From Isurus oxyrinchus (Eukaryota): DNA of 64,000 bases. The stretch is taken from assembly GCA_026770705.1 (NCBI GenBank), contig JANJGN010000034.1:3906001-3970000 (forward strand). Direction: 5' to 3'. The notes under the pieces were generated by a model, which did no database searches, was not told the DNA's origin, and saw only the letters and a program-made list of their open reading frames with translations. This document shows positions 1-64,000 of the stretch, piece by piece. The position numbers and the translations under genes were made by a program. Position 1 is the stretch's first letter. Every line of letters starts with the position of its first letter.

Positions 1-12
1 TTTGATGCTCAC

Positions 13-54
13 CTCCGAGATGCGAATTTCCAGCTTCATATCTCCCTCCAGCGT
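13..54 (-). pseudogene. Possible decayed 42-nt exon (acceptor CAA instead of CAG)
   Basis: T-tract+gctcaa|ACGCTGGAGG...CTCGGAG|gtgagc; strong donor, non-canonical acceptor. Confidence 0.3.
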
Positions 55-273
55 TTGAGCAAAAAAAAAACGTAACATTCCAGGGGCGTAATGAATGAAT
101 TTGGCACAGCCGGAAATGCACGCTTTCCTATGTAACGTTAAATTGTCATTCAATTTCATTTTTCAGTGGCACCTACATGCTCCATTTTACAAATTTGGAG
201 AAAAGACTAGGGGAACTCCAGTGCCCTTCCTAATGATAATTCTTCGAACAAAATCCCAAAGATGTTATCTCAC

Positions 274-303
274 CATTAGCGCATTGCAGTTTTTGGGAGA
301 GTG
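274..303 (-). CDS. 30-nt micro-exon, (A)LSQKLQCAN
   Basis: ttttactaaaag|CACTCTCCCAAAAACTGCAATGCGCTAATG|gtgaga; KLQ..N end resembles 43144-43179. Confidence 0.5.
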
Positions 304-714
304 CTTTTAGTAAAATCATTGCCATGCTTCTTATTGACAATTGCTACTAGGCTTCAAAAGCATTCGATTGTCTGCAAAACACTTTGAGACTGCAGGTTGT
401 CAAGGAAACTACAGTATTAGTGCAATGAGTATTTCTTTTTTTTTACTCCCGTTTGTCTTGCTTTTTCGCAGAGGGAGCAATACATGTTCTTGTAATAACG
501 GCTGTCTGTCCTTCAGTGTAGCTATTTAAAGTGAATATTCTGCTTTCCTTGGAAGTATATTTTAATTATACTACAATTTTGCCTTCAATTTCTGTTGGTT
601 TTGTTTAGTTAATAAATATAACATTTACAGATGTCCTTATTGCATTTTCGAACGAACATTTGACGAAACAGGAATCATGCACTGTAATAATGCTTATGTC
701 AGTTGTCCTGTAAT

Positions 715-1065
715 ACGTTGGTCTGGAAAAGTGACAGAGTAACAGCCCTGAGCTCATATCCCACCATGGTGGTTTTCGATGCAAATTCAATTAAGTAAAT
801 GAAACGTTGTAACATGCAATATAGTAATGGTGACCATGACCAACCAGGCTCTGCGAAAAACTCAAGTGCTTCTGCAAAATACTTTATGGAAGGAAACTTG
901 GGTATAACTTTTTGTAATTTCGTTGAATGCTAACTGGGCCGCAAAATAGTCCAGCCAATCTTTGATTCTATTCCAGGAAGCAGATAACTAACATCTCCAA
1001 CAGAGCAAATAAAGATGGATAACAATTAACAGCCTCCCAGCTACACACACTTCGTGGGCATGAGT
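715..1065 (+). mobile_element. Decayed SINE-like repeat
   Basis: atcccaccatgg...aattcaatta...aatggtgaccatga...ggaaggaaa layout recalled from shark SINEs. Confidence 0.4.
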
Positions 1066-1199
1066 AAAAATATGATAAAATATACCCCATTACCCATGTG
1101 TTCAATGAAGTACTGGCTATGCCAATTATCATTGTGTAGTGGCATTATAGGATATTATGTTTCACGCTGAATGCTCTGCCATAAGCTTTATGCAACATT

Positions 1200-1835
1200 T
1201 ACTTATTGCCAAGGCATTAAGAAGGCTAATTTAATTTTATCCATTAAAATGAGTGTAATTGAATACAAAAATAAGCATGATATGATTCCATTAAGCACGA
1301 CATTTCGAATTTTCTTTGCAATATTGGACTCATTATTTAAGGAACAATGTAAAGCTTTGGAAACAGTTCAGACGAAGTTTACAAGAGTGATACCTTGAAT
1401 GAGTGGATATCTTATATTGAGCGGAAGGGTAGACTGGGCTTGTTTCTACAGGAGTTCGGAAGAGTGAGTGGCAGCTTACTTAAACTGTGTCAGGTCTTGA
1501 ACTATGTGCAACACGTGGAGAGGCTAATTATATTTCCCAGTGTGAATGAGTCCCGAAGAAGGGGGCACTGCTTTAAATTTATGGATTGACCCCTTTAGAA
1601 CACAGATAAGGTCTTCACATTCTTCCGCCTATCAGCCTCAGTGGAGGCGAAATCATTGAGTGTTTTTGAAATGGATGGTTAATAGATTATTGTTAGGGAA
1701 GGGAATCAAAGGTAATCCGCAACAGATGGGAATGTGGAAGTCTAAACACAAATGGATCAATCATGATCTTATTGAAGGGCGGAGCAGGATCGATGACTCT
1801 AATTGTTTACTTCAGTTCCTCTTACGTATGTATAT
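1200..1835 (+). mobile_element. CR1 LINE 3' fragment
   Basis: ALETVQTKFTRVIP (LERVQRRFTRMIP-like) and CR1-type 3'UTR. Confidence 0.75.
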
Positions 1836-1960
1836 ATGCTTATATGCCTACTGCTATATTCAGACAATCTGAAAACTGCATCTGCAGTATTTTGCGTTTA
1901 AGCGAGGAGAGGATGAAAAAAAAAAAGTGGAGATTACGTAGGTTTGAGATGTTTCATCAC

Positions 1961-2446
1961 TGTTTGGGGGAAATAAAGGAATATAGTAATTATTTTGGGG
2001 AATATAAGGGTACAGGAAGAACTTATAGAAAGGGGATGAATTTCATCAAATCTCCAAGCACATCGGCAGTTAAAGGTTACCAGATGAACCTTGCACAACC
2101 TTAGAGGTGTGCAAACAACATGAAGGCCTTGGTAGTCAGAGGATGGCAATAACAACAGATAGGAGAAGAACAGATGGTCTCAGCCTGGGTGGAAACAAAT
2201 AGGGATGTACCTGTTACCAGATATGTTTTGTATTGTAAACCTATATGTTGGCGAGATCCGAATCTGGAAACTGTTCTTGTATGTGAACAATAATTTATTG
2301 ATATGTCGAAAACTTCTAGTTAAGCAGAGTACTGTCTCAAGCTGTATTCAGATGGTGCTCTGCTTGTAGTTTTTCGTAAAAGCGATCATAACATGTATAT
2401 GAGTCTCCTATGGTCCATCCATCCAAGACACCAGGTCAATTTCTCA
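1961..2446 (+). repeat. 5' LTR
   Basis: Starts tgtttgggggaaataaa, ends tttctca; colinear with 8687-9211 (e.g. aaatagggatgtac..taccaga.atgttttgta). Confidence 0.9.
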
Positions 2447-2465
2447 TAGGTGGCAGGATACTTGG
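2447..2465 (+). promoter_or_regulatory. Degenerate primer-binding site, possibly tRNA-Leu
   Basis: taggtggcagga directly after LTR; resembles TGGTGGCAG, the complement of a tRNA-Leu 3' end; remainder diverged. Confidence 0.4.
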
Positions 2466-2803
2466 ATTGGATCCACGGGACAGCTCTGCAAAGTGGGTTG
2501 AGTATATTCATTTGCCTCTCGTAGTTAGTGCTGCAAGCTTACCCGAGAACTGCGTGGTCAAGTAGCAAAGAATCAGGAGGAGGATTCAGGACAGGAGACA
2601 GGAAGTACCAGGGATACGTGGCTGTGCCGTGCACGCGGTCTAGCAGGGCCAAAGCCACGCGGGAATTCCAGAACCATTACCAAAGAAAGGAGGCAGAGCT
2701 GTGCTGATGGGTTACGGTTGAAATATAACATTAGCCGAAGCCGCACAGGTAGGTCAGACCCCATGTAACCGCAGATAGGGCAAGAAATTAAGTTGTCAGG
2801 ACC

Positions 2804-4010
2804 ATGCGAACATATCATGCAGAGATAGTAACAAATAAGAACAGAGTACCGTCAGAAAAAAAGAACAGTGCTATTGAACTCGAATGGGGAACCGTGGACC
2901 CCATTCCGAGGTTCATAGCGGAACAGCAGTCAAAATGTACCACTAAAAATCCAGATGGAGGGCTCGAACACAAAGGGAACCCCAACAGAACAAAAACAGT
3001 GGTGGATAGAGCAAAGAAAAGGACAAGGAAAAGAAAGGGATGATGGTTATTATCACAATGCACGTACAATTGTGCAGATGAGTTAAAAATAAATTCCAGT
3101 CACTAAGAGAGAGAGAGAGACAAAGTCAGCTTTAGCACAGATCAGAGCAGTGGCGGCAGCAGCCTGTAGTAACGCTGATTAAGGCGAGGAAAGCTCCAAA
3201 GGATAAACCTATGAAGGAGCTGAGGCATGTCCACCCTCATATGAACCAACCACCCCCCTGTGCCTGTTGAATTCCATGGACCCTATTGCAATAACCATTA
3301 GGAAAAGTAAAGTCAGGAAAGGCGAATTAAAACCCGAAGGGAGAAAGTCAGCTGATCAATAGGTGGAGGATGAGGAGATTAAAGGGATATGGAGAAAGTT
3401 AAGCACGTTCCATTCAGTCCGGCGGAGAAGCAGATTTTGCTTAAAGAACTGCTGAGACTCAAAACTCTGCATAACAATCCAGCTTTTTGAACTAACCTGC
3501 GGAAAATGCAAGATTTCCATGCAATGCTCCGCTTTGATACCTATATACTGGTGAAAGCTAAATGGCCACGGGATATCTGGGGAATGTTATCACTTCAGTT
3601 TAGAAGTGATGACAGGGCGAATCCTTAGGAGGTCCCAGATCAGTAGAAGGTGACAGCCCTACACAGAGTCTTTGATGACACAGGCTAAGAATTCTTGGTA
3701 GAGTGACAGACGGATTGGGGGCGTATAAGTAGTAGACAAGAGGAGTGAGTCCGCAATGGACTATGCAGAACGAATGTGGAAGACTTCTGTACAGTTTCCA
3801 GTACAAATGCATCCTGTGCAGGATGACGAGATGTTCCTGAATATATGGAAGGATGAGTGGGATCGGAAAAGTATGCTACAATAGCTGCCTGTGCAGAAGA
3901 GAGAGAGGGAGAGAGAGAAAGAGAAATGGAGAAAAGTTGCACCCGTAGGGGCGTTAAAAGCACTGGTGGGGAAATTGGAACATTCGCCACTCAGGTTGTC
4001 CCTCGATGTA
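2804..4010 (+). pseudogene. gag: gag remnant
   Basis: Position after leader; basic N-terminal stretch; PPSY (PPxY late-domain-like) at about 3230-3245; eroded zinc-knuckle-like GKL.H...CP at about 3965-4000; many stops and frameshifts. Confidence 0.55.
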
Positions 4011-4899
4011 GATCCTTCAAAATCCCTTAATTTCCCCCACTGCTATTGGAAGATTCGTTTAGAATATGACAGTTTTAAGTCGTTAACCAGGGTTAGATGA
4101 ACGAAAATTTGTACCACCCCTTTGCAGACCAGTACCTGCAGCTTCCACGCTGATTGTGATCGTCACATAGGAGTTGCATAATCTCATACGAGTTAGTATT
4201 CTTTAATTCTGAGGGCAGAAATTACCTGAAGTTCAAGGGATTCTAGGCAAGCCAAAAGAAATAAACATACGGTCTAAGTAGTTCCAATGGATAAAAAGGT
4301 GTTTCATTTGAAGAGATGGCTGAAATATGAAAAGCACTGTAATTAGAATTTTGGACAATCCTGAGATGTGAAGTGCATTGTAATTTAACAGGTTACCTTC
4401 GAATCAATAGGATGCTATCTACGATAAAGAACTTGTAGATAAACAGACGGGAATTATAGCTTGGATACAGTCGATACACATAAGAAAGAGATAGCTTTAA
4501 TTTTGCTAGGTTAAATTACAGTTGTTACGAAATTTAAAATTCGAGGTTTGGCTCCTGATAATTTTACAAAAGGGAATTATTATTTTAAAATTTTTGTCAA
4601 AAACTGACACAAATCCAAATGCTGCAAGCTGTTGTATTTGGAAGTATCTTCCCAAAATATGAAGCCAAGCTCAAGACCTTGACAAAGTTTGGCAGAAATC
4701 CAATTTTTGGCCGAGATAATGAATCTGTGTCAATACTAAAATAAATGGTTCAGGTACAATTTAATTGCTTACTTTTGACATAATCAAATGTTGTTTAAGA
4801 CGAAGATAAGGAAGCAAGCATGTCATTGCAGATTTCTGTTTTTAATACCGTTATGAGAATGTTTTTATTATTTTAAAGCCTCTCCAGGCATCCTGAACA

Positions 4900-6150
4900 A
4901 GATAAGATAGTTGTTGTTCCATGTGCAAGATGGCATGAGGCAACTGGGAGAAAGAGTTAGGGAAAGAGGATAAAATATACAAACTTATTTAAGGGAAGTG
5001 AATTTGATAATCTCACCATCAACTGAGACATTGGAAATGCACAAGCGGAGATAATAAATGGCGTAGAGAAAGAGATCCTGGTTGAAAATAGAGAACCTGA
5101 GCTCAAGAGAATCTTAGGATGATCATGGACAGAAAAGAAAAAAATAAAGGTGATACTCTGTGGAATCTGTAGTTCAGGCAATTGAAAGGAAAGGAAAAAT
5201 AAGACATAACAACAATTGCCAAATGATGGATACAGGTAAAGGGAAAGCTGGAAATAAAGCAAATAGATGTATTACTGATTGTATGAACCTGCCTTCGAGA
5301 TTCAAAAAGCAAGACCACAGGATTAACACCATGATGGCAGACAGAGGAAAGTGGCTTACAGAGAGAACCGTCACTGGAAGGAAATATATCCAGCCATTGA
5401 AAGATAAGATAAGGTGTACTGAGGAGTTGTGTTGGCAGTTTAAGGAATTGAGTACTGAAGTGGGGAAGCAGCAGGAAAGAGTAGACTGGAAGAAGTGAAG
5501 GGTGAATATCCAGAAGGATTCAGATCAGGGAACACTTTTCACAGGAAGAGTCATTAAATAAACGTATAAATTGAAATTTAAACAGAAATTCCACATACCC
5601 TACCAGCCACAGAGCTCAGAGAGGGCCGAAATGATGAACTGAACTCTAAAAAGAAAATCAGTCACAAAAGCAATTCAAGAGATAGGGAACAGACAAAATT
5701 CGAATGCACCTTAGGGCTACACAAAGCTGGGCGGTCCGATTCACCCCATTTGAAATAATGACAAGAAGAGTAATACAGTTAGCTAAGGGGAGATAACAGC
5801 TATGGGAGATATACATCCACTAAAAGGAAATATGCAAGACAATGTGAGGGAAACAAGTTAGCAACTGTATGAGTTAAGGAGGAAGTTATAGACCGACGGA
5901 AGGATAAGAATATGGAAACAGCCAAATACAAAGAGCAACTATGGACCTCCCCCAACACCCGCCACAACCACCACCCCACCCCCCCACCCCCCCCCCCCCC
6001 CCCCACGCCTCCACGTGGGGAATAAGGTGATGGCCAAAATGAGTGTGGAGGAAACAGGCATGGGCAGTACGAGGTAATTAAATTCTGGATGCAAGCGCAC
6101 ATGTAGATATGGGAATGGGGTTTAATTGGCACTTTTAACAATATATGAGA
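4900..6150 (+). pseudogene. pol: pol remnant: RNase H end plus integrase
   Basis: GNAQAE at about 5034; DSDQGTLFTG at about 5517-5546; FHIPYQPQSSERAEMMN*TLK at about 5589-5651 (integrase DDE core). Confidence 0.85.
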
Positions 6151-6199
6151 ATTGACCAAGCGGTAACTCGGAGAACAAGAACCGATGTTAAGGTTTCCA

Positions 6200-8414
6200 C
6201 AGATGTACCAGCCTCGTCTTGGGCGGATCACAACTGGCAACAAGGTCGGGGATCATCACTGCTCATCCAGCACTGCAGGAGGAAATTTGGTACAGCACCG
6301 ACAGTACCGAATATGACATGAAATGGGGCATGATAAATGTAGCAGTAGGAGAACATGTGCATTCATATTGTAGTAGGAATTCGCTTCATTTCGGGCATGG
6401 CAGGCCCGCCACTACTCAGCCAACTTTCACATCTACTTTCACAGTCCGAATAGAGATAACTGCAACCTGTCAGAACATACCAACTAATGCATCTTGTCCG
6501 ACTACGCCTCCAGGAACAACAAATGGTTTGGTACTGGTTAATCAGAAGTTTTGCAGAATAATGTGAACCAAAAGCTGGCACCTGTAGTCTTGAACATATC
6601 CGGAATGACCCCGCCCCAGTGGTGCTCAACCCAAATTCGGGAACTATATACAGCTCTAATGGCCCAGCTGATGATTGAAGCAACTTAGTTGAACAGCGAG
6701 ATGCGATCAGGCCTGGGAAAGAACTTTGTTAAGTGCAGCCTCATAAATGATGATGGCGCTATGATACTCAATAAAGTGACATCAGTTGTTAATTCAGGAC
6801 CTGGCAACTATTGACCAGAAGGTCCATTCCCTGATCTTGATGCTTAAGTAGATTCAACAGCAGTGACAGGGAATTCATAACACACAATTAACAACAGACC
6901 AGAACATGACAAGCTTAATCCAAAACCTGGCTATGATGCTCGAAAGGCATGTGGGGTCAAATCAAAAAGCGTATTGAAATAGGGGAAAATATTTCAGATG
7001 AAGCAAGCAGAAAAGATGTTTGCAGCACCTAAGGATCTTGGGCACTGGAACAAGCCCGAGAGAGTTTAATAGAGATTAATGAGGGCTTAGTTCCTTTATG
7101 GGTGACTACTGAGCATTTATTGAATAATTCACGACATAGGATCATGACTTGACCGGTAGCCAGCTCAGAGGTTTACAATGTATGTATATAATGAATGTAT
7201 AGTGAATGGTAATATGCTAATATGCATTGTATTAGTAATACCTGTCATACCTATGTTAATACCCGGCAGCACATTATATAGAAGAGAAAATATTGGTGTT
7301 ATACGGGAGGATTACTATATTATGTATCATGATATAAGACCAGATGCAGTAGACATTGAAGGAAATACAGTTAGTCCCACTTAGAAGAGTGTACAATAGA
7401 GGTTACCGCAGTAGTATGCACACCTGGCGTATGAGGAAAAGTGGATTTAAAGTGAAAGACACTCTTTGGTCTGCCCGAAATTTGTTGGTTTTCCAGCGCA
7501 AATATCTGTCCTCGACCGAGTGTTGCAGATTGGCACATTCCAAGGTCCAGGACTATGTGCAGAGGGACACAGTTAAGCTTGGGGCAGCCGCCACAAAGGC
7601 TCAATGGGGAAGGGTCGCTGCCTAACACCTTTCTCCCACAGTGCATTGAGGGGCTTGGAACTGTAAAGAGCCCTTCAGGCTGTAGAGCTTAAAATAAATG
7701 TCTGCCAATAATTGCAATATTCATTGTTTGTACACCTTGTGATTCATGTTGTAAAAGTTGAACCTGGTTGTATTTTTGCAATGGTGATTTTGAAATGGTT
7801 CTAAATGTTTTTGAATATTTATGAATAAAGTATATTTTTGCAAAAAAGAAAAAAAAAGTACAATTGAAAGTATACGGGTGGCAAAAGAACCGACCCATAT
7901 TGCATATGCAGGGAATGTGAGATATTGTATCACCACGTGGGAGGAAATAATCCAGTATGGAGGTAACCCGATTTGCCCTTTCCAAAATCAATCAGTGTGC
8001 CTACACCCACAGGTGGCAGCAAGGGTAGGGAAGGTGGAACTCGTCGAAATATACAACAGAGGAACGACTACTATTCAGGTCAAGGACAGCCTTCAAGACA
8101 AGCTGACACAGTATTTGAACCCGTTCTCCTATGAAGTTCCCTTATTAGCAGAGCACCTCACCGCCACTGGGAGACAGGCTCAGCAGATATACAGAACTTA
8201 CTATAAGCTGCAGCAACAGATTAGAGCCTTAAAGACGGATATTGAACAAGTACATTCTTGCTCATGGTGGGAGGACCTGTTGAACTGGGGCTCAAACGTA
8301 GAGATAAACCCCGGGATTCGGATTATCTCCCATGCCCTAGTTAGGCTTCAACTGATATTGATTATCTATCTAATATATATGATTCATCGCAGCTGGAAGT
8401 CTCAGAAAAGGTGA
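6200..8414 (+). pseudogene. env: env-like remnant interrupted by a LINE insertion
   Basis: Cys-containing ectodomain pieces (IPVIP..LYRRENIG; EECT..VVCTP; YCITT..ICP..VCL), heptad YYKLQQQIRALKTDIEQV, SWWEDLLNWG, hydrophobic TM ALVRLQLILIIYLIYMI, basic tail. Confidence 0.7.
7452..7857 (+). mobile_element. 5'-truncated Tx1/L1-type LINE 3' end inserted in env
   Basis: KDTLWSARNLLVFQ...CCRLAHSKVQDYV..DTVKLGAAATKAQWGR C-terminus, 3'UTR, AATAAA at 7824, poly(A). Confidence 0.8.
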
Positions 8415-8674
8415 CGCCTTGGGTGGGGGGGGGGGGGGGGGGGGGGTGTATGTCAGGGGATGCTTTGACAAGTGGAACAAGAATCCGGTAAGGCAGAGGT
8501 TCTGATTAAAGGTCCGGATCATGGAGCTGGTCTGACCAGTGCCCCTAACATTTACATGCCTAAATTGGATACCTGGCCAGTATAAATGATCAATGGGTGT
8601 AGCACATAAGATTGGGGGGGGGGGGTAATGGACAATACCACTATAGTTGGTTACTTTGGGCTAAGCCAAGGGCC

Positions 8675-8685
8675 AAAAGGGGAGA
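8675..8685 (+). promoter_or_regulatory. Polypurine tract
   Basis: aaaaggggaga just upstream of the 3' LTR TGT. Confidence 0.8.
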
Positions 8686-8686
8686 C

Positions 8687-9211
8687 TGTTAGAGGGAAAT
8701 AAACTGTTACATTAATTATTAGGGGAATACAGCGGTTACAGTATGAACTTATTGAAAGGGAATGAATTACTTAATATTTTCATGCGCTTTGGGAGTTAAA
8801 GTTTGCCAGGAGACCCTTGCCCAGCCTTAATGGCCTATAAACAACAGAAAGCCTTTGGAGCCAGACTGTAGTCCGGGGATGGTAATAACAACTAAGATGA
8901 AGTGTGCACTTCAACAGATAGGGAAAGAATGGATGGTAAGGCCTCTGCCTGGGGGAAAAGAAATAGGGATGTACTTAGTACCAGACATGTTTTGTAATAT
9001 AAATCTGTATGTTGACGAGATTGGAATTTGGAAACTGCTTTTGTAACTGACCAATCATGTAAAAATATGTTTAATGCTTGCAGTTTAGCAGGAGTACCGT
9101 TTCAAGGGGTACTGAGATGGTGCACTCCTTCCAATTGATTGAATAAATGATCTTAACCTGAACCTGTGTCTGCTGTGGTCCGTTCATCAAAGAAACCACA
9201 TCAATCACACA
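8687..9211 (+). repeat. 3' LTR
   Basis: tgttagagggaaataaa ... tcaatcacaca; contains AATAAA at about 9142; homologous to 1961-2446. Confidence 0.9.
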
Positions 9212-9469
9212 TGTGTGAACTAACGCTGTGTTTTTGGAAAGTATCACTGAGATGCTACATATATAGATGAAAAATATTAGGGAGCAAGGATATATACTGG
9301 GCAGTAGCATGGGTTAAGTATGGGGAAACAGGAGGGAACGACAGTGCATATAATGATGTATTAGATCAATAAAAAACAATCAGATAAAGTGACTTATGCG
9401 TTCATCCAGATGATGTGGATGGTGTTCTTATTCTCTCTGTCTTTTCAATAGAGATCGATTACACAGGCA

Positions 9470-11045
9470 TTCTATTGCACGAGGAGAATTATCAAATGTT
9501 AGATACAGTAAGCATAGGATAGAGGAAACGTTGCAGGGGCTGACATGTTTGACGGTACATAAAACACCAGAACTGGGTGTATTGTATCCAAGGCGTTTAC
9601 TGGAAGCAAGGAATATGGCAAAGGATGCCCTGCAAAAACTTTTTAATTCTACCTGGGTACAGGCGAGATAAAAAAAAAAAAAGTTTAGTAGTCTGTGACA
9701 GTTGTACCATTGTTTAAAAGTGGTGCAAGCGTAACACCAAATAATTACAGTGTGTAATTCTGGCTTCGATAGAGGACAAATTATTGGAATCCATCTTTAG
9801 CGATAGGATTAAACTGTTAGTAAGAAACGCTAGGATCAATCAGGGCTGGTAATTAATTTGTTTAATGAAAAGTCGTGACTTATTAAAATAATTGGATTTA
9901 TCAAAGAAAAGTTTCAAGCAGCATTGAACAGGGTAGAGTGGTGGATGTGCTGTGTATGCATTTTAGTTAGCCATTTGGAATGTTCACACACCGCAACCTG
10001 GTCAGAAAACTAAAAACCATGGGGTCTGGGGGAAGGGGGTGAGTTGGATCAACCATTGGTCAGTGATGGAGGTTTTAGCGAATGGAATGCAGTGTGTTGC
10101 CGCAGGGATTTGTGCTAGTTGCCTTTCTGCTTGTGGTATACATTAGTTATTTGGGCTTTAGTTTTGGGAACATGATTTGCATATTTGCAGATGACACACA
10201 ACTCTGAGTAGTTAATAATGGATATGATATTAATGGTTTGTTTGAGCAAGTAATGAAGTGGCCACCGGATTCACTCCGGAGCAGGGTGAAGTTGTGCATT
10301 TTACAAGGGCATGCAAAGTACTGAAATACTGAATAAACGGGAGAATATTGATTGTGGTAGAGAATGTGAAAGACATTGGATTGCATATCCACTGTTCCCT
10401 GAAGATGGACTGGTTTGTAGATATTGTGGTTAATGGAACATATAGAATGCTTTCCTCTCTTGCACCAAGTATGTTTTACAAAAGCATTAATGTAATTATA
10501 CACCCTGTACAAAACGCAGGTTAGGCTACACTTGGGTGTTTGTACAATATTTTGCTCAACACATTAAGAAGGACTGGGGAGAGTACAAAAGAAGTGCACA
10601 ACAATGTTTCTAAGGCAGGGAATTTGCAGCTAAGGGAAAGTTAAGCTGGCTAGGAATATTTTCCTTAGAACGTAGGAGGCTGAGATTTGAAATGTTTGAG
10701 TTTTCGAAAATTATGAAGGTTCGAGAGAAGATCAGTGGATAATACGTGTTTCATCCAGCGGAGAGGAAAATTACCAGAGGGCACAGAATTGAGGTGATTG
10801 GTCGACATTTTAGACGGAATATTAGGAAAAATGATTTATCTCAGAGAGTGGAAGGTGCCTGGAATACATTGCACGGAATGTTGTTTGAAGCAGAAAGCAT
10901 GAACTAATTTAAAATGTTACTGACTCTGCACAAGAAGTGCTGAACTCTGCAAAGCTACGAACCAGGTGCAGGAAATCGAAAGTAGATTTTTCCCACCCGT
11001 CACAGAAACGATGTTTGGAATGCCCTCTTTCTGTGTCTTAAGTAT
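9470..11045 (+). mobile_element. CR1 LINE RT/3' fragment
   Basis: Degenerate VVPLFK, VDV.., KFADDT-like (ICIFADDTQL) motifs and 3' end. Confidence 0.75.
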
Positions 11046-13074
11046 ATCACAGTATATATGATATGAAATGAGAGCAGTCACACAGAGGTACACGGAAATG
11101 GAGAAGAATTGGAGCTTGCTGGGTTTGTCAAAAATGCCAAATGTTGCAGACAGCTGGAGAACAACGATAAAAAAAGTTTTTATTACTGAAATGACATGGA
11201 CTGCCCGCCTATCTTGTTGATCTTAGTTGTTACATGTTTTTGTTTTCCACTGCTTAGTGCATCTCCTGTGGTAATTAGGGAGATTTAAATCTGGTACCAT
11301 TATACTTGGATGGTGACAATTTAAGATTTTCCCCAATTGCTGTATTTTGGATATACTATAGGATTTTTGCCATATATTCAAAATGCCCATGCGGATGCAC
11401 TAGGAAATTATATCTTATATTCTAATTGACCTAATCAGGAATTAAGCCGATCATTTCCATTAAGCATTGTTGAAGTAATGTGGACTTACTATAAAACATT
11501 TTTTAAAAATATCCCTCTGGAGAGATATGTTGAGGTTATTTTCCAGTCCCTACTACCCACTTATGGAAGTGTTAAGGGATATTACCATAAACCAATCTAC
11601 AATTATGTGATTGTGTTTCAGGTTACAATTGCCTGCAAGTCAATTATAACATGGGCGGATAGGACTATATTCCCCTTGCGTTGTAATGTTAAAGAGCTGA
11701 TTTATAATGTCTTTTTTTCTCCTTATGTGGAGGTGTTATAAATTGCTGTACTGTATTCTGTATTCGGCTTCTGAGTAAATGATGTAGAATAATGTATCAC
11801 AGCACATTCTATTCATGTAGAACAATGGAAAGATGTCGCCAAGTGCACATAATGGTACGAGTATGATGTACAATAAGCTATTGACCTATCTTACCCTAAA
11901 ACCTTTGGATAGATGAAGCAATGCCATAGGTTCCTTTGCCCTTTATGTGGAGATTCCATACGAAACTTCATTGGAAATGGCAGCTTTGGCTATCCATCAG
12001 CTCGAAGATGACATCAACTCAGGATGAAAAGTGTCGACCAAAGAAGTACATAAACGCTGAATATCCTATTATCGACCAACAGATTTTGGAGCAGATGCAC
12101 AGGATAACCTATGAGGCAATGTTGTCTGCCTGGCAGGGTTTGTATTCTTTTCCTCCATTTCCTGTTGGTGCGTGGCATCGTTGTTAAACTGTTATGAATA
12201 AAAGTGTTATGCAGCTGGATGGAAAAGTAATTACTGGTTTCAACAGCTGGTAGCTCACTCCTCCTAGTCATTGATGTCAATGTTACATTGAAACAACACA
12301 AGCTTCAGATTGTGCTTGAAGCGTTTCTTCTTTTGAACCCGCAAAACATTTCTCATTTCTGGGTAATGGAAAGAGAACCAGGCAGGTTTACCTGAACATT
12401 GGTGCAGCTTACGTCAAGAAGAGCTGGATTGTCCTTCTATTAAATCAGCGGATGCCATGGAGACATTGCTGATGGAGTTAATCTAATTTTCTTTTGTGTT
12501 GCAAATACATAAATCATGTATTGCTGCATTATAGGGTTCTGGTAACAAAAAATGATTTGTCCATTGCTGCCATTTTGCATTGCTGTAGAATTGTTTCAGT
12601 ACCTCAGCTATTATAAAGGTTTGATGATGCCCTGATGGAGAAATATTTTGAAACTATATTTGGACCATTATTTCTCAACTATTTTGGTCAAAGGCAAGAT
12701 GAAATGTCAAAAATTTAAGGGGTGGGATACGAGATAACCCTTCTTTCTGATGGTTACGAGTGTTTAAAATTATCTATAGGAACTTGCCTGCAAGCTGTTT
12801 GCACGTGTATTTTTCAAGGCTGATATTGAAATATGTTTTGTCAACAAATGAGATATTGCATAGAGGGAGAGAGCAAGAAAGCTAACTTGATCTAATACTT
12901 CAGCTGTGAAGCCATTTAAATGTGAAACAGGGTCGATTGCTCGATGCTGCTCGTCTCTCTCGTTTGCATAATATTTTTGAAACGAGCAAAATGAATCATT
13001 ATTATTTCCCAATAAATCAGGCAATTTACGTTGTAATCTCCAGTCTTTACACATCGTTGAAGTAAAATAACCAC

Positions 13075-13101
13075 CCTCGTAAGCCAAGAATGCGATATGT
13101 T
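13075..13101 (-). CDS. Possible 27-nt micro-exon, (E)HIAFLAYE
   Basis: aaattgcag|AACATATCGCATTCTTGGCTTACGAGG|gtggtt; weak donor, 72-nt intron to previous exon. Confidence 0.35.
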
Positions 13102-13173
13102 CTGCAATTTATTCACGCCAAATCCATAGACTATTGATGAAGCTGACGTATCTTGATATATATGTGTGCTTAC

Positions 13174-13200
13174 CTGCTGAATTTTCGAGTGACGTTCCTC
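13174..13200 (-). CDS. 27-nt micro-exon, (G)GTSLENSA, linker class
   Basis: ttgcttgtttctaacag|GAGGAACGTCACTCGAAAATTCAGCAG|gtaagc. Confidence 0.7.
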
Positions 13201-14105
13201 CTGTTAGAAACAAGCAAAAATGTCACGCTCGGAAACGTAGTTTTGATATTTTTAGTTTAATTTAGTTTAGATTTTTCCCCCCAAATAATAACTTTAATCT
13301 GAATTCTGAAAACGTGTGCCTAAAGGAATATAATGCAAGCAAATCTGAATGATTCAGATCGCGGTTGCATCTAGAGTAACATGAGCCAAGTCACATTCAT
13401 CCAGCAGATCCGTGCTCTCTTTCCAGTGAGGCTTCATTTAAAATGTTAATATTTACCTCACATTTCTCTGCTTGTCCGTTGAACTCCATGCTGCAATTTT
13501 CTTGGGGAAGTGGGAAACTTTCAAATTTCAAAAGGCATAACAATTCTATGGGAAAGGTTTGGCTCTTGCGCTTCATCCAAAAGAAAAGGATTTCCTTGCC
13601 GTTACAAACGATGACATAGCACCTTTAGAATAGCGTAAAAAATGGGCACTGATTATTTGAAATTGTTTAATTTGGAATAAACAAATAACAACAGCTTCTA
13701 CAAAGAAGAGGCAGATGACTTATATTACGCTAAAGCTAAATTAATTGGAGGGGATGCAACAGTTAGTTCGAGGATACCAGAGATCGCTATGTGGGACTAA
13801 AAAAGTAGAGGCACAGCGGTGGATCAGTTTCGTAAAATAATGACTGACAGACTCTTAGCCCTGTTAAATTTGACTTCAAGCAATTTTGCAAAATGGACCC
13901 CCACCTTATCTCACTATCATACTGGCCATATTTATTGATTTCAATGGTCGGGAATGTACAGAATAAAAAGTGCATGGCAACAAATTAAACAACATTATTT
14001 ATAATATGAGCCCAAAGTTAATATTGAACTCAGTCACACATGATTTACAGAAAGTGAGTTACCTGTTGACTTATCCGACCGGGTATATTATTTGATTAGA
14101 CTCAC

Positions 14106-14132
14106 CAGTCAGTTTACACATTGCTTCCAAAT
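14106..14132 (-). CDS. 27-nt micro-exon, (D)LEAMCKLT
   Basis: tatatattccatag|ATTTGGAAGCAATGTGTAAACTGACTG|gtgagt; about 120-nt intron from the previous exon, as in the 20.7-kb unit. Confidence 0.8.
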
Positions 14133-14253
14133 CTATGGAATATATATCAAATGCAATATTAAAGTGAGAATTATTGGAATAAAATGAGCATATATATGAC
14201 ATTATGTAAAGACGCAAAATAGGCTATTAATGTAAAAGATTTAAGTTATCTAC

Positions 14254-14280
14254 CTTTCTTGCACTGAGTAAGATTATCAT
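14254..14280 (-). CDS. 27-nt micro-exon, (D)DNLTQCKK
   Basis: ttcttttgtttag|ATGATAATCTTACTCAGTGCAAGAAAG|gtagat. Confidence 0.8.
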
Positions 14281-14980
14281 CTAAACAAAAGAACATTTTG
14301 CAAGAGATGACGGTATTTTTAAATTAGGATGTTATATGATTAAGAATCCACTGTCTGGAATGGAGCAGTAATCGGATAAATTTGACAGGATGGCATTTGC
14401 TTTATAAGTGAAAATATTTTCTTTCAGGTATCAGACTTAAGATAATGGATTTGGGCTGATTTTAAAGTTTTTGTAAATAGCCACCACAACTATCAGGTCC
14501 TCATTTTATGGCCGCACTGCATTTTTAAGTGAGACAAATAGAATATAGCTGGAGAGAATGTGTATATGTACGTGGCCAAAAATGGATAACAGCTTGCTGT
14601 CATTTATTTAATTATATTAAAATCATTATAATTCAACATCAAACTGGACTGCTGCAGATGGAAGATGTAATTACCATCGCTGGAAATGAATACCGAGCTT
14701 CACATTTTATTAGGAAACACTGTGATATGTATTAAACATATCCTCTTCGAAGTGATATTTAAAATCAAGGAACATATAAAACAATAGAAAACTGACATTT
14801 CAAAACAGAAAAAAGCTGATTAATTAACCACGTTATTAAGCATTTCATCTTTGTTGAAATAACCCGAATTGAACACTGAATATTTAAAAATCTCCCTGTT
14901 TTAACAGATTGGAAAGTTGTAGATCATAAAGAAAAAAGTGAACCAAGTGGTCGATTGAATAACTACAAATGTTGTCTCAC

Positions 14981-15016
14981 CCTTTTCTTTCAGTGCTTTT
15001 TTCACAGTTTCCAGTT
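14981..15016 (-). CDS. 36-nt micro-exon, (E)LETVKKALKEK
   Basis: ttgcacatttcag|AACTGGAAACTGTGAAAAAAGCACTGAAAGAAAAGG|gtgaga. Confidence 0.8.
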
Positions 15017-15239
15017 CTGAAATGTGCAAAATCAACGTTTAATTTAGTTCTTAAAAACATTTGATTTTGAAACTAGGCTATTTCCTCTTTGCCCATAGAT
15101 AAACATGATACTGCTCACGAAGTAGGGAGAATCGATTAGCAATTATATTAGTGCAAACTAGCCATGCGTGATTATGACTTACAGATGAATGGCACTCCGA
15201 AAATGCACGTCGATAATAAATATGAGATGAACTAGGACT

Positions 15240-16340
15240 AAGAAGTTTGACCCTGCTCAAAGTTCAAGAAAATCATAGCGGATCTTCTCTATGATCTTGA
15301 TGCCTTGTTCCCAAAACCTGTTGTATACAAAAATGTATCGAACTTTGTCGCATTGTGCTCAATAACTGAACATCCAAATCACCTTTTGGGCATTAGAATT
15401 CCAAACATTGGCTGCCGTTTGACTGAATCTATTTAGTTCCTCTTAGACCAAATTGGTCTCATTGTTCTTTTTTTTCATCTATGTCCTTCTCCCTGTTCAA
15501 GATTCCCCCGCCAGGGGAAAAAAAAGATAAATGCTATTCTGTACATGATCACACACATTAAATGTGTTCTACTTTTAATCGGGGCATCAATTATTGTTCT
15601 GAACTCCGAGGATCCAATGATAATTCATTCAATCTTTCATGGTCGAGCGAACGCCCAATCAACAAAACAAAAAGTGCGAGAAAACGTTGTTGGAGTTCTT
15701 TTGGGGCATATCTGTCCATCCTAGGTAAGATGAAAAATCAGAGTGCACATTACTCCAGGTGAGCTCCCATAGATCTCCAATATGATTGCAATGGCATGGC
15801 TGATTAAATTTTCTACTCACATTTATTATTAACAATAGTTAACATGCAATTTTTAGTTCTAAGTTTCTTTCTGCAGCCGCAAAGCAACATTCCACGACAT
15901 GTCTGCAATGATACCGAGGTTGCCTGGAACGAAAATTACAAAACGCCAATCGTTCAGCAAGCCATTGTTTGTTTATTTTTCCTGATCGAATTAAAACGCA
16001 CATTTTCAAAACCTCTCAAATTGTATGCCATCTGTTTTATGTTTTCTCCCTCACCCAAACGGTCTACACATCTCTGCATGTGCGTTTCATCTTCCTCACG
16101 CTGTAATTTCCCATCTAAACTACCATCAACTAATGTGGGTCAGTTTCATTCAGTCCCCTTATCCAAATCATTAAAACGGACTGTACATAAATGTGGAGTA
16201 ATTACCGATCATTGCAATGCACGACTAATCATATCTCTGTGAAGCCAAATACTTACCTTTCTTCTTAATTTTTATGTTGCGGCATTAACCATTCTTGAGT
16301 ACATACAAAGGCATAATCCCCAGCCCCTTGTACTACTATT
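15240..16340 (-). mobile_element. CR1 LINE fragment
   Basis: Reverse complement of CR1 RT/3' sequence (ccaaatcatt.., atctctgc). Confidence 0.55.
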
Positions 16341-16749
16341 TTGTGTAATAATGCTCTTTTCTGATGCTGTTTTTTTTTCCTGTGAGCTCACATACACATA
16401 GGTAATGTGTTCCTCTTTATAAACCTGACTTTGTTTACCTACACACACTCGTTTAAATGGGATTTGCGTTTCATTGATACATTTTGACTGTATTTAACGA
16501 AGTTGCCATTGTGCATATTTTCTCCTGAAACGTACCAAATGATGAAAGGTGGCATTTTGCTGAGTACATTTTTTTTTGTTATTGCTTCCACAACTGATCA
16601 GCTACACCAATGTGGTTCTGCAGCAAATACAGCAGCGATTGTTTGATGACAGTGACCCTTGAAAGCTAACTAATGTCTTACTTTACATATAAGTGGTGGT
16701 CACCAAATTTTAATATTTCAGTGAAACCTGGATATTGCTGTAATGACAT

Positions 16750-17100
16750 AGAAGAACACCAAAGAACTTTGGTGCGCGGTCCTCATCCGATTTCCCTTCT
16801 TCCATGGTAGAATTGCTGAACAAGAACTAATCATTTCATTGAATACTGACCCTCAAGCAATAAGGTAGAACTCTACAAATTCAACCTCAATGCCTGCACA
16901 CAGTGTCTGGGTGCCCTATAAGCATCTCCCGGACAGGAATTCTTCACTCAACTCTCAAAGAATCAGCACTCTCGGAGAGCCAAAACCAAAAACTGAAAAC
17001 ACCCCAAGTGCATTCAGAAGCTCTTCTTGAAGCACGGCAGCACGTAATTTAACGACTGAAAATCTTGCTGTCAATCATTCAGCATATTGGTAACACCACC
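16750..17100 (+). mobile_element. RTE-type LINE C-terminal fragment
   Basis: Eroded PKQ..ELS..R..G.PK...K..LK-like pattern. Confidence 0.35.
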
Positions 17101-17149
17101 ATCAAGCAACATCATGTTAGGAGTTCCAGGCCTTTTATACATTCGGAGA

Positions 17150-18735
17150 AGGAATAGCAAAAAAAAAGCAGTGAAATATGTTATTCAGAGAATTGATAAA
17201 GCGGAGTCAATGGGCGTCGAAAACAAGAGTATTCAAAAGCCTTTTGATAAACGCCCCCATAGGAGATTAGTTGGCACAATTAAAAAAAAGATGAGGTAGG
17301 AGATAATATGTTGGCTTGGATAAAGGTTTGGTTAACTGGCCTAAAACAGAGAGTGTGATTCTCACATGGGAAGACTGTGACTAGTGGCGTAGCACTGATA
17401 ACAGTTCTTGGGCCTCAGCGGAAGGCATTATATAATACTGATTTGGATATTGGGACAAAACGTAAGTTTTCCAAATTCATGCATGGCACAAAGCTAGGTG
17501 AGAATGCATGTTTTGAGGAAGATGGAAAGCAGTTTCAAGAGGATTTGCACAGAGTTAATGAATGAATATGAACAAGGAAAATTTGATATAATGTGGGAAA
17601 ATTAGGTTTTCAACTTTTGCAGGAGGAACAGATGCACATGATATATCTTAAATAGTAAGCGGCTAAAAGATGTACCGGTACAAAAGGACTAGGATACCCT
17701 CATCAACAAGTTAATGAAGTTGACATTCAGTTGCAGCACATTGTTATGAAGGCTAATGGTATGTTGCCCTTTATCAAAAGAGTGTTTGAGTACACGAGTA
17801 GAGAAATCCTGTTTCAAATCTTTAGGTAATTGGTTGAACAGCACCTCGAGTAATGTGTGCTGATTTAGTCCCTTTACCTTAGGAGGATTATTTCTGCTAT
17901 CGAAGGAAATCTAAGAATGTTCACCAGACTTGTTCCCCAGATGGCAGAACAGGCTTTACCAATAGAGATTGGCCCTGTGTTCTCTGGTTTCGACGGATGA
18001 GAGGTGATCTCATTGACTCTACAGAATACTTAAAGGAATAGAAGGATTGGTGCAGGTAAGATGGGTGCTGAGTCAAGAACCAGAAGACACAACTGAAATA
18101 TGATGGGCGGACATGATTTTTTTTTGTTAGTGAGAGGTTTGTCAATCTTTGGAATTCACTACCACAGAGGGCTTAGGAAGCTGATTCATTGAGCATGTTT
18201 AAAGTATGTTACTAAGTGGCAGTGACATTAAGGGATACGGGGATAACATGGGGAAAAGAATCGTAGAAGTGGAAGAACAGCCATGATCATATTGATTGGT
18301 GCAACAAGCTCGATGGATTGAATGGTCAAACCCTGCTCTAATTTTCTTATTTCCTATATTTCTGTTGAGCATGATAGCCTGTGGGGCTTCCAGCCTCATG
18401 TGCCCACCATCTGAGTTTTAAAATCAGCCTAATCGGTCGCATGAAAACGCACAGCAAAAACCTACGACCCTGATTGGCGATGTAGGACAGATTTGACAAG
18501 AATCATCTTCACTAAGAGGCTGGTGAACCGATTGAATTCTCTCACAAATGGGGCTGTGGAGTCTATGTCAATGAACACATTTAACAAGGGAATATATAGA
18601 TTAATATTTTCTAAAAGTTTTAGTTGTGCCTGGGGCGTGAGCAGGAGTATGGCTTTGATATAAAGGATCAGCCTTGATCATGTTGAAGGGCTACCAAGCT
18701 TGACGTTCCAAATGACTTATTCCTGCTTATATCTT
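17150..18735 (+). mobile_element. CR1 LINE RT/3' fragments (two adjacent 3' ends)
   Basis: QKPFDKRPHRRL, TSGVALITVLGP, SKFMHGTKLG, RRMRGDLI motifs. Confidence 0.85.
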
Positions 18736-19181
18736 CTATATTTCTACATCCACGAAGGCAGTTGACATTCTCGAAGGCAATTGGGGGCGGGCAATAAATG
18801 TTTGCCAAGCCAACGGCACCCAGAATCCGTATGTTAATAGAAAAAATCTATTGATGACTGATGTGGCGGTTAACTTCCCAAATAGTTTTTTGTGCGTCTC
18901 CTTTTGAAGTATTGTGTGAGCACGCGCACGAGAAGCATAATTGGGCATGCATGCTGTTGTTGCTGCCATATATTATCAGTTAATTGCACATATGGATATA
19001 TGCGTTTAAGTTACTGCTTTTTTTATGTGCTCCAACTGTGGACGAAAATGAAAGAGCACAAATATCACACCGCAAAAATACAGATCATTTAATATAGATC
19101 CATCATTACTTTATGCATACACCTTCCAAAAGATTTTGATGAAGGATGCCCTTAAAATGTAATCGTCTTTAATTGTTTTAC

Positions 19182-19208
19182 CTTTTTGGGCCTCAAGGAC
19201 TCTTACAT
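19182..19208 (-). CDS. 27-nt micro-exon, (D)VRVLEAQK
   Basis: tattatcattgcag|ATGTAAGAGTCCTTGAGGCCCAAAAAG|gtaaaac. Confidence 0.7.
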
Positions 19209-20659
19209 CTGCAATGATAATACCAGAGCAATCATTAGCAAGAAACATTAAAAGTGTTCTGCTGAATGCTGTTTGCCCAACAGTCCCTACAGAGCGGTCA
19301 TAGTCAGAAGGGTCTACTAGGAATCCCATGATCCTACTTTGGAAACCTGTAAATTACATACGTTTAAGAGAATGCGTTCCTTACCCTGATTAGATGTCTT
19401 AGCCCCTAATTCTGCCACGTCACGATGCAATACATTGGATGGTAAAACCATTATTACACTGTTCCTTGCCCTTATCCCTAATTCTGCAACTTAAGCCTGG
19501 ATTAACTATTAGGTTTACATTTAAAAAGTCAGAGGTGGTTTTCAAATCATAATTATTCTCGAAATCCTTTGCTTCATTGGAAAGCAAAACACAGCAGTTT
19601 CAATTAAGGGCAACCATTTGGATCCATAAAGTGTTACCCGTTCCTATAGGGTAATAGGGGCATATTGTTTACCAACCCTGTGTTCGGGACGAATGCACAA
19701 GGACAATGTTAACGTAGCCTGATTTATGGGAGTAAAATAAATATTATTATTTCCTCTGTTTGACTTCTCGTTTTCCGTTGCTGGCTTGCTCACTGATGGC
19801 TCTGCATGGCTTCAATTTTTCCTCAAATTGTAAAATTTATGCTATGAAGCGCCATGCAAAAATACAATAGCGCATGTGATACTTGAAGCATCCTGCTCCA
19901 AGCTCATGTTACTTTACAATCAATTGTCCGGAATTTTTTTTTTTCAAATTTCATTCAGCAGTGGAACTCATTCATAGGTTTTTGGTCGGTGTTAAAGTTG
20001 CAATACAACGCGCAATTTGTATGCTTCTTTTCCCATTTTCTTTTTGTTTGTTTTTTGTCACTCCTTCCTCATTTCGTGCAAATTATCTACCTTTCCGAAG
20101 TCTCTAGTCATGTTTTTCTTGTACTACATTTCTCTGATGCTTCAGATCAGCCTGTTTAATATGCTGCTTCTTTGTGAAATCCTCTTTCTGTTACTGCACT
20201 GAATTGCAGGTGACCATTATGGCATGTGTCTTATTCCTCATACTACCTGAAATATATGGCAACACTTCATCTATCGTGATGCATTTGCTTACAGTCCATA
20301 AACAGACATTCAGCTTGTTTTTACATTGGAATGCGGGCAGGGAGAAATTTGAAAGTGCTTGCAAGTTTCGTATTCATTTTCAGCGTGTTGTTTACAGGGC
20401 TGATATATATTTGGGTCAGTGCATTTCATAGGTTTACTTAATGCTACTGCCAAATAAAGTCAAGGCGACATCTGGGTGAAGTTATGCGTGAGCTGTGTGT
20501 TTATTTAAAAGAGAATAACGATAGCGAAAATGGATTAGCTGGGGAAATGGGCTTCTACGCATATGATCTGGCCGACGGTGCACTCGAGTGCCACACGCGC
20601 ATGCGGAGAGGCAAATTGGTCATTGCCTGGAAAAAAAAATCAAACTGTATTTTACTCAC

Positions 20660-20686
20660 CATTCGGTTTACACCTCTCTAGCAGTT
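20660..20686 (-). CDS. 27-nt micro-exon, (E)LLERCKPN
   Basis: tatatatttcag|AACTGCTAGAGAGGTGTAAACCGAATG|gtgagt. Confidence 0.8.
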
Positions 20687-20804
20687 CTGAAATATATACA
20701 CAGTGAAAAGGTAAAATAGGTCAACGTGATCACTGTAGATTATTAATTCAACCATGAAATGTGTTTTTTTTAAATGCAAGGTGTAACGTCTTATGGCAAG
20801 TTAC

Positions 20805-20831
20805 CTTTCTGGCAACGACTCAGCTTTTGTT
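20805..20831 (-). CDS. 27-nt micro-exon, (E)QKLSRCQK
   Basis: tgttttattttag|AACAAAAGCTGAGTCGTTGCCAGAAAG|gtaact. Confidence 0.8.
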
Positions 20832-21370
20832 CTAAAATAAAACATTAACACAAAGTAAAACAGAGAGAATCATATTTCATTGCACTTTCAGCCTGTTTTA
20901 ACAATTAATTCGCTTATGCCTGACCCGTAATTTCACCTGCACAGCCTAAGGTGAATCAGTCACCTTCTAACATAATCCCCAAACAAAATTATGAGTTTCC
21001 AAGTTCCATTAATCTAGTCTGAACAGCAGTTATGAGTTAAACTTCCAAATTTAAATCAAGTGAGAAAATAAAAGCTAACAGGATGACAAGTTGGCTTGTT
21101 TTGGAGCCATAATGAAGAAAGTTATGACTCAATGGCTGCCCTGTGAAAAATAATTTCGATTGATTTTGTCTTATTAGTAAGAGATTTGAATGCCTATAGG
21201 CAACAGGTCCTGGACCTGTATTTATACGAAATTAACCCCAAATTTGCTTTGTAATACAATTGAAAATAAAAGCTGGCAGCATTAATTGCTGCAACCATTT
21301 GACAATCTATCAATTTTAACAGGTGCCCATCACCAATCGGAGAATGGTCATCCCTTCTGTCTTCCCTCAC

Positions 21371-21406
21371 CTGTATCTTCAAGATTTTTTCGCAAAGTAT
21401 TCAGCT
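21371..21406 (-). CDS. 36-nt micro-exon, (E)LNTLRKNLEDT
   Basis: ctttggttttcag|AGCTGAATACTTTGCGAAAAAATCTTGAAGATACAG|gtgagg. Confidence 0.8.
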
Positions 21407-21789
21407 CTGAAAACCAAAGTTCGAAAACGGCTGCTGAATTGCATGAGTTGCACGTGATTTGTTTAAAAGACCAAAGTATTTCAACCCCTTGTGTTTCGAT
21501 CGCTACTAAATGATGCACGTCATGATTTTATGAGCGCAATGTGTATGCATGTACGGGTGTCTTTCTCCCTCTATGTTTGGGTCTTTGTGTCTGTGAGTGC
21601 ATATACATGTGGCGAGAGTGTGAGTCAGTCAATGACGAAATATCATTTCTCTATGAAGCTTTAGACGTTCAGATTCTGATTTTCAAATCAGTATTCCATT
21701 GCTGCGTGTACTTAAAAATCATCCCTGGAGAGATAACCAGCAGACAGAAATTAATACAGAAATTATGTAATTAAAAATATTGGCAGAAG

Positions 21790-22330
21790 GGATACGGCGA
21801 GGCAATACACGTTCAATTTCGCAGTTCTAAGCAGTTATCAGAGACAGGGAGGCCTGAGTATCCGCATGCATAGGTCTTTGATCGTGGCAGAAAAAAAAAA
21901 AATCATAGGAGATCATTGCACAATGCAGGTGGGATCCTGAATGTCATGAATGGATCTATTATGTACGAAAACAGAATATTTAAGATAAATGCTTATGAAA
22001 TCATAGTTAGGCCACGGCCAGATTATTGTACCCACTTATTCTCATGCCATTTTAGGAAGGATGAAAGGCGGTATAGAGCAGATTTCGGAGACTGGTTTAA
22101 AGAATGATAGATGTTTTAGTGAGAAGATTACATTGGACAAAGTGGAGCATCTGTCTTATTCGGGCAGAAAAGTAGATGGCAGATACGTTCGAATAGCACA
22201 AGATTATGACAGGTTTAGGCAAATTACTGAAGGTAAACTTGGTCCCATTAGCTGATCGTGAGAGAACTATGGGACAAATATATAAAGGATTTTGCAAGAA
22301 TCGCAATTCTCAGGTGGCAATCAATATTTT
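21790..22330 (+). mobile_element. CR1 LINE fragment
   Basis: IVRPRPDYCTHL..HFRKD (LVRPHLEYC-like). Confidence 0.65.
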
Positions 22331-22589
22331 TGCACAATAAATGTTAATATTCCTAAGAATCACAGCTCAGAATTTTCATCAGAGTATAAGTGACCAACGA
22401 GGCCTGATGTAAATTGGGCTTACGCAAGAATAACATTTTCATTCACGGCTACCGTGATGAGGTGATGGATTAGAAATAAATTGATTCAGTCAAATATTCT
22501 TCATTTTAGAATCAAAGGATTTTTATGGAGCTGAGGTAGGCCGTCTGGGACATCGTGTCTACACGGGTTCTTCAATGAGCATTATGATT

Positions 22590-23470
22590 CATTGCAATTC
22601 TTCACCCTTTTCTTCGCACCCATGCAAATTGTTTCTGTTTAATTAATCATCAAATGCGCTCTTGAAACTTTCAATGAACTTCCCTCCTCCACACTTGCAG
22701 AAAAGGCATTTCAGCCCCAAACCACGCCTTATGTGAAATAACTTATTTTCCTCACATTGCATTTCCTTCGTTTGCAAATCACTTTATCTTGGTTACCTCT
22801 CCTCCTCGAGCGGGAACAGCTTCTCCCTGTTTACTCTATCCAGTCATCTCATGATTTTGAACAAAACTAACAAATGTCTTCTTAAACTTCTCCTCTCCAA
22901 TGGAGAACCATCCCACAAACTCCAACATATCTTCATAAATGAATTGTCTCATCCCTGTAAACATTTTTGTAAACGTCCTTTCCACTCTCTCCAATGCGGT
23001 TACATCATTTGTACAATCTGGCGCCTAGAACTGTACACAATACTCAACTGAGATCTAACTGGTATCTTATGTAGATTCAGCATAACTTCCTTCCTTTTGT
23101 ACATAAATGCTCCTATGAACAAAGCCCAAATATTGGATGCCTTATTTACTGCACTCTCCACCTGCCCTGCCACCGTCCATCATCCAAACACATACGCTTT
23201 CAGCTCTTTTTCTTCTAGCACTCCCAGATGAATTGTGCACCTTATATTATATCAGCTCTTCGTGTTCTTCCGATCAATATACATCACCTCACAATTCACT
23301 GCATCGAATTTCATCTGCCAGCTATCAGCCCACTCCACCAATTTGCCAGTTCCGTTTGAAGTTCAATAATGTCCTCCTTACAGTCCATGATGCTTCCAAG
23401 TTTTGTATCATCTGGAGGCTTTGAAATTTTCCTCGGCACACCAAGCTCGATATTATTAATATATGCCTCC
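22590..23470 (-). mobile_element. CR1 LINE RT/3' fragment
   Basis: YINNIELGVPRKISKPPDDTKLG on minus strand. Confidence 0.8.
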
Positions 23471-24053
23471 ACCGCAATGAGTCCTTCATTCATTTTAAAA
23501 TCCCATGTGAAGTTATAATTGCAACACATACAAATAAACCATTGTGGCATACGTACCAACATCTTTTTCAAGTAGTGCTTTAGCTAGGTACCATAGCAAA
23601 AATATGTATGGTTACACAAATGAAAAATAAGTAAACGCATTTACACGTCTCTGGTCTTTGAGGTTTCTATGTTTAGTAATACAAAACGAAAAATTAAATG
23701 GATGCAAACTGGTAGAGATGAAACGGAAAGGAAAGTTTTTTTATGGGGCAATGCTAAACAATATTGAGATAGCATCATATTTCAGTTTTATTTTCTATGG
23801 AGTTTTTCTATTCTGTTTAGAGATGCTGGACTGAAAACTAACAAGGTACTTTGCTGTCTTAAGGGAACAAACGTCAAATTTCTCTAAGTAGTGACTATAC
23901 AGTCAATGTTCAGGTCGCTTATTGGCTTTTGTTCTCATATTAGCTCTCCGAAAAGGCGCTTGGACTATGAATAAGTGAAGGAAGAAGAAGACGAATGTTA
24001 TTGTAGCACACATAGATGAAGGTGATATTACAGGTTTGCAAATAACTACTAAC

Positions 24054-24083
<30 letters not shown>
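24054..24083 (+). repeat. (AAT)n microsatellite
   Basis: About 10 AAT units. Confidence 0.95.
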
Positions 24084-24084
<1 letters not shown>

Positions 24085-26487
24085 CAATTGACGATAAACT
24101 TATGAATGCAGCCTTTGAGTTTACTGCTTAGTAATTAAGTAACAATTGTGTGAAAAGTTAATTCCGAGCCTGTTAGCATATGGTGATTAAATGTTAGAAC
24201 TTTATTACATATTCATGAAAACAGAGGAAGCTTAAAGGAAATTTGAAGCTCTAGTTATATCAAAGAATGGGCTTTTCCCATGGGTTGAAGTGTCGTTTTC
24301 CAAATGGCATAATTCATTTATACACAGAAAAGTAGTGATGTCAAAAATAAATGAAATAAGCTGAAATGACATAAATAAACAGAATAATAATAAAGGAGCA
24401 AAGAGGGTTAAGGATTTAAATTTCAGTTACTAGTATTGTAAGGAGAATTGAATAGATACATGAAACAGACACATGTTTACCGTGATATGAGTAGAAGAGG
24501 AAGACCGAGAGTAATTGGATGCATTTCCTATCGTCACGCACCTTATGGAATTCTTCACAGTGGCCGAAGAAATGGTTTATTTTTGGTGTCAGCTGTGGCT
24601 CAGTGAATTGTGTCTCATTTTTATATCACAACGCTTCGGATTAAAGTTCTACTCAAGGACGTGGAGGCAAAAATCAAGGCAAATATCGCATTGTGGTATT
24701 GATTGAGAAATGAACTGTTTCACATAGCTTCATTCAGACGAGATTTTACAAGGAGCGTTCAGCAAATGGCTGGTGGAATTATTTCTATGAGTGAAATAAG
24801 AGTATGCCTCATGTCCTGGTAAACGTTTGTTTCTCAGTGAACATCATAGAAAACATGATGTTATTTAGTTCTCATATCTTTGTATCTGGGAGTTTCTTGA
24901 ACTCATATTGGCTGTTGCATTTCTGAATTAACAGCAGTGATTAACCATTAAAATACACACCAATGCGTTTTAGGAAAGACAGCAAACCAGCACATCTTCA
25001 GAGCCAATTAGGGATCGGCAGCAAATGCTCTCCTTGCTAATGACAACAGTCTGGAGTACCAATTGAGATTTCCAGGAATCTTTGCAGGGAACAACACCTC
25101 TTGAAATACCTCATGAATAAGATCGTCATAATTTGAACATATTCCTCCTTTGCTTTGGTCTTAAGAATCAGTGAAATATTTTCATCTACTTTGAAAATAC
25201 ATTGGAGTTTCAGCCTTGATAAGTGCAATGAAACACTGGAGTGTGACATGAAATAGTACATTGCAATTTTAAAATTAGATTAGCCCCAATAGAGCCACTT
25301 TTGCCGGTGATTACAGAATTATAAGAGTTATCAATGCATCCGGTCTTCCAAACCAAACACCTTTGGCCCAGGTATTGAAATTTTGGCTCGACCACACACA
25401 CTGCATGCATAGGCAATTATCTAAACTGGAAGGCACAATTGGCATTGTGAATGTTGGTGGGCAGGGCATGAAACTAATTGTGTTGAATAAGATGGGTACC
25501 AATTAGAAAATTAATTGGAGGTAATTTTAACTGTACCGGAACAAACAAAACTTTCACATTAACTAGATACTTTTATTTGCATATAATAAGCTCGCTTACT
25601 TGAAGTTCAGATAGTGTTCCATCTTCTGAGTAGGGCCGCGTGATATATTTGAGGCTTCAAAATCCATCTCACTCTTATCAAAAATTATTTATGAGATCAC
25701 AATAAATAATTAAGATTGAAATGTTGCTCACAGTTCACACTAAGCATCAGAGGAACTAACAACCGTCAGCCGAGTTTCGAGTCCACCAGTCACTAAAAGG
25801 GATAATTCAGTGCTTTCACATCGTTTATGTCTCTGGGACAACTTAAATCCTTTTTGGGAAACCCGTCTACTCCTACATTGCGCAGATATTTTGTTGTTGA
25901 ATCCCTCATTCTTCTTCTCCTTAGCTGTAGACTTGGCTATTGAGTGCTATCCTTTGCATTTTCCCTCCAATCCACCCCGGTGGCCCAGAATGTTGCATTT
26001 TAACACTTAACTCGAAGCAAGTCCCGCTTTTCCGTCATGCATGAAGACATGGAACTGTTATCCTGTCCGGCAAATGTTGTTCTGAACGTTATCACCTTTA
26101 TTTTCAATGTATTTCTGGAAAATTTACTCTTCTATGTACAGAATATCCTCCACATTCATATCAACAAGGACACCTTCGCTCCTCCACCTCTAAGCCATCC
26201 CATTTGCAACCATGTCAGCATTGGAATTTGAACCTCCAGCTGCTTATGCACTAAGCTTTCTACATAAGTCCTGTATCCTCGTTCTCGTTCTATCTATATT
26301 TTCAAATGGGGTTGTTCCTTAAAAAAAAAACATTTACTATGCCAAGCTTTTGTTCTCCTGCCCCATCACCTGGATATCTAAGATGATTGTATTGATGATA
26401 TATTATTCCTGTTCATATTGTAAGTTGGCTCAATGGATTGAAATAATGCGCCAGTTGAGACAAACGCTCTTGTCTTTTCATTCTTAC

Positions 26488-26514
26488 CTGAAGACGTAAG
26501 AAGTTTGTCAAGTT
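26488..26514 (-). CDS. 27-nt micro-exon, (E)LDKLLTSS
   Basis: ttcatcttttaag|AACTTGACAAACTTCTTACGTCTTCAG|gtaaga. Confidence 0.65.
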
Positions 26515-27709
26515 CTTAAAAGATGAATACAGTGAGTTCAAATGCATTTGGAATAGAACTGATGAAGAATCACATGTTCACACTGAAGATAGTAAACTGG
26601 ATTGTTGTTAAGCCCGTATTCATGCAAATCTGTTAAGCGTCATAACACATAACAATTACAGTGCTGAAAAAAATATTGGCGTTTATCTTCCCATACATAC
26701 CCTTACATGTTTCATTTATCGGCCGTTCATTATGCCCGCTATGCATTTTTTCATGATTCTTCCATCTAACGTCCCCTTAAATTTGTTTGTCCTGTTCATC
26801 TAACTGTTGGAATAGGAATTCATTGCATAACCAAAGGTGGAGCAATATATTTGATTTGACTTTGAAATCGCACATTTTAAAATTTATCTTAAATCTTGAT
26901 CCCTAGTTGTGAAGCGTGCCATAGGTGAAAAAAATATATAAAGCTGCTTTTTCGCACAATTAATTTACCTCACTGTTGTCCATTGGGAAAGGTAACGAAC
27001 ATTTATTTTAGAGAAGGGATGATCAGTTAAATCGTGAAAACTCTCTCATAGTTCTTTCAAAAAGCATTTTAGCGATCAACACACAGACAACTGAAATTCA
27101 TGAAATTGCTGAAGTTGAAGTAAAACATCGAATATTTGAACAGACATCATTATCAAAATGCGTTGTTTTGTTTACTGCCATTAGCCAGTGTTCTGTTCGT
27201 CATACTCTTGTGTTTGAATGGCAAGATGAAAGAACGAATTACCAACCTGAACATAAGGAAAGCGCAGAGAAGTATGGAGTCAGGACAGAACTGTTGTAGA
27301 TGCCGCCTTACAGTGAGGCATTAAAAAGTGGTCCCATCAAGCTACTCATCGAACTGTAACAGATCTGGTGACACTGAACCGTAACTTTTGAAGCCCCCAG
27401 CGTCGAACTTGGTGGACACACCAAAAATAGGGTGGGGACCCCGTCTTGGAACTTCAAAGTTAAAGGATGGCTGGGCAATTTAACAGATGTTCTAACTTTC
27501 TCTGAGCAACTGGTCAGCTCTGGGAGTCATCCGAAGAATACATTTAGATTGCCAGCATTTGATGTTTCCATATGAGTTAACAATGTGTTTATCAGAAAAA
27601 AAAGTTTGACAAATTGCAGCCTCTTCGAACTTCTAGATAACATTTGCAAAAACGCAGACAACTACACTCATTCCAAGTGTCGCAGCTAACATTCGAGCCC
27701 TGCTGATAG

Positions 27710-28140
27710 AGTCATAGCATTATACAGCACCAAAAGAGGCAGCTCGGCCCGTCGTGGCAATGGCAGCTATCAAGCACGTATGTATTCTAGCACTTATTAG
27801 TTGTCCTGTATGCTGTGGCGTTTCAACTACTCAGCTAAACATTTCTTAACTGCTGTGTGCGTCCCTCCCTCCACCAAGGCGTCAGAAGGTGTGTTCCAGA
27901 TTTCAACCACCCTCTCACTGAAGTTTGTTTTCCCACAAAGCACCCTCCAAACCTGCTTTCCCCAACATTAAATATATGCTACGTTGTTAGTGATACCACC
28001 GCTAAGTGGCAGGGTTTCTTCTTATCTGCCATACCTATGCTCCCCTTTATCTTGTATACTTCTGGCAGGATAGATCTGAGCCTTCTTTGCACTGATGAAA
28101 ACAAGCCTAGTCTATTCAGTCTCCCTTCAAAGCTGAAAAC
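27710..28140 (-). mobile_element. CR1 LINE 3' end
   Basis: tcatag..tacagcac..aagaggc..tcggccc terminus and ttccagatttcaaccaccctc. Confidence 0.7.
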
Positions 28141-29456
28141 AGATCATCACCAATACCTAATCCCCATTACGCTCGACCCCCATCACTGATGTCCGACATC
28201 CTCCACCATATGATCTCCATTCCTGAAACCACCCCCGCCCCAAACACCCCGATATCAGTTGCGCCACGTCTCTCATGTCACAAGCACACAACTGTATCTG
28301 AACCCTCCCCCCCAATTTGCGCCCCTTCACACCAGTACCACAACATAAATATCACTCCGCGTACACTCAATGGCCACTACCGCCACCCCCTCCCCACCTG
28401 GCAGTTGATTATCCTACCATCTACACCGAAAAGATTGCAAACCCTGTTCACTTACCTTAGGCATCTACCTTCTCCCAGACCCCTTAATTTCAAGGGGCCT
28501 TTGAATTTACACCATGTGTTCTGCTGGAAAGCGAAGCTGGGTTTCGCAGAGAGTTGCATTGCTTACATCCCTAACGGCCGAAGTCGGAATGTCGAGCAAG
28601 ACGGGCACGCATGATGTCTCCCTTAAGTAAGTGGGCATGGAATGTCAACCCAATACTGCTAAAAGCTCCGAGAAAATTATGGCTTACTATTTCAAAGAAG
28701 GCCGGGGAGTTATGAAAATTAGCATTCTGCAGATTTATCCCTCAATCAACAGCATGAAAATGTGTCTTCATCACAATTCCGTTTGTGGGAATTCTGTATG
28801 CACAGTGGTTGCTGCATTTAAAAATAAATAATTTGCTGCAATGCAGTTCATCAAGTGGTCATGAAAAAGGTATCCAATTGTATGCCTTTGTTTTGTAAAA
28901 CGCGTTCAACCTGCAACCATCTTAAGAGATGGAAGCAAGAGATTCAGTAAACAGTGAGTAACATTGCGATCTCGATATTTGTGGATGGGTGGGTTAAAAC
29001 CATGGGTGCTAAAGTGTTCCTGATAAGCCTGGGACGAAACGGAAACACTCCTTGCACCACATAACGTATTTTAAAACAGTTGTTTATATTGTAGAACTGA
29101 CAGGTTCTGGCACCATGTCACATGGAGATATCATTTGTTTTAGGTAATCCAAGCCGTAGTTGTAACTTTTATGTTTGGCTCGCCATGGAATTGTGCGAGG
29201 CCGAGTTACATTTGGTTTGAAATGTCTCGGCACTTTTCTTCTGCTTTCTCATTTCCTTTTGTTTAAAGAGGGGCGGCAGTGGGTGAGGCATGTGTGTTTT
29301 GGCATCGACCTTCACAAGTACTCCAAAACCTTCAAAACCAGTGAAGGAGACAGCAGAGCAATGAACATATAACTTAAGCTATCTGCAACAACATCCGCAC
29401 AGGATCGCCAAAGTAACACGGCAATCCCAGCATAAATTGTTGCACTTTATTTTTAC

Positions 29457-29483
29457 CAGCATTCGTGTTGAGTTGTCTGTTTC
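29457..29483 (-). CDS. 27-nt micro-exon, (G/R)NRQLNTNA, linker class
   Basis: ttttgcctttaactgtacag|GAAACAGACAACTCAACACGAATGCTG|gtaaaa. Confidence 0.6.
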
Positions 29484-29831
29484 CTGTACAGTTAAAGGCA
29501 AAAAAATGGTGTTATCACAAAGGCACGGCTCGAATTGTATCCCCTGTGAACTTGGACTGTATCTGTAACTCATTCTGGAATGGTGGGAAAATATTCATTA
29601 TTTTGTTTTAAGCATTATTGAAACCTATTATTTACATCTATGGAGTTGCTAAATGTCCTCGTCAATCAAGAATTAAAGATACACTGTATCTTTAAAATGC
29701 CTTCATGAGGTCCCAAAGCTGTTTTATTTAGGACAATGAAGACAATTTGCATCTTGGTAACAGTCTCAATGCAGAATTGGGACAACGTTAATTGTTGCTT
29801 GGAAAATTATGGGTGAATCAATGAAATAAAT

Positions 29832-29985
29832 AAAAAAACAAAAGCAGTTCGGTCAAAGGGTCATGAGGACTCGAAACGTCAACTCTTTTCATCTCCGCCG
29901 TTGCTGCCAGATCTGCTGAGTTTTTCCAGGTAATTCTGTTTTTGTTTTGGATTTCCAGCATCCGCAGTTTACTTGTTTTTATCTA
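29832..29985 (+). mobile_element. Short Penelope 3' tail with 12-bp TSD
   Basis: Matches pLTR end of the 55.3-kb element; TSD aatgaaataaat at 29820-29831 and 29986-29997. Confidence 0.85.
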
Positions 29986-30804
29986 AATGAAATAAATGTT
30001 TGTTTTCATTGAGAACTACACCATACATTTCTTGCCACATTGCCCTGGCCTTTGTTTATTTCGGCGGAGGTCTGAGTCATACCCACGATGTCTGATGTAC
30101 AGGAACAACCATGAAGCAGTCATCGGAAAGTTGCAGTGACTGATTACTAATTTAATTCCATGTTCTGTCCGGGTGTATTCAAAAGGTTCAGATAAATTGA
30201 AGATTCGCTGTGTTAACATATGCGTACTGCTCCCAATTTTGTGCTATGGAAGAAAGTGCCGGTCCGCAAAAAGTTTGTATCTGTTTTTGCAAAAATAGAA
30301 TAGGAACGCTCATGGTTTGCAGACGCGCTAAATGACAATGTTTAAAGCAAATTCAGCGGTCCCGGCCATCGTCTAATCACAAACTTATCTTTTCACAAAC
30401 AGTGTCATGCCCAGAAAATCAGACACATTTGCATGCATTTGCTCACTCGTTTGCTCCTTCACTGAGGCCTTACTCGCCACCTCATGCACAACGGCACTCA
30501 GTAACTAACTCCTACACCCATTCACTCACATTGTCACTCATTCACTCAAGCACACCCTTTTCATTATTTCGTTCAGTCACAAACAAATAAATATTTCGTC
30601 CTCCCCTCCCTCCTTCCTTCCTTGTCCTCTACTTTCCCACGTTAATTAATTAATTCATTCATTTATTTGTTCATTCATTAATAATTCCAGTATCATCCAT
30701 TCACACATGAAGTCAATAAGGCTTGCAGAAATTTGAATTCTGTTAGGTTGGGGAGATAAATATATCTTCACCGTGCTTTGAGAAGATTGTTTGGCAATGC
30801 TCAC

Positions 30805-30825
30805 TGATGCTTTCCAAGCTGCTTT
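30805..30825 (-). CDS. 21-nt micro-exon, (E)SSLESI
   Basis: ttcttagggtcag|AAAGCAGCTTGGAAAGCATCA|gtgag; acceptor and GCTTGGAAA core shared with 42890-42910. Confidence 0.45.
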
Positions 30826-31219
30826 CTGACCCTAAGAACATATTCATAATGCATTTGAAATGCACTGAATGAAGTAATTGGATTTAGAGGCTTCAATACA
30901 TAACTTTTTTATCTGTATCTATTAAAGTGTTACTAACTGTTTCACAAGACTCTCCTGTGGAGATTTAACGATTACAGGACAAAATCAATCAACATTGGAT
31001 TTGCAAAGTGTTTAGGGGAGAGACAGATTTTCCGAATCATAACTTATGTACGAATATTGCCCTTCATTTGCGCCAGAGAGTGAATATTGATTTAAGTATG
31101 TTATGCTCCCGTCCTGAAGGTGCTTTATGAGACAACCTCTCAAAACGGTCTGCAGTTTTCCTTTATTTACTTAAAGGAAGATGCAAATACCTCCGTAGTG
31201 GTTCAGTGGACGTTTACTA

Positions 31220-31670
31220 GATTGATATCTGAAAAGAGCGGGTGGTCTAATGAGGAAAAGCTGGAGACAGTGGTCGTGTTCTCCCCAGATGAGTGAGGCT
31301 GAGTTGATTGTAGTGGACGGTCTTGAAAAGGTGGTTTTGGATAGGTTGTTTCCAGTTTTGCATAAGTACAGAATCATGAGGCACCCTTTAAATATGAAGG
31401 CTCGCCCCTTTAGTCTGGACTTAATTTTTCCACAGAACGGCATATGCCTTTGGAGTTCTCTGCCTCTGAAGGCGATCGACATAGTACCATTGATTGTTTT
31501 TCTAAAGGCGGAGTTTGTAGATCCTTGCTGGCGAGGGAATGAAAGTTTACGTTAGTAGATGGGAATGTGGAATTCAGTGCACATTCGGATCTGTCATGAA
31601 CTTATTGAATAGTGCAGGAGGCTCGAGAATCCGAATGACTTTTGTCTGCTTATATTTCGTGTGTTCGTTT
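31220..31670 (+). mobile_element. CR1 LINE 3' fragment
   Basis: GLEKVVLDRLFPV..RIMRHPLNMK; LWSSLP. Confidence 0.75.
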
Positions 31671-32605
31671 GTATTGTCATAACCTAGGAGATTCCCCAAC
31701 ACTCAGCAAGAAATTATGTGATGAACCATGTTTATTGTTCAAACAATTAGGCATCTGAAACCTCACCGATGAGATAATGGTCCCACTAAACATATCGTAA
31801 TCAAGACTGCAACCTGGAGACTATTCCAGTAGGAAACAACATTTCAGTGCAACTTTTGCCTCCGTGTGCTTTCCAATGGCTATTGTGGAATAAATTGACT
31901 GGAGACAATAATTTCATGGTTCGGTGTCTTTACCATTCACCCAAACAAATAAAACATGGAAGAAATTCCAAAGAAGTTCATGATGGAGTCTGGAGTGGAG
32001 CAGTGATTTCATATGACTGTTGTGCATTCGACTGACGTATTCAAACAAACCCAGTTCCCCCCACAATGTGATCTTGTCTGGCACTGAGTTTCTCGATTGC
32101 CACTCAACTCGGTGTGCTTCCAATCAGTCTGATATGGTTTGATAAAGTAAATGGGAAAAAACTTTGGGAATCAAATTTCAACAGATGCATGTGGGGCCAG
32201 GGATGACAAGGGTGGTTGGGAACTAATGAGGCATATACATTTTGAGCATAATAATGAAGGAATATTTCACTAATAGTTATATTTTGTAAACTTTAAAAGT
32301 CCAAAGAGATGTGTCCATCCAATAAATTGCTCAGAAAATTCCAAGAATCTGGATAAAAAATAAACACAATGCTAACATAATGCATGCATTCATCGGAATT
32401 AAATAAAACAGAATTCAAGTTATGATGCAAAAAAAAAAAATCCTGCTCAGATCCCACATAGAATACTGTCAGCAGTGAAGTGCACTGCAAAACATATGAA
32501 TCACATATTGACTGTGGAAGGAATATTGCACAATTGCCCTTGAAGACAAAGGGTGCAATTTTGAGCAGTTATTAGCACACTATGTTTTAAAGTCCATGCA
32601 GTGAT

Positions 32606-33691
32606 TTAACTTCTGACGGCCTTATTAAACAAGACTGATCAATCACTCAGGCAAAATGAAGGAAGAAGAGTCATATGCATTAGAATCATTAATTATATTC
32701 CTTTCCCACAGATGGTACTAGGCATTCTCAGTGTTTCCAGGATTTTCTTTGTAACAACTAATTAACGTCATTTTTTCAAATGGCCATGGGAACATAGGGT
32801 TGGTTGATGGAGGTAATAAACATCAGATGGGACGTCAAGGGGCAAGGAGGATAGAGTCGATGTATGAAAGGTACAAGCCTTTCAAAGCTGATGATTGAAA
32901 ATACGTCGTCATACAAATGGCACAGGAAATGTTGGAATTTCTTGCACAGAAGAATTTGGTGCTTTATGGGTCAAGGGATATGGTGCAAAGCGTGCTATAT
33001 GGAGAAAGGTCACACATCAACATTTATTCATTCAAATGGTTAAAGGGGTCTAGAACTTATATCGCCAATTGATGCCCCTGTATTCGTTTGTTCTTCAGGC
33101 CAAATGAAAGCGACTAAGATTACTTGTCTCATAATCCGCCCGAGAAGATTCTTCTTTTCCTCGCTCACTATTGTGGATTTCCCAAGACAGAACATGCCGG
33201 TATCTACCTGAATTAGTGCCAGTTGGTCGTATTCCTGAAAGAAAATAAACAAATAATAATATTACCGAGGGTAAAGTGTGATGGAATATTTGTTTAAGTT
33301 CCCTAAAACATTGAAGGTTACTTGGTGACCTGAAGGAGGTGTATAAGACAATTAAGACAAATGATCATAAAGCTCAAGGAAAAGTATCTTAGGGTGAAGT
33401 AGGGAACAAAAAAAACAAAGCGTTAGCCTGATATTGGCGATTACCAATTAAGTGATGCAGTCAGGATTCATCTTTTTCGCACCAATGGAAATGTTAAAGA
33501 TTCTCTATCAATTACTAGTTACAAAGTGGAGTTTGATAGGTACAATAACAATGTCCCGGAAACACTGAGAAGTTCTAGTAGCATCTGTGGACAGAGAAAT
33601 GGAGTTAACAATTCCAATTCATATGATCCTTCTTCCTGCACTTTACCTCAGCGAAGGATCAGTCTTGTTTAATAAGGCCATCAGAAGTTAA
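32606..33691. repeat. Inverted repeat pair (about 135-bp arms 32606-32741 and 33556-33691)
   Basis: ttaacttctgacggccttattaaacaagactgatc vs gatcagtcttgtttaataaggccatcagaagttaa. Confidence 0.8.
33208..33234 (-). CDS. 27-nt micro-exon, (G)IRPTGTNS, linker class
   Basis: tttattttctttcag|GAATACGACCAACTGGCACTAATTCAG|gtagat. Confidence 0.65.
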
Positions 33692-33781
33692 CGAACCAAT
33701 TGCATATACCGATCATCTGATAGAATAAATTTTTGGCATTAGGCTGGAGAGTCTGAGAACCTACTCTGTTCACTTTTATAC

Positions 33782-33808
33782 CTATCCTGCACCTACGTAG
33801 TTCTGCAG
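33782..33808 (-). CDS. 27-nt micro-exon, (A)AELRRCRI, xxxLxxCxx class
   Basis: cactctctgcag|CTGCAGAACTACGTAGGTGCAGGATAG|gtataa; Leu/Cys in same positions as 20805-20831 and 14254-14280. Confidence 0.65.
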   Translation of the reverse strand: MQNYVGAG

Positions 33809-33957
33809 CTGCAGAGAGTGCAAAATATCTTCGAAATACTAAGGTTATATTTGGAAACAAATCAAATATCATCAAAATTATTTTGCTGACTCCCATCAAA
33901 AATAGGGTACCATGTTTGCTGTTCAGTACAGAACATTAGATCCATAAGTAAACATAC

Positions 33958-33972
33958 CATTGTGATTATAAG
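33958..33972 (-). CDS. Possible 15-nt micro-exon, (x)YNHN
   Basis: gttttttcccag|CTTATAATCACAATG|gtatgt; strong sites, symmetric phase. Confidence 0.35.
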
Positions 33973-34799
33973 CTGGGAAAAAACGTAAATATTAACTACA
34001 GTCATTTCATAGAAATCACTGAAGCTTATATTGCGCATAACCAAGTATTCCAAACAGACACAACACAGAGATAAAACTTTGGGTGGTGGAACAGTTGCAT
34101 TATTCACCTGAATCAGAACTAAATACATTCACGTTCAAACAGAATGGCAATTAAGTCTACCTAGACACACGACTGTACTTCGTTAGCTGCAGTCTACCGT
34201 CCTTCGGATAAAATTTAGGCCGGGTTCTGGGATGGCCTCTCAGGTTGGATAAAAAAGATTCCTTTCTCTATCTTGCTGTGAAATACCTAATTAACTCTGA
34301 GTCTACTCGCCAACATTTCTCCCAACAAAGTTATTGACTTCTGCTTGAAAATATGTAATATTCTCGGATGCTATTCTAGAAGGTCATAAGAAAGACAAAA
34401 AATGGATCAGTGATGAGACTGGATGGAATCGCATGAAATATAGTCTGATTATTTACAGCTTGCCCAATGCAGTCGATTAATCCCAAAATGTCCTCGGATT
34501 TAGTTCAGTTTCCTCCACTTCTGGCTAACTTCATCGTCAGTGTGCAAAGCTGCTGGATAGTGAGAAAGAAAGATTGCTGTACTGAGCAAGCCACACTCTC
34601 ACAAATTCTCAATTTATGGCCCCGTTGTATTATTTTTGTGAAAGGTGCGTGGCTTCATAAGAATCGCTAAACGAAAATAGGGTTTTCAGCTTCGGACAGC
34701 ATATTTGTAATACACTTGAACCAATCTGGAGACACCAGCAGAATAAAATTCATCCGGAGCACGATGTCTATCATGGCCTATGACATTCTGTATTTTATG

Positions 34800-35430
34800 T
34801 TTAGAAGACAAATATGCAACGTGTAAAACATCCTTTAGCCATGAACAGCTCTGGTCAGGTTAGGTTTGAAGCAGTTTGAATAATTCTGGGCATCACAGGA
34901 AAGAGAGGAGAGATTGGCCATGGAGCGAGAGAAGTACGTATTTACAGAACAGAACTTCAACCCCAAGGGTTGGACTGTAAGATGATCTTGTATGAAATGA
35001 GGATCTCTTCTTTCAGTTTCAAAGATTAAGTGGCGATTTTGGATGAGTGTTCCATATACTTCCGAGAACTCCTAGGCTGGATTCCAAGAAACTATTATCG
35101 CTAGTTCAGACAATTAGCATGAATATGACATAGCCAAGGAATTAAAAGAGGAATTCTAAAAAAAAATATTGCTTTATTTAGTAATACCTGGTTTGAAGTT
35201 ATTGATGCGCATTTACAAATATAAATCACTGCTAAATGAATTATTAATTTTATAAGTGCGATTGACAGACATCTTTTAAACAAATATATCAAAAGAAATT
35301 TTTTAAAAAAAGTTTTGCACGCATGAACTAAATTCACAAAACAGGTATGGCCTCATGAAACATCGTAACGAGCTGGAGGGATTAAATATGCTAGAACTGT
35401 TCCAATATGCCCGTTTTCTTATGTTCCCAT
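34800..35430 (+). mobile_element. Highly decayed CR1 3' fragment
   Basis: LVRL.L...E.FWAS pattern and CR1-like tail. Confidence 0.5.
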
Positions 35431-35770
35431 TTCTTTGTCATGATCATCAACGTTATTATGATCGAGCAAATGTTAAGTAACAACAATCCATCGCTCAGTT
35501 TTACACATTTCTCAAATTCCTTGGAACTCTGTGGATCTCTCAGAAAGGCAAAATCTTACTGTGAGGCAGAGCACAATAATTAGCTCAGGTATAACAGCCA
35601 AAATTTCGCTTTCAAGTAGCACATAATCATATACTGTATTTAGTGTTAATGAGACGTTGTGGCTTAGATCTTGCAACGGGGACGGGTTTTCACCAAACAC
35701 TACCTCTCTGAGAAGGAAGTGTAGCTTTTCCCAGGTAATAAATTGTGTCACCTTCTCAAGAAAATCCTAC

Positions 35771-35791
35771 TTCCTCCTTCAGATCTCAGTC
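35771..35791 (-). CDS. Possible 21-nt micro-exon, (G)LRSEGG
   Basis: caataatag|GACTGAGATCTGAAGGAGGAA|gtagg; weak splice sites. Confidence 0.25.
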
Positions 35792-37209
35792 CTATTATTG
35801 TGAATGTGAATCACTGAACACGGTCATTTTTACGTAAAATGGATGAAACTATTGTTAGTAGAAGAGAAAAAGCAAACATCACCAAATACATTGGTGCTGT
35901 ACTGGAATATTACTGAAATGAGACGGCGTCCCCTCTCATTTCAGTAAAATCAACAAAAGTCAATGTGAGAAGCATCATTTATGTACTATTATTTCTGTTC
36001 CTCATAGATCTTGCTTATTTTTCTCTAGCACTGATTATAAAAAAAGTATGAAACACTTCAGCAGTGTTAAGCACGGTGAAATAATTTGTTTGCTAACATT
36101 GGCACATAATGCATTTTTTGGTCCTAATATTTCTACGTCATATTGTTCCCCAAAGCACGGGAACTTCCTCATTGAAAACTTCACAGACATTGGATTGCTG
36201 CTTATTTTCCATTCCACATTGAAAGGTTTCCACCTATTATGGCTTAAACCATTAGCAGTTTGAAAAATGGCTTGGCACTGTTTCGATTCCCTTTTAAGCA
36301 ATGCCAGAAAAAAAAACATCTTACGTATAAGCATGTCATCTTGTTCCCTTTTTTTTAAAAAAAAAGCCTATTTCCGATAATCTCACATATGTTCTCCTAA
36401 ATGCAGCTGGCGGGGGCGGGGAGTGGAGGGTGGGGGTGGGGAGGGGGTGGCGATGCAATATGCAGAGATTTCATCTTAATTCCCATGCAAATTGGAAATA
36501 CTATGAAATTTGTCCATTGTATTCCGGGTGCATTGGGGCACTTTAGTGGTGAAATGGCAAAACGGGGGCGATGGGAGTGGGGTGGGGTTGCTTTCCGAGA
36601 AGGTAGAGGACGGTGGTTGAATTCAGTGCAACGAAACAACGTGTATGTAATTTGTAGACATAGAAGACTCCATTTGAAATTTTACGTATTTGTTGAGATT
36701 GTTGACGATCTGAAATCTGCAACCCGAACCTGCCGAACCAGGCACTAACATATTATTAAAACAAACAAATTTGGCATGTGGTTGTAGAGCTTTAACCGAC
36801 AAAGCCATGAACCGAAAGCAGGATAGTTTCTTCTTTTAGTTTCTTCAGGACATTTTCTCCTTCTTTTGGCATCACTCGAACACTTGCGCTAATGATTTCA
36901 TTCAGAACCATAACATCTGATTTTGTGTTCCATTGAAATGAATGCCAACTGCCTTCAGTTCTGGCTTAGTCAATTTGATCACATCGTGTTTCAAATTTTG
37001 CACCTCTTTTTCTCAAGTTGCTGGGGAATTTTAAAGCTCAGTGTTACATCAGCTGGAATTGCCTTGCTTGAGTGTTTTGTAAAGAGAAGCTTCGTTACTG
37101 GGGTGACTACTTAGATTCTGTAAAATAATGCTGAAATAATACACAGCATGTACATTCAAACAGCATCAACGTGCGATACACATTTGGGCACTCACTCAGT
37201 CCAGCCATT

Positions 37210-38870
37210 TACACAGAAACACAGAATCACAGACTGGTTGCAGCACTGGAAGCCACCCTTTTCGCTTTGTCTTCGCTGGCACTCCGAATGACCTATATAT
37301 CTGTTGCCACTGCTAGGCCTTCTTTCCACAGTCCTGCAAGTTCTTCCTTTCCAGATAATACTCTAATTCCCTTTAAACTCACTCGATTGAATTTCCCTTA
37401 AAGATAAATGCTGGAAGCGTTCAGTGATCCTAGCCACCCGCTTGCAAGGTTTTTTTTTTCTTTTAGAGGCCTCCGTTGCGTACTGTGGCAATTGAATAAA
37501 AAAAAACCGTGTGCCCTCTTGTCTTCATGTTTTCTACAAATGGAGCCAGTAAGAAAACTTTTATGTACTCTGTACACACTCGTATGGACTTTTCATGTCT
37601 CTTCCATTTCTCATCTCGACGTTTATTTCTCTAAGGAAAGTACACTTAACCTCACGAATCTCTCCGTGCAAATGAAAGTCCAGATGACTGGTACAATGTC
37701 TGTGATTTTTCTTTGAAGCGCTCTCTTTAATTTAACACTTAATTTCCTAAGAATATTGTTAGAATATGACTGCACTAAAAATCTATTGTAAGGGAATGTT
37801 ACTGTTTGAATCTCCAAACAGCCAGTGCTTGCCTGCAATAAACAGTTAAATTCCTCCAAATAAGGGCATGTGATCATGCGCAAGGTTCTGGAAGCCAGGC
37901 GGGATATAGAAGAAATCAAATAAGACAGATTGGGTGTCCCAGGATTCATATTGGGGACTTATGTTGCAAAGGAACTAAGGTTGAGCCTGTTTTCAGCAGA
38001 CAAGGAAAGAACAGCCGCTCTAGTTTAGATAGGTGGAAATATCTCTGCTTGGGTAAAACATAGAGACATACGATGCTTGTGCCTGTTGCCAAAAATGTCT
38101 ACTTAATGTAAAATAATTTGTTGATGACATTAGAATGTGGAAAATGTTCATGTTCGTGGCCGGTATGCTGAAAACTTGTAATTTAGCAGAGTGCGACGTC
38201 AAGATTCTAGAGGTGCGTCTCTCCTTGCTTTATTCCAATAAACCATTATAATCTATATCTGACTCTCCTGTGGCCCGTTTGTCAATGCTACCACAACAAT
38301 ATGTATAATTGAGAGCAAAGTGCCTGACACTGGCCCATCGGTGTGTCAAATGCAAGCTTCCTTCAAAATGAAAATAGCCATCCATTAATGACAAACTTCG
38401 ACTTTTTTTTATCAGTCAGCAGATTTCACGTCTATTTAGCTTTATTGCATGATGTATATATTCACTCACAAATCTGTTCTGCGGCACTATAGTAAATGCG
38501 TTTTGGAATTCCAAATGTAACAGATAAAACGCATTTCCCTGATCAATTGTCATTATTCCCCCAATACATCATCTACTGAGGTAATTAAATATGTTTTGCT
38601 ATTGAAAGATACATTCTGGCTTTCCTTAATTGACTTGCACGCGCCGATGTGAGTATTATTATTGACTTCTATCATGAAATTTAATTTGCTAATTCCACAC
38701 CTTGAATTTAAACCATCTGGCCTATCATTGTCGGGTTTAACTTACATTTTTTTCAACAATGGTGTAAACTTTGTATTTTTCAAATCCTCTGGCATTAGCT
38801 CTGAGTCGAAGGAATACTGGAAATTTATGACCAGTGCCCGACTCGCACATACCTTAGCATCCTTGAATGG
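37210..38870 (-). mobile_element. Decayed CR1 fragments
   Basis: LVINFQYSFDSELMPEDLKNTKFTPLLKK (VPEDWK.ANVTPLFKK-like) on minus strand; 3' terminus near 37210. Confidence 0.7.
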
Positions 38871-39479
38871 GCCTGATAACGTGGTGGTGCACGATCGAAT
38901 GTAACCACAGAGATTCTCAAGCATACCTCTTACCCATCAATTTGGAACAATTCAAGTGCCTGCACTACCTGTGATTCTAACATCCGTTGCAGAGGGAATT
39001 GAGGCAGATCGCCAATGAGCTCGAGATTACTTACTTGGGCAACTAGCAGATCCCATATCACACGAAATTTCATTCAGGTTGCGCGAGATCTCAGTGCACT
39101 GACAGATAAGTACGTCAGGCTCCCTACTAACTTCGCTGACTGCAATAAACCAGCTGATTTGAAGTTTTTAGATCCTTGACAAGCCAGGGAGAATGTAGGT
39201 GCACATGATGAGTGGGTCAATTGTGCTGTGGGTGGCAGGGGGAGAGGGTGGTGTTGGGGGGCCGGGGAGCGGGGTGGGTGTGGCGCTGATGGCATGTGGT
39301 GAGGTTGTGGTCGGGCTGGAAAAGAGGATTCCTCAGCCCATTTTTGGTCATCCCCTGATACACTGCCCTGGATCTCGCAAGTTACGGTCGCATGGCTTTA
39401 GTCAGGAATTGTGCAGCATTTATTCCGTGTGAATGGTCATTGCTGATTGCTTATTTCACATCTCAGCTCAGTCAAACGC

Positions 39480-40810
39480 CTCCATGCTTAGCTTTTTCTT
39501 CGCCCTTGAGCACCCTAATCCGCCCTTTTAGGACCACTGTACTATTGACATGCCTTTTAAGAATTTTTGTTTCCTGCATTTTTGTATTCCAGGCGCATTA
39601 TATTTTGGCACTGCTTTGGGCTTCCTTGCTCTTTTCTAGTAAATCTGTTCCTCTGCATCCTTTCCATTTGTTACAGGCTATTAGACTACAGCGAGCAATG
39701 TAATTGCATGCGTTTCTCCCATTATTCTAAGCAAATAGATTCTCTCCCTGAAACGCCTGGATCTCTCTATCCAACTCTATGATATTTTACGTGATAAATG
39801 TTGTCACTCCATTCTCTTCCCTTCATTTCTTCACTTTCCAGAACTGGTTTTACTTAATTACATTTAATACCCCATCCTCCCGTAATAGCCAATAATATCA
39901 AACCTGCACATGACAATTAAAGCTGTAAATTACCAATCGCATTCACAGCATTCAGCACTGACATACAAACACAGTATTCCAAATTCAGATCTAGTTATCT
40001 TCTCTCATGCGATGAAACCATGTAATAAGTTCATATTCTTCCTCTGGTTACTTGTAACTCCCCCAGTGCTCTTTCCCACCTTTGTATTGTTTTTGATATT
40101 ACCTTCTGGTTTCCTTACTGTTGACAAGTTAATTCAGCCCTTCCTGCTAACGATAGCAAATCACCCCGTAAGCAAATTGTTGCCAGTTTAATTTAGGTGC
40201 AATCAATCCATCCAGTGCTAATCCCATATGTCCCAGCTTTGATCCCAATATCCGACCAATATAAACACAGCTCTCCTGCAACACCTTTCCAGGAATCATA
40301 TGGATTCCCCTTCTTTATCTGCCCTCATTTATACTGGACTTGGGAGTCATCCTGAAAGACTTTTGAGGTCCTGCTAATTACCTACCTAGCTCCATTCATG
40401 CATGCTTTCGGACCACATTCTTTTCTAGCTATGTTTTGTACACATGTTTCTCAATATCACTGGCTGTCATTGCTACCACCACAAATACCCAATCCCAGCA
40501 ATCCTAGAGAGCCCTGCAGCCACTCAGAGAGAAATTGGACACAAGCTAAAGGGAAGCAAACTGCAACCCTGACCAGAAAACCACCTGACGATTTTCGGTA
40601 GCTCTTGATTCTCCAATTAACATTGCTCTACGAATATTTACTGTCTCTGTTTGCCAACCACCACCCCACCTTCCCCAATACCCCGCACACATTTGCAGTT
40701 GAAACACTGGAGATTCATGGACTTTTCCCTGGCAGCGCTCCCCAAATGAATGATTGTTTCCAAACATCAAGCAGGAATGCTGGTTGGTGTGTGAGTTGTG
40801 CTGACGGGCC
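39480..40810 (-). mobile_element. Decayed CR1 5'/endonuclease region
   Basis: Similar to the 60.0-61.5 kb CR1 region (ttttgaggtcctgct, ttgtaactccc). Confidence 0.5.
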
Positions 40811-41004
40811 TAATGCACGATATGTCTGTTTGTTTTTGAATTACTAGTTTCTACCATTCCACTCTATCTCTGCATAAACTTATGCTGCAGGGTGACCACT
40901 TTTATTAGCATAAAAACAAAAAAACTGTGGATGTTGGAAATAAAAAAAAACAGAATTACCTGGAAAAACTCCGCAGGTCTGGCAGCATCGGCAGAGAAGA
41001 AAAG

Positions 41005-41043
41005 AGTTGACATTTCGAGTCCTCATGACTCTTCGACAGAACT
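41005..41043 (-). ncRNA. Hammerhead-like motif in pLTR
   Basis: agtt CTGTCGA a gagtc atgag gactc GAAAT GTC aact. Confidence 0.5.
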
Positions 41044-42123
41044 TGATTTCGAGTCCAAGAAAGAATTGAAATATAAGTTGGTTTAAGGTGTGTGTTTGGG
41101 GGGCGCAGAGATAGAGAGTGAGAGAGGTGGGTGGGGGGTGTGTTTGTGTGGACAAACAAGCAGTGATAGAAGCAGATCATCAAAAGATGTCAACGACAAT
41201 GGTACAATAGAACACATAGAAGTTAAAGTTAAAGTTGGTGATATTATGTAAACGAATGTGCTAATTAAGAATGGATGGTAGGGCATTCAAGGTATAGCTC
41301 TGGTGGGGGTGTTTTTTTATATATATATAATGGAATTAGGTGGGAAAAGGAAAATCTTTATAATTCATTGGAAAAAAAAGGAAGGTGGAAACAGAAAGTG
41401 GGTGAGGATGGGGGAGGGAGCTCACGACCTAAAGATGTTGAATTCAATATTCAGTCTGGAAGGTTGTAAGGTGCCTAGTCGGAAGATGAGGTGTTGTTCC
41501 TCCATTTTGCGTTGGGCTTCACTGGAACAATGCAGCAAGCCAAGGACAGACATGTGGGCAAGAGAGGAGGGTGGAGTGTTAAAATGCCAAGCGACAGGGA
41601 GGTTTGGGTCATTCTTGCGGACAGACCACAGGTGTTCTGCAAAGCGGTCGCCCAGTTTACGTTTGGTCTCTCCAATGTAGAGACTCGACTAGGCACCTTA
41701 CAGCCTTCCGGGCTGAATATTGAATTCAACAAGTTTAGGTCGTGAGCTCCCTCCCCCATCCCCAACCCCTTTCTGTTTCTCCCTTCCTTTTTTTCCCAAT
41801 AAATTATAAAGATTTTCCTTTTCCCACCTATTTCCATTATATATATAAAAAAAACGCCCCCACTAGAGCAATACCTTGAGTGCCCTACCATCCATGCTTA
41901 ATTAGCACATTTGTTTAGATAATATTACCAACTTTAACTTTAACACCAATGTGTTCTATTGTACCATTGTCGTTGACATCTTTTGATGATCTGCTTCTAT
42001 CACTGCTTGTTTGTCCACACAACCACACCCCCCACCCACCTCTCTCTCTCTCTATCTCTCCGCCCTCCACACACACACCTTAAACCAGCTTATATTTCAA
42101 CTCTTTCTTGGACTCGAAATCAT

Positions 42124-42160
42124 GTTCTGTCGAAGGGGCATGAGGACCCGAAACGTCAAC
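42124..42160 (+). ncRNA. Minimal type I hammerhead-ribozyme-like motif in pLTR
   Basis: gtt CTGTCGA agggg(c)atgag gaccc GAAAC GTC aac: stem I gtt/aac, stem II, palindromic ACGT stem III; core position 6 deviates from A. Confidence 0.55.
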
Positions 42161-42889
42161 TCTTTTCTTCTCTGCCGATGCTGCCAGACCTGCTGAGTTT
42201 TTCCAGGTAATTCTGTTTTTGACTTTTATTAGCATGCTAGACACAAATCTCTGAATGGTGACCGCTGCTGCTCCAACTGCGAAAACCTGAGTTTAAGCTC
42301 TTTACCCTTATTAGACTTGCTGTTAATGTGGTTATCCAAAAATAGTCTCAGGGAGTGATTTAATATATTACGGCACTTCGCCCCGTGACTGGTCACAGAT
42401 ATTCGGTCACGTGCTCCATTTCTGCGTCACCAATTGTTTCACTTAATCCCCGCCCCACCAATACCAACTCCCAACGCATGCGCACACACACAGATACAAC
42501 AAAACAAACATTGACATACGCGGTCATTCACGATCCATCTCTAACTCACTGAACAACATGCATACTCGCTAACACGCATTCACTCACTCACTACCGCGTG
42601 ATCATAGCCTCTTTCCTTCACTCACTCATTCACTTCAACTCACTCGCTTACACCTACGCATTAGCTTAACCTCTCAGTCACAAACTCTTTCACTCCTTCA
42701 TTCTGTTTTTCACTCTCGCACACTCCCACACTACTGTCAGATTCCGGTTTGATAAGTCGCCATCTGCCTCAGGCATTTGTCATTCACCCATGCATGGACT
42801 CGTGAATTAGCCATGCGGGGAAGTGAAGTTCTATAATTTCCAAAATGAATAGCAGTCTGTGCATGAATAGTTAATTCTGAGATGGTTAC

Positions 42890-42910
42890 CTTCATTTCCA
42901 AGCCTCAGTT
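42890..42910 (-). CDS. 21-nt micro-exon, (E)LRLGNE
   Basis: ttcttagattcag|AACTGAGGCTTGGAAATGAAG|gtaacc; about 230 bp downstream of the 36-nt exon. Confidence 0.6.
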
Positions 42911-43143
42911 CTGAATCTAAGAATGGAATAATGTAATTCAAAACGAAAAATAAGGAATTATTCTGAAAGTATTTATAAAAATATAACTAATATCACCGTT
43001 CCTTCAAAACTGCTCCCAGATTGTATCACCTCTCCACATAACAAAAGCGCTTCCTAATCAATATTCACTTAAAGAATATAGATAAACAGCGCAAAGTGTT
43101 CATAACCGAGGAAAGATATAGAGCATTTTAGTTGATGTATTAC

Positions 43144-43179
43144 CATTCCATTGTAGCTTCTCTTTGATTCTCTCCAGCT
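43144..43179 (-). CDS. 36-nt micro-exon, (E)LERIKEKLQWN, coiled-coil class
   Basis: ttgttttttcag|AGCTGGAGAGAATCAAAGAGAAGCTACAATGGAATG|gtaata; paralogous to 21371-21406 and 14981-15016. Confidence 0.75.
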
Positions 43180-44930
43180 CTGAAAAAACAAGCAAAGCTC
43201 TTCAACTACATTAGGTAGAATGCAATAACCTGATTTCCACATCACTGCGTGCATAATTTTCCAAGAACCCTTGATCACTACATCCAAACACGATTTTAAC
43301 TGTCATTACGCAATGAACGGCAACTAGCCCAGGGACTATTATTTTTAGCGTCCCTACCAGCCAATGAAGAAAGACGTACAGAGATGATTTTGTGTTTAAA
43401 AATTTTTGTGTAAAACAGCTGCTGGTCTGAAATAACATAACTTGAAACTTTGAAAAAAGAAAGCTCCGGGGATGAAATTAATTGCCAGTTGGACGACAAT
43501 CAGGTGGCATGCACATTGCAGGAGAAATTCACAGTTTGTACAATCAATTACTCTGAATAAGGGTCATATAGGACTCAAAATATTAATTTGGACTCAAAAC
43601 ATTATGTATGGTTCTATCCTCGCAGGTTCTGGCAGACCTGCTGAGTTTTTCCCGCACATTTATTTTTACTTTGAGACTTCCAGAATCCTGTTTTTTTTTT
43701 CTGATTTCGTCATCTCTGGCTATTGGTCATTGTGTTTTAAACATTTGCTAGCTATTCTTACTTGTTCTCAGCGCGATTGGTGCAATTGTGTCGGATTCTA
43801 TCAAATTATTTCACACAAAGAAAAGTGACGTAAATATTCTGGGCAAAATTGGGCAAAGTATGATGAAATGGACCTACTGGAACAATGCGGTCGGTCAGTT
43901 AGACGAGATCAGACGGTGGACTGGATAATGGGGCAGGAAGCCAGTTCCAAACTCAGTTTGCTTCCTTTCTGGATATGTTCAAATTAACGACAAAGCATCT
44001 TTTCTTTCTCTCTCTCTCTTTCTCTCTCATTCTCTCTCCCCATTTGTCTCTTTCTTCCTATCTCCCTCCCTCCATCTCTTCCTCTCTTTTGCACATGCAC
44101 AGACACACATTGTAGTCCACTGCATCTATCACTTACAATAATGGGTCAAGAAGGTTGATGACCGCTACAGAAATTTATGCATGTCGGTAACTATTTGCAA
44201 TAATGAATGCTGGCTTTTCTCTTGAAAAACACAAAATGAATAATCCTGGTACTTGTGCTAACATGTTTGAATGGTTAGCACAAAATGCTAGAAGGAGTTA
44301 TCCGCAGTCATTTGAACACTATGTGGTGAGACAGCTCACCGCTTCAGTTTGATTAAAGCAGTTGAAGGTGCAGTTTTAAGGAACTGTCTTGGCAGTTGCT
44401 GAGGTATGAAAAAAGCAAAATGCCACAACAGAGAATAGTTTTCCAGTGTGGTATCGGGGTGAACTTGTCAAAACAAGCAATATTTGAAATCTTGAACAAT
44501 GACAATCAATGGTCAGTTGCAAAACAGAGTTTGATGCATTTCGTTTCATAAGGGAATACATTCCGGATTCCAGAGTGTGCTTGGAGTTTAAGAAGGCACA
44601 GAATCCTGGTAAAATTGAGCGATTGAACAGGCAAGAGGAAGCAACTCGCTCTCTAACGCAAATGTTAAATATATGCAAATTGAATCCAGCAGGTACATTT
44701 CCCGCATTTTTAGCGCATATTCTAAATTTTATCCCTATTGAGGCCATAATCCAGTTCCGTTGGAAATCCACGATACAATCGGCCTTTGTCACAATCCCTG
44801 GTGGGTCATTGAAGAACTGAATCATTCACTTCATTAAAATATATACATTCCTCCAGCATCGCTTGATCTCCCTGGATATATTCAAGTCTGATTTATGTAA
44901 AAGACATTGGTTAATCAGGTAATTCCATGT

Positions 44931-45069
44931 TCTGTTGAAGAGTCATGCTGACTCGAAACATTATCTGTGCTCCTCTCTAAACATGCTGCCAGACCAGCTG
45001 AGTTTTTCCACTTATATTTGTTTTTGTTTTGGATTTCAATCATCTGCAGTTTTTTGTTTTTATCTACAG
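44931..45069 (+). mobile_element. Short Penelope 3' tail with 10-bp TSD
   Basis: TSD aattccatgt at 44921-44930 and 45070-45079; pLTR-like sequence. Confidence 0.75.
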
Positions 45070-46239
45070 AATTCCATGTGTTGGTTTCTGGCACTGTTTC
45101 TCAAGGCACTGCAATCGATCAGTTCTGTTTGAGTGGAAATAAAAATGCAATTCTTGCCCCAACCACAGACTTACTGGCAGGATTTACAGTTTGTTAACCA
45201 ACCTCTGCGTGCACGCTGTGATCTCAACTTTTGTGTCCTCCAAAAGCAGAAGTTTAGGATCAGAATTAGCGTCCATAAAATGCGCCACAATATCTCCCGC
45301 CTCATATAATCGTTTGTTATATTTCTATGCACGTTGAATCGTTTTTCTTTGGCTCCTGAAAATATCAAAAAAGGAAACGACTTATTGGTCCACTCTGGAA
45401 TCCATGCATTATTTTAAGGTATCTGTCAAAGCTCTTCATAACCTCCTGATCTTTAAAAAGCACAGCCCCATCTTTGACACACCATGCATATGACAATTAT
45501 TTCTACCCTGGTAGCCTTCTCATCCATCTATCTTGCATTCTCTCTTATTGTTTCACATGCTTCCTAAAGAGCTTTTCTTTTTTGTTTAAATTTCATTGTA
45601 GGGAAGCCAATAATTTATTATTCCTTCTTAAATGTCCTTCTGTTGTTTGGCCTTCTCAGCACAGTTTAGGCATGCGATGACCCTGGAGTTAAATGTAGGC
45701 CACTCCAAGTAAAAATGACCGATTTTATCCCTTATTGTACATCAGCTAAACAGATTATTGGTAGCAGTTTAATGGTCAGTTTTATAATGATTAGCTTTAA
45801 ATTCCATTTGAATTAATTTAAGTTAAATTTCACTAGGTGCCCTGATTTATTCTAATGTGCCCTTCGCAATTGCCTTCCCCTTTTGATCGCTCGCCGAGTG
45901 ACATCATTTCAACCCTGCTATCTCGCCCTGCCAGGAGTTGAGTGGAAAGTTTTAATATTCACAGAAATACTGCTTTATCAACGTCCACCGTTACGTATTT
46001 AACTTTATGGAATTCAAAACAATATTGATACGACACAATCCCTTGTACACTTCAATCGCTTTGTCGAACTACACTGCCACTTTCAATATCTGGTAAACAT
46101 ATAAATGTAGGTCCCGTTATCTAGCAGACCTGTGAAGCATTGTAACATCTAATTTATGCTGACGCTCTTAGATATTCCCACCAGAATATATCTCCCCTGT
46201 ACCTAATATGACAAGTGTCCACTTTTCACTCACTCAGAA

Positions 46240-46830
46240 TCAAAGAATCACAGAATCACAGTGCAGAAGATGCCCTTTAGCCCATCGTGCCTGCACCAAC
46301 ACGTCAGAATCACATCACCTACCTACCTAAACCCATTTAGCATAATTTGGTCCATAGCCTTGAATGTTATGCCGTGCCAAGTGTTCATCCAGGTACTTTT
46401 TAAAGGAGGTGACGCAACCCGCACCACCCACCCCCCCCCCCCCCCGCCCCCCCGCCCCCCCCCCCCCCCCCCCCCCCCCCACCCCGCCAGTGCATTCCAG
46501 ACCGTAAGCAGCCTCTGGGTAAAAGGATATTTCCTCAGATCCCCCATAACCTTCCTGCTGTTTTCCTTGAAATTATGCCCGCTTGTGACTGACACGTCAG
46601 ATAAGTGGAACAGCTGCTCCCTATCCACCGTGTCCATGCCCCTCATAATCTTGTAAACCTAAATCAAATAGCTCCTCAGTCTTCGCTGCTGAATCGAAAG
46701 CAACCTAACTCTATCCACCCTATCTTCTGAACTTAAATGTTTCAGCCCAGGCAAAATCCTCGGGAAAAACGTCTGCACCACAACCAGTGCAATCACATCC
46801 TTTCTATACTCCGCCAATGGATACCACTTC
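46240..46830 (-). mobile_element. CR1 LINE 3' fragment containing a C-run
   Basis: MRGMDTVDREQLF..TSGHNFK..FTQRLLTVWNAL; cacagaat tail repeats. Confidence 0.85.
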
Positions 46831-47849
46831 AGCACACACACGAGATGCGTCACCACTCGCAGTCTCATAATAATTCAATCCGCTACTAAATGTTTTATTC
46901 TTTCATTAACTCACAATTAATCATTTGCATTCGCTTCCTGGCTCACACATTCATTCTATATCAAAACAAACATTCAGCTAGTGGATCACATTCAGAGGCA
47001 TTCATTCGTTCGGACACGTAAAATCTTACGTGTCATAGTAATTTAGCGGATTTCAAAACTAAGTGGACCCAGCATTGCTTCCTGCTTTTGACATTAGTGT
47101 TCCTTGCTGAACCAGGAACAGAACAATTATGTGTGCAAAATTTGTAAATCCAGAAAACATTACAATAATAATTGAAAGAGCAAAGCGCATTTTCGAGTCA
47201 ATCTATGCTTCTCCTTCCGTTTACAGACACAAAGCATACAACTCCGCCAACATCCTCAAGACTGAAGTGATGTACATGAAGTCCCACTGAAGACATACAG
47301 TTAAGAGGAACTCCACTTAGATAAGGAGGTTTCATTGATGTAATTGAACGTAGGCAACTTGAAGCACCGCAAATCAGCTAGTATTTTGTCAATACCTGGA
47401 AGTCCAAATCTAATCAACAGTTTGCTGAGTAACATTCCTTCTGGGTCGTAACTCATCATGATTGCCTGTACAAACAGGGTGGATTTCGTTCGGCCGTCAG
47501 TTTAACCCTTGAAATTGAAATCGATCGACAGCACTGAAACGAAGTTTCGAGCACCAAGTATAAGGTGCGGTAGATCTGGTAGTGCCAGAATTATTACATT
47601 TCCAAAATGCATTTCGGGACCATCAAATATCCGGGAGAAGTGAGGACGAGTCAGTAAGTGAAACCTGGGGCTATCCCAGTTAATGAGCGATTTAAACCAT
47701 TTCCGATATTCTGTTCCCCCAAGCCTCAATTGAGCCGAGAATCAAGCAGAGGATGGAGCCATTTTTCCCTGCCAACACCTTTACTTACCGATGACGCAAA
47801 ATAATTAAAACAAACTTTTCAGCCCATAAACTAATATGTTAAAAGCTTA

Positions 47850-50180
47850 ATTTTTTTCTCCTGATATTCTTGAAAGAATACTGTGTCAACTGCAATATTG
47901 CCAGCAAAACAAATTAATGATGAGAGATTTACTTGAGAATGCATCGCAATACCTACAAGAAGTAGACATACGGCAGATTGTTTTACTTCCAATGCTTTGA
48001 ATAAGGCAGCGTTAGGCTGATCATAGAGGAGAGGAATACATTTGTAGTGCTCACTGGTTAGACAGCTGATTTGGAGTTGAATGTTATATATGCGGTTAGG
48101 ATGCTAGAAATAAAAATTATATTGCACTCTTAAATGTTGTCCTGCGAATTCCAACAGAAGCCACCGTGGACATTGGATGGTGCATAGATAGATGCGTACA
48201 AGGCCTTGGCGGATGGAAAGACAGGATAAATACTTAAAATTTGCAATGTCTTAAAGGAGGGATCGGGGAACAAATTAAATCAGCCGTTTTGCTCTTGGCA
48301 AAAAATGGTCGTGAACTTGTTTTACAGGAATACAATAGGACAGTGACGTGACAATGACAAAATGTTCACCAATGTTGAATTTTTATCTTTTCGACAATTC
48401 ATGTCCAGCCTCACCTGTTGGTTCTACAGTGAGCTTCAATTTTATCAGTTTTGTGAATCAAAATTCGGTCATGCGAAGCAGTCAATTCCGTTTCACACAA
48501 TGACACTTGACATGCTAAAAGATAATTGCTACACTGAACGTGCCACAGCTTGGAGAAATATGCCTAGCGTTATTTATGGCTTTTCATTTCCTCTGTTCAT
48601 GCTCAATGGAGCACAGTTGTGTTGTGCAAAGGCAACTTATTTTACAGCACAAATTTTTGGGTGTAACTGGTCTAAGCAGCATGCTTGAATTCAGGCCAAC
48701 TCTCGTAGAAGATGCAACATTACTCCATATAAGTCCAACAAACGGTCAAAGAAATCAAAACAAAAGTAAAATTAGATTTCTGAAAAATAACTGCATCCTT
48801 TAGAATTAATTCAAGAACGAAAACGAAAGCGGTTTCAGGACAGATTGTGCGACTGGACGCATACAGGCCGAATTGTGAGCACCAAAATGGCAGGGTTGGC
48901 ATTGAATCTCTGAGGAACGCTGAGTGACGCCAAGCGGTTCTTTGCCCACAAAATTCAAGCTTCTGTTAATTGCGGGAGTATTAATGCCCACATCCATATT
49001 GCTGCTGTTGTAGCTCAACAAAGTGCTGATTGCATTTCTCGCCATATTGTAGCTAAACATCAATTTGTGGAACCCGATAGGCGTTAAAGAGCCGAATTAC
49101 TCTCTCCTGTTCCTGTAGGCTAAAATGAATGCAAATCTCTGTAGATAATCTATCCACTTCCTTTAAAAGAATCAGGTTTCCTGTCATAAATTTAGAATGT
49201 ATTAAGGACATAAGAGTTATGTTAGTTTACATTTTTGTTAATATGCATCCGTTTAACATTTCAATTCTAAGGCAGTCTTTGCTTAAGTTAGAACAAGGAT
49301 CTCTCCTTCATTAATCCGTTAATTTTTAGAAAATGTCAAGACAATTTCTATGGATGACACAATTATTATTAACGAAATTGTGTCTTCATATCGTTGACTT
49401 CCACACAATCGCTCCACTGACTTAAATGTTTTCATCAATCTCTTGAACATCTATCTAGATGACCCTGACGAGTTATATCCTTCTCAGAGATCTTTCTGTT
49501 GATCTAATTCTGGCTGCTTCGGCTTTTTCAGATTCCAATCCCTCCATGATTTGTGGCACAGCCTTCAGCATCATGGACTTGAAATTGATTAAAACATTCT
49601 TAATCAGCGTGCTCCGTCAGCTCCATTAACAATACTGCTTAAAAGGTTGTCTCTTTGACGAAACGTATCTCACTCATTCTCCCGTCACTGTCCTATTTTA
49701 TTCCTGTAAAACAAGTTGACGACCATTTTTCCCCAAGATCAATACGGCTGAGTTAATTTGTACCCCGATCCCTCCTGTAAGGCGTTGCAAATTTTAATTA
49801 TTTTTCCATTCTATCCATCCGTCAAGACCTTGTATGCAGCTATGAGTGCATCATCCAATGTCCACTGTGGCTTCCATTTGAATTTGCAGGTTAGCATATA
49901 AGAGCACAATATAATTATTATTTCTAGCATCCTAACCACTTATAAAACATTTATCTCCAAATAAGCTGCCTAACTAGTGAGTACTACAAATTAATTCCTC
50001 TCCTCCACGATCAGCCTAATGCTCCCTTCATTCAAAGCTTTGGAAGCCAAACAATCTGCCGTATGTCTAATTTTTGTATGTATTGCAAAGCATTCACAAG
50101 TAAAGCACTCATCATTAGATGTCTTTGCTAGCAATATTGCAGTTGACACACTTTTCTTTCAAAAAAATCAGGACGAGAGA
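47850..50180. repeat. Long inverted repeat (about 500-bp arms 47850-48348 and 49682-50180, about 1.3-kb spacer)
   Basis: tgtgtcaactgcaatattgc / gcaatattgcagttgacaca; agacatacggcagattgttt / aaacaatctgccgtatgtct; aataggacagtgacg / cgtcactgtcctatt. Confidence 0.9.
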
Positions 50181-51369
50181 AAGATAATGCTGCTCCCAGC
50201 CTTGTTGTTTGGATACATGGCTATTGAGATTAACTGCTGAATTTGAGTATGCGAGATGCAAGTTCAAAACTTGAAGGTGACAAAAAATTAAGGAGGATGT
50301 GTTGCAACACATGGCGAAACAAATTTCAAGAATATATATATAGAACAGTGAAATTATCAGACATATGATACAGAAGTGTAAAAGAGAGAAGTGTGAAATT
50401 AAAGATCTTGGCAGCAAAGACGCAGAAAAGAAATATAAAATGCATACATATACTAAAGCGAAGTGTCCAAGAAAGCTATTGAATGTGGTTGCATTTAAAC
50501 AACATGGACGGGGGCATAACAGAAGAGAAAGCTGTTAAAGAATCCAAATTGGTTCCTTCACGTGTTTCTGAAGTGTTAGCAGCATAAATGTAAATTAATT
50601 ATAAGAAGCCTCTAACGTGCACTCACGGCAATGCATCTAACTACCAAGATCAATTTTTGGAGCTGCTGTTCACTGCAAAACAAGAGACATAGTCAACACA
50701 CAGATGTGAAGTCCTTGAATAATAATGCAGATGGGGAAATTTGGTCACGTGGAATGAATGGAGAAGTCGGATGTTGTTGCTGGAGGAGAGAAGATTAAGT
50801 AAAGAATTAATTAATACTTAATTCATTTAATCATTAATTAAAAAATAATAATGCATAAGACGAGACAGATCATTAGCTGTGGCTGAATAGTCGGTGTCAA
50901 AAAGGTGTGAAAGGCAGATGGCTGAGCTCTCTAACGGACTCTTGAATAGTGCAAGCATAACCAAAATATGTCTAATTACGTCTGTTCTTGGTGATGCATT
51001 GTGAGATTCTTTTAAATCCTATTGATGAAAAATAGTTACAACATAATGTTGGCATCAACTAGATTCATTCTGCATGCTCATTGATGAAAGCACAAAACAA
51101 ATGGGGGGAACTGCACGCGTAGATATTATCAAGATGAAAAACTAGCTAATTTGAGTGAATGGTAATTTGAGGGAGGTTTACATTCACGATCTGCCGAATT
51201 GCGCTGTTCAGGTCATTAATTTTGATCAACGTAAATCCCATTTCCCTGGTGTTGTTTACATTACAAAAAGCTCGATTTAATTCACCGCAGGTACAACATT
51301 CTCATTATCAGCTTGTACAGTGTAGGGTACGCCTAATAGCCAAACTTTTTTTTTCAAACCAATTGTTAC

Positions 51370-51396
51370 CTGTGGCAGGATAAAATGACAAACCAG
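51370..51396 (-). CDS. Possible 27-nt micro-exon, (A)GLSFYPAT
   Basis: ccaactccag|CTGGTTTGTCATTTTATCCTGCCACAG|gtaac; right length and phase but no clear class similarity. Confidence 0.3.
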
Positions 51397-53059
51397 CTGG
51401 AGTTGGCAAAGCGAGTTCAGCAAGTCTTTAGCACCTTTTTCCTGAGCTTCATTTGGGACCAACCTTAACTTGGATAGTTAGTCAGCAAGCTCCTGGAACC
51501 GCTTGCAGCTTTTGTGCGATGCAGCTTCCAAAGCTATATTTGAAGAAGATGGCTAGACTAGTTTTAGCACCGTTCTTCTGCATTGCGTAGTGGCCAGCAA
51601 GTTTGTCCGCATAGGCAATCAATCAAATCATACTTAATATCAATATCTCCCCAAGTCCCGCTTCGCCAATGAAAAGCATTAACAATTTATACAATGCCTC
51701 CACATCAGAAAGCATTTAAACGATCTTGAGCGGCGCATTATAAAGGCAAATATGCCACAGAGGCACAAAGAGTTAAGTTTTCAGCAGCATTGTAAAGCAG
51801 GGAAGACAATCTGAGATGTGGAACTATGCAAATGAAAGAAAAACAGATCCCAAGCCCAGAAAAGGTTAATGAGGTACAATCAATGATGACGTAACTAAAA
51901 TCAGGGTTGTTCCACAAATCATAATGAGAAGATTGCAGTTTCCCTGCAATGCTGCAGAAGTAGGAAGCAGTGAAGCACTGGAGGGATTTGAGAAGGAAAA
52001 ATGAAAATTACAATGAAGCAATGCTTTGCTTCACTGTTAGCCATTAAGGCCATTGAGAATCAGGGGCATTGGTACATTGAATTTATTGTGAGCTGGAAAA
52101 ACAACAGCCCATTTTTAGATTGTTTCAACATAGCAAATTGTAAGAATTGATAGGCAAATGGTGTGTGTCACTGTAACAGTTGAGCTTAGTCAAGAACAGA
52201 GTCAGACCCAGTGTAATGAATTTGAAAATAGTCTGCATTCATGATGGCATGGGTCTGCAGTTGGAAGCTCAATTGAGATTCATATATACCAGCAATTAAT
52301 TAATTTGGCTGCATCAACATGGACATGAAATGGATCACAAGCTGCTTGTATTATTCCTCATTTTCTCCTTATTTAAAGTTGCATGTGTCTGGACCAAAGT
52401 GTCGCTGCTATAGCTCACAAGATTCAAAAGTTAGAAACATTTCTGGAAAGTGGCAAATTGATTACAGACAAAAGAGATCATAACATGACAGAAAGTCACG
52501 TTAATTTTGAGGAGGATGAATGTGGGCCAAAAGTAGTGTCTTAAAATTACGTAAAACAATTACAACGCCTTTGACACTATGTGGGCAGCAGTGGACGGGC
52601 AGGATAGTTTAAAGGAACTGTGATTTAGAAGCAGTAGTCGATATTTAATGAGGTTTATCAGCAAAGATTTATTACATTTAGAAAAAAGTACACAGTGTCT
52701 CCCTGAGCAATATGCAGCAAGCTTGTCGAGGAATGCAATTAAAATATGGTCTCAAATAATAGAAAAACGAAATGTGCTGTGAATTGCTTTTGTGAGGCAA
52801 CGGATTGGTTTTAAAATGCGCCATAATACAGAGTAATATATTAAAATATTAGAAAAAGTAGCTAGTAATATCAAACAGACAGTAGAAATCTTCTCAATGT
52901 AATTAAAAATAACATACTTTTAAAATAGTTGTTGCATCTTTTGATCATGAGACTGTGCAATTCATAATGGTAAAAAAATAGATGTCGTAGGCGTTTTAAC
53001 AAAAATTATGCAGCGACATTCACATAGAATATTAAGGAAAACCTTCTCAAGTATACCAA

Positions 53060-53640
53060 GAATTTAAGGGATATTAGGGAGGAAGGGGATAAAAAAAAAT
53101 CAACATCACTAGGGAAAAAATTGCAAGGAATACAAATGAGAATCAGTTCTTGCTTGACTCGAAGAAATGACAGCATTGATCCCAGACTTGTAAAATAATT
53201 GACTACTAAGATATTTCTCTATTCTTTGCAAGCTTGAAAATTTCCAATATTCTGATTGGAGAACGGCAAATGTAACGCCGATATGCAAGAAACAAATAAG
53301 CAAACGAAAATTTGGAAAAAGAAACAGGAGGCCAGTTAGCTGAAAATTTATTTAAATGGGGAATTTCTGGAGTCCATCATTAATTAAACTATATCAGGCA
53401 TTAATTAAATCATTATACAACTAGACAAATTGCTTCAAAAGGGAATCATACAAGACAAATATATTATAGGAATTATGGGAAGATATTCCAAGCAGGGTGC
53501 ATAAAGGAAAACCCACAGATATAGTTTCAATGGATTTCCAAACTATATTCGATAAGGTGTCACGTAAAGCAACATACAAGTTATTTCTGCTCAGATGATA
53601 AATGATCTGGGATAAAGAACAATCTAAGTACCGTGAAATG
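53060..53640 (+). mobile_element. CR1 RT fragment
   Basis: DWRTANVTPICKK; MDFQTIFDKVS. Confidence 0.75.
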
Positions 53641-55397
53641 AAGTGATTGTTTTTTTAAGCATGGCAAACCTTAACTAATGCAGCACCTTTGGGAACAATG
53701 TTGTCCGTTCAAATGTTTACGATCTCTGTTAATGAGATGGGTGAAGAGTGATGTGATTCGTTGTGAAATCTTCTCAAAATACGAAATGTGATGAAAGCAC
53801 GTTATTAGAAACATACAAATGGCTGCCCATTGGTGTAGGTGTGTGGAGTGAGTGGGGTAACAGCAGATAGGATACACTGGTAGAATGGCAGGTTGTCCAC
53901 TGCTGCAGGAATAATAGAAACACATACAGCTATCTGAATAAGGCTAGAGGTGGCATTATAGCTCTGCAACCTCCTCGTGTCCACTTCACAAAGCACTTTC
54001 CTACCTACCTTGCGTCATCTGCAAATTAAGCTACAATACCATCGCTTCAATCATCTCAGTCATTCATGTAAATTGTAAAATGTTGAGGCCCTAGCACAGA
54101 ATCCTGCGGGTCTCCACTCATCATAACCTGTTAATCAAAAAGACTTGTATGCATACACTTTGCTTTCTGCCAGTCACCGATTCTTCTATCGTCACCATGA
54201 GCAATTAATTTTCAAAATAACCTTCCAAGTGGAACCTTCTATAATACCTTACTGGAAATCCAAATATAGTGTGCCTAAAGACTCCCCTTCATCCACTGCG
54301 CATGTTCTTACTGAAAAATTAAACAATAACATGTCTAATCAGGATTTCCCTTTCACATGACTATAATGCCTCCTCCTGATTATGATGAGATTTCCTAATT
54401 GCTCAGATATAACATCATTAATGATTGATTCTAACAACTTCCAAATGAAAAACGCCAGGGTAACTAGTCTATTTATTCTTATTTTCTGCATCCCTCTCGC
54501 TTTGAGTTGAATGATTAGAATTGTTACTTTCCAGCGTGTTGGGCAATTTATGGAATAGGGTGAATATTGTAAAATTATCGCCATCACTTCTCCTCTTTCA
54601 TTAGGCAGATCCTTTAAAACCATATGATGTAATCTGTCAGGTAGCGACACATTGCCATCCCGCAGCTCTCTCAGTTTGTTGAGTAACTTTTCCCTATTGA
54701 TTTCAATTTTACCAAACTGCTCTCTCCCTTTCACCTCCTGATTTGCAGCTATTAGTGGAATGGGTTTTGTATCCTTTACATTGAACATGGAAGCAAAATA
54801 CTTGTTCATTTCTTTGCTCATTTGCTTATTAACTAGTGGTAACTACCCAAGGTCACTACATAGAGGAATTGACTTATTCTTATGCTTGTTAAGTATCTGT
54901 AGAAACCTTTGTTACCCATTTTTAACTTTTCTAGCTATTTTCCTCTCATACTCTGATTTAGGTCTCCTGATTTAAATCTCAGTCGTTCTCTGCCGTTTTT
55001 TATATTCTGACCAAGCATTGGCTCTGCAACTCCTTTTCGTTCAGTTACATTATTTTCCTTAAGACTGATGTTTTCCTTAACTTCTTTAGTTAACCATGGA
55101 TGATGGGACGGAACCTGAGAATTTTTCTTTACAGTGGGAAAACACTTGTAATGACTAATCTAAAATATCCCGTCATATGTCTGGCGCTGCTTCTCTCTTG
55201 ATCTATCATCTAGTCTAGTATCCATGTTAACTTCAACTAACTGAACATACTTGTCCACGTAGTTGTCCATATTTATGTTTAGGATACTACTCTTAGACCC
55301 ACTGTTCGCCCTGTCAAACAGGAAGTAATATTTAAAACAAAAACAGAAATACCTGGAGAAACTCAGCAGGTCTGGCAGCATTGGCGCAGAAGAAAAG

Positions 55398-55436
55398 AGT
55401 TGAAGTTTCGAGTCCTCAAGACCCTTCAGCAGAACT
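55398..55436 (-). ncRNA. Hammerhead-like motif in pLTR
   Basis: agtt CTGCTGA a gggtc ttgag gactc GAAAC TTC aact. Confidence 0.5.
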
Positions 55437-55829
55437 GGGTGATTCCAAGGAGCAGGGCGAAATATAAGCTGTTTTAAGGTGGTGGTGGTGGTGGGGGCGG
55501 GGGGGGGGGGGGGGGGCGCAGGTGGTGGGGGAGGGCAGTTTGCTGGGGGGAGAAAAGTGAAGGGGGGTGGAGCAGATAAACAAAGTATGCAAATGACAAA
55601 AGAACACAGAGGTGAAGAAGTTGGTGATATTATCTAAACGAATTGTGCCAATTCAGAAAGGATGGTAGGACACACAAGGTAGAGCTCTAGTGGGGGTGGG
55701 GGGCATAAAGGACTTAAAAATAATGGAACTTGGTGGGAAAAGAGAAATCTATATAAATTAATGGAAAAATAGAACAAAAGGAAGGGGGAAGAAACAGAAA
55801 AGGGGGTGGTGATGGAGGATGGAGTTCAA

Positions 55830-58245
55830 GATTTAAAGTTGTTGAATTCAATATTCAGTCTGGAAGGCTGTACAATGCTTGGTCGGAAGAAGAGGTGCTG
55901 TTCCTCCAGTTTGCGTTGGGCTTCAGTATGGCAATGCAGTAAAACAAGGAAAGACATGTGGGCAAGAGAGCAGGGTGGGGTCTTAAAATGGCAAAAGACA
56001 GGGAGGTTTGGGTCATTCTTGCCGACAGACCGCAGGTGTTCTTCAAAGCGGTCGCCCAGTTTACGTTTGGTCTATATAATGTAGAGGAGACCGCATTGGG
56101 AGCAATAAATGCAGTAGACTAAGTTGGGGGAAATACAAGTGATATGCTGCTTCATTTGAAAGGAGAGTTTGAGCCCTTGTTCGGTGAGGAGAGAGTAAGT
56201 GGAGGGTCAGGTGTTGCAACTTTTGCGTGGGCATGGGAAGTTGCCATAGATGGGGATTGAGGAGTAAGGGGTGATGGAGGAGTGGACCAGGGTGCCCCGG
56301 ATGGAAGGATTCCTACAGAATGCCGCCCGGGAGGGTTAAGGGAAGATGTGTTTGTGGGTGGCATCTTGCTGGATTTGCTGGAAAGGGCAGAGGATGATCC
56401 TATGAATGTGGAGGCTGGTGGGGTGATAGGTGAGGGCAAGGGGGACACTATCATGTTTCTGGGAAGGAGGAGAAGGCATGAGGGTGAATGTGTGGGAGAT
56501 GGGCCGGAAATGGGTGAGGGCCCTGTCAACGACCGTGGGTGGAAAACCTTAGTTAAGGAAGAAGGAGGAAATGTCAAAGGAACTGTTTTTGAAGGTAAAA
56601 TCATCAAAACAGATGCAACGGAGGCGATGGAACTGAGAGAATGGGATGGAGTCCTTAGAGGAAACGGCGTGTGAGGAGTTGTAGTTGAGGTAGCATTGCG
56701 AGTTGGTAGGCTTTTAATAGATATTGGTGGACAGTCTATCACCAGATAATGAGACAGAGAGTTCAAGGAAGGGAAGGGAAGTGTCAGAGATGGACATGTG
56801 AACATGATGGAGGAGTGGAGATTGGAAGCAAAATTAATAAATTTTTCCAAGTCCCGACGGGAACATGAAGCAGCACCAAAGTAATCATCGCTGTACTGGA
56901 GAAAGAATTGTGGAAGAGAGCTGGAGTAGGACTAGAAAAAGGAATGTTCCACATACCCTATAAAGAGACAGGCAAAGCTGGAGCCCATGCGTGTACCCAT
57001 AGCCACAAGTTTTATTTGGAGCAAGTAAGAAGAGTTGAAGGAGAAATTGTTCATTGTGAAAACAAGTTCAGCCTGACGGTGGAGAGTTGTGGTGGATGGG
57101 GTTTGTTCGGGCCTCTGTTCGAGGAAGAAGCTAAGTGCAATCAGACCATCATGGTCGGGGATGGAGGTGTAGAGTGATTGGTCGTCCATGGTGAAGAGAA
57201 AGCAGTTGGTGCTAGGGAACTGGAAAATGTTGACGTGACGTAAGATGTCAGAGGAATCACAGATGTAGCTGGGAAGGGAATGGACAAGGGGAGAGAGAAG
57301 GGAGTCAAGATAATGAGAAATGAGTTCCCTGGGGCAGGAGCAAGCTGACATGATCGACCTATCAGAAGAGTTATGTTTGTTGAATTTTGGTAGGAGGTTG
57401 AAGCAGGCCGTCTGAGGTTGGGCGACTATCATGTTTAAAGCTGTGGGAGGAAGATCTCCAGAGGAGATGAGATAAGTGACAGTCCTGGAAAAAATTGCTT
57501 GATGTTCTGTGGTGAGGTGATGGTCCTGGGAGAGGTAGGAGGATGTGTCCGTGGGTTGACGCTCAGCCTCAGCGAGGTAGAGGTCAGTGCGCCAGACAAC
57601 AACAGCACAACCCATGTCAGTGGGTTTGATGACAATGTTGGGGTTGGACCTCAGAGAATGGAGTGCAGTAAGTTCATAGAGAGACACTTTAGAATGGCTG
57701 AGAGGAGCAGAGAAATTGAGATGACTAATGTCGCACTGACAGTTCTCAATGAAGTGATCAAGAGAAGGTAAGAATCCAGGTGGAGGGGTCCTGGTGGAGG
57801 GAGAATATTGGAGATGTGTAAAAGGATCCATGGAACGAGGAGAGGACTCCTGCCCAAGTAAGTGAGCCTGGCGATGAAGACGGCGGATGAAGAGTTCAGC
57901 ATCCTGCCGAGCCCGACATTCATTGAGATGAGGGCATAAGGATATGAACCTAAGTCCTTTGGTGAGCACTGAACGTTCAGTTTCAGAGAGTGGAACGTCA
58001 AGTGGTATAGTGAATAAATGGCTGGGGCTGGGATTGGAAGTTGAGATGGGGACTGAGGGACAGGCAGGGGTAGAGGGTCCTACGTAGATGTTGGTGTTGA
58101 TGAATTGTTGGAGCTTGCGTTCCTTAGCACTTGAGAGAAAGAGAACAAGTTTCTTGTTGAGACGTCGGATGAGATGAAGAATAAAATGAAGGGTATGGCG
58201 GTGCTGCTGAAGGGAGAGGTCGAGTGTGTTCATATGCCGGTGCAT
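55830..58245 (-). pseudogene. Penelope reverse transcriptase plus GIY-YIG endonuclease (frameshifted)
   Basis: FTMDDQSLYTSIP, VAMGTRMG, FLQYSDDYFGAA (about 56870-56905); CIYCSQCGLLYI..TKRKLGDRFEEH. Confidence 0.9.
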
Positions 58246-58684
58246 GGTACTGAGTGTGGAACTCAGAATGTGACGGGAACAGCAATCCGAGAAACGTTTT
58301 ATGTCGTAGATGTACCTTTAATCCTGGGTGGGTATGAAACGAGAGGGATGGAATTTCAGTTGAAATCCACGTGGGGTATGTCAGAGACGGAGACATTCAC
58401 TGAGAATGGAGATATGGCTGTGAAAGGGGGTTTTAGTAGACACCTTGTCAAACACCAGGAGAGAAATGGAAAGCAATGAAGGTGAACAAGGCGAAAGAGA
58501 GATACAGAAATCTTGACGCAGAGACGATCAAAACTTATTCAAGGTAGGCATTTCTTGAAGAGCAGTGGCATTCAATTAAACAAAGAAATAAAAACAAAAA
58601 ACTGCGGATGCTGGAAATCCAAAACAAAAACAGAATTACCTGGAAAAACACAGCAGCTCAGGCAGCATCAGCGGAGAAGAAAAG

Positions 58685-58723
58685 ATTTGACGTTTCTAAA
58701 CCTCATGACCTTTCAGCAGAACT
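58685..58723 (-). ncRNA. Degenerate hammerhead-like motif in upstream pLTR
   Basis: agtt CTGCTGA aaggtc atgag gttta GAAAC GTC aaat. Confidence 0.4.
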
Positions 58724-61700
58724 GGGTGAATCCAATGAGAGGGGTGAAATATAAGCTGGTTATGGTGAGTGTGTGTGTGTGTGTGTGTGTGTGAGTGGGT
58801 GGTGGTGGGGGCGGGGTTGGGTGGGTGGAGGGGATGGTGTGGTTATAGGGATAAGCAAGCAGTGATAGGAGCAGATAAACAAAATATGCCAATGACAAAA
58901 GAACAAAAGAACGCAGAGGTGTTGAAGTTGGTCTTATTATGTAAACGAATGTGCTAATTAAGAATGGATGGTAGGGCACTCAAGGTAGAGCTCCAGTGGG
59001 GATGGAGGGCATAAAAGACTTAAAAATAATGGAAATTGGTGGGAAAAGAGAAATCTATATAAATTAATGAAAAAAAAAGCAAAAGGAAGGGGGAAGAAAC
59101 AGAAAAGGGGTGGTGATGGAGGAGGGAGTTCAAGATCTAAAGTTGTTGAATTCAATATTCATTCTGGAAAGCTGTAAAGTGCCAAGTTGGAAGAGGAGGT
59201 GCTGTTCCTCCAGTTTGCGTTGGGATTTACTAGAACAGTGCAGCAAGCCAAGGACAAACATGTGGGCAAGAGAGCAGGGTGGAGTGTTAAAATGGCAAGC
59301 AACAGGGATGTTTGAATCATTCTTGCAGACAGACCGCAGGTTTTCTGCAAGGCAGTCGCCCAGTTTACGTTTGGTCTCTCCAATGTGGAGGTGAGCACAT
59401 TGGGAGCAACGAATGCAGCAGACTAATTTGGGGCAAATGCAAGTGAAATGCTGTTTCACTTGAAAGGAGTGTTTGGGCCCTTGGACGGGGGAGAGAGAGG
59501 AAGTGAAGGGGCAGGTGTTGCATCTTTTGCGTGGCCATCGGGAGGTGCCATTGGTGGGGGTTGAGGAGTAGGGAGTTATGGAAGAGTGGACCAGGGTGTG
59601 CCGTATTGCTGGATGGAACGATCCCTACAGAATGCCACCGGGGGTGGGGGGGGGGGGGGGGTGGTGAAGGGGTGGTAGGGGGTGGGGGAGGGGGCAGGGA
59701 GGTGGGGTTTGAAGGGAAGGTCTGTTTGGTGGTTGCATCAAGCTTATTCAAGCTTAATATTCAAGTAATATCAGTAATATTCAAGCTTATTGTTGTCTCT
59801 GCTATCTAAGGCAACCTTTGCTCTGCGGCCATTAATTAATCCTGTCGCGTTACCAATTCCAAGTTGAACGTTACCTGCAGAACATGCTGCTCTGAGGATC
59901 TATCTCCAAATATTTATAAGAGCTCTGCAGCCAGGCTCCGACTAACAATCTTATTTTGCTGTTCCATTTGTAGATATAAAATCGCATATGAATATTTCCG
60001 CCCCTTTATCACAATCAGACAATTTTTCCTCTTGAATACTTTGCCATACAGTTTGCCAGATGTTAGGAGAACAGTTAGAGAGCACTCCCACGAGTGATTT
60101 TTCCCCAAGTATGATTAGCCTCCGATTCTACTTCCTTATCTCCTGCCTTGAGATCATCTCTAACTATTGCAGTAATGCGGTCTTTGATTAACGGTTCTAC
60201 CCCTCTAACTTTAGCTAATGACTTATTTTTCTTGAATGCCGTGTCCCTGAATCTTCAGGACTCAGTCATTGTTGTCCAGCAGCCACTACTCCTTATCTGA
60301 TATGACATAATATCTTTTCTTTTCAATGTACACCCTTAATTTGTTGTAAAAGCTGTGTGCATTCAGATACAGAACCTTCAGTTTTGTATTTTTGATACAT
60401 TTGTAATATTTAGTTTTGATTGTTAATATATTATTTTAAGTTATCTCTCTGGTCCTTCCAGCCATTCTCTGACCGTCATTTTCCATTATTACGATTTTGC
60501 TGTCCTGACTTGAGTCTACTCTTTGGATTGCTACCTCTGCCATGTCTTGATTGCTCACCCAGTTTGTTTACTTTACAGCCCTCTCAACTTCTCTAATAAT
60601 GTCATTTGCGAGGACACTCTTCCCATCACTGTTCAGATATAAACAAAATCAGTGGTACAACCCACATATCCCCCAGTACTGGTGGAATTTCCTAAAAAGC
60701 CTGAATCCAATTCTTCTACATCGGTCTTTGAGTCACGCATTCGCTTCTCTAATCTTGTTTGCCATATAAAAAATTGTACCTGTTTCACGGAATAATGAAG
60801 AGCTTATTATCTTTCAGGTACTGTTTCTTAACTTGGTAACATGCTCCACATAAAAAAAAACTTTGCAGAGCTTCGTTCTTTGATCTAGCTTTTTCGTTGG
60901 AGATTAAATGTTCCATGAAAACTGGATCCTTCCTCTCCCACTGCATTTCCTCTTCAGCCCTAAGCAGATGCCTCGAACTCTGGCAGGGGGAGGCAACAAA
61001 GCCACCTGTAGTCGTGCCCTTCGCTGGAGAAAAACGTCTCATTCGCCCTCAGTTTAATAGACAGTACTAATACTTGGTCCCTCCATTAGAATGGCTTCCT
61101 TTACCGCGGTACCATGGCAAGTCAGCTCATTCATCTTGCCGGCCTCGCTTTCACCAACATAGTTGCAAGCACATTAAACTGATTTCATAATTTTAAATGT
61201 TGAGGATTATCCATGACTTTCAGCTCGGTCGCTTTACAAGATTCACTGAGGGCCAAATCCTCCTCTCCATCAATGCTCAAGAAAACAAATGGGCCTAATC
61301 GTAAAGTTGTGTCACTCTTCTCCAAAACAGTGACCAGGTTTTTCTCCCCCTCCCTAATGTTGCACAGTGAATGAAGTTCGGCTTCTAGATAAATATTCCT
61401 GATCCGGTTTTCATCCAGCTGCTTAGATTTCCATCAGGATCTATGATTGTCATAGATTGAGTTCGCTTTCAATACCTCCCAATCCCACTTATGCAACTTG
61501 CCAGCTCTGCAGTCATTCTAACTTATTTTATTTAATAAATTTATTTATTTAGTTTAATTATTTCTGCCAATATAGAACAATATAACTTAGTTTTTGAATG
61601 AATGTACCATTCATAATTAAATGTAATACGCCTCTTAACTACACAGGTGTGTGCTTGAAATATTTGTATTAATCATGTTACTTTAATTCATTTTAATTTG

Positions 61701-62169
61701 AACGTTTTCTCTTCATTTAGAATTTTTAGATTGTTGCATTTATAGATTTATATATAGATCCAATGTATAGATACAATTGAATTCGCCATCCTAAGCCCCA
61801 TTTCACAAACTTTTCTTTGGACTTACAAGTCAGTCAAATTTTTCACGTGACGTCACATTTGCCTCCGTACAACCATCACCCACCTCACAAATACCAAACA
61901 ATTCAGCCTCGCAGCGGATGAAATTGTGAACTAGTGCGACCTTCTGCTCCCACTCCTCTGCTTCAGATTCCCAGCAAGGTTGGCCGCTCTGCACACCTGC
62001 GTGTTTATTTGTGGGCGCTCCGCAGCTCCAGACTGTTACCCGGATTTGTGGTGCGACATCCAGCAACGTAGGCTAACCTTAAATATCATTACTAGGCTCT
62101 CCTCGACGCCCAACTGCCTCCCGCAGCTGCACTCATACTACAAGCTCGGTAGTGATGATGAAATTTATT

Positions 62170-62640
62170 GAAAGAGGGAGAGAATATAAAAGTAAGGATA
62201 TCCTGAGTCAAACAGCGTTGTATAAAGCGTTCGTGTTTATGTATCAGGAAGAATTTGCTTGCATTCGGAACAATTCACGGGACTTTCGTTAGGCTGATTT
62301 CTGGGCTAAAGGGGTTGTCTTTTGAGGAATGCGTGAGAAGGTTGGGCCTCTACTCATTAGAGTTTTGGAGATTGAGAGGTGATCTTTTGAAAGAGGAAAT
62401 ATTCCGAGGGACGTTACAAGGTAGGCACTTAGAGAATATTTTCCTCATGAGGGAATCCGCATCAAGTGTGAATGGTGTAAAGCATGAAGGCGCTTATTTT
62501 TTTTAAAACTGGTATGGAGAAATCTGTGCTATCCAAGGTCAATTTGTCTTTGTGGTTCTAATTCCGGGAGAATAGTGGATGCGGGGCCAATGTATATACT
62601 CAAGGTTTAATCGAGAGGCTGTTTATCACCAAAGGAACCC
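62170..62640 (+). mobile_element. CR1 3' fragment
   Basis: FVRLISGLKGLSFEECVRRLGLYSLEFWRLRGDL. Confidence 0.85.
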
Positions 62641-63126
62641 TGCGGGAACTTGGAAAGATGGCACTCATTTCAGAGAGGATATTTTTGAATATCGCTCTAA
62701 TTTTTGTTGATTTGATTAACGAAATCAGGCTTATATTCAAGTAGGATAAAGTTAGAGCCAAAAGAGAGTTACCCCCGCCCTCATTGGCAAAAACACACGC
62801 ACGGCATTTGCGTTGGCTTAAATTTTCCCTGGGATTGCTTATCTTGAGCAATGTTGTATTCATGCCAACAATAGCCGCACTCACTTAGCCACTTGAGTTC
62901 ATCGATTTTGTACATTTTTTTGAAAAAGGCCATAATGAAATTAGAAGGTGTCTGGCCCTCATGGAACCTAATCTATGAAGCGTTAAGTTGCTTATCGTCT
63001 GTCAGTGTCTTTGCTAACCCTACAGAAGAAACCTTCTGTCACTTTGCAGTTAATCCACAATAGAAAATATGCGTGACATTTTGCCATTCAGAAATTAGGT
63101 GATAAGTTGAAACATGATTGTTTTAC

Positions 63127-63153
63127 CTGCTCTTGCTCCAAGGATCCAGTCGT
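63127..63153 (-). CDS. 27-nt micro-exon, (D)DWILGARA, linker class
   Basis: atccttgcag|ACGACTGGATCCTTGGAGCAAGAGCAG|gtaaaac; same ttgcag/gtaaaac flanks as 19182-19208. Confidence 0.6.
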
Positions 63154-64000
63154 CTGCAAGGATGCAAGTGTGTAGATCAGTCGAAGCAAAGACGAAACAG
63201 ACAATAAAATGCAACTGAACTCCACTTCAATAATTCTGAACCCGCAATCACATTTTGTGAAAATTTAAAACTAATTCCACCGTTGTTCACTTGAAATCAG
63301 TAGGGCCCCCCGTTTGAAATAAACATACATTGATTCATCAAAATACCTAATACTTTATAAATCTGTTATTGCAATGAAACTGAGAACTCCCGTTTGAAAT
63401 TAAATGTAGGAAAACTGCATTAAAGAGATGGAACCATAATTTCTGACTGGTAGAACGATTATACCATGGATTTTAACAATTCTTCCTTGCGTGAAAAGTG
63501 GCGCTGAGAAATGCAACATTTGCTGCCTGTCGCTAACTCTGATTCAGAAGACAGTGATGATTCAAATTATTTAATCTCTGCATTCTTGTCTGCGTTAGCT
63601 GCGCCGTAAAAATGGAAATTTCACGTTTACCTTTCTGCAGCACTGGATTTACTTCCAAGTCACTATATGGTGCCGTTTGAAGTAGAGTTTGCTTGCCATG
63701 ATATCCCTATGCATCTGTTGTCCTTCCATATTTAGAAGGATGTGGATTAGGAAGGTGTTTGCGCCGGTGTCATGGCGAGATGCTGCAGTCAGTGTTGCAG
63801 ATGACGAGCCTTGCTGTCACGTCTGGTTGGGTCATGCTGATAATGATTATTTATGTTGCTGGATTCAGCAGGCTGTTTTAACGTGAACAGTGTATTTTTT
63901 CTTGGAAGTTTTTTGAAGCTCCACTCACCCAGTGAAGTCTATTTTAGCACAAACCTAATTTTGTCACTTGTATGTTGGGAGCATTTTTGGAGGCAGGATG

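Follow-up and report, generated by a model that had tools for sequence, protein, structure and literature searches.

Butyrophilins carry heptad repeats followed by a B30.2 domain (PMC4046983, PMC12841164). Chicken BG genes have signal, Ig-V and transmembrane (TM) exons, build a coiled-coil tail from 13-36 exons of 21 or 24 nt and end in a 3'UTR exon (PMC4046983). Schistosome micro-exon genes (MEGs) have a coding sequence made mostly of tiny symmetric exons, a high dN/dS and a signal peptide in all members, and apparently occur in flatworms only (PMC4350168).

The locus described here lies in the Isurus oxyrinchus genome (4.98 Gb) and was analysed starting from a window of 64,000 nt, meaning the whole stretch G000:C34:3906001-3970000; positions outside it are given as the C34 position minus 3,906,000. 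We put at roughly 0.7 the probability that this window is the 5' part of one giant, probably cytosolic, coiled-coil-B30.2 gene.

Like butyrophilins, the locus has heptad exons and then a B30.2 exon, the latter matching BTN3A1 with E 2e-20; unlike them, it has no IgV, IgC or TM exon that our searches found, would encode about 190 heptads rather than a few, and has a B30.2 domain of a separate clade. Coding of a coiled coil by many tiny exons is shared with BG, and a head-to-head shark paralogue even uses 21-nt exons, but the shark gene has about 134 exons, mostly of 27 or 36 nt, and a B30.2 domain at its end, with no Ig or TM exon found. TRIM proteins also combine a coiled coil with a C-terminal B30.2 domain, and the best solved-structure match is TRIM58; in contrast to TRIMs, however, no RING or B-box was found at the shark locus, and a control TRIM locus, with a single candidate in 36 kb, lacked a micro-exon array. 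Resemblance to MEGs is one of exon style only: most of the coding length sits in tiny symmetric exons, but the searches turned up no signal peptide, the register resides in the order of exons, and a globular B30.2 domain is present.

Enterophilins are guinea-pig proteins with heptad repeats and a B30.2 domain. In architecture they would come closest to the shark gene, with a long heptad rod and a B30.2 domain but neither Ig nor RING; they are a mammalian lineage, probably of independent origin. For an enterophilin, an interaction with SNX1 is described (PMC13749957). Set against these systems, the shark gene appears to be a real and unusual form of the coiled-coil-B30.2 architecture.

Strand, length and frame of the candidate micro-exons

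A sequence-only reading of the window had pointed to minus-strand AG..GT segments, mostly of 27 nt and also of 21 and 36 nt, that are open in phase 1. We counted such segments with a strict and a loosened splice matrix, both built from approximate frequencies, the loosening having come after the strict result. The strict matrix missed most of the quoted exons and gave 3 minus-strand versus 0 plus-strand 27-nt segments in the window. With the loosened matrix, 16 segments of 27 nt were found on the minus strand versus 1 on the plus strand, compared with a mean of 1.95 and a maximum of 6 in 40 local shuffles, and stricter cut-offs left minus/plus counts of 12/0, 11/0 and 9/0, bearing out the predicted strand excess. 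Within the window alone, segments of 36 nt (4 minus versus 3 plus) and 21 nt (2 versus 4) were not enriched. Across the span from -431k to +86k, the counts rose to 66 versus 2 for 27 nt and 45 versus 8 for 36 nt, an enrichment of both lengths. Among 111 unfiltered candidates of the span, stops occurred in 4 when read in phase 1, in 76 in phase 0 and in 48 in phase 2. The tiny exon-like segments are real sequence features.

All nine exons of the run from 26514 to 13174 quoted in that reading lie on the minus strand, are bounded by ag before the exon and a final G followed by gt, measure 27 or 36 nt and translate in phase 1 as it had stated; two further exons inside the run, at 23583 and 19411, had been left out. 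Its 5' limit at 63153 has moderate support (score 8.2), whereas its 3' limit, a 30-nt segment at 303-274, scores 1.9 with a poor acceptor, lies within plus-strand noise and was dropped. Our list holds 17 exons in the window, 12 called by a trained model (score of at least 8) and 5 taken from the generic scan. Same-length homologues downstream in the array or in the next paralogue, better than all plus-strand controls, exist for 7 of the 17; for the other 10, no homologue exceeded all controls. The features are as follows.

63127..63153, minus strand: 27-nt phase-1 candidate exon, the 5'-most in the window; score 8.2, no clear array homologue, moderate support
43144..43179, minus strand: 36-nt helix exon; score 9.3, best array homologue beats 29/29 controls
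42890..42916, minus strand: 27-nt exon; a second acceptor, 6 nt further in, would shorten it to 21 nt
33782..33808, minus strand: 27-nt candidate exon with Cys; score 6.0, weaker
33208..33234, minus strand: 27-nt linker-type exon (Gly/Pro/Thr/Asn/Ser); strong splice sites
29457..29483, minus strand: 27-nt linker-type candidate exon; generic score 8.4, trained score 5.5, weaker
26488..26514, minus strand: 27-nt exon of module type A; homologue at -24270 beats 22/22 controls
23557..23583, minus strand: 27-nt exon of module type B; weak splice score, homologue at -33223 with 67% nt identity beats 22/22 controls
21371..21406, minus strand: 36-nt helix exon of type C; quoted run, trained model and homologue test
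20805..20831, minus strand: 27-nt exon of type D (core Cys); 70% nt identity to an exon of the downstream paralogue
20660..20686, minus strand: 27-nt exon of type E (Cys); quoted run and trained model
19385..19411, minus strand: 27-nt linker-type candidate exon; weak acceptor, omitted from the quoted run
19182..19208, minus strand: 27-nt exon, type B-like; quoted run and trained model
14981..15016, minus strand: 36-nt helix exon of type C; quoted run, trained model and homologue test
14254..14280, minus strand: 27-nt exon of type D; 74% nt identity to the exon at -62741
14106..14132, minus strand: 27-nt exon of type E; quoted run
13174..13200, minus strand: 27-nt linker-type exon, the 3'-most supported in the window; 16.3, the top generic splice score in the window
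68961-68935 and 67907-67872, minus strand: candidate micro-exons right of the window; trained model
80642-80461, minus strand: tentative start-codon exon right of the window; motif-based
1..64000, minus strand: putative gene, spanning the whole window
C34 3,905,451 down to 3,478,419, minus strand: 115 further candidate exons left of the window
G000:C34:3474636-3474116, minus strand: terminal B30.2 exon; phase-1 acceptor, 172 aa, stop, Pfam SPRY E 2.9e-18

The array continues to a terminal B30.2 exon

Extending C34 by 500 kb downstream and 200 kb upstream of the window revealed that the array runs on for about 430 kb past the window, with strand and phase unchanged, to -427,581, and that a B30.2/SPRY exon follows at -431,364. 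The proposal of a hidden cartilaginous-fish micro-exon gene is supported, as is the suggestion to look in the flanks for B30.2, which lies 431 kb downstream. The working list comprises 134 candidate phase-1 exons with 4,023 nt and 1,341 aa, spread across half a megabase; some exons are probably missed and a few probably false. Of these, 121 measure 27 or 36 nt, 87% of the coding length falls in exons of at most 36 nt, and all are symmetric in phase 1. We consider it probable that the gene encodes a micro-exon coiled-coil rod ending in B30.2.

The exon model was trained on 105 of the 27- and 36-nt span candidates and, at a score of at least 10, called 123 candidates on the minus strand versus 3 on the plus strand. 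When trained on half of the exons, it recovered 40 of the 52 held out, with 0 plus-strand matches of 27 or 36 nt. Applied to a paralogue on C21, the C34-trained model chose exons whose translations follow RefSeq proteins of catshark and electric ray in the same order, which provides independent support for the exon caller. Two 3' exons of the C34 array also align with the model of the catshark orthologue; the matches are weak but in the right order.

Further arrays surround this one. A second, on the same strand, begins about 43 kb past the B30.2 exon and opens with window-like modules; a third, a head-to-head paralogue on the plus strand, begins at about +104,000, some 35 kb upstream of the first micro-exon, and consists further on mainly of 21-nt exons. 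The span yielded only one B30.2 exon, and a CpG scan at the presumed 5' end showed no island.

With 430 kb between the window and the B30.2 exon, the window exons could belong to a separate coiled-coil gene lacking B30.2, or the array could be split into several transcription units. Gaps of 15-20 kb between some exons leave room for an internal gene boundary, the segmented module of the window is unlike the 36+27 repeat of the 3' part, and short database models predominate. The strand and phase are nevertheless the same throughout, with a median spacing of only 2.3 kb; exon types are common along the array; the next paralogue follows the B30.2 exon directly and starts with modules like those of the window; and a relative of 1,697 aa exists as a model. 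On this evidence we regard a split locus as very unlikely and retain a single gene as the working interpretation.

Exon order carries a heptad register

Translated in genomic order, the 134 exons show a hydrophobic period of 3.52, reached by 0 of 1000 exon-order shuffles, in keeping with the coiled-coil reading proposed at the outset. By block, the shuffles reached the observed value in 0/1000 cases for the most regular block and 2/1000 for the middle block; for the 11-exon run of the window, 112/1000 shuffles matched the 3.5 period, which is not significant alone. In the 3' part, exons of 36 and 27 nt alternate in 58 of 89 transitions, and each such pair encodes 21 aa, exactly three heptads. 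Here the 12-mer carries hydrophobic residues at positions 2, 5, 9 and 12 and the 9-mer at position 4, which makes a 3-4 heptad pattern; in 19 of 35 exons, Cys occupies position 5. The window rod is segmented into helix blocks of about 39 aa, each with one register across its junctions; between blocks, the register is moved by linker exons, in which Gly, Ser, Thr and Asn are abundant.

These patterns bear on the idea that the locus works like a MEG, with free combinatorial exon skipping generating a large pool of variants. Symmetric phase-1 exons throughout, and the concentration of coding length in exons of at most 36 nt, would allow this; short paralogues have isoforms in the databases from which 6, 7 or 9 aa are missing, dN/dS between duplicate exons is near 0.9, and an Atlas cluster of long SPRY proteins carries the name 'isoform X51' (score 0.79, a lead only). 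However, the heptad register resides in the order of the exons (0/1000 shuffles), 36/27 alternation holds in 58/89 transitions, and skipping 9 or 12 aa moves the register. A simulation of skipping gave 4.71 for single and 5.0 for paired skips versus 5.28 for the full array, a small separation that makes this a weak test. Since the genomic exon order holds the heptad register, we argue that ordered inclusion yields the main product, and free combinatorial splicing appears unlikely. The sequence-only reading had suggested that length and repeat composition could be varied in combinations by splicing; annotated isoforms of the short paralogues, differing by 6, 7 or 9 aa, are in line with this, while the dependence of register on exon order speaks against it.

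A separate B30.2 clade with misnamed relatives

The terminal B30.2 domain is 72% identical to the catshark RefSeq model XP_038668997.1 (S. canicula), a likely orthologue, whose 358 aa apparently cover the last few exons only. Close paralogues of the domain, four on C34 (44-45%) and two on C21, lie far above a large C21 cluster of other B30.2 exons. In midpoint-rooted trees, the seven B30.2 genes of this genome form one group, supported at 100/100, with proteins of catshark, skate, electric ray, basking shark and elephant shark; the 12 TRIM/BTN-type rows, among them RING-type TRIMs and one butyrophilin, fall outside it. This separate clade has so far been seen only in cartilaginous fish. Four micro-exon arrays were found in all, two reading through to a B30.2 exon and two assigned by position, and four other clade members have a 27-nt exon just upstream of B30.2.

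Most relatives in the clade are short models. The coiled-coil and SPRY proteins below are automatic predictions whose names were borrowed from other families:

C. milii XP_042192744.1: 'nuclear-pore anchor-like', 1,697 aa, coiled coil and SPRY, within the clade
S. canicula XP_038668997.1 and XP_038672306.1: 'TRIM39-like'
N. bancroftii XP_069775384.1: 'zinc-binding protein A33-like'
L. erinacea XP_055510696.1: 'TRIM69-like'

TRIM58 and BTN3A1-like also occur among their names. The description of the gene as possibly unannotated stands in part: most models are short and misnamed, but RefSeq relatives do exist, including the 1,697-aa one from elephant shark. For the first 330 aa of that model, no significant match was obtained here. 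Pfam scans of seven relatives returned SPRY or PRY only, besides sub-threshold matches, and no RING, B-box or Ig. Among the short relatives, the annotated isoforms, which are database models, vary in the presence of internal blocks of 6, 7 or 9 aa. For a skate relative, the predicted structure shows long helices and a beta-rich C-terminal B30.2 domain (mean pLDDT 76), and SPRY is present in every member of two Atlas clusters, of 1,579 and 1,277 aa (scores 0.92 and 0.90). Homologue searches gave 1 match among 1,481 candidates, 2 among 8,000 and 0 among 7,999 long ones, all weak negatives. Searches of open PMC and bioRxiv articles found no paper on this cartilaginous-fish family; supplements of shark genome papers could list such genes.

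The 5' end

The flanks had been suggested as a place to look for Ig-V or TM exons, and none was found there: local profiles for IgV, IgC and RING-B-box reached best E values of only 0.96, 0.16 and 0.094 across 764 kb of C34, and none of the three was found in 106 kb at the C21 paralogue. The RING-B-box HMM was built locally from 46 TRIM N-termini. As for profile controls, RING was detected at E 1.5e-51, IgV in 5 of 8 cases at E <1e-5 with 3 of 8 missed, and IgC was run without a control; a genome-wide V-set search, in which 150 of 3,319 candidates were scored, served for picking controls only. A tblastn search of 161 proteins against 664 kb likewise yielded no Ig or RING/B-box exon. Hydrophobicity scans, run without a positive control over a 5' end unmapped by RNA, gave no credible signal-peptide or TM exon, and blastn of the 5' regions of three paralogues produced repeat-like and low-complexity matches only.

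A short start exon is a tentative candidate. Immediately ahead of the array of the C21 paralogue lies a strong 25-nt exon whose last bases are ATG and one further codon; the 182-nt exon at 80642-80461, which is single-copy, has the same ending and shares a short motif with it, a motif that is unique in the stretches searched, though defined after the fact. Such a short Met exon suggests a cytosolic protein, and we think it likely, if less so than the overall architecture, that the product is cytosolic. A 39-nt candidate at 85854, considered as the end of a signal peptide, was rejected because it sits among repeat-derived fragments and fails the trained model.

A competing reading is a membrane-anchored protein of butyrophilin or BG type, its signal, Ig or TM exons having been missed and the rod forming its cytoplasmic tail. 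It would follow the tail logic of both families (small heptad exons, and B30.2 in butyrophilins), the divergent paralogue has BG-like 21-nt exons, and the models of three relatives start with a hydrophobic stretch, in one case followed by basic residues. Yet intron read-back produced a fake hydrophobic Met-start at 9 of the 134 exons (9 of the 27 that offer a Met), which can explain the hydrophobic starts of the relatives' models, and the same control weakened a secreted-protein reading based on the hydrophobic start of the skate model. Multi-isoform models of three species contain no hydrophobic segment. The head-to-head array begins about 35 kb upstream of the first micro-exon, and the tail-to-head one leaves only 43 kb; no Ig exon appeared in the 764 kb of C34 or the 106 kb of C21, and an upstream scan, run without a positive control, showed no TM exon. 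Membrane anchoring is improbable, and a cytosolic rod is preferred.

Proposed product and its meaning

In the gene as we picture it, about 134 micro-exons would be spliced in genomic order into one mRNA and translated from the short Met exon, without a signal peptide, into a protein of about 1,500 residues. By analogy with butyrophilin and BG tails, two chains may form a parallel coiled-coil dimer with paired B30.2 heads. At the standard coiled-coil rise of about 0.15 nm per residue, 1,341 aa would give a rod of about 200 nm, and the dimer could act as a long-reach cytosolic sensor or tether for a ligand. Analogy with the B30.2 domains of TRIMs and butyrophilins would make this immune-type recognition by avidity, but an immune-sensor role is speculative. 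The rod may grow by tandem duplication of register-preserving cassettes, 36+27 nt for three heptads here and 21 nt for one heptad in the divergent neighbour, and occasional skipping of single exons could produce local variants of length or register.

Should this hold, very large, exon-rich genes have been largely missed or misnamed by annotation, so that shark B30.2 repertoires would be miscounted as TRIM- or BTN-like. A coiled coil would be built and lengthened exon by exon through register-preserving arithmetic (36+27 or 21 nt), and the locus would allow a natural test of ordered splicing of more than 100 micro-exons in vertebrate cells, and of exon skipping as a possible means to adjust how far an immune-type binding domain reaches. 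More tentatively, the locus may represent a so far overlooked family of shark genes, each half a megabase long, that arose as butyrophilin-style tail exons, free of Ig, TM and RING, multiplied more than a hundredfold into a 'digital' coiled coil. Rod length of up to about 200 nm and Cys-cored segments might then be set by register-preserving cassettes and retuned by splicing, yielding a size-adjustable B30.2 sensor or scaffold with no TRIM or BTN counterpart.

Selection on frame and residues

Neutral simulation at 0.17 changes per site led to an expectation of about 20 of 105 exons with stops and a minimum of 7 in 500 runs; 4 of 111 were observed. Between duplicate exons, dN/dS was 0.90 (19 pairs, 179 codons, pairs chosen by intron similarity), so that there is no clear purifying signal on residues, and second codon positions differed most. 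Core positions were better kept (31/56 versus 47/123, p=0.036, a partly circular comparison). Frame and register look constrained and most residues do not, the evidence being mixed. A dN/dS of 0.90 is also what a decaying pseudogene might show, and chance splice-like segments are the other reading of this kind; against both stand the avoidance of stops, the intact splice sites, the maintained register and an intact B30.2 domain with orthologues in other cartilaginous fish, which leave decay or chance a highly improbable explanation.

Paralogous arrays and B30.2 exons beyond the main gene

The micro-exon gene that contains the window has neighbouring paralogues on the same contig (C34) of the Isurus oxyrinchus assembly (G000), and further B30.2 exons lie on a second contig (C21):

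C34 from ~4,010,000, plus strand (L005-L010, L082-L091; in window coordinates from +104,266 at least as far as +263,868): paralogous micro-exon array upstream, head-to-head with the main gene
C34 from ~3,430,500 downward (L058-L060), minus strand: paralogous array downstream, tail-to-head
G000:C34:6,395,824 (L062) and G000:C34:7,496,447 (L063): two near-identical B30.2 paralogues, 1.1 Mb apart
G000:C21 ~83-118 Mb (L067, L079-L081): other B30.2 exons, forming a very large cluster

The head-to-head array opens with 27/36-nt exons, continues mainly with 21-nt single-heptad exons and probably ends in the B30.2 exon at C34:4,816,515, ~650 kb past the part that was read. The first modules of the tail-to-head array resemble those in the window, and the next B30.2 exon of the clade, a group so far seen only in cartilaginous fish, that was found on this strand lies at C34:2,708,638. 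If the array runs that far, the gene would span ~720 kb. Between L062 and L063, the upstream micro-exons match too; the pair is a recent large duplication. Most of the 150 scored B30.2 matches came from the C21 cluster, where one B30.2 exon has a RING-B-box exon 21 kb upstream.

Repeat-like elements within the window

Two stretches of repeat-like sequence were recorded:

Window 1959-9217: LTR-like insertion in a 13.7-kb intron
Window ~54,300-59,700: repeated ORF fragments of 461, 259, 164 and 167 aa

The insertion is old; its direct repeats, 6.7 kb apart, are 71-78% identical and enclose a 199-aa ORF (window 7815-8414), envelope-like in appearance, for which a Pfam search returned no family above the cut-off. 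The ORF fragments, which we take to be retrotransposon-like, were likewise without a Pfam match and recur many times in the flanks.

Alternative acceptors

In several exons another acceptor in the same frame lies 6 nt further in than the first (27/21 or 36/30 nt), and one exon has an upstream alternative:

Window 42916 (inner acceptor at 42910); C21:89672382, 89684586, 89687650, 89689471: exons with a second, inner acceptor
C34 ~3,567,000 (window coordinate -338,971 to -339,093; L044): alternative upstream acceptor of a 36-nt exon

The inner acceptors would permit register changes of two residues. If the upstream acceptor were used, the 36-nt exon would be extended by 29 aa of strongly hydrophobic sequence, probably a chance read-back into the intron.

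Follow-up and report, generated by a model that had tools for sequence, protein, structure and literature searches.

The six short segments between positions 14106 and 21406 of the window (the whole stretch of Isurus oxyrinchus DNA analysed, 64,000 nucleotides) have the appearance of genuine coiled-coil exons that were duplicated with their frame kept. Judged from the sequence, they are likely six of more than 100 exon-like segments strung over half a megabase that would splice into one long helical rod. With moderate confidence, we read this array and the B30.2 exon at its end as encoding a single coiled-coil rod of about 1,450 residues, probably on the cytosolic side and possibly with an N-terminal membrane anchor.

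At the level of the cassettes themselves the evidence is direct. All six segments lie on the minus strand at the positions first proposed, preceded by AG, ending in G before GT, in phase 1-1 and free of stops. The peptides are ELNTLRKNLEDT, EQKLSRCQK and ELLERCKPN for cassette 1 and ELETVKKALKEK, DDNLTQCKK and DLEAMCKLT for cassette 2, residue 1 of each being set by the preceding exon. Between the two cassettes the exons match at 58 of 90 nucleotides and at 11 of 30 residues. Counted over whole codons the match is 52 of 81 nt, where 2000 shuffles average 23.1 and never exceed 35. As the initial annotation had noticed, the introns share little: together with 400-nt flanks they align at the level of shuffles (z 0.3, -0.6, 0.6, -0.4), so that in the comparison of exon with intron the exons alone are alike. 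The first introns measure 539 and 700 nt. Pairs of 27-nt candidates spaced 70-200 nt apart number three on the sense strand, two of them the cassettes, and none in null stretches (560 kb of plus strand, 259 kb of minus strand). Nor are the cassettes a transposon, for there are no dispersed copies: a genome-wide DNA search, which skips very common words, finds one place, and a pattern search finds four, all in cluster genes A and B. A third cassette copy lies in a neighbouring paralog, and the Cys pair is kept in all three copies across the two paralogs. The proposal of duplicated coiled-coil exons with a kept frame is thus supported, while the 39-residue repeat unit (36+27+27+27 nt) suggested with it is not: that arrangement occurs once, from 21406 to 15017, and downstream of cassette 2 the next 36-nt exon comes only after three 27-nt candidates, which gives 57 aa. 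The main unit of the array is instead 36+27 nt, or 21 aa, equal to three heptads, and the segment at 20660..20686 belongs to a second 27-nt class that the main profile refuses.

Table 1. Features of the proposed gene; positions are those of the window unless a contig position is given.
Feature	Position	Strand	Remarks
In-window part of the gene	13174..45355	-	array continues past the window
Mini-exon, Gly/Ser-rich, 27 nt	13174..13200	-	splice sites 10.5/10.8; passes profile + splice score
Mini-exon, cassette 2, 27 nt	14106..14132	-	121-nt intron before; Cys at 6
Mini-exon, cassette 2, 27 nt	14254..14280	-	Cys at 7
Mini-exon, cassette 2, 36 nt	14981..15016	-	
Linker mini-exon between both cassettes, 27 nt	19182..19208	-	
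Mini-exon, cassette 1, 27 nt	20660..20686	-	118-nt intron before; L at 2, Cys at 6
Mini-exon, cassette 1, 27 nt	20805..20831	-	L at 4, Cys at 7 = d position
Mini-exon, cassette 1, 36 nt	21371..21406	-	phase 1; core L at 2, 5, 9
Linker mini-exon, AKALLEKDV type, 27 nt	23557..23583	-	relatives at window -6719, -33223, -53547
Mini-exon, xLDKLL type, 27 nt	26488..26514	-	relatives at window -549, -24270, -42574
Candidate mini-exon, polar, 27 nt	29457..29483	-	splice score only
Candidate mini-exon, Gly/Pro/Thr-rich, 27 nt	33208..33234	-	splice score only, 12.3/6.0
Mini-exon, 27 nt	42890..42916	-	possible alternative acceptor giving 21 nt
Mini-exon, 36 nt	43144..43179	-	first strong coiled-coil exon 3' of the hydrophobic candidate
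Candidate membrane-anchor or signal exon, 153 nt	45203..45355	-	phase 1-1; in-frame ATG at 45305
Uncertain candidate, 27 nt	63127..63153	-	
Terminal B30.2/SPRY exon	G000:C34:3474116-3474636 (L068)	-	array's strand, downstream; Pfam SPRY E 3.4e-18

The array comprises 113-129 phase-1 mini-exons over about 497 kb of the minus strand, with the cassettes near its 5' end and, at an equal score cut, none on the opposite strand. The working list of 129, which was scored with splice weight tables and of which 16 were added by hand, holds 81 exons of 27 nt, 41 of 36 nt and two of 21 nt. Splice score alone, applied to 470 kb, picks out 52 segments of 27 nt and 36 of 36 nt on the minus strand; the plus strand yields 0 and 1, respectively. 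Profile and splice score combined accept 57 and 41 under leave-one-out, and 0 of 214 null-strand candidates. Joined in genomic order, the exons read stop-free with a heptad period of 3.495 (a 25-exon block) or 3.515 (126 exons), a periodicity matched by 0 of 300 exon-order shuffles; in the cassette region itself the order is weak, with 15/300 and 35/300 shuffles equalling what is observed. The Gly/Ser-rich mini-exon is likely a break in the coil. The last 27-nt exon stands at window -427581, followed by the terminal B30.2 exon. At the other end, a 36-nt exon with a good score lies just beyond the window (67872-67907), upstream of the hydrophobic exon, and a 39-nt "exon" at window +85816 was rejected as part of a LINE remnant.

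Five such giant genes appear to lie side by side and to fill 2.7-7.5 Mb of the contig, of which cluster of 4.8 Mb about 1.3 Mb was covered by exon reading. Paralogs C and E are the only ones in which 21-nt exons are common. The closest solved structures to the B30.2 domain are TRIM58, BTN3A1 and TRIM21 (E about 1e-20), and the B30.2 domains of the family form their own 21-row clade on a long branch with support 100/100; the tree includes only two BTN-like rows, its bootstrap had not settled, and it does not place a sister group. No transmembrane exon was found between array and B30.2 exon, and an array that ends in this way has the layout of cytoplasmic butyrophilin tails. Relatives are present in catshark, ray and chimaera. 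The catshark protein XP_038668997.1 is 72% identical over the B30.2 domain and matches the last mini-exons in conserved order; its label, "TRIM39-like", is based solely on B30.2. The Callorhinchus protein XP_042192744.1 carries the 12-residue units of the shark array (14 hits, where shuffles reach at most 5) under the label "nuclear-pore anchor-like", and its B30.2 domain falls in the family clade, as do those of XP_038668997.1, XP_038672308.1, XP_069797411.1 and XP_069775385.1. Units of 12 and 9 residues occur in most of these chondrichthyan database proteins, which are gene predictions with automatic names. A search for longer homologs by means of the B30.2 alignment turned up one unrelated TRIM/BTN fusion model. 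A search through the main texts of largely open-access papers found nothing on these proteins or their family; chondrichthyan butyrophilins are catalogued in the supplements of PMC12841164, which could affect how new the family is.

At the N-terminal side, the candidate exon at 45203..45355 would encode about 14 hydrophobic residues and then a basic run ending in RARR, and has one genomic copy; among 14 hydrophobic candidates of this sort in 864 kb on both strands it alone is followed by at least four K/R. The chimaera protein begins with MD, a 17-residue hydrophobic stretch and six K/R (RAKRRKKQ), although the likeness between the two is within chance (a score reached by 184 of 1000 shuffles) and a hydrophobic stretch is absent in five of the six database proteins. 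Scans for first exons and transmembrane segments left the first coding exon without a clear candidate. In paralogs C, D and E the conserved 5' flanks with their shared donor site were rejected as coding because of frameshifts and stops, and they align unconvincingly with the hydrophobic candidates of A and B; likewise, a 111-nt exon common to C and D was rejected as a match to the chimaera protein, since 61-490 of 500 shuffles reach it.

Cytosolic placement of the rod is favoured somewhat, with arguments from charge and from motifs on both sides. Rod and B30.2 head might instead be extracellular, which would be the initially suggested disulfide-stabilised stalk on a far larger scale. In that case the protein would be secreted or a type II membrane protein, furin would release it just behind the hydrophobic segment, and Cys residues at d would cross-link it; we consider this arrangement possible but clearly the less probable. 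RxxR is a furin-type motif, and it follows the hydrophobic segments of shark and chimaera alike; the hydrophobic candidate of paralog A has its basic residues N-terminally. Core d (position 5) is Cys in 17 of the 41 36-nt exons, and Cys recurs there in the 21-nt exons of paralog C and in the chimaera protein, which fits interchain disulfides; the kept Cys pair of the cassettes also speaks for the extracellular reading. Since the core Cys persists in chimaera and the hydrophobic candidate ends in RxxR, an outside location retains some weight. Flanking charge difference predicts membrane orientation under the positive-inside rule, however, and the chimaera charges point to a cytosolic C-terminus. 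N-glycosylation sequons are not enriched (4 against 5.2 expected in 1261 aa), and the second Cys of each cassette, at e and eight residues away, would make a poor within-helix disulfide. Further, a B30.2 domain behind heptad exons is cytoplasmic in BTN (PMC8813856, PMC5938342). On a cytosolic rod, Cys would serve as a small core residue or as a site of lipidation or redox chemistry.

Whether the array yields one product or several is a separate question. Internal promoters, heavy exon skipping or B30.2-less genes could divide it into shorter products, in which case the cassettes need not share a protein with B30.2. Short models of 230-460 aa make up five of the six in the database, and in four relatives the isoforms are told apart by blocks of exactly 9 aa, as if exons were skipped. 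Paralog E seems to begin mid-array, and BG genes yield soluble tail-only products (PMC4046983). Yet the chimaera model runs to 1697 aa, heptad phase is kept over 126 exons, no large terminal exon or second B30.2 was found in continuous sequence between cassettes and B30.2 exon, and in two genome searches the contig shows no more than five B30.2 exons of the family; division into shorter products is improbable.

At 24 of 24 places located through intron homology the exon is intact, where neutral simulation gives a survival of 0.32 each, and core positions show pN of 0.09-0.12 against 0.28-0.41 elsewhere. On the surface, residues are replaced at about the rate of silent change. The purifying selection initially claimed holds for length, frame, splice sites and core Leu/Cys and finds no support for the peptide as a whole (pS 0.37 and pN 0.36 between cassettes). 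Chance splice-like segments, a transposon or a pseudogene are very improbable, even though the youngest duplicated block has an overall dN/dS of about 0.8-0.9 and its exons barely surpass its introns in identity (0.78/0.66/0.69 at the three codon positions, 0.70 in introns), given the strand asymmetry of 88 to 1, the intact copies, a count of gap columns of 16 in exons and 2767 in introns, single-copy DNA and a B30.2 frame that is intact with polyA signals downstream.

Under the favoured reading of one long, probably cytosolic rod, the mini-exons would splice together in Isurus oxyrinchus and, given a continuous coil, form a parallel dimer about 190 nm long. The array would have grown by tandem duplication of exon-plus-intron blocks, and rod length could be tuned by skipping symmetric exons. 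The cassette may be an old module with Cys at core d that, with its linker, introduces one 11-residue stutter into the coil. The whole might act as a molecular ruler or tether that keeps the ligand-binding B30.2 head at a long distance from its anchor in the membrane or cytoskeleton, resembling an extreme butyrophilin/BG tail without its Ig ectodomain.

More broadly, and as a speculative proposal, giant coiled-coil rods tipped with B30.2 may form a family peculiar to cartilaginous fishes, built by exon-level tandem duplication and dating back to the shark-chimaera split or earlier. In its boldest form the proposal makes them furin-released, disulfide-cross-linked extracellular fibres; the largely open-access literature searched describes no secreted or extracellular use of B30.2. 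If this were true, the largest gene, at 1.5 Mb and with about 400 micro-exons (titin has 363 exons), would encode about 4,000 residues in a rod that measures several hundred nm, its length set by symmetric-exon skipping. Apart from this proposal, the five genes appear to occupy about 4.8 Mb of one contig, largely missed by gene finders because their exons are 21-36 nt. Such genes would offer natural test cases for the ordered splicing of hundreds of micro-exons and for coiled coils with a conserved core and a drifting surface. Uniting a butyrophilin half (B30.2) with a chicken BG half (the long mini-exon tail), they also bear on the origin of these immune families and on the role of BG-type tails.

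By the tests run, the shark gene is not a member of the BTN, BG or TRIM families. Ig domains were sought by motif (no convincing DxGxYxC in 864 kb) and by Pfam, with no hit in the 5' interval, where 123 ORFs with a minimum length of 75-85 aa were compared, none in 119 of the 126 listed ORFs of paralog 5' regions and none in six relatives; motif scans and Pfam found no RING or B-box in 5' regions or relatives. BTN/BTNL proteins share with it a heptad region followed by a terminal B30.2, and BTN heptads lie on short phase-1 exons, the last of 27 nt, but those exons are few against more than 100 here, and no IgV/IgC exon was found. TRIM (PRY-SPRY) proteins likewise place B30.2 after a coiled coil and differ in RING and B-box. 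Enterophilins of guinea pig are cytosolic and combine a long leucine zipper with B30.2 at the C-terminus; they share the plan of the shark rod and are far shorter. PMC13749957 links enterophilin to SNX1/EGFR. BTN tails have a few heptads plus B30.2 and are cytoplasmic (PMC5938342, PMC8813856). Chicken BG tails are also cytoplasmic and carry cysteines and heptads on 21-nt exons (PMC5938342), and BG or zipper proteins have a long coiled-coil tail on many tiny phase-1 exons with variable surface residues (PMC5938342, PMC4046983). The shark gene shares the long tail, the tiny phase-1 exons, the cysteines and the variable surface. BG genes, however, have 13-38 exons of 21 nt, IgV and no B30.2, whereas the shark gene has 27/36-nt exons and a B30.2 domain and is 3-10 times longer; as predicted, it would work like a greatly stretched butyrophilin/BG tail.

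The two cassettes belong to a minus-strand array of mini-exons that lies in coiled-coil register, ends in a SPRY/B30.2 exon, is constrained at its core positions and forms part of a family. All six segments were recovered where the initial annotation had placed them, with AG/GT flanks, phase 1-1 and stop-free. Between the cassettes the exons agree at 58/90 nt and 11/30 residues; in whole codons identity is 52/81 nt (2000 shuffles: mean 23, maximum 35), whereas the introns and flanks align at shuffle level (z -0.6 to 0.6), which bears out the proposed likeness of exons within dissimilar introns. Silent sites of the cassettes (14106-21406) are only 37% different, though the introns are unalignable, and this low divergence may reflect conversion of the micro-exons or splicing enhancers that constrain them. 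Their short second introns are unusual: gaps between accepted exons have a median of 2,410 nt and fall below 300 nt in 1/112, and on the null strands (819 kb) 27-nt candidates never occur in pairs at a spacing of 70-200 nt. A DNA search of the 5-Gb genome matched the cassette at a single place; a pattern describing its 27-nt exon with Cys matched at four, all of them within this gene cluster, where the next gene carries a third copy (table). The 39-aa repeat unit first proposed was found just once.

Exon scans covered 864 kb of continuous sequence, with splice-site weights taken from general knowledge. By splice score alone, the minus strand between +70 kb and -400 kb yields 52 phase-1 candidates of 27 nt and 36 of 36 nt, where the plus strand yields 0 and 1; few candidates of other lengths appear on either strand, except at 21 nt (eleven minus, four plus). 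With a residue profile added under leave-one-out, 57/182 27-nt and 41/113 36-nt candidates were accepted and 0/214 on the null strand; a lower threshold, without leave-one-out, accepts 113 against 0. The working list, to which a second 27-nt class and some 21-33-nt exons were added by hand, comprises 129 exons and 1,286 codons over 497 kb. The terminal exon encodes a SPRY/B30.2 domain (Pfam E 3.4e-18), to which the nearest solved structures are TRIM58, BTN3A1 and TRIM21.

Features in and around the window (window coordinates, negative values leftwards; C34 is contig JANJGN010000034.1, C21 another contig of the same genome)
Feature	Position	Strand	Remarks
Cassette 1	21371-21406, 20805-20831, 20660-20686	minus	introns 539 and 118 nt
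Cassette 2	14981-15016, 14254-14280, 14106-14132	minus	introns 700 and 121 nt
Third cassette copy	-489780, -490662, -490804		both Cys present; second intron 115 nt
Candidate hydrophobic exon, 153 nt	45203-45355	minus	phase 1-1; layout like chimaera start; 2 kb before first strong 36-nt exon
21-nt exon	-422047	minus	downstream of array
27-nt exon	-427581	minus	downstream of array
Terminal exon, 172 codons	downstream of -427581 (G000:C34:3474116-3474636)	minus	SPRY/B30.2; stop and polyA signals
Exon candidates	33958-33972, 33782-33808, 51370-51396, 19385-19411	minus	fair splice scores, atypical peptides; may be false positives
Degenerate provirus-like remnant	~2100-9100		in intron of this gene; direct repeats 2176-2327 and 8940-9091 (78%); env-like frame 7815-8414 (by eye)
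Penelope-like retroelement pieces (by eye)	40946-42220, 55334-59700		373-nt inverted repeat (94%); 461-aa reverse-transcriptase-like frame 56932-58317
Element with long terminal inverted repeats	47859-50173		144 + 355 nt, 85%; counterpart at +88011-89747
Paralog C	G000:C34:4005500-4817000	plus	starts ~35 kb past window end, head-to-head
Common 5' flank of paralogs D and E	G000:C34:4827827-4850373 and 6433690-6455835		22 kb, ~78% identity
Two more family members	G000:C21:89670000-89723000 and 91310000-91349000		27/36-nt exons
Rhodopsin-type receptor frames	L094:6292-6582, L141:7049-7939		adjoining and within cluster; Pfam 7tm_1 E 8.5e-5 and by eye, respectively

The 36-nt exons (n=41) are hydrophobic at positions 2, 5 and 9 in 98, 95 and 88%, and the main 27-nt class (n=57) at position 4 in 93%; a 36-nt and a 27-nt exon therefore make 21 residues, or three in-register heptads. 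Read in genomic order, the strongest period is 3.495 in a block of 25 exons (-288 to -345 kb) and 3.515 over 126 exons, the power being reached by 0/300 exon-order shuffles in either case. Periodicity is weaker in the cassettes' own region (3.51-3.55; reached by 15/300 and 35/300 shuffles). Cassette core residues fall at 2, 5, 9, 16, 19 and 23, and the core picks up again at 41 in the following 36-nt exon, so that the coil would contain one 11-residue stutter. The first cassette Cys lies at 19 (d) and the second at 27 (e), and Cys is not peculiar to the cassette, since 17 of the 41 exons in the 36-nt class have Cys at position 5 and 18 have Leu there.

The purifying selection first proposed holds for core positions and exon intactness but not for the peptide as a whole. 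Between the cassettes pS (0.37) and pN (0.36) are equal. In the position-by-position comparison of exon copies, pN is 0.09-0.12 at core positions and 0.28-0.41 elsewhere. Places located by intron homology alone retain an intact exon in 24/24 cases, against 0.32 kept intact in neutral simulation. Across 53 long alignments crossing an exon in the youngest duplicated region, identity is 0.70 in introns, 0.81 in splice flanks and 0.78/0.66/0.69 by codon position, so that better conservation of whole exons than of introns fails there; overall dN/dS comes to 0.83 for 52 pairs that are not independent of one another, and to 0.93 (0.42-1.57) when disjoint sets are used. Constraint is thus narrower than the full exon sequence, comprising core residues and intact exons.

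Two agreeing searches, each of which scored 150 of ~290 candidates, place five related B30.2 exons on the contig: that of this gene at 3.47 Mb and the others at 2.71, 4.82, 6.40 and 7.50 Mb. In 18/18 sampled 10-kb stretches from 2.9 to 7.3 Mb, the one at 5.25 Mb only weakly, mini-exon candidates lie on the same strand as the B30.2 exon that comes next, and seven flank stretches (2.5-2.7 and 7.7 Mb) hold none of this type. Extrapolated at this gene's density from ~1.3 of 4.8 Mb read, the other four genes would have ~190, 210, 400 and 270 exons. Paralog C has many exact 21-nt heptad exons, as in chicken BG (31 plus strand, 1 minus), and 45-48-nt exons containing Trp and Pro. The B30.2 domains of D and E are near-identical, and in E the 5' flank is followed directly by 21-nt exons, without the opening exons (111 nt and 36 nt) that C and D have. 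The C21 members sit within a large B30.2 gene cluster (~100 matches), a location that may tie the family to a TRIM/butyrophilin (BTN) cluster.

Relatives occur in Scyliorhinus (catshark), Chiloscyllium, Cetorhinus, Narcine and Callorhinchus (chimaera). In a B30.2 tree of 45 rows, with unsettled bootstrap, two long branches and unnamed multi-domain matches partly included, their domains and the two from C21 form a 21-row clade (100/100) separate from 24 other rows, and this gene's domain pairs with catshark XP_038668997.1 (100/99), a model that also matches four of its last mini-exons in the same order. An exact 9-residue difference between database isoforms recurs in all four groups compared, one being the penultimate exon. 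Isoforms of this kind are assumed to rest on RNA alignments, and on that assumption the differences support splicing of 27-nt exons in the relatives.

No Ig, RING or B-box was found in the open frames lying upstream (123 for this gene, 119 for three paralogs) or in six relatives. The longest relative, the predicted chimaera protein XP_042192744.1 (1697 aa), opens with a stretch of 17 hydrophobic residues and then RAKRRKKQ. Both strands of the 864 kb together hold 14 hydrophobic candidates, of which only the 153-nt one has at least four K/R after it; its alignment with the chimaera start is not significant (184/1000 shuffles reach the score), and a good 36-nt exon lies upstream of it, at +67872. 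Basic residues that follow a hydrophobic segment usually mark the cytosolic side, which agrees with the BTN/BG layout. The rod is probably cytosolic; the disulfide-stabilised extracellular coiled coil first envisaged is less likely. Both basic runs also hold an RxxR motif, which furin could cut were the C-terminus outside. Sequons (4 against 5.2 expected) are uninformative on the side of the membrane.

At the coiled-coil rise of 0.15 nm per residue, the product would be a parallel dimer ~190 nm long, its rod keeping a putative ligand-binding B30.2 head at a distance from membrane or cytoskeleton. Symmetric phase-1 exons would permit both growth by duplication of exon-plus-intron blocks, directly visible at -290 to -345 kb, and changes of rod length by splicing.

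No published account of this family was found in the literature searched, which included few subscription journals and no supplements. RING and B-box set TRIM proteins apart from this gene, in which neither was found. The tail would work like that of BTN, whose Ig domains were not found here, and likewise like that of BG, from which the gene differs in that Ig was not found, the tail is not of 21-nt exons and a B30.2 is present. Excerpts of PMC5938342 and PMC8813856 report selection on tail variation in chicken BG. By analogy, the nearest functional lead may be zipper protein, a BG tail described in an excerpt of PMC4046983 as controlling the interaction of actin with myosin in the brush border of the gut.
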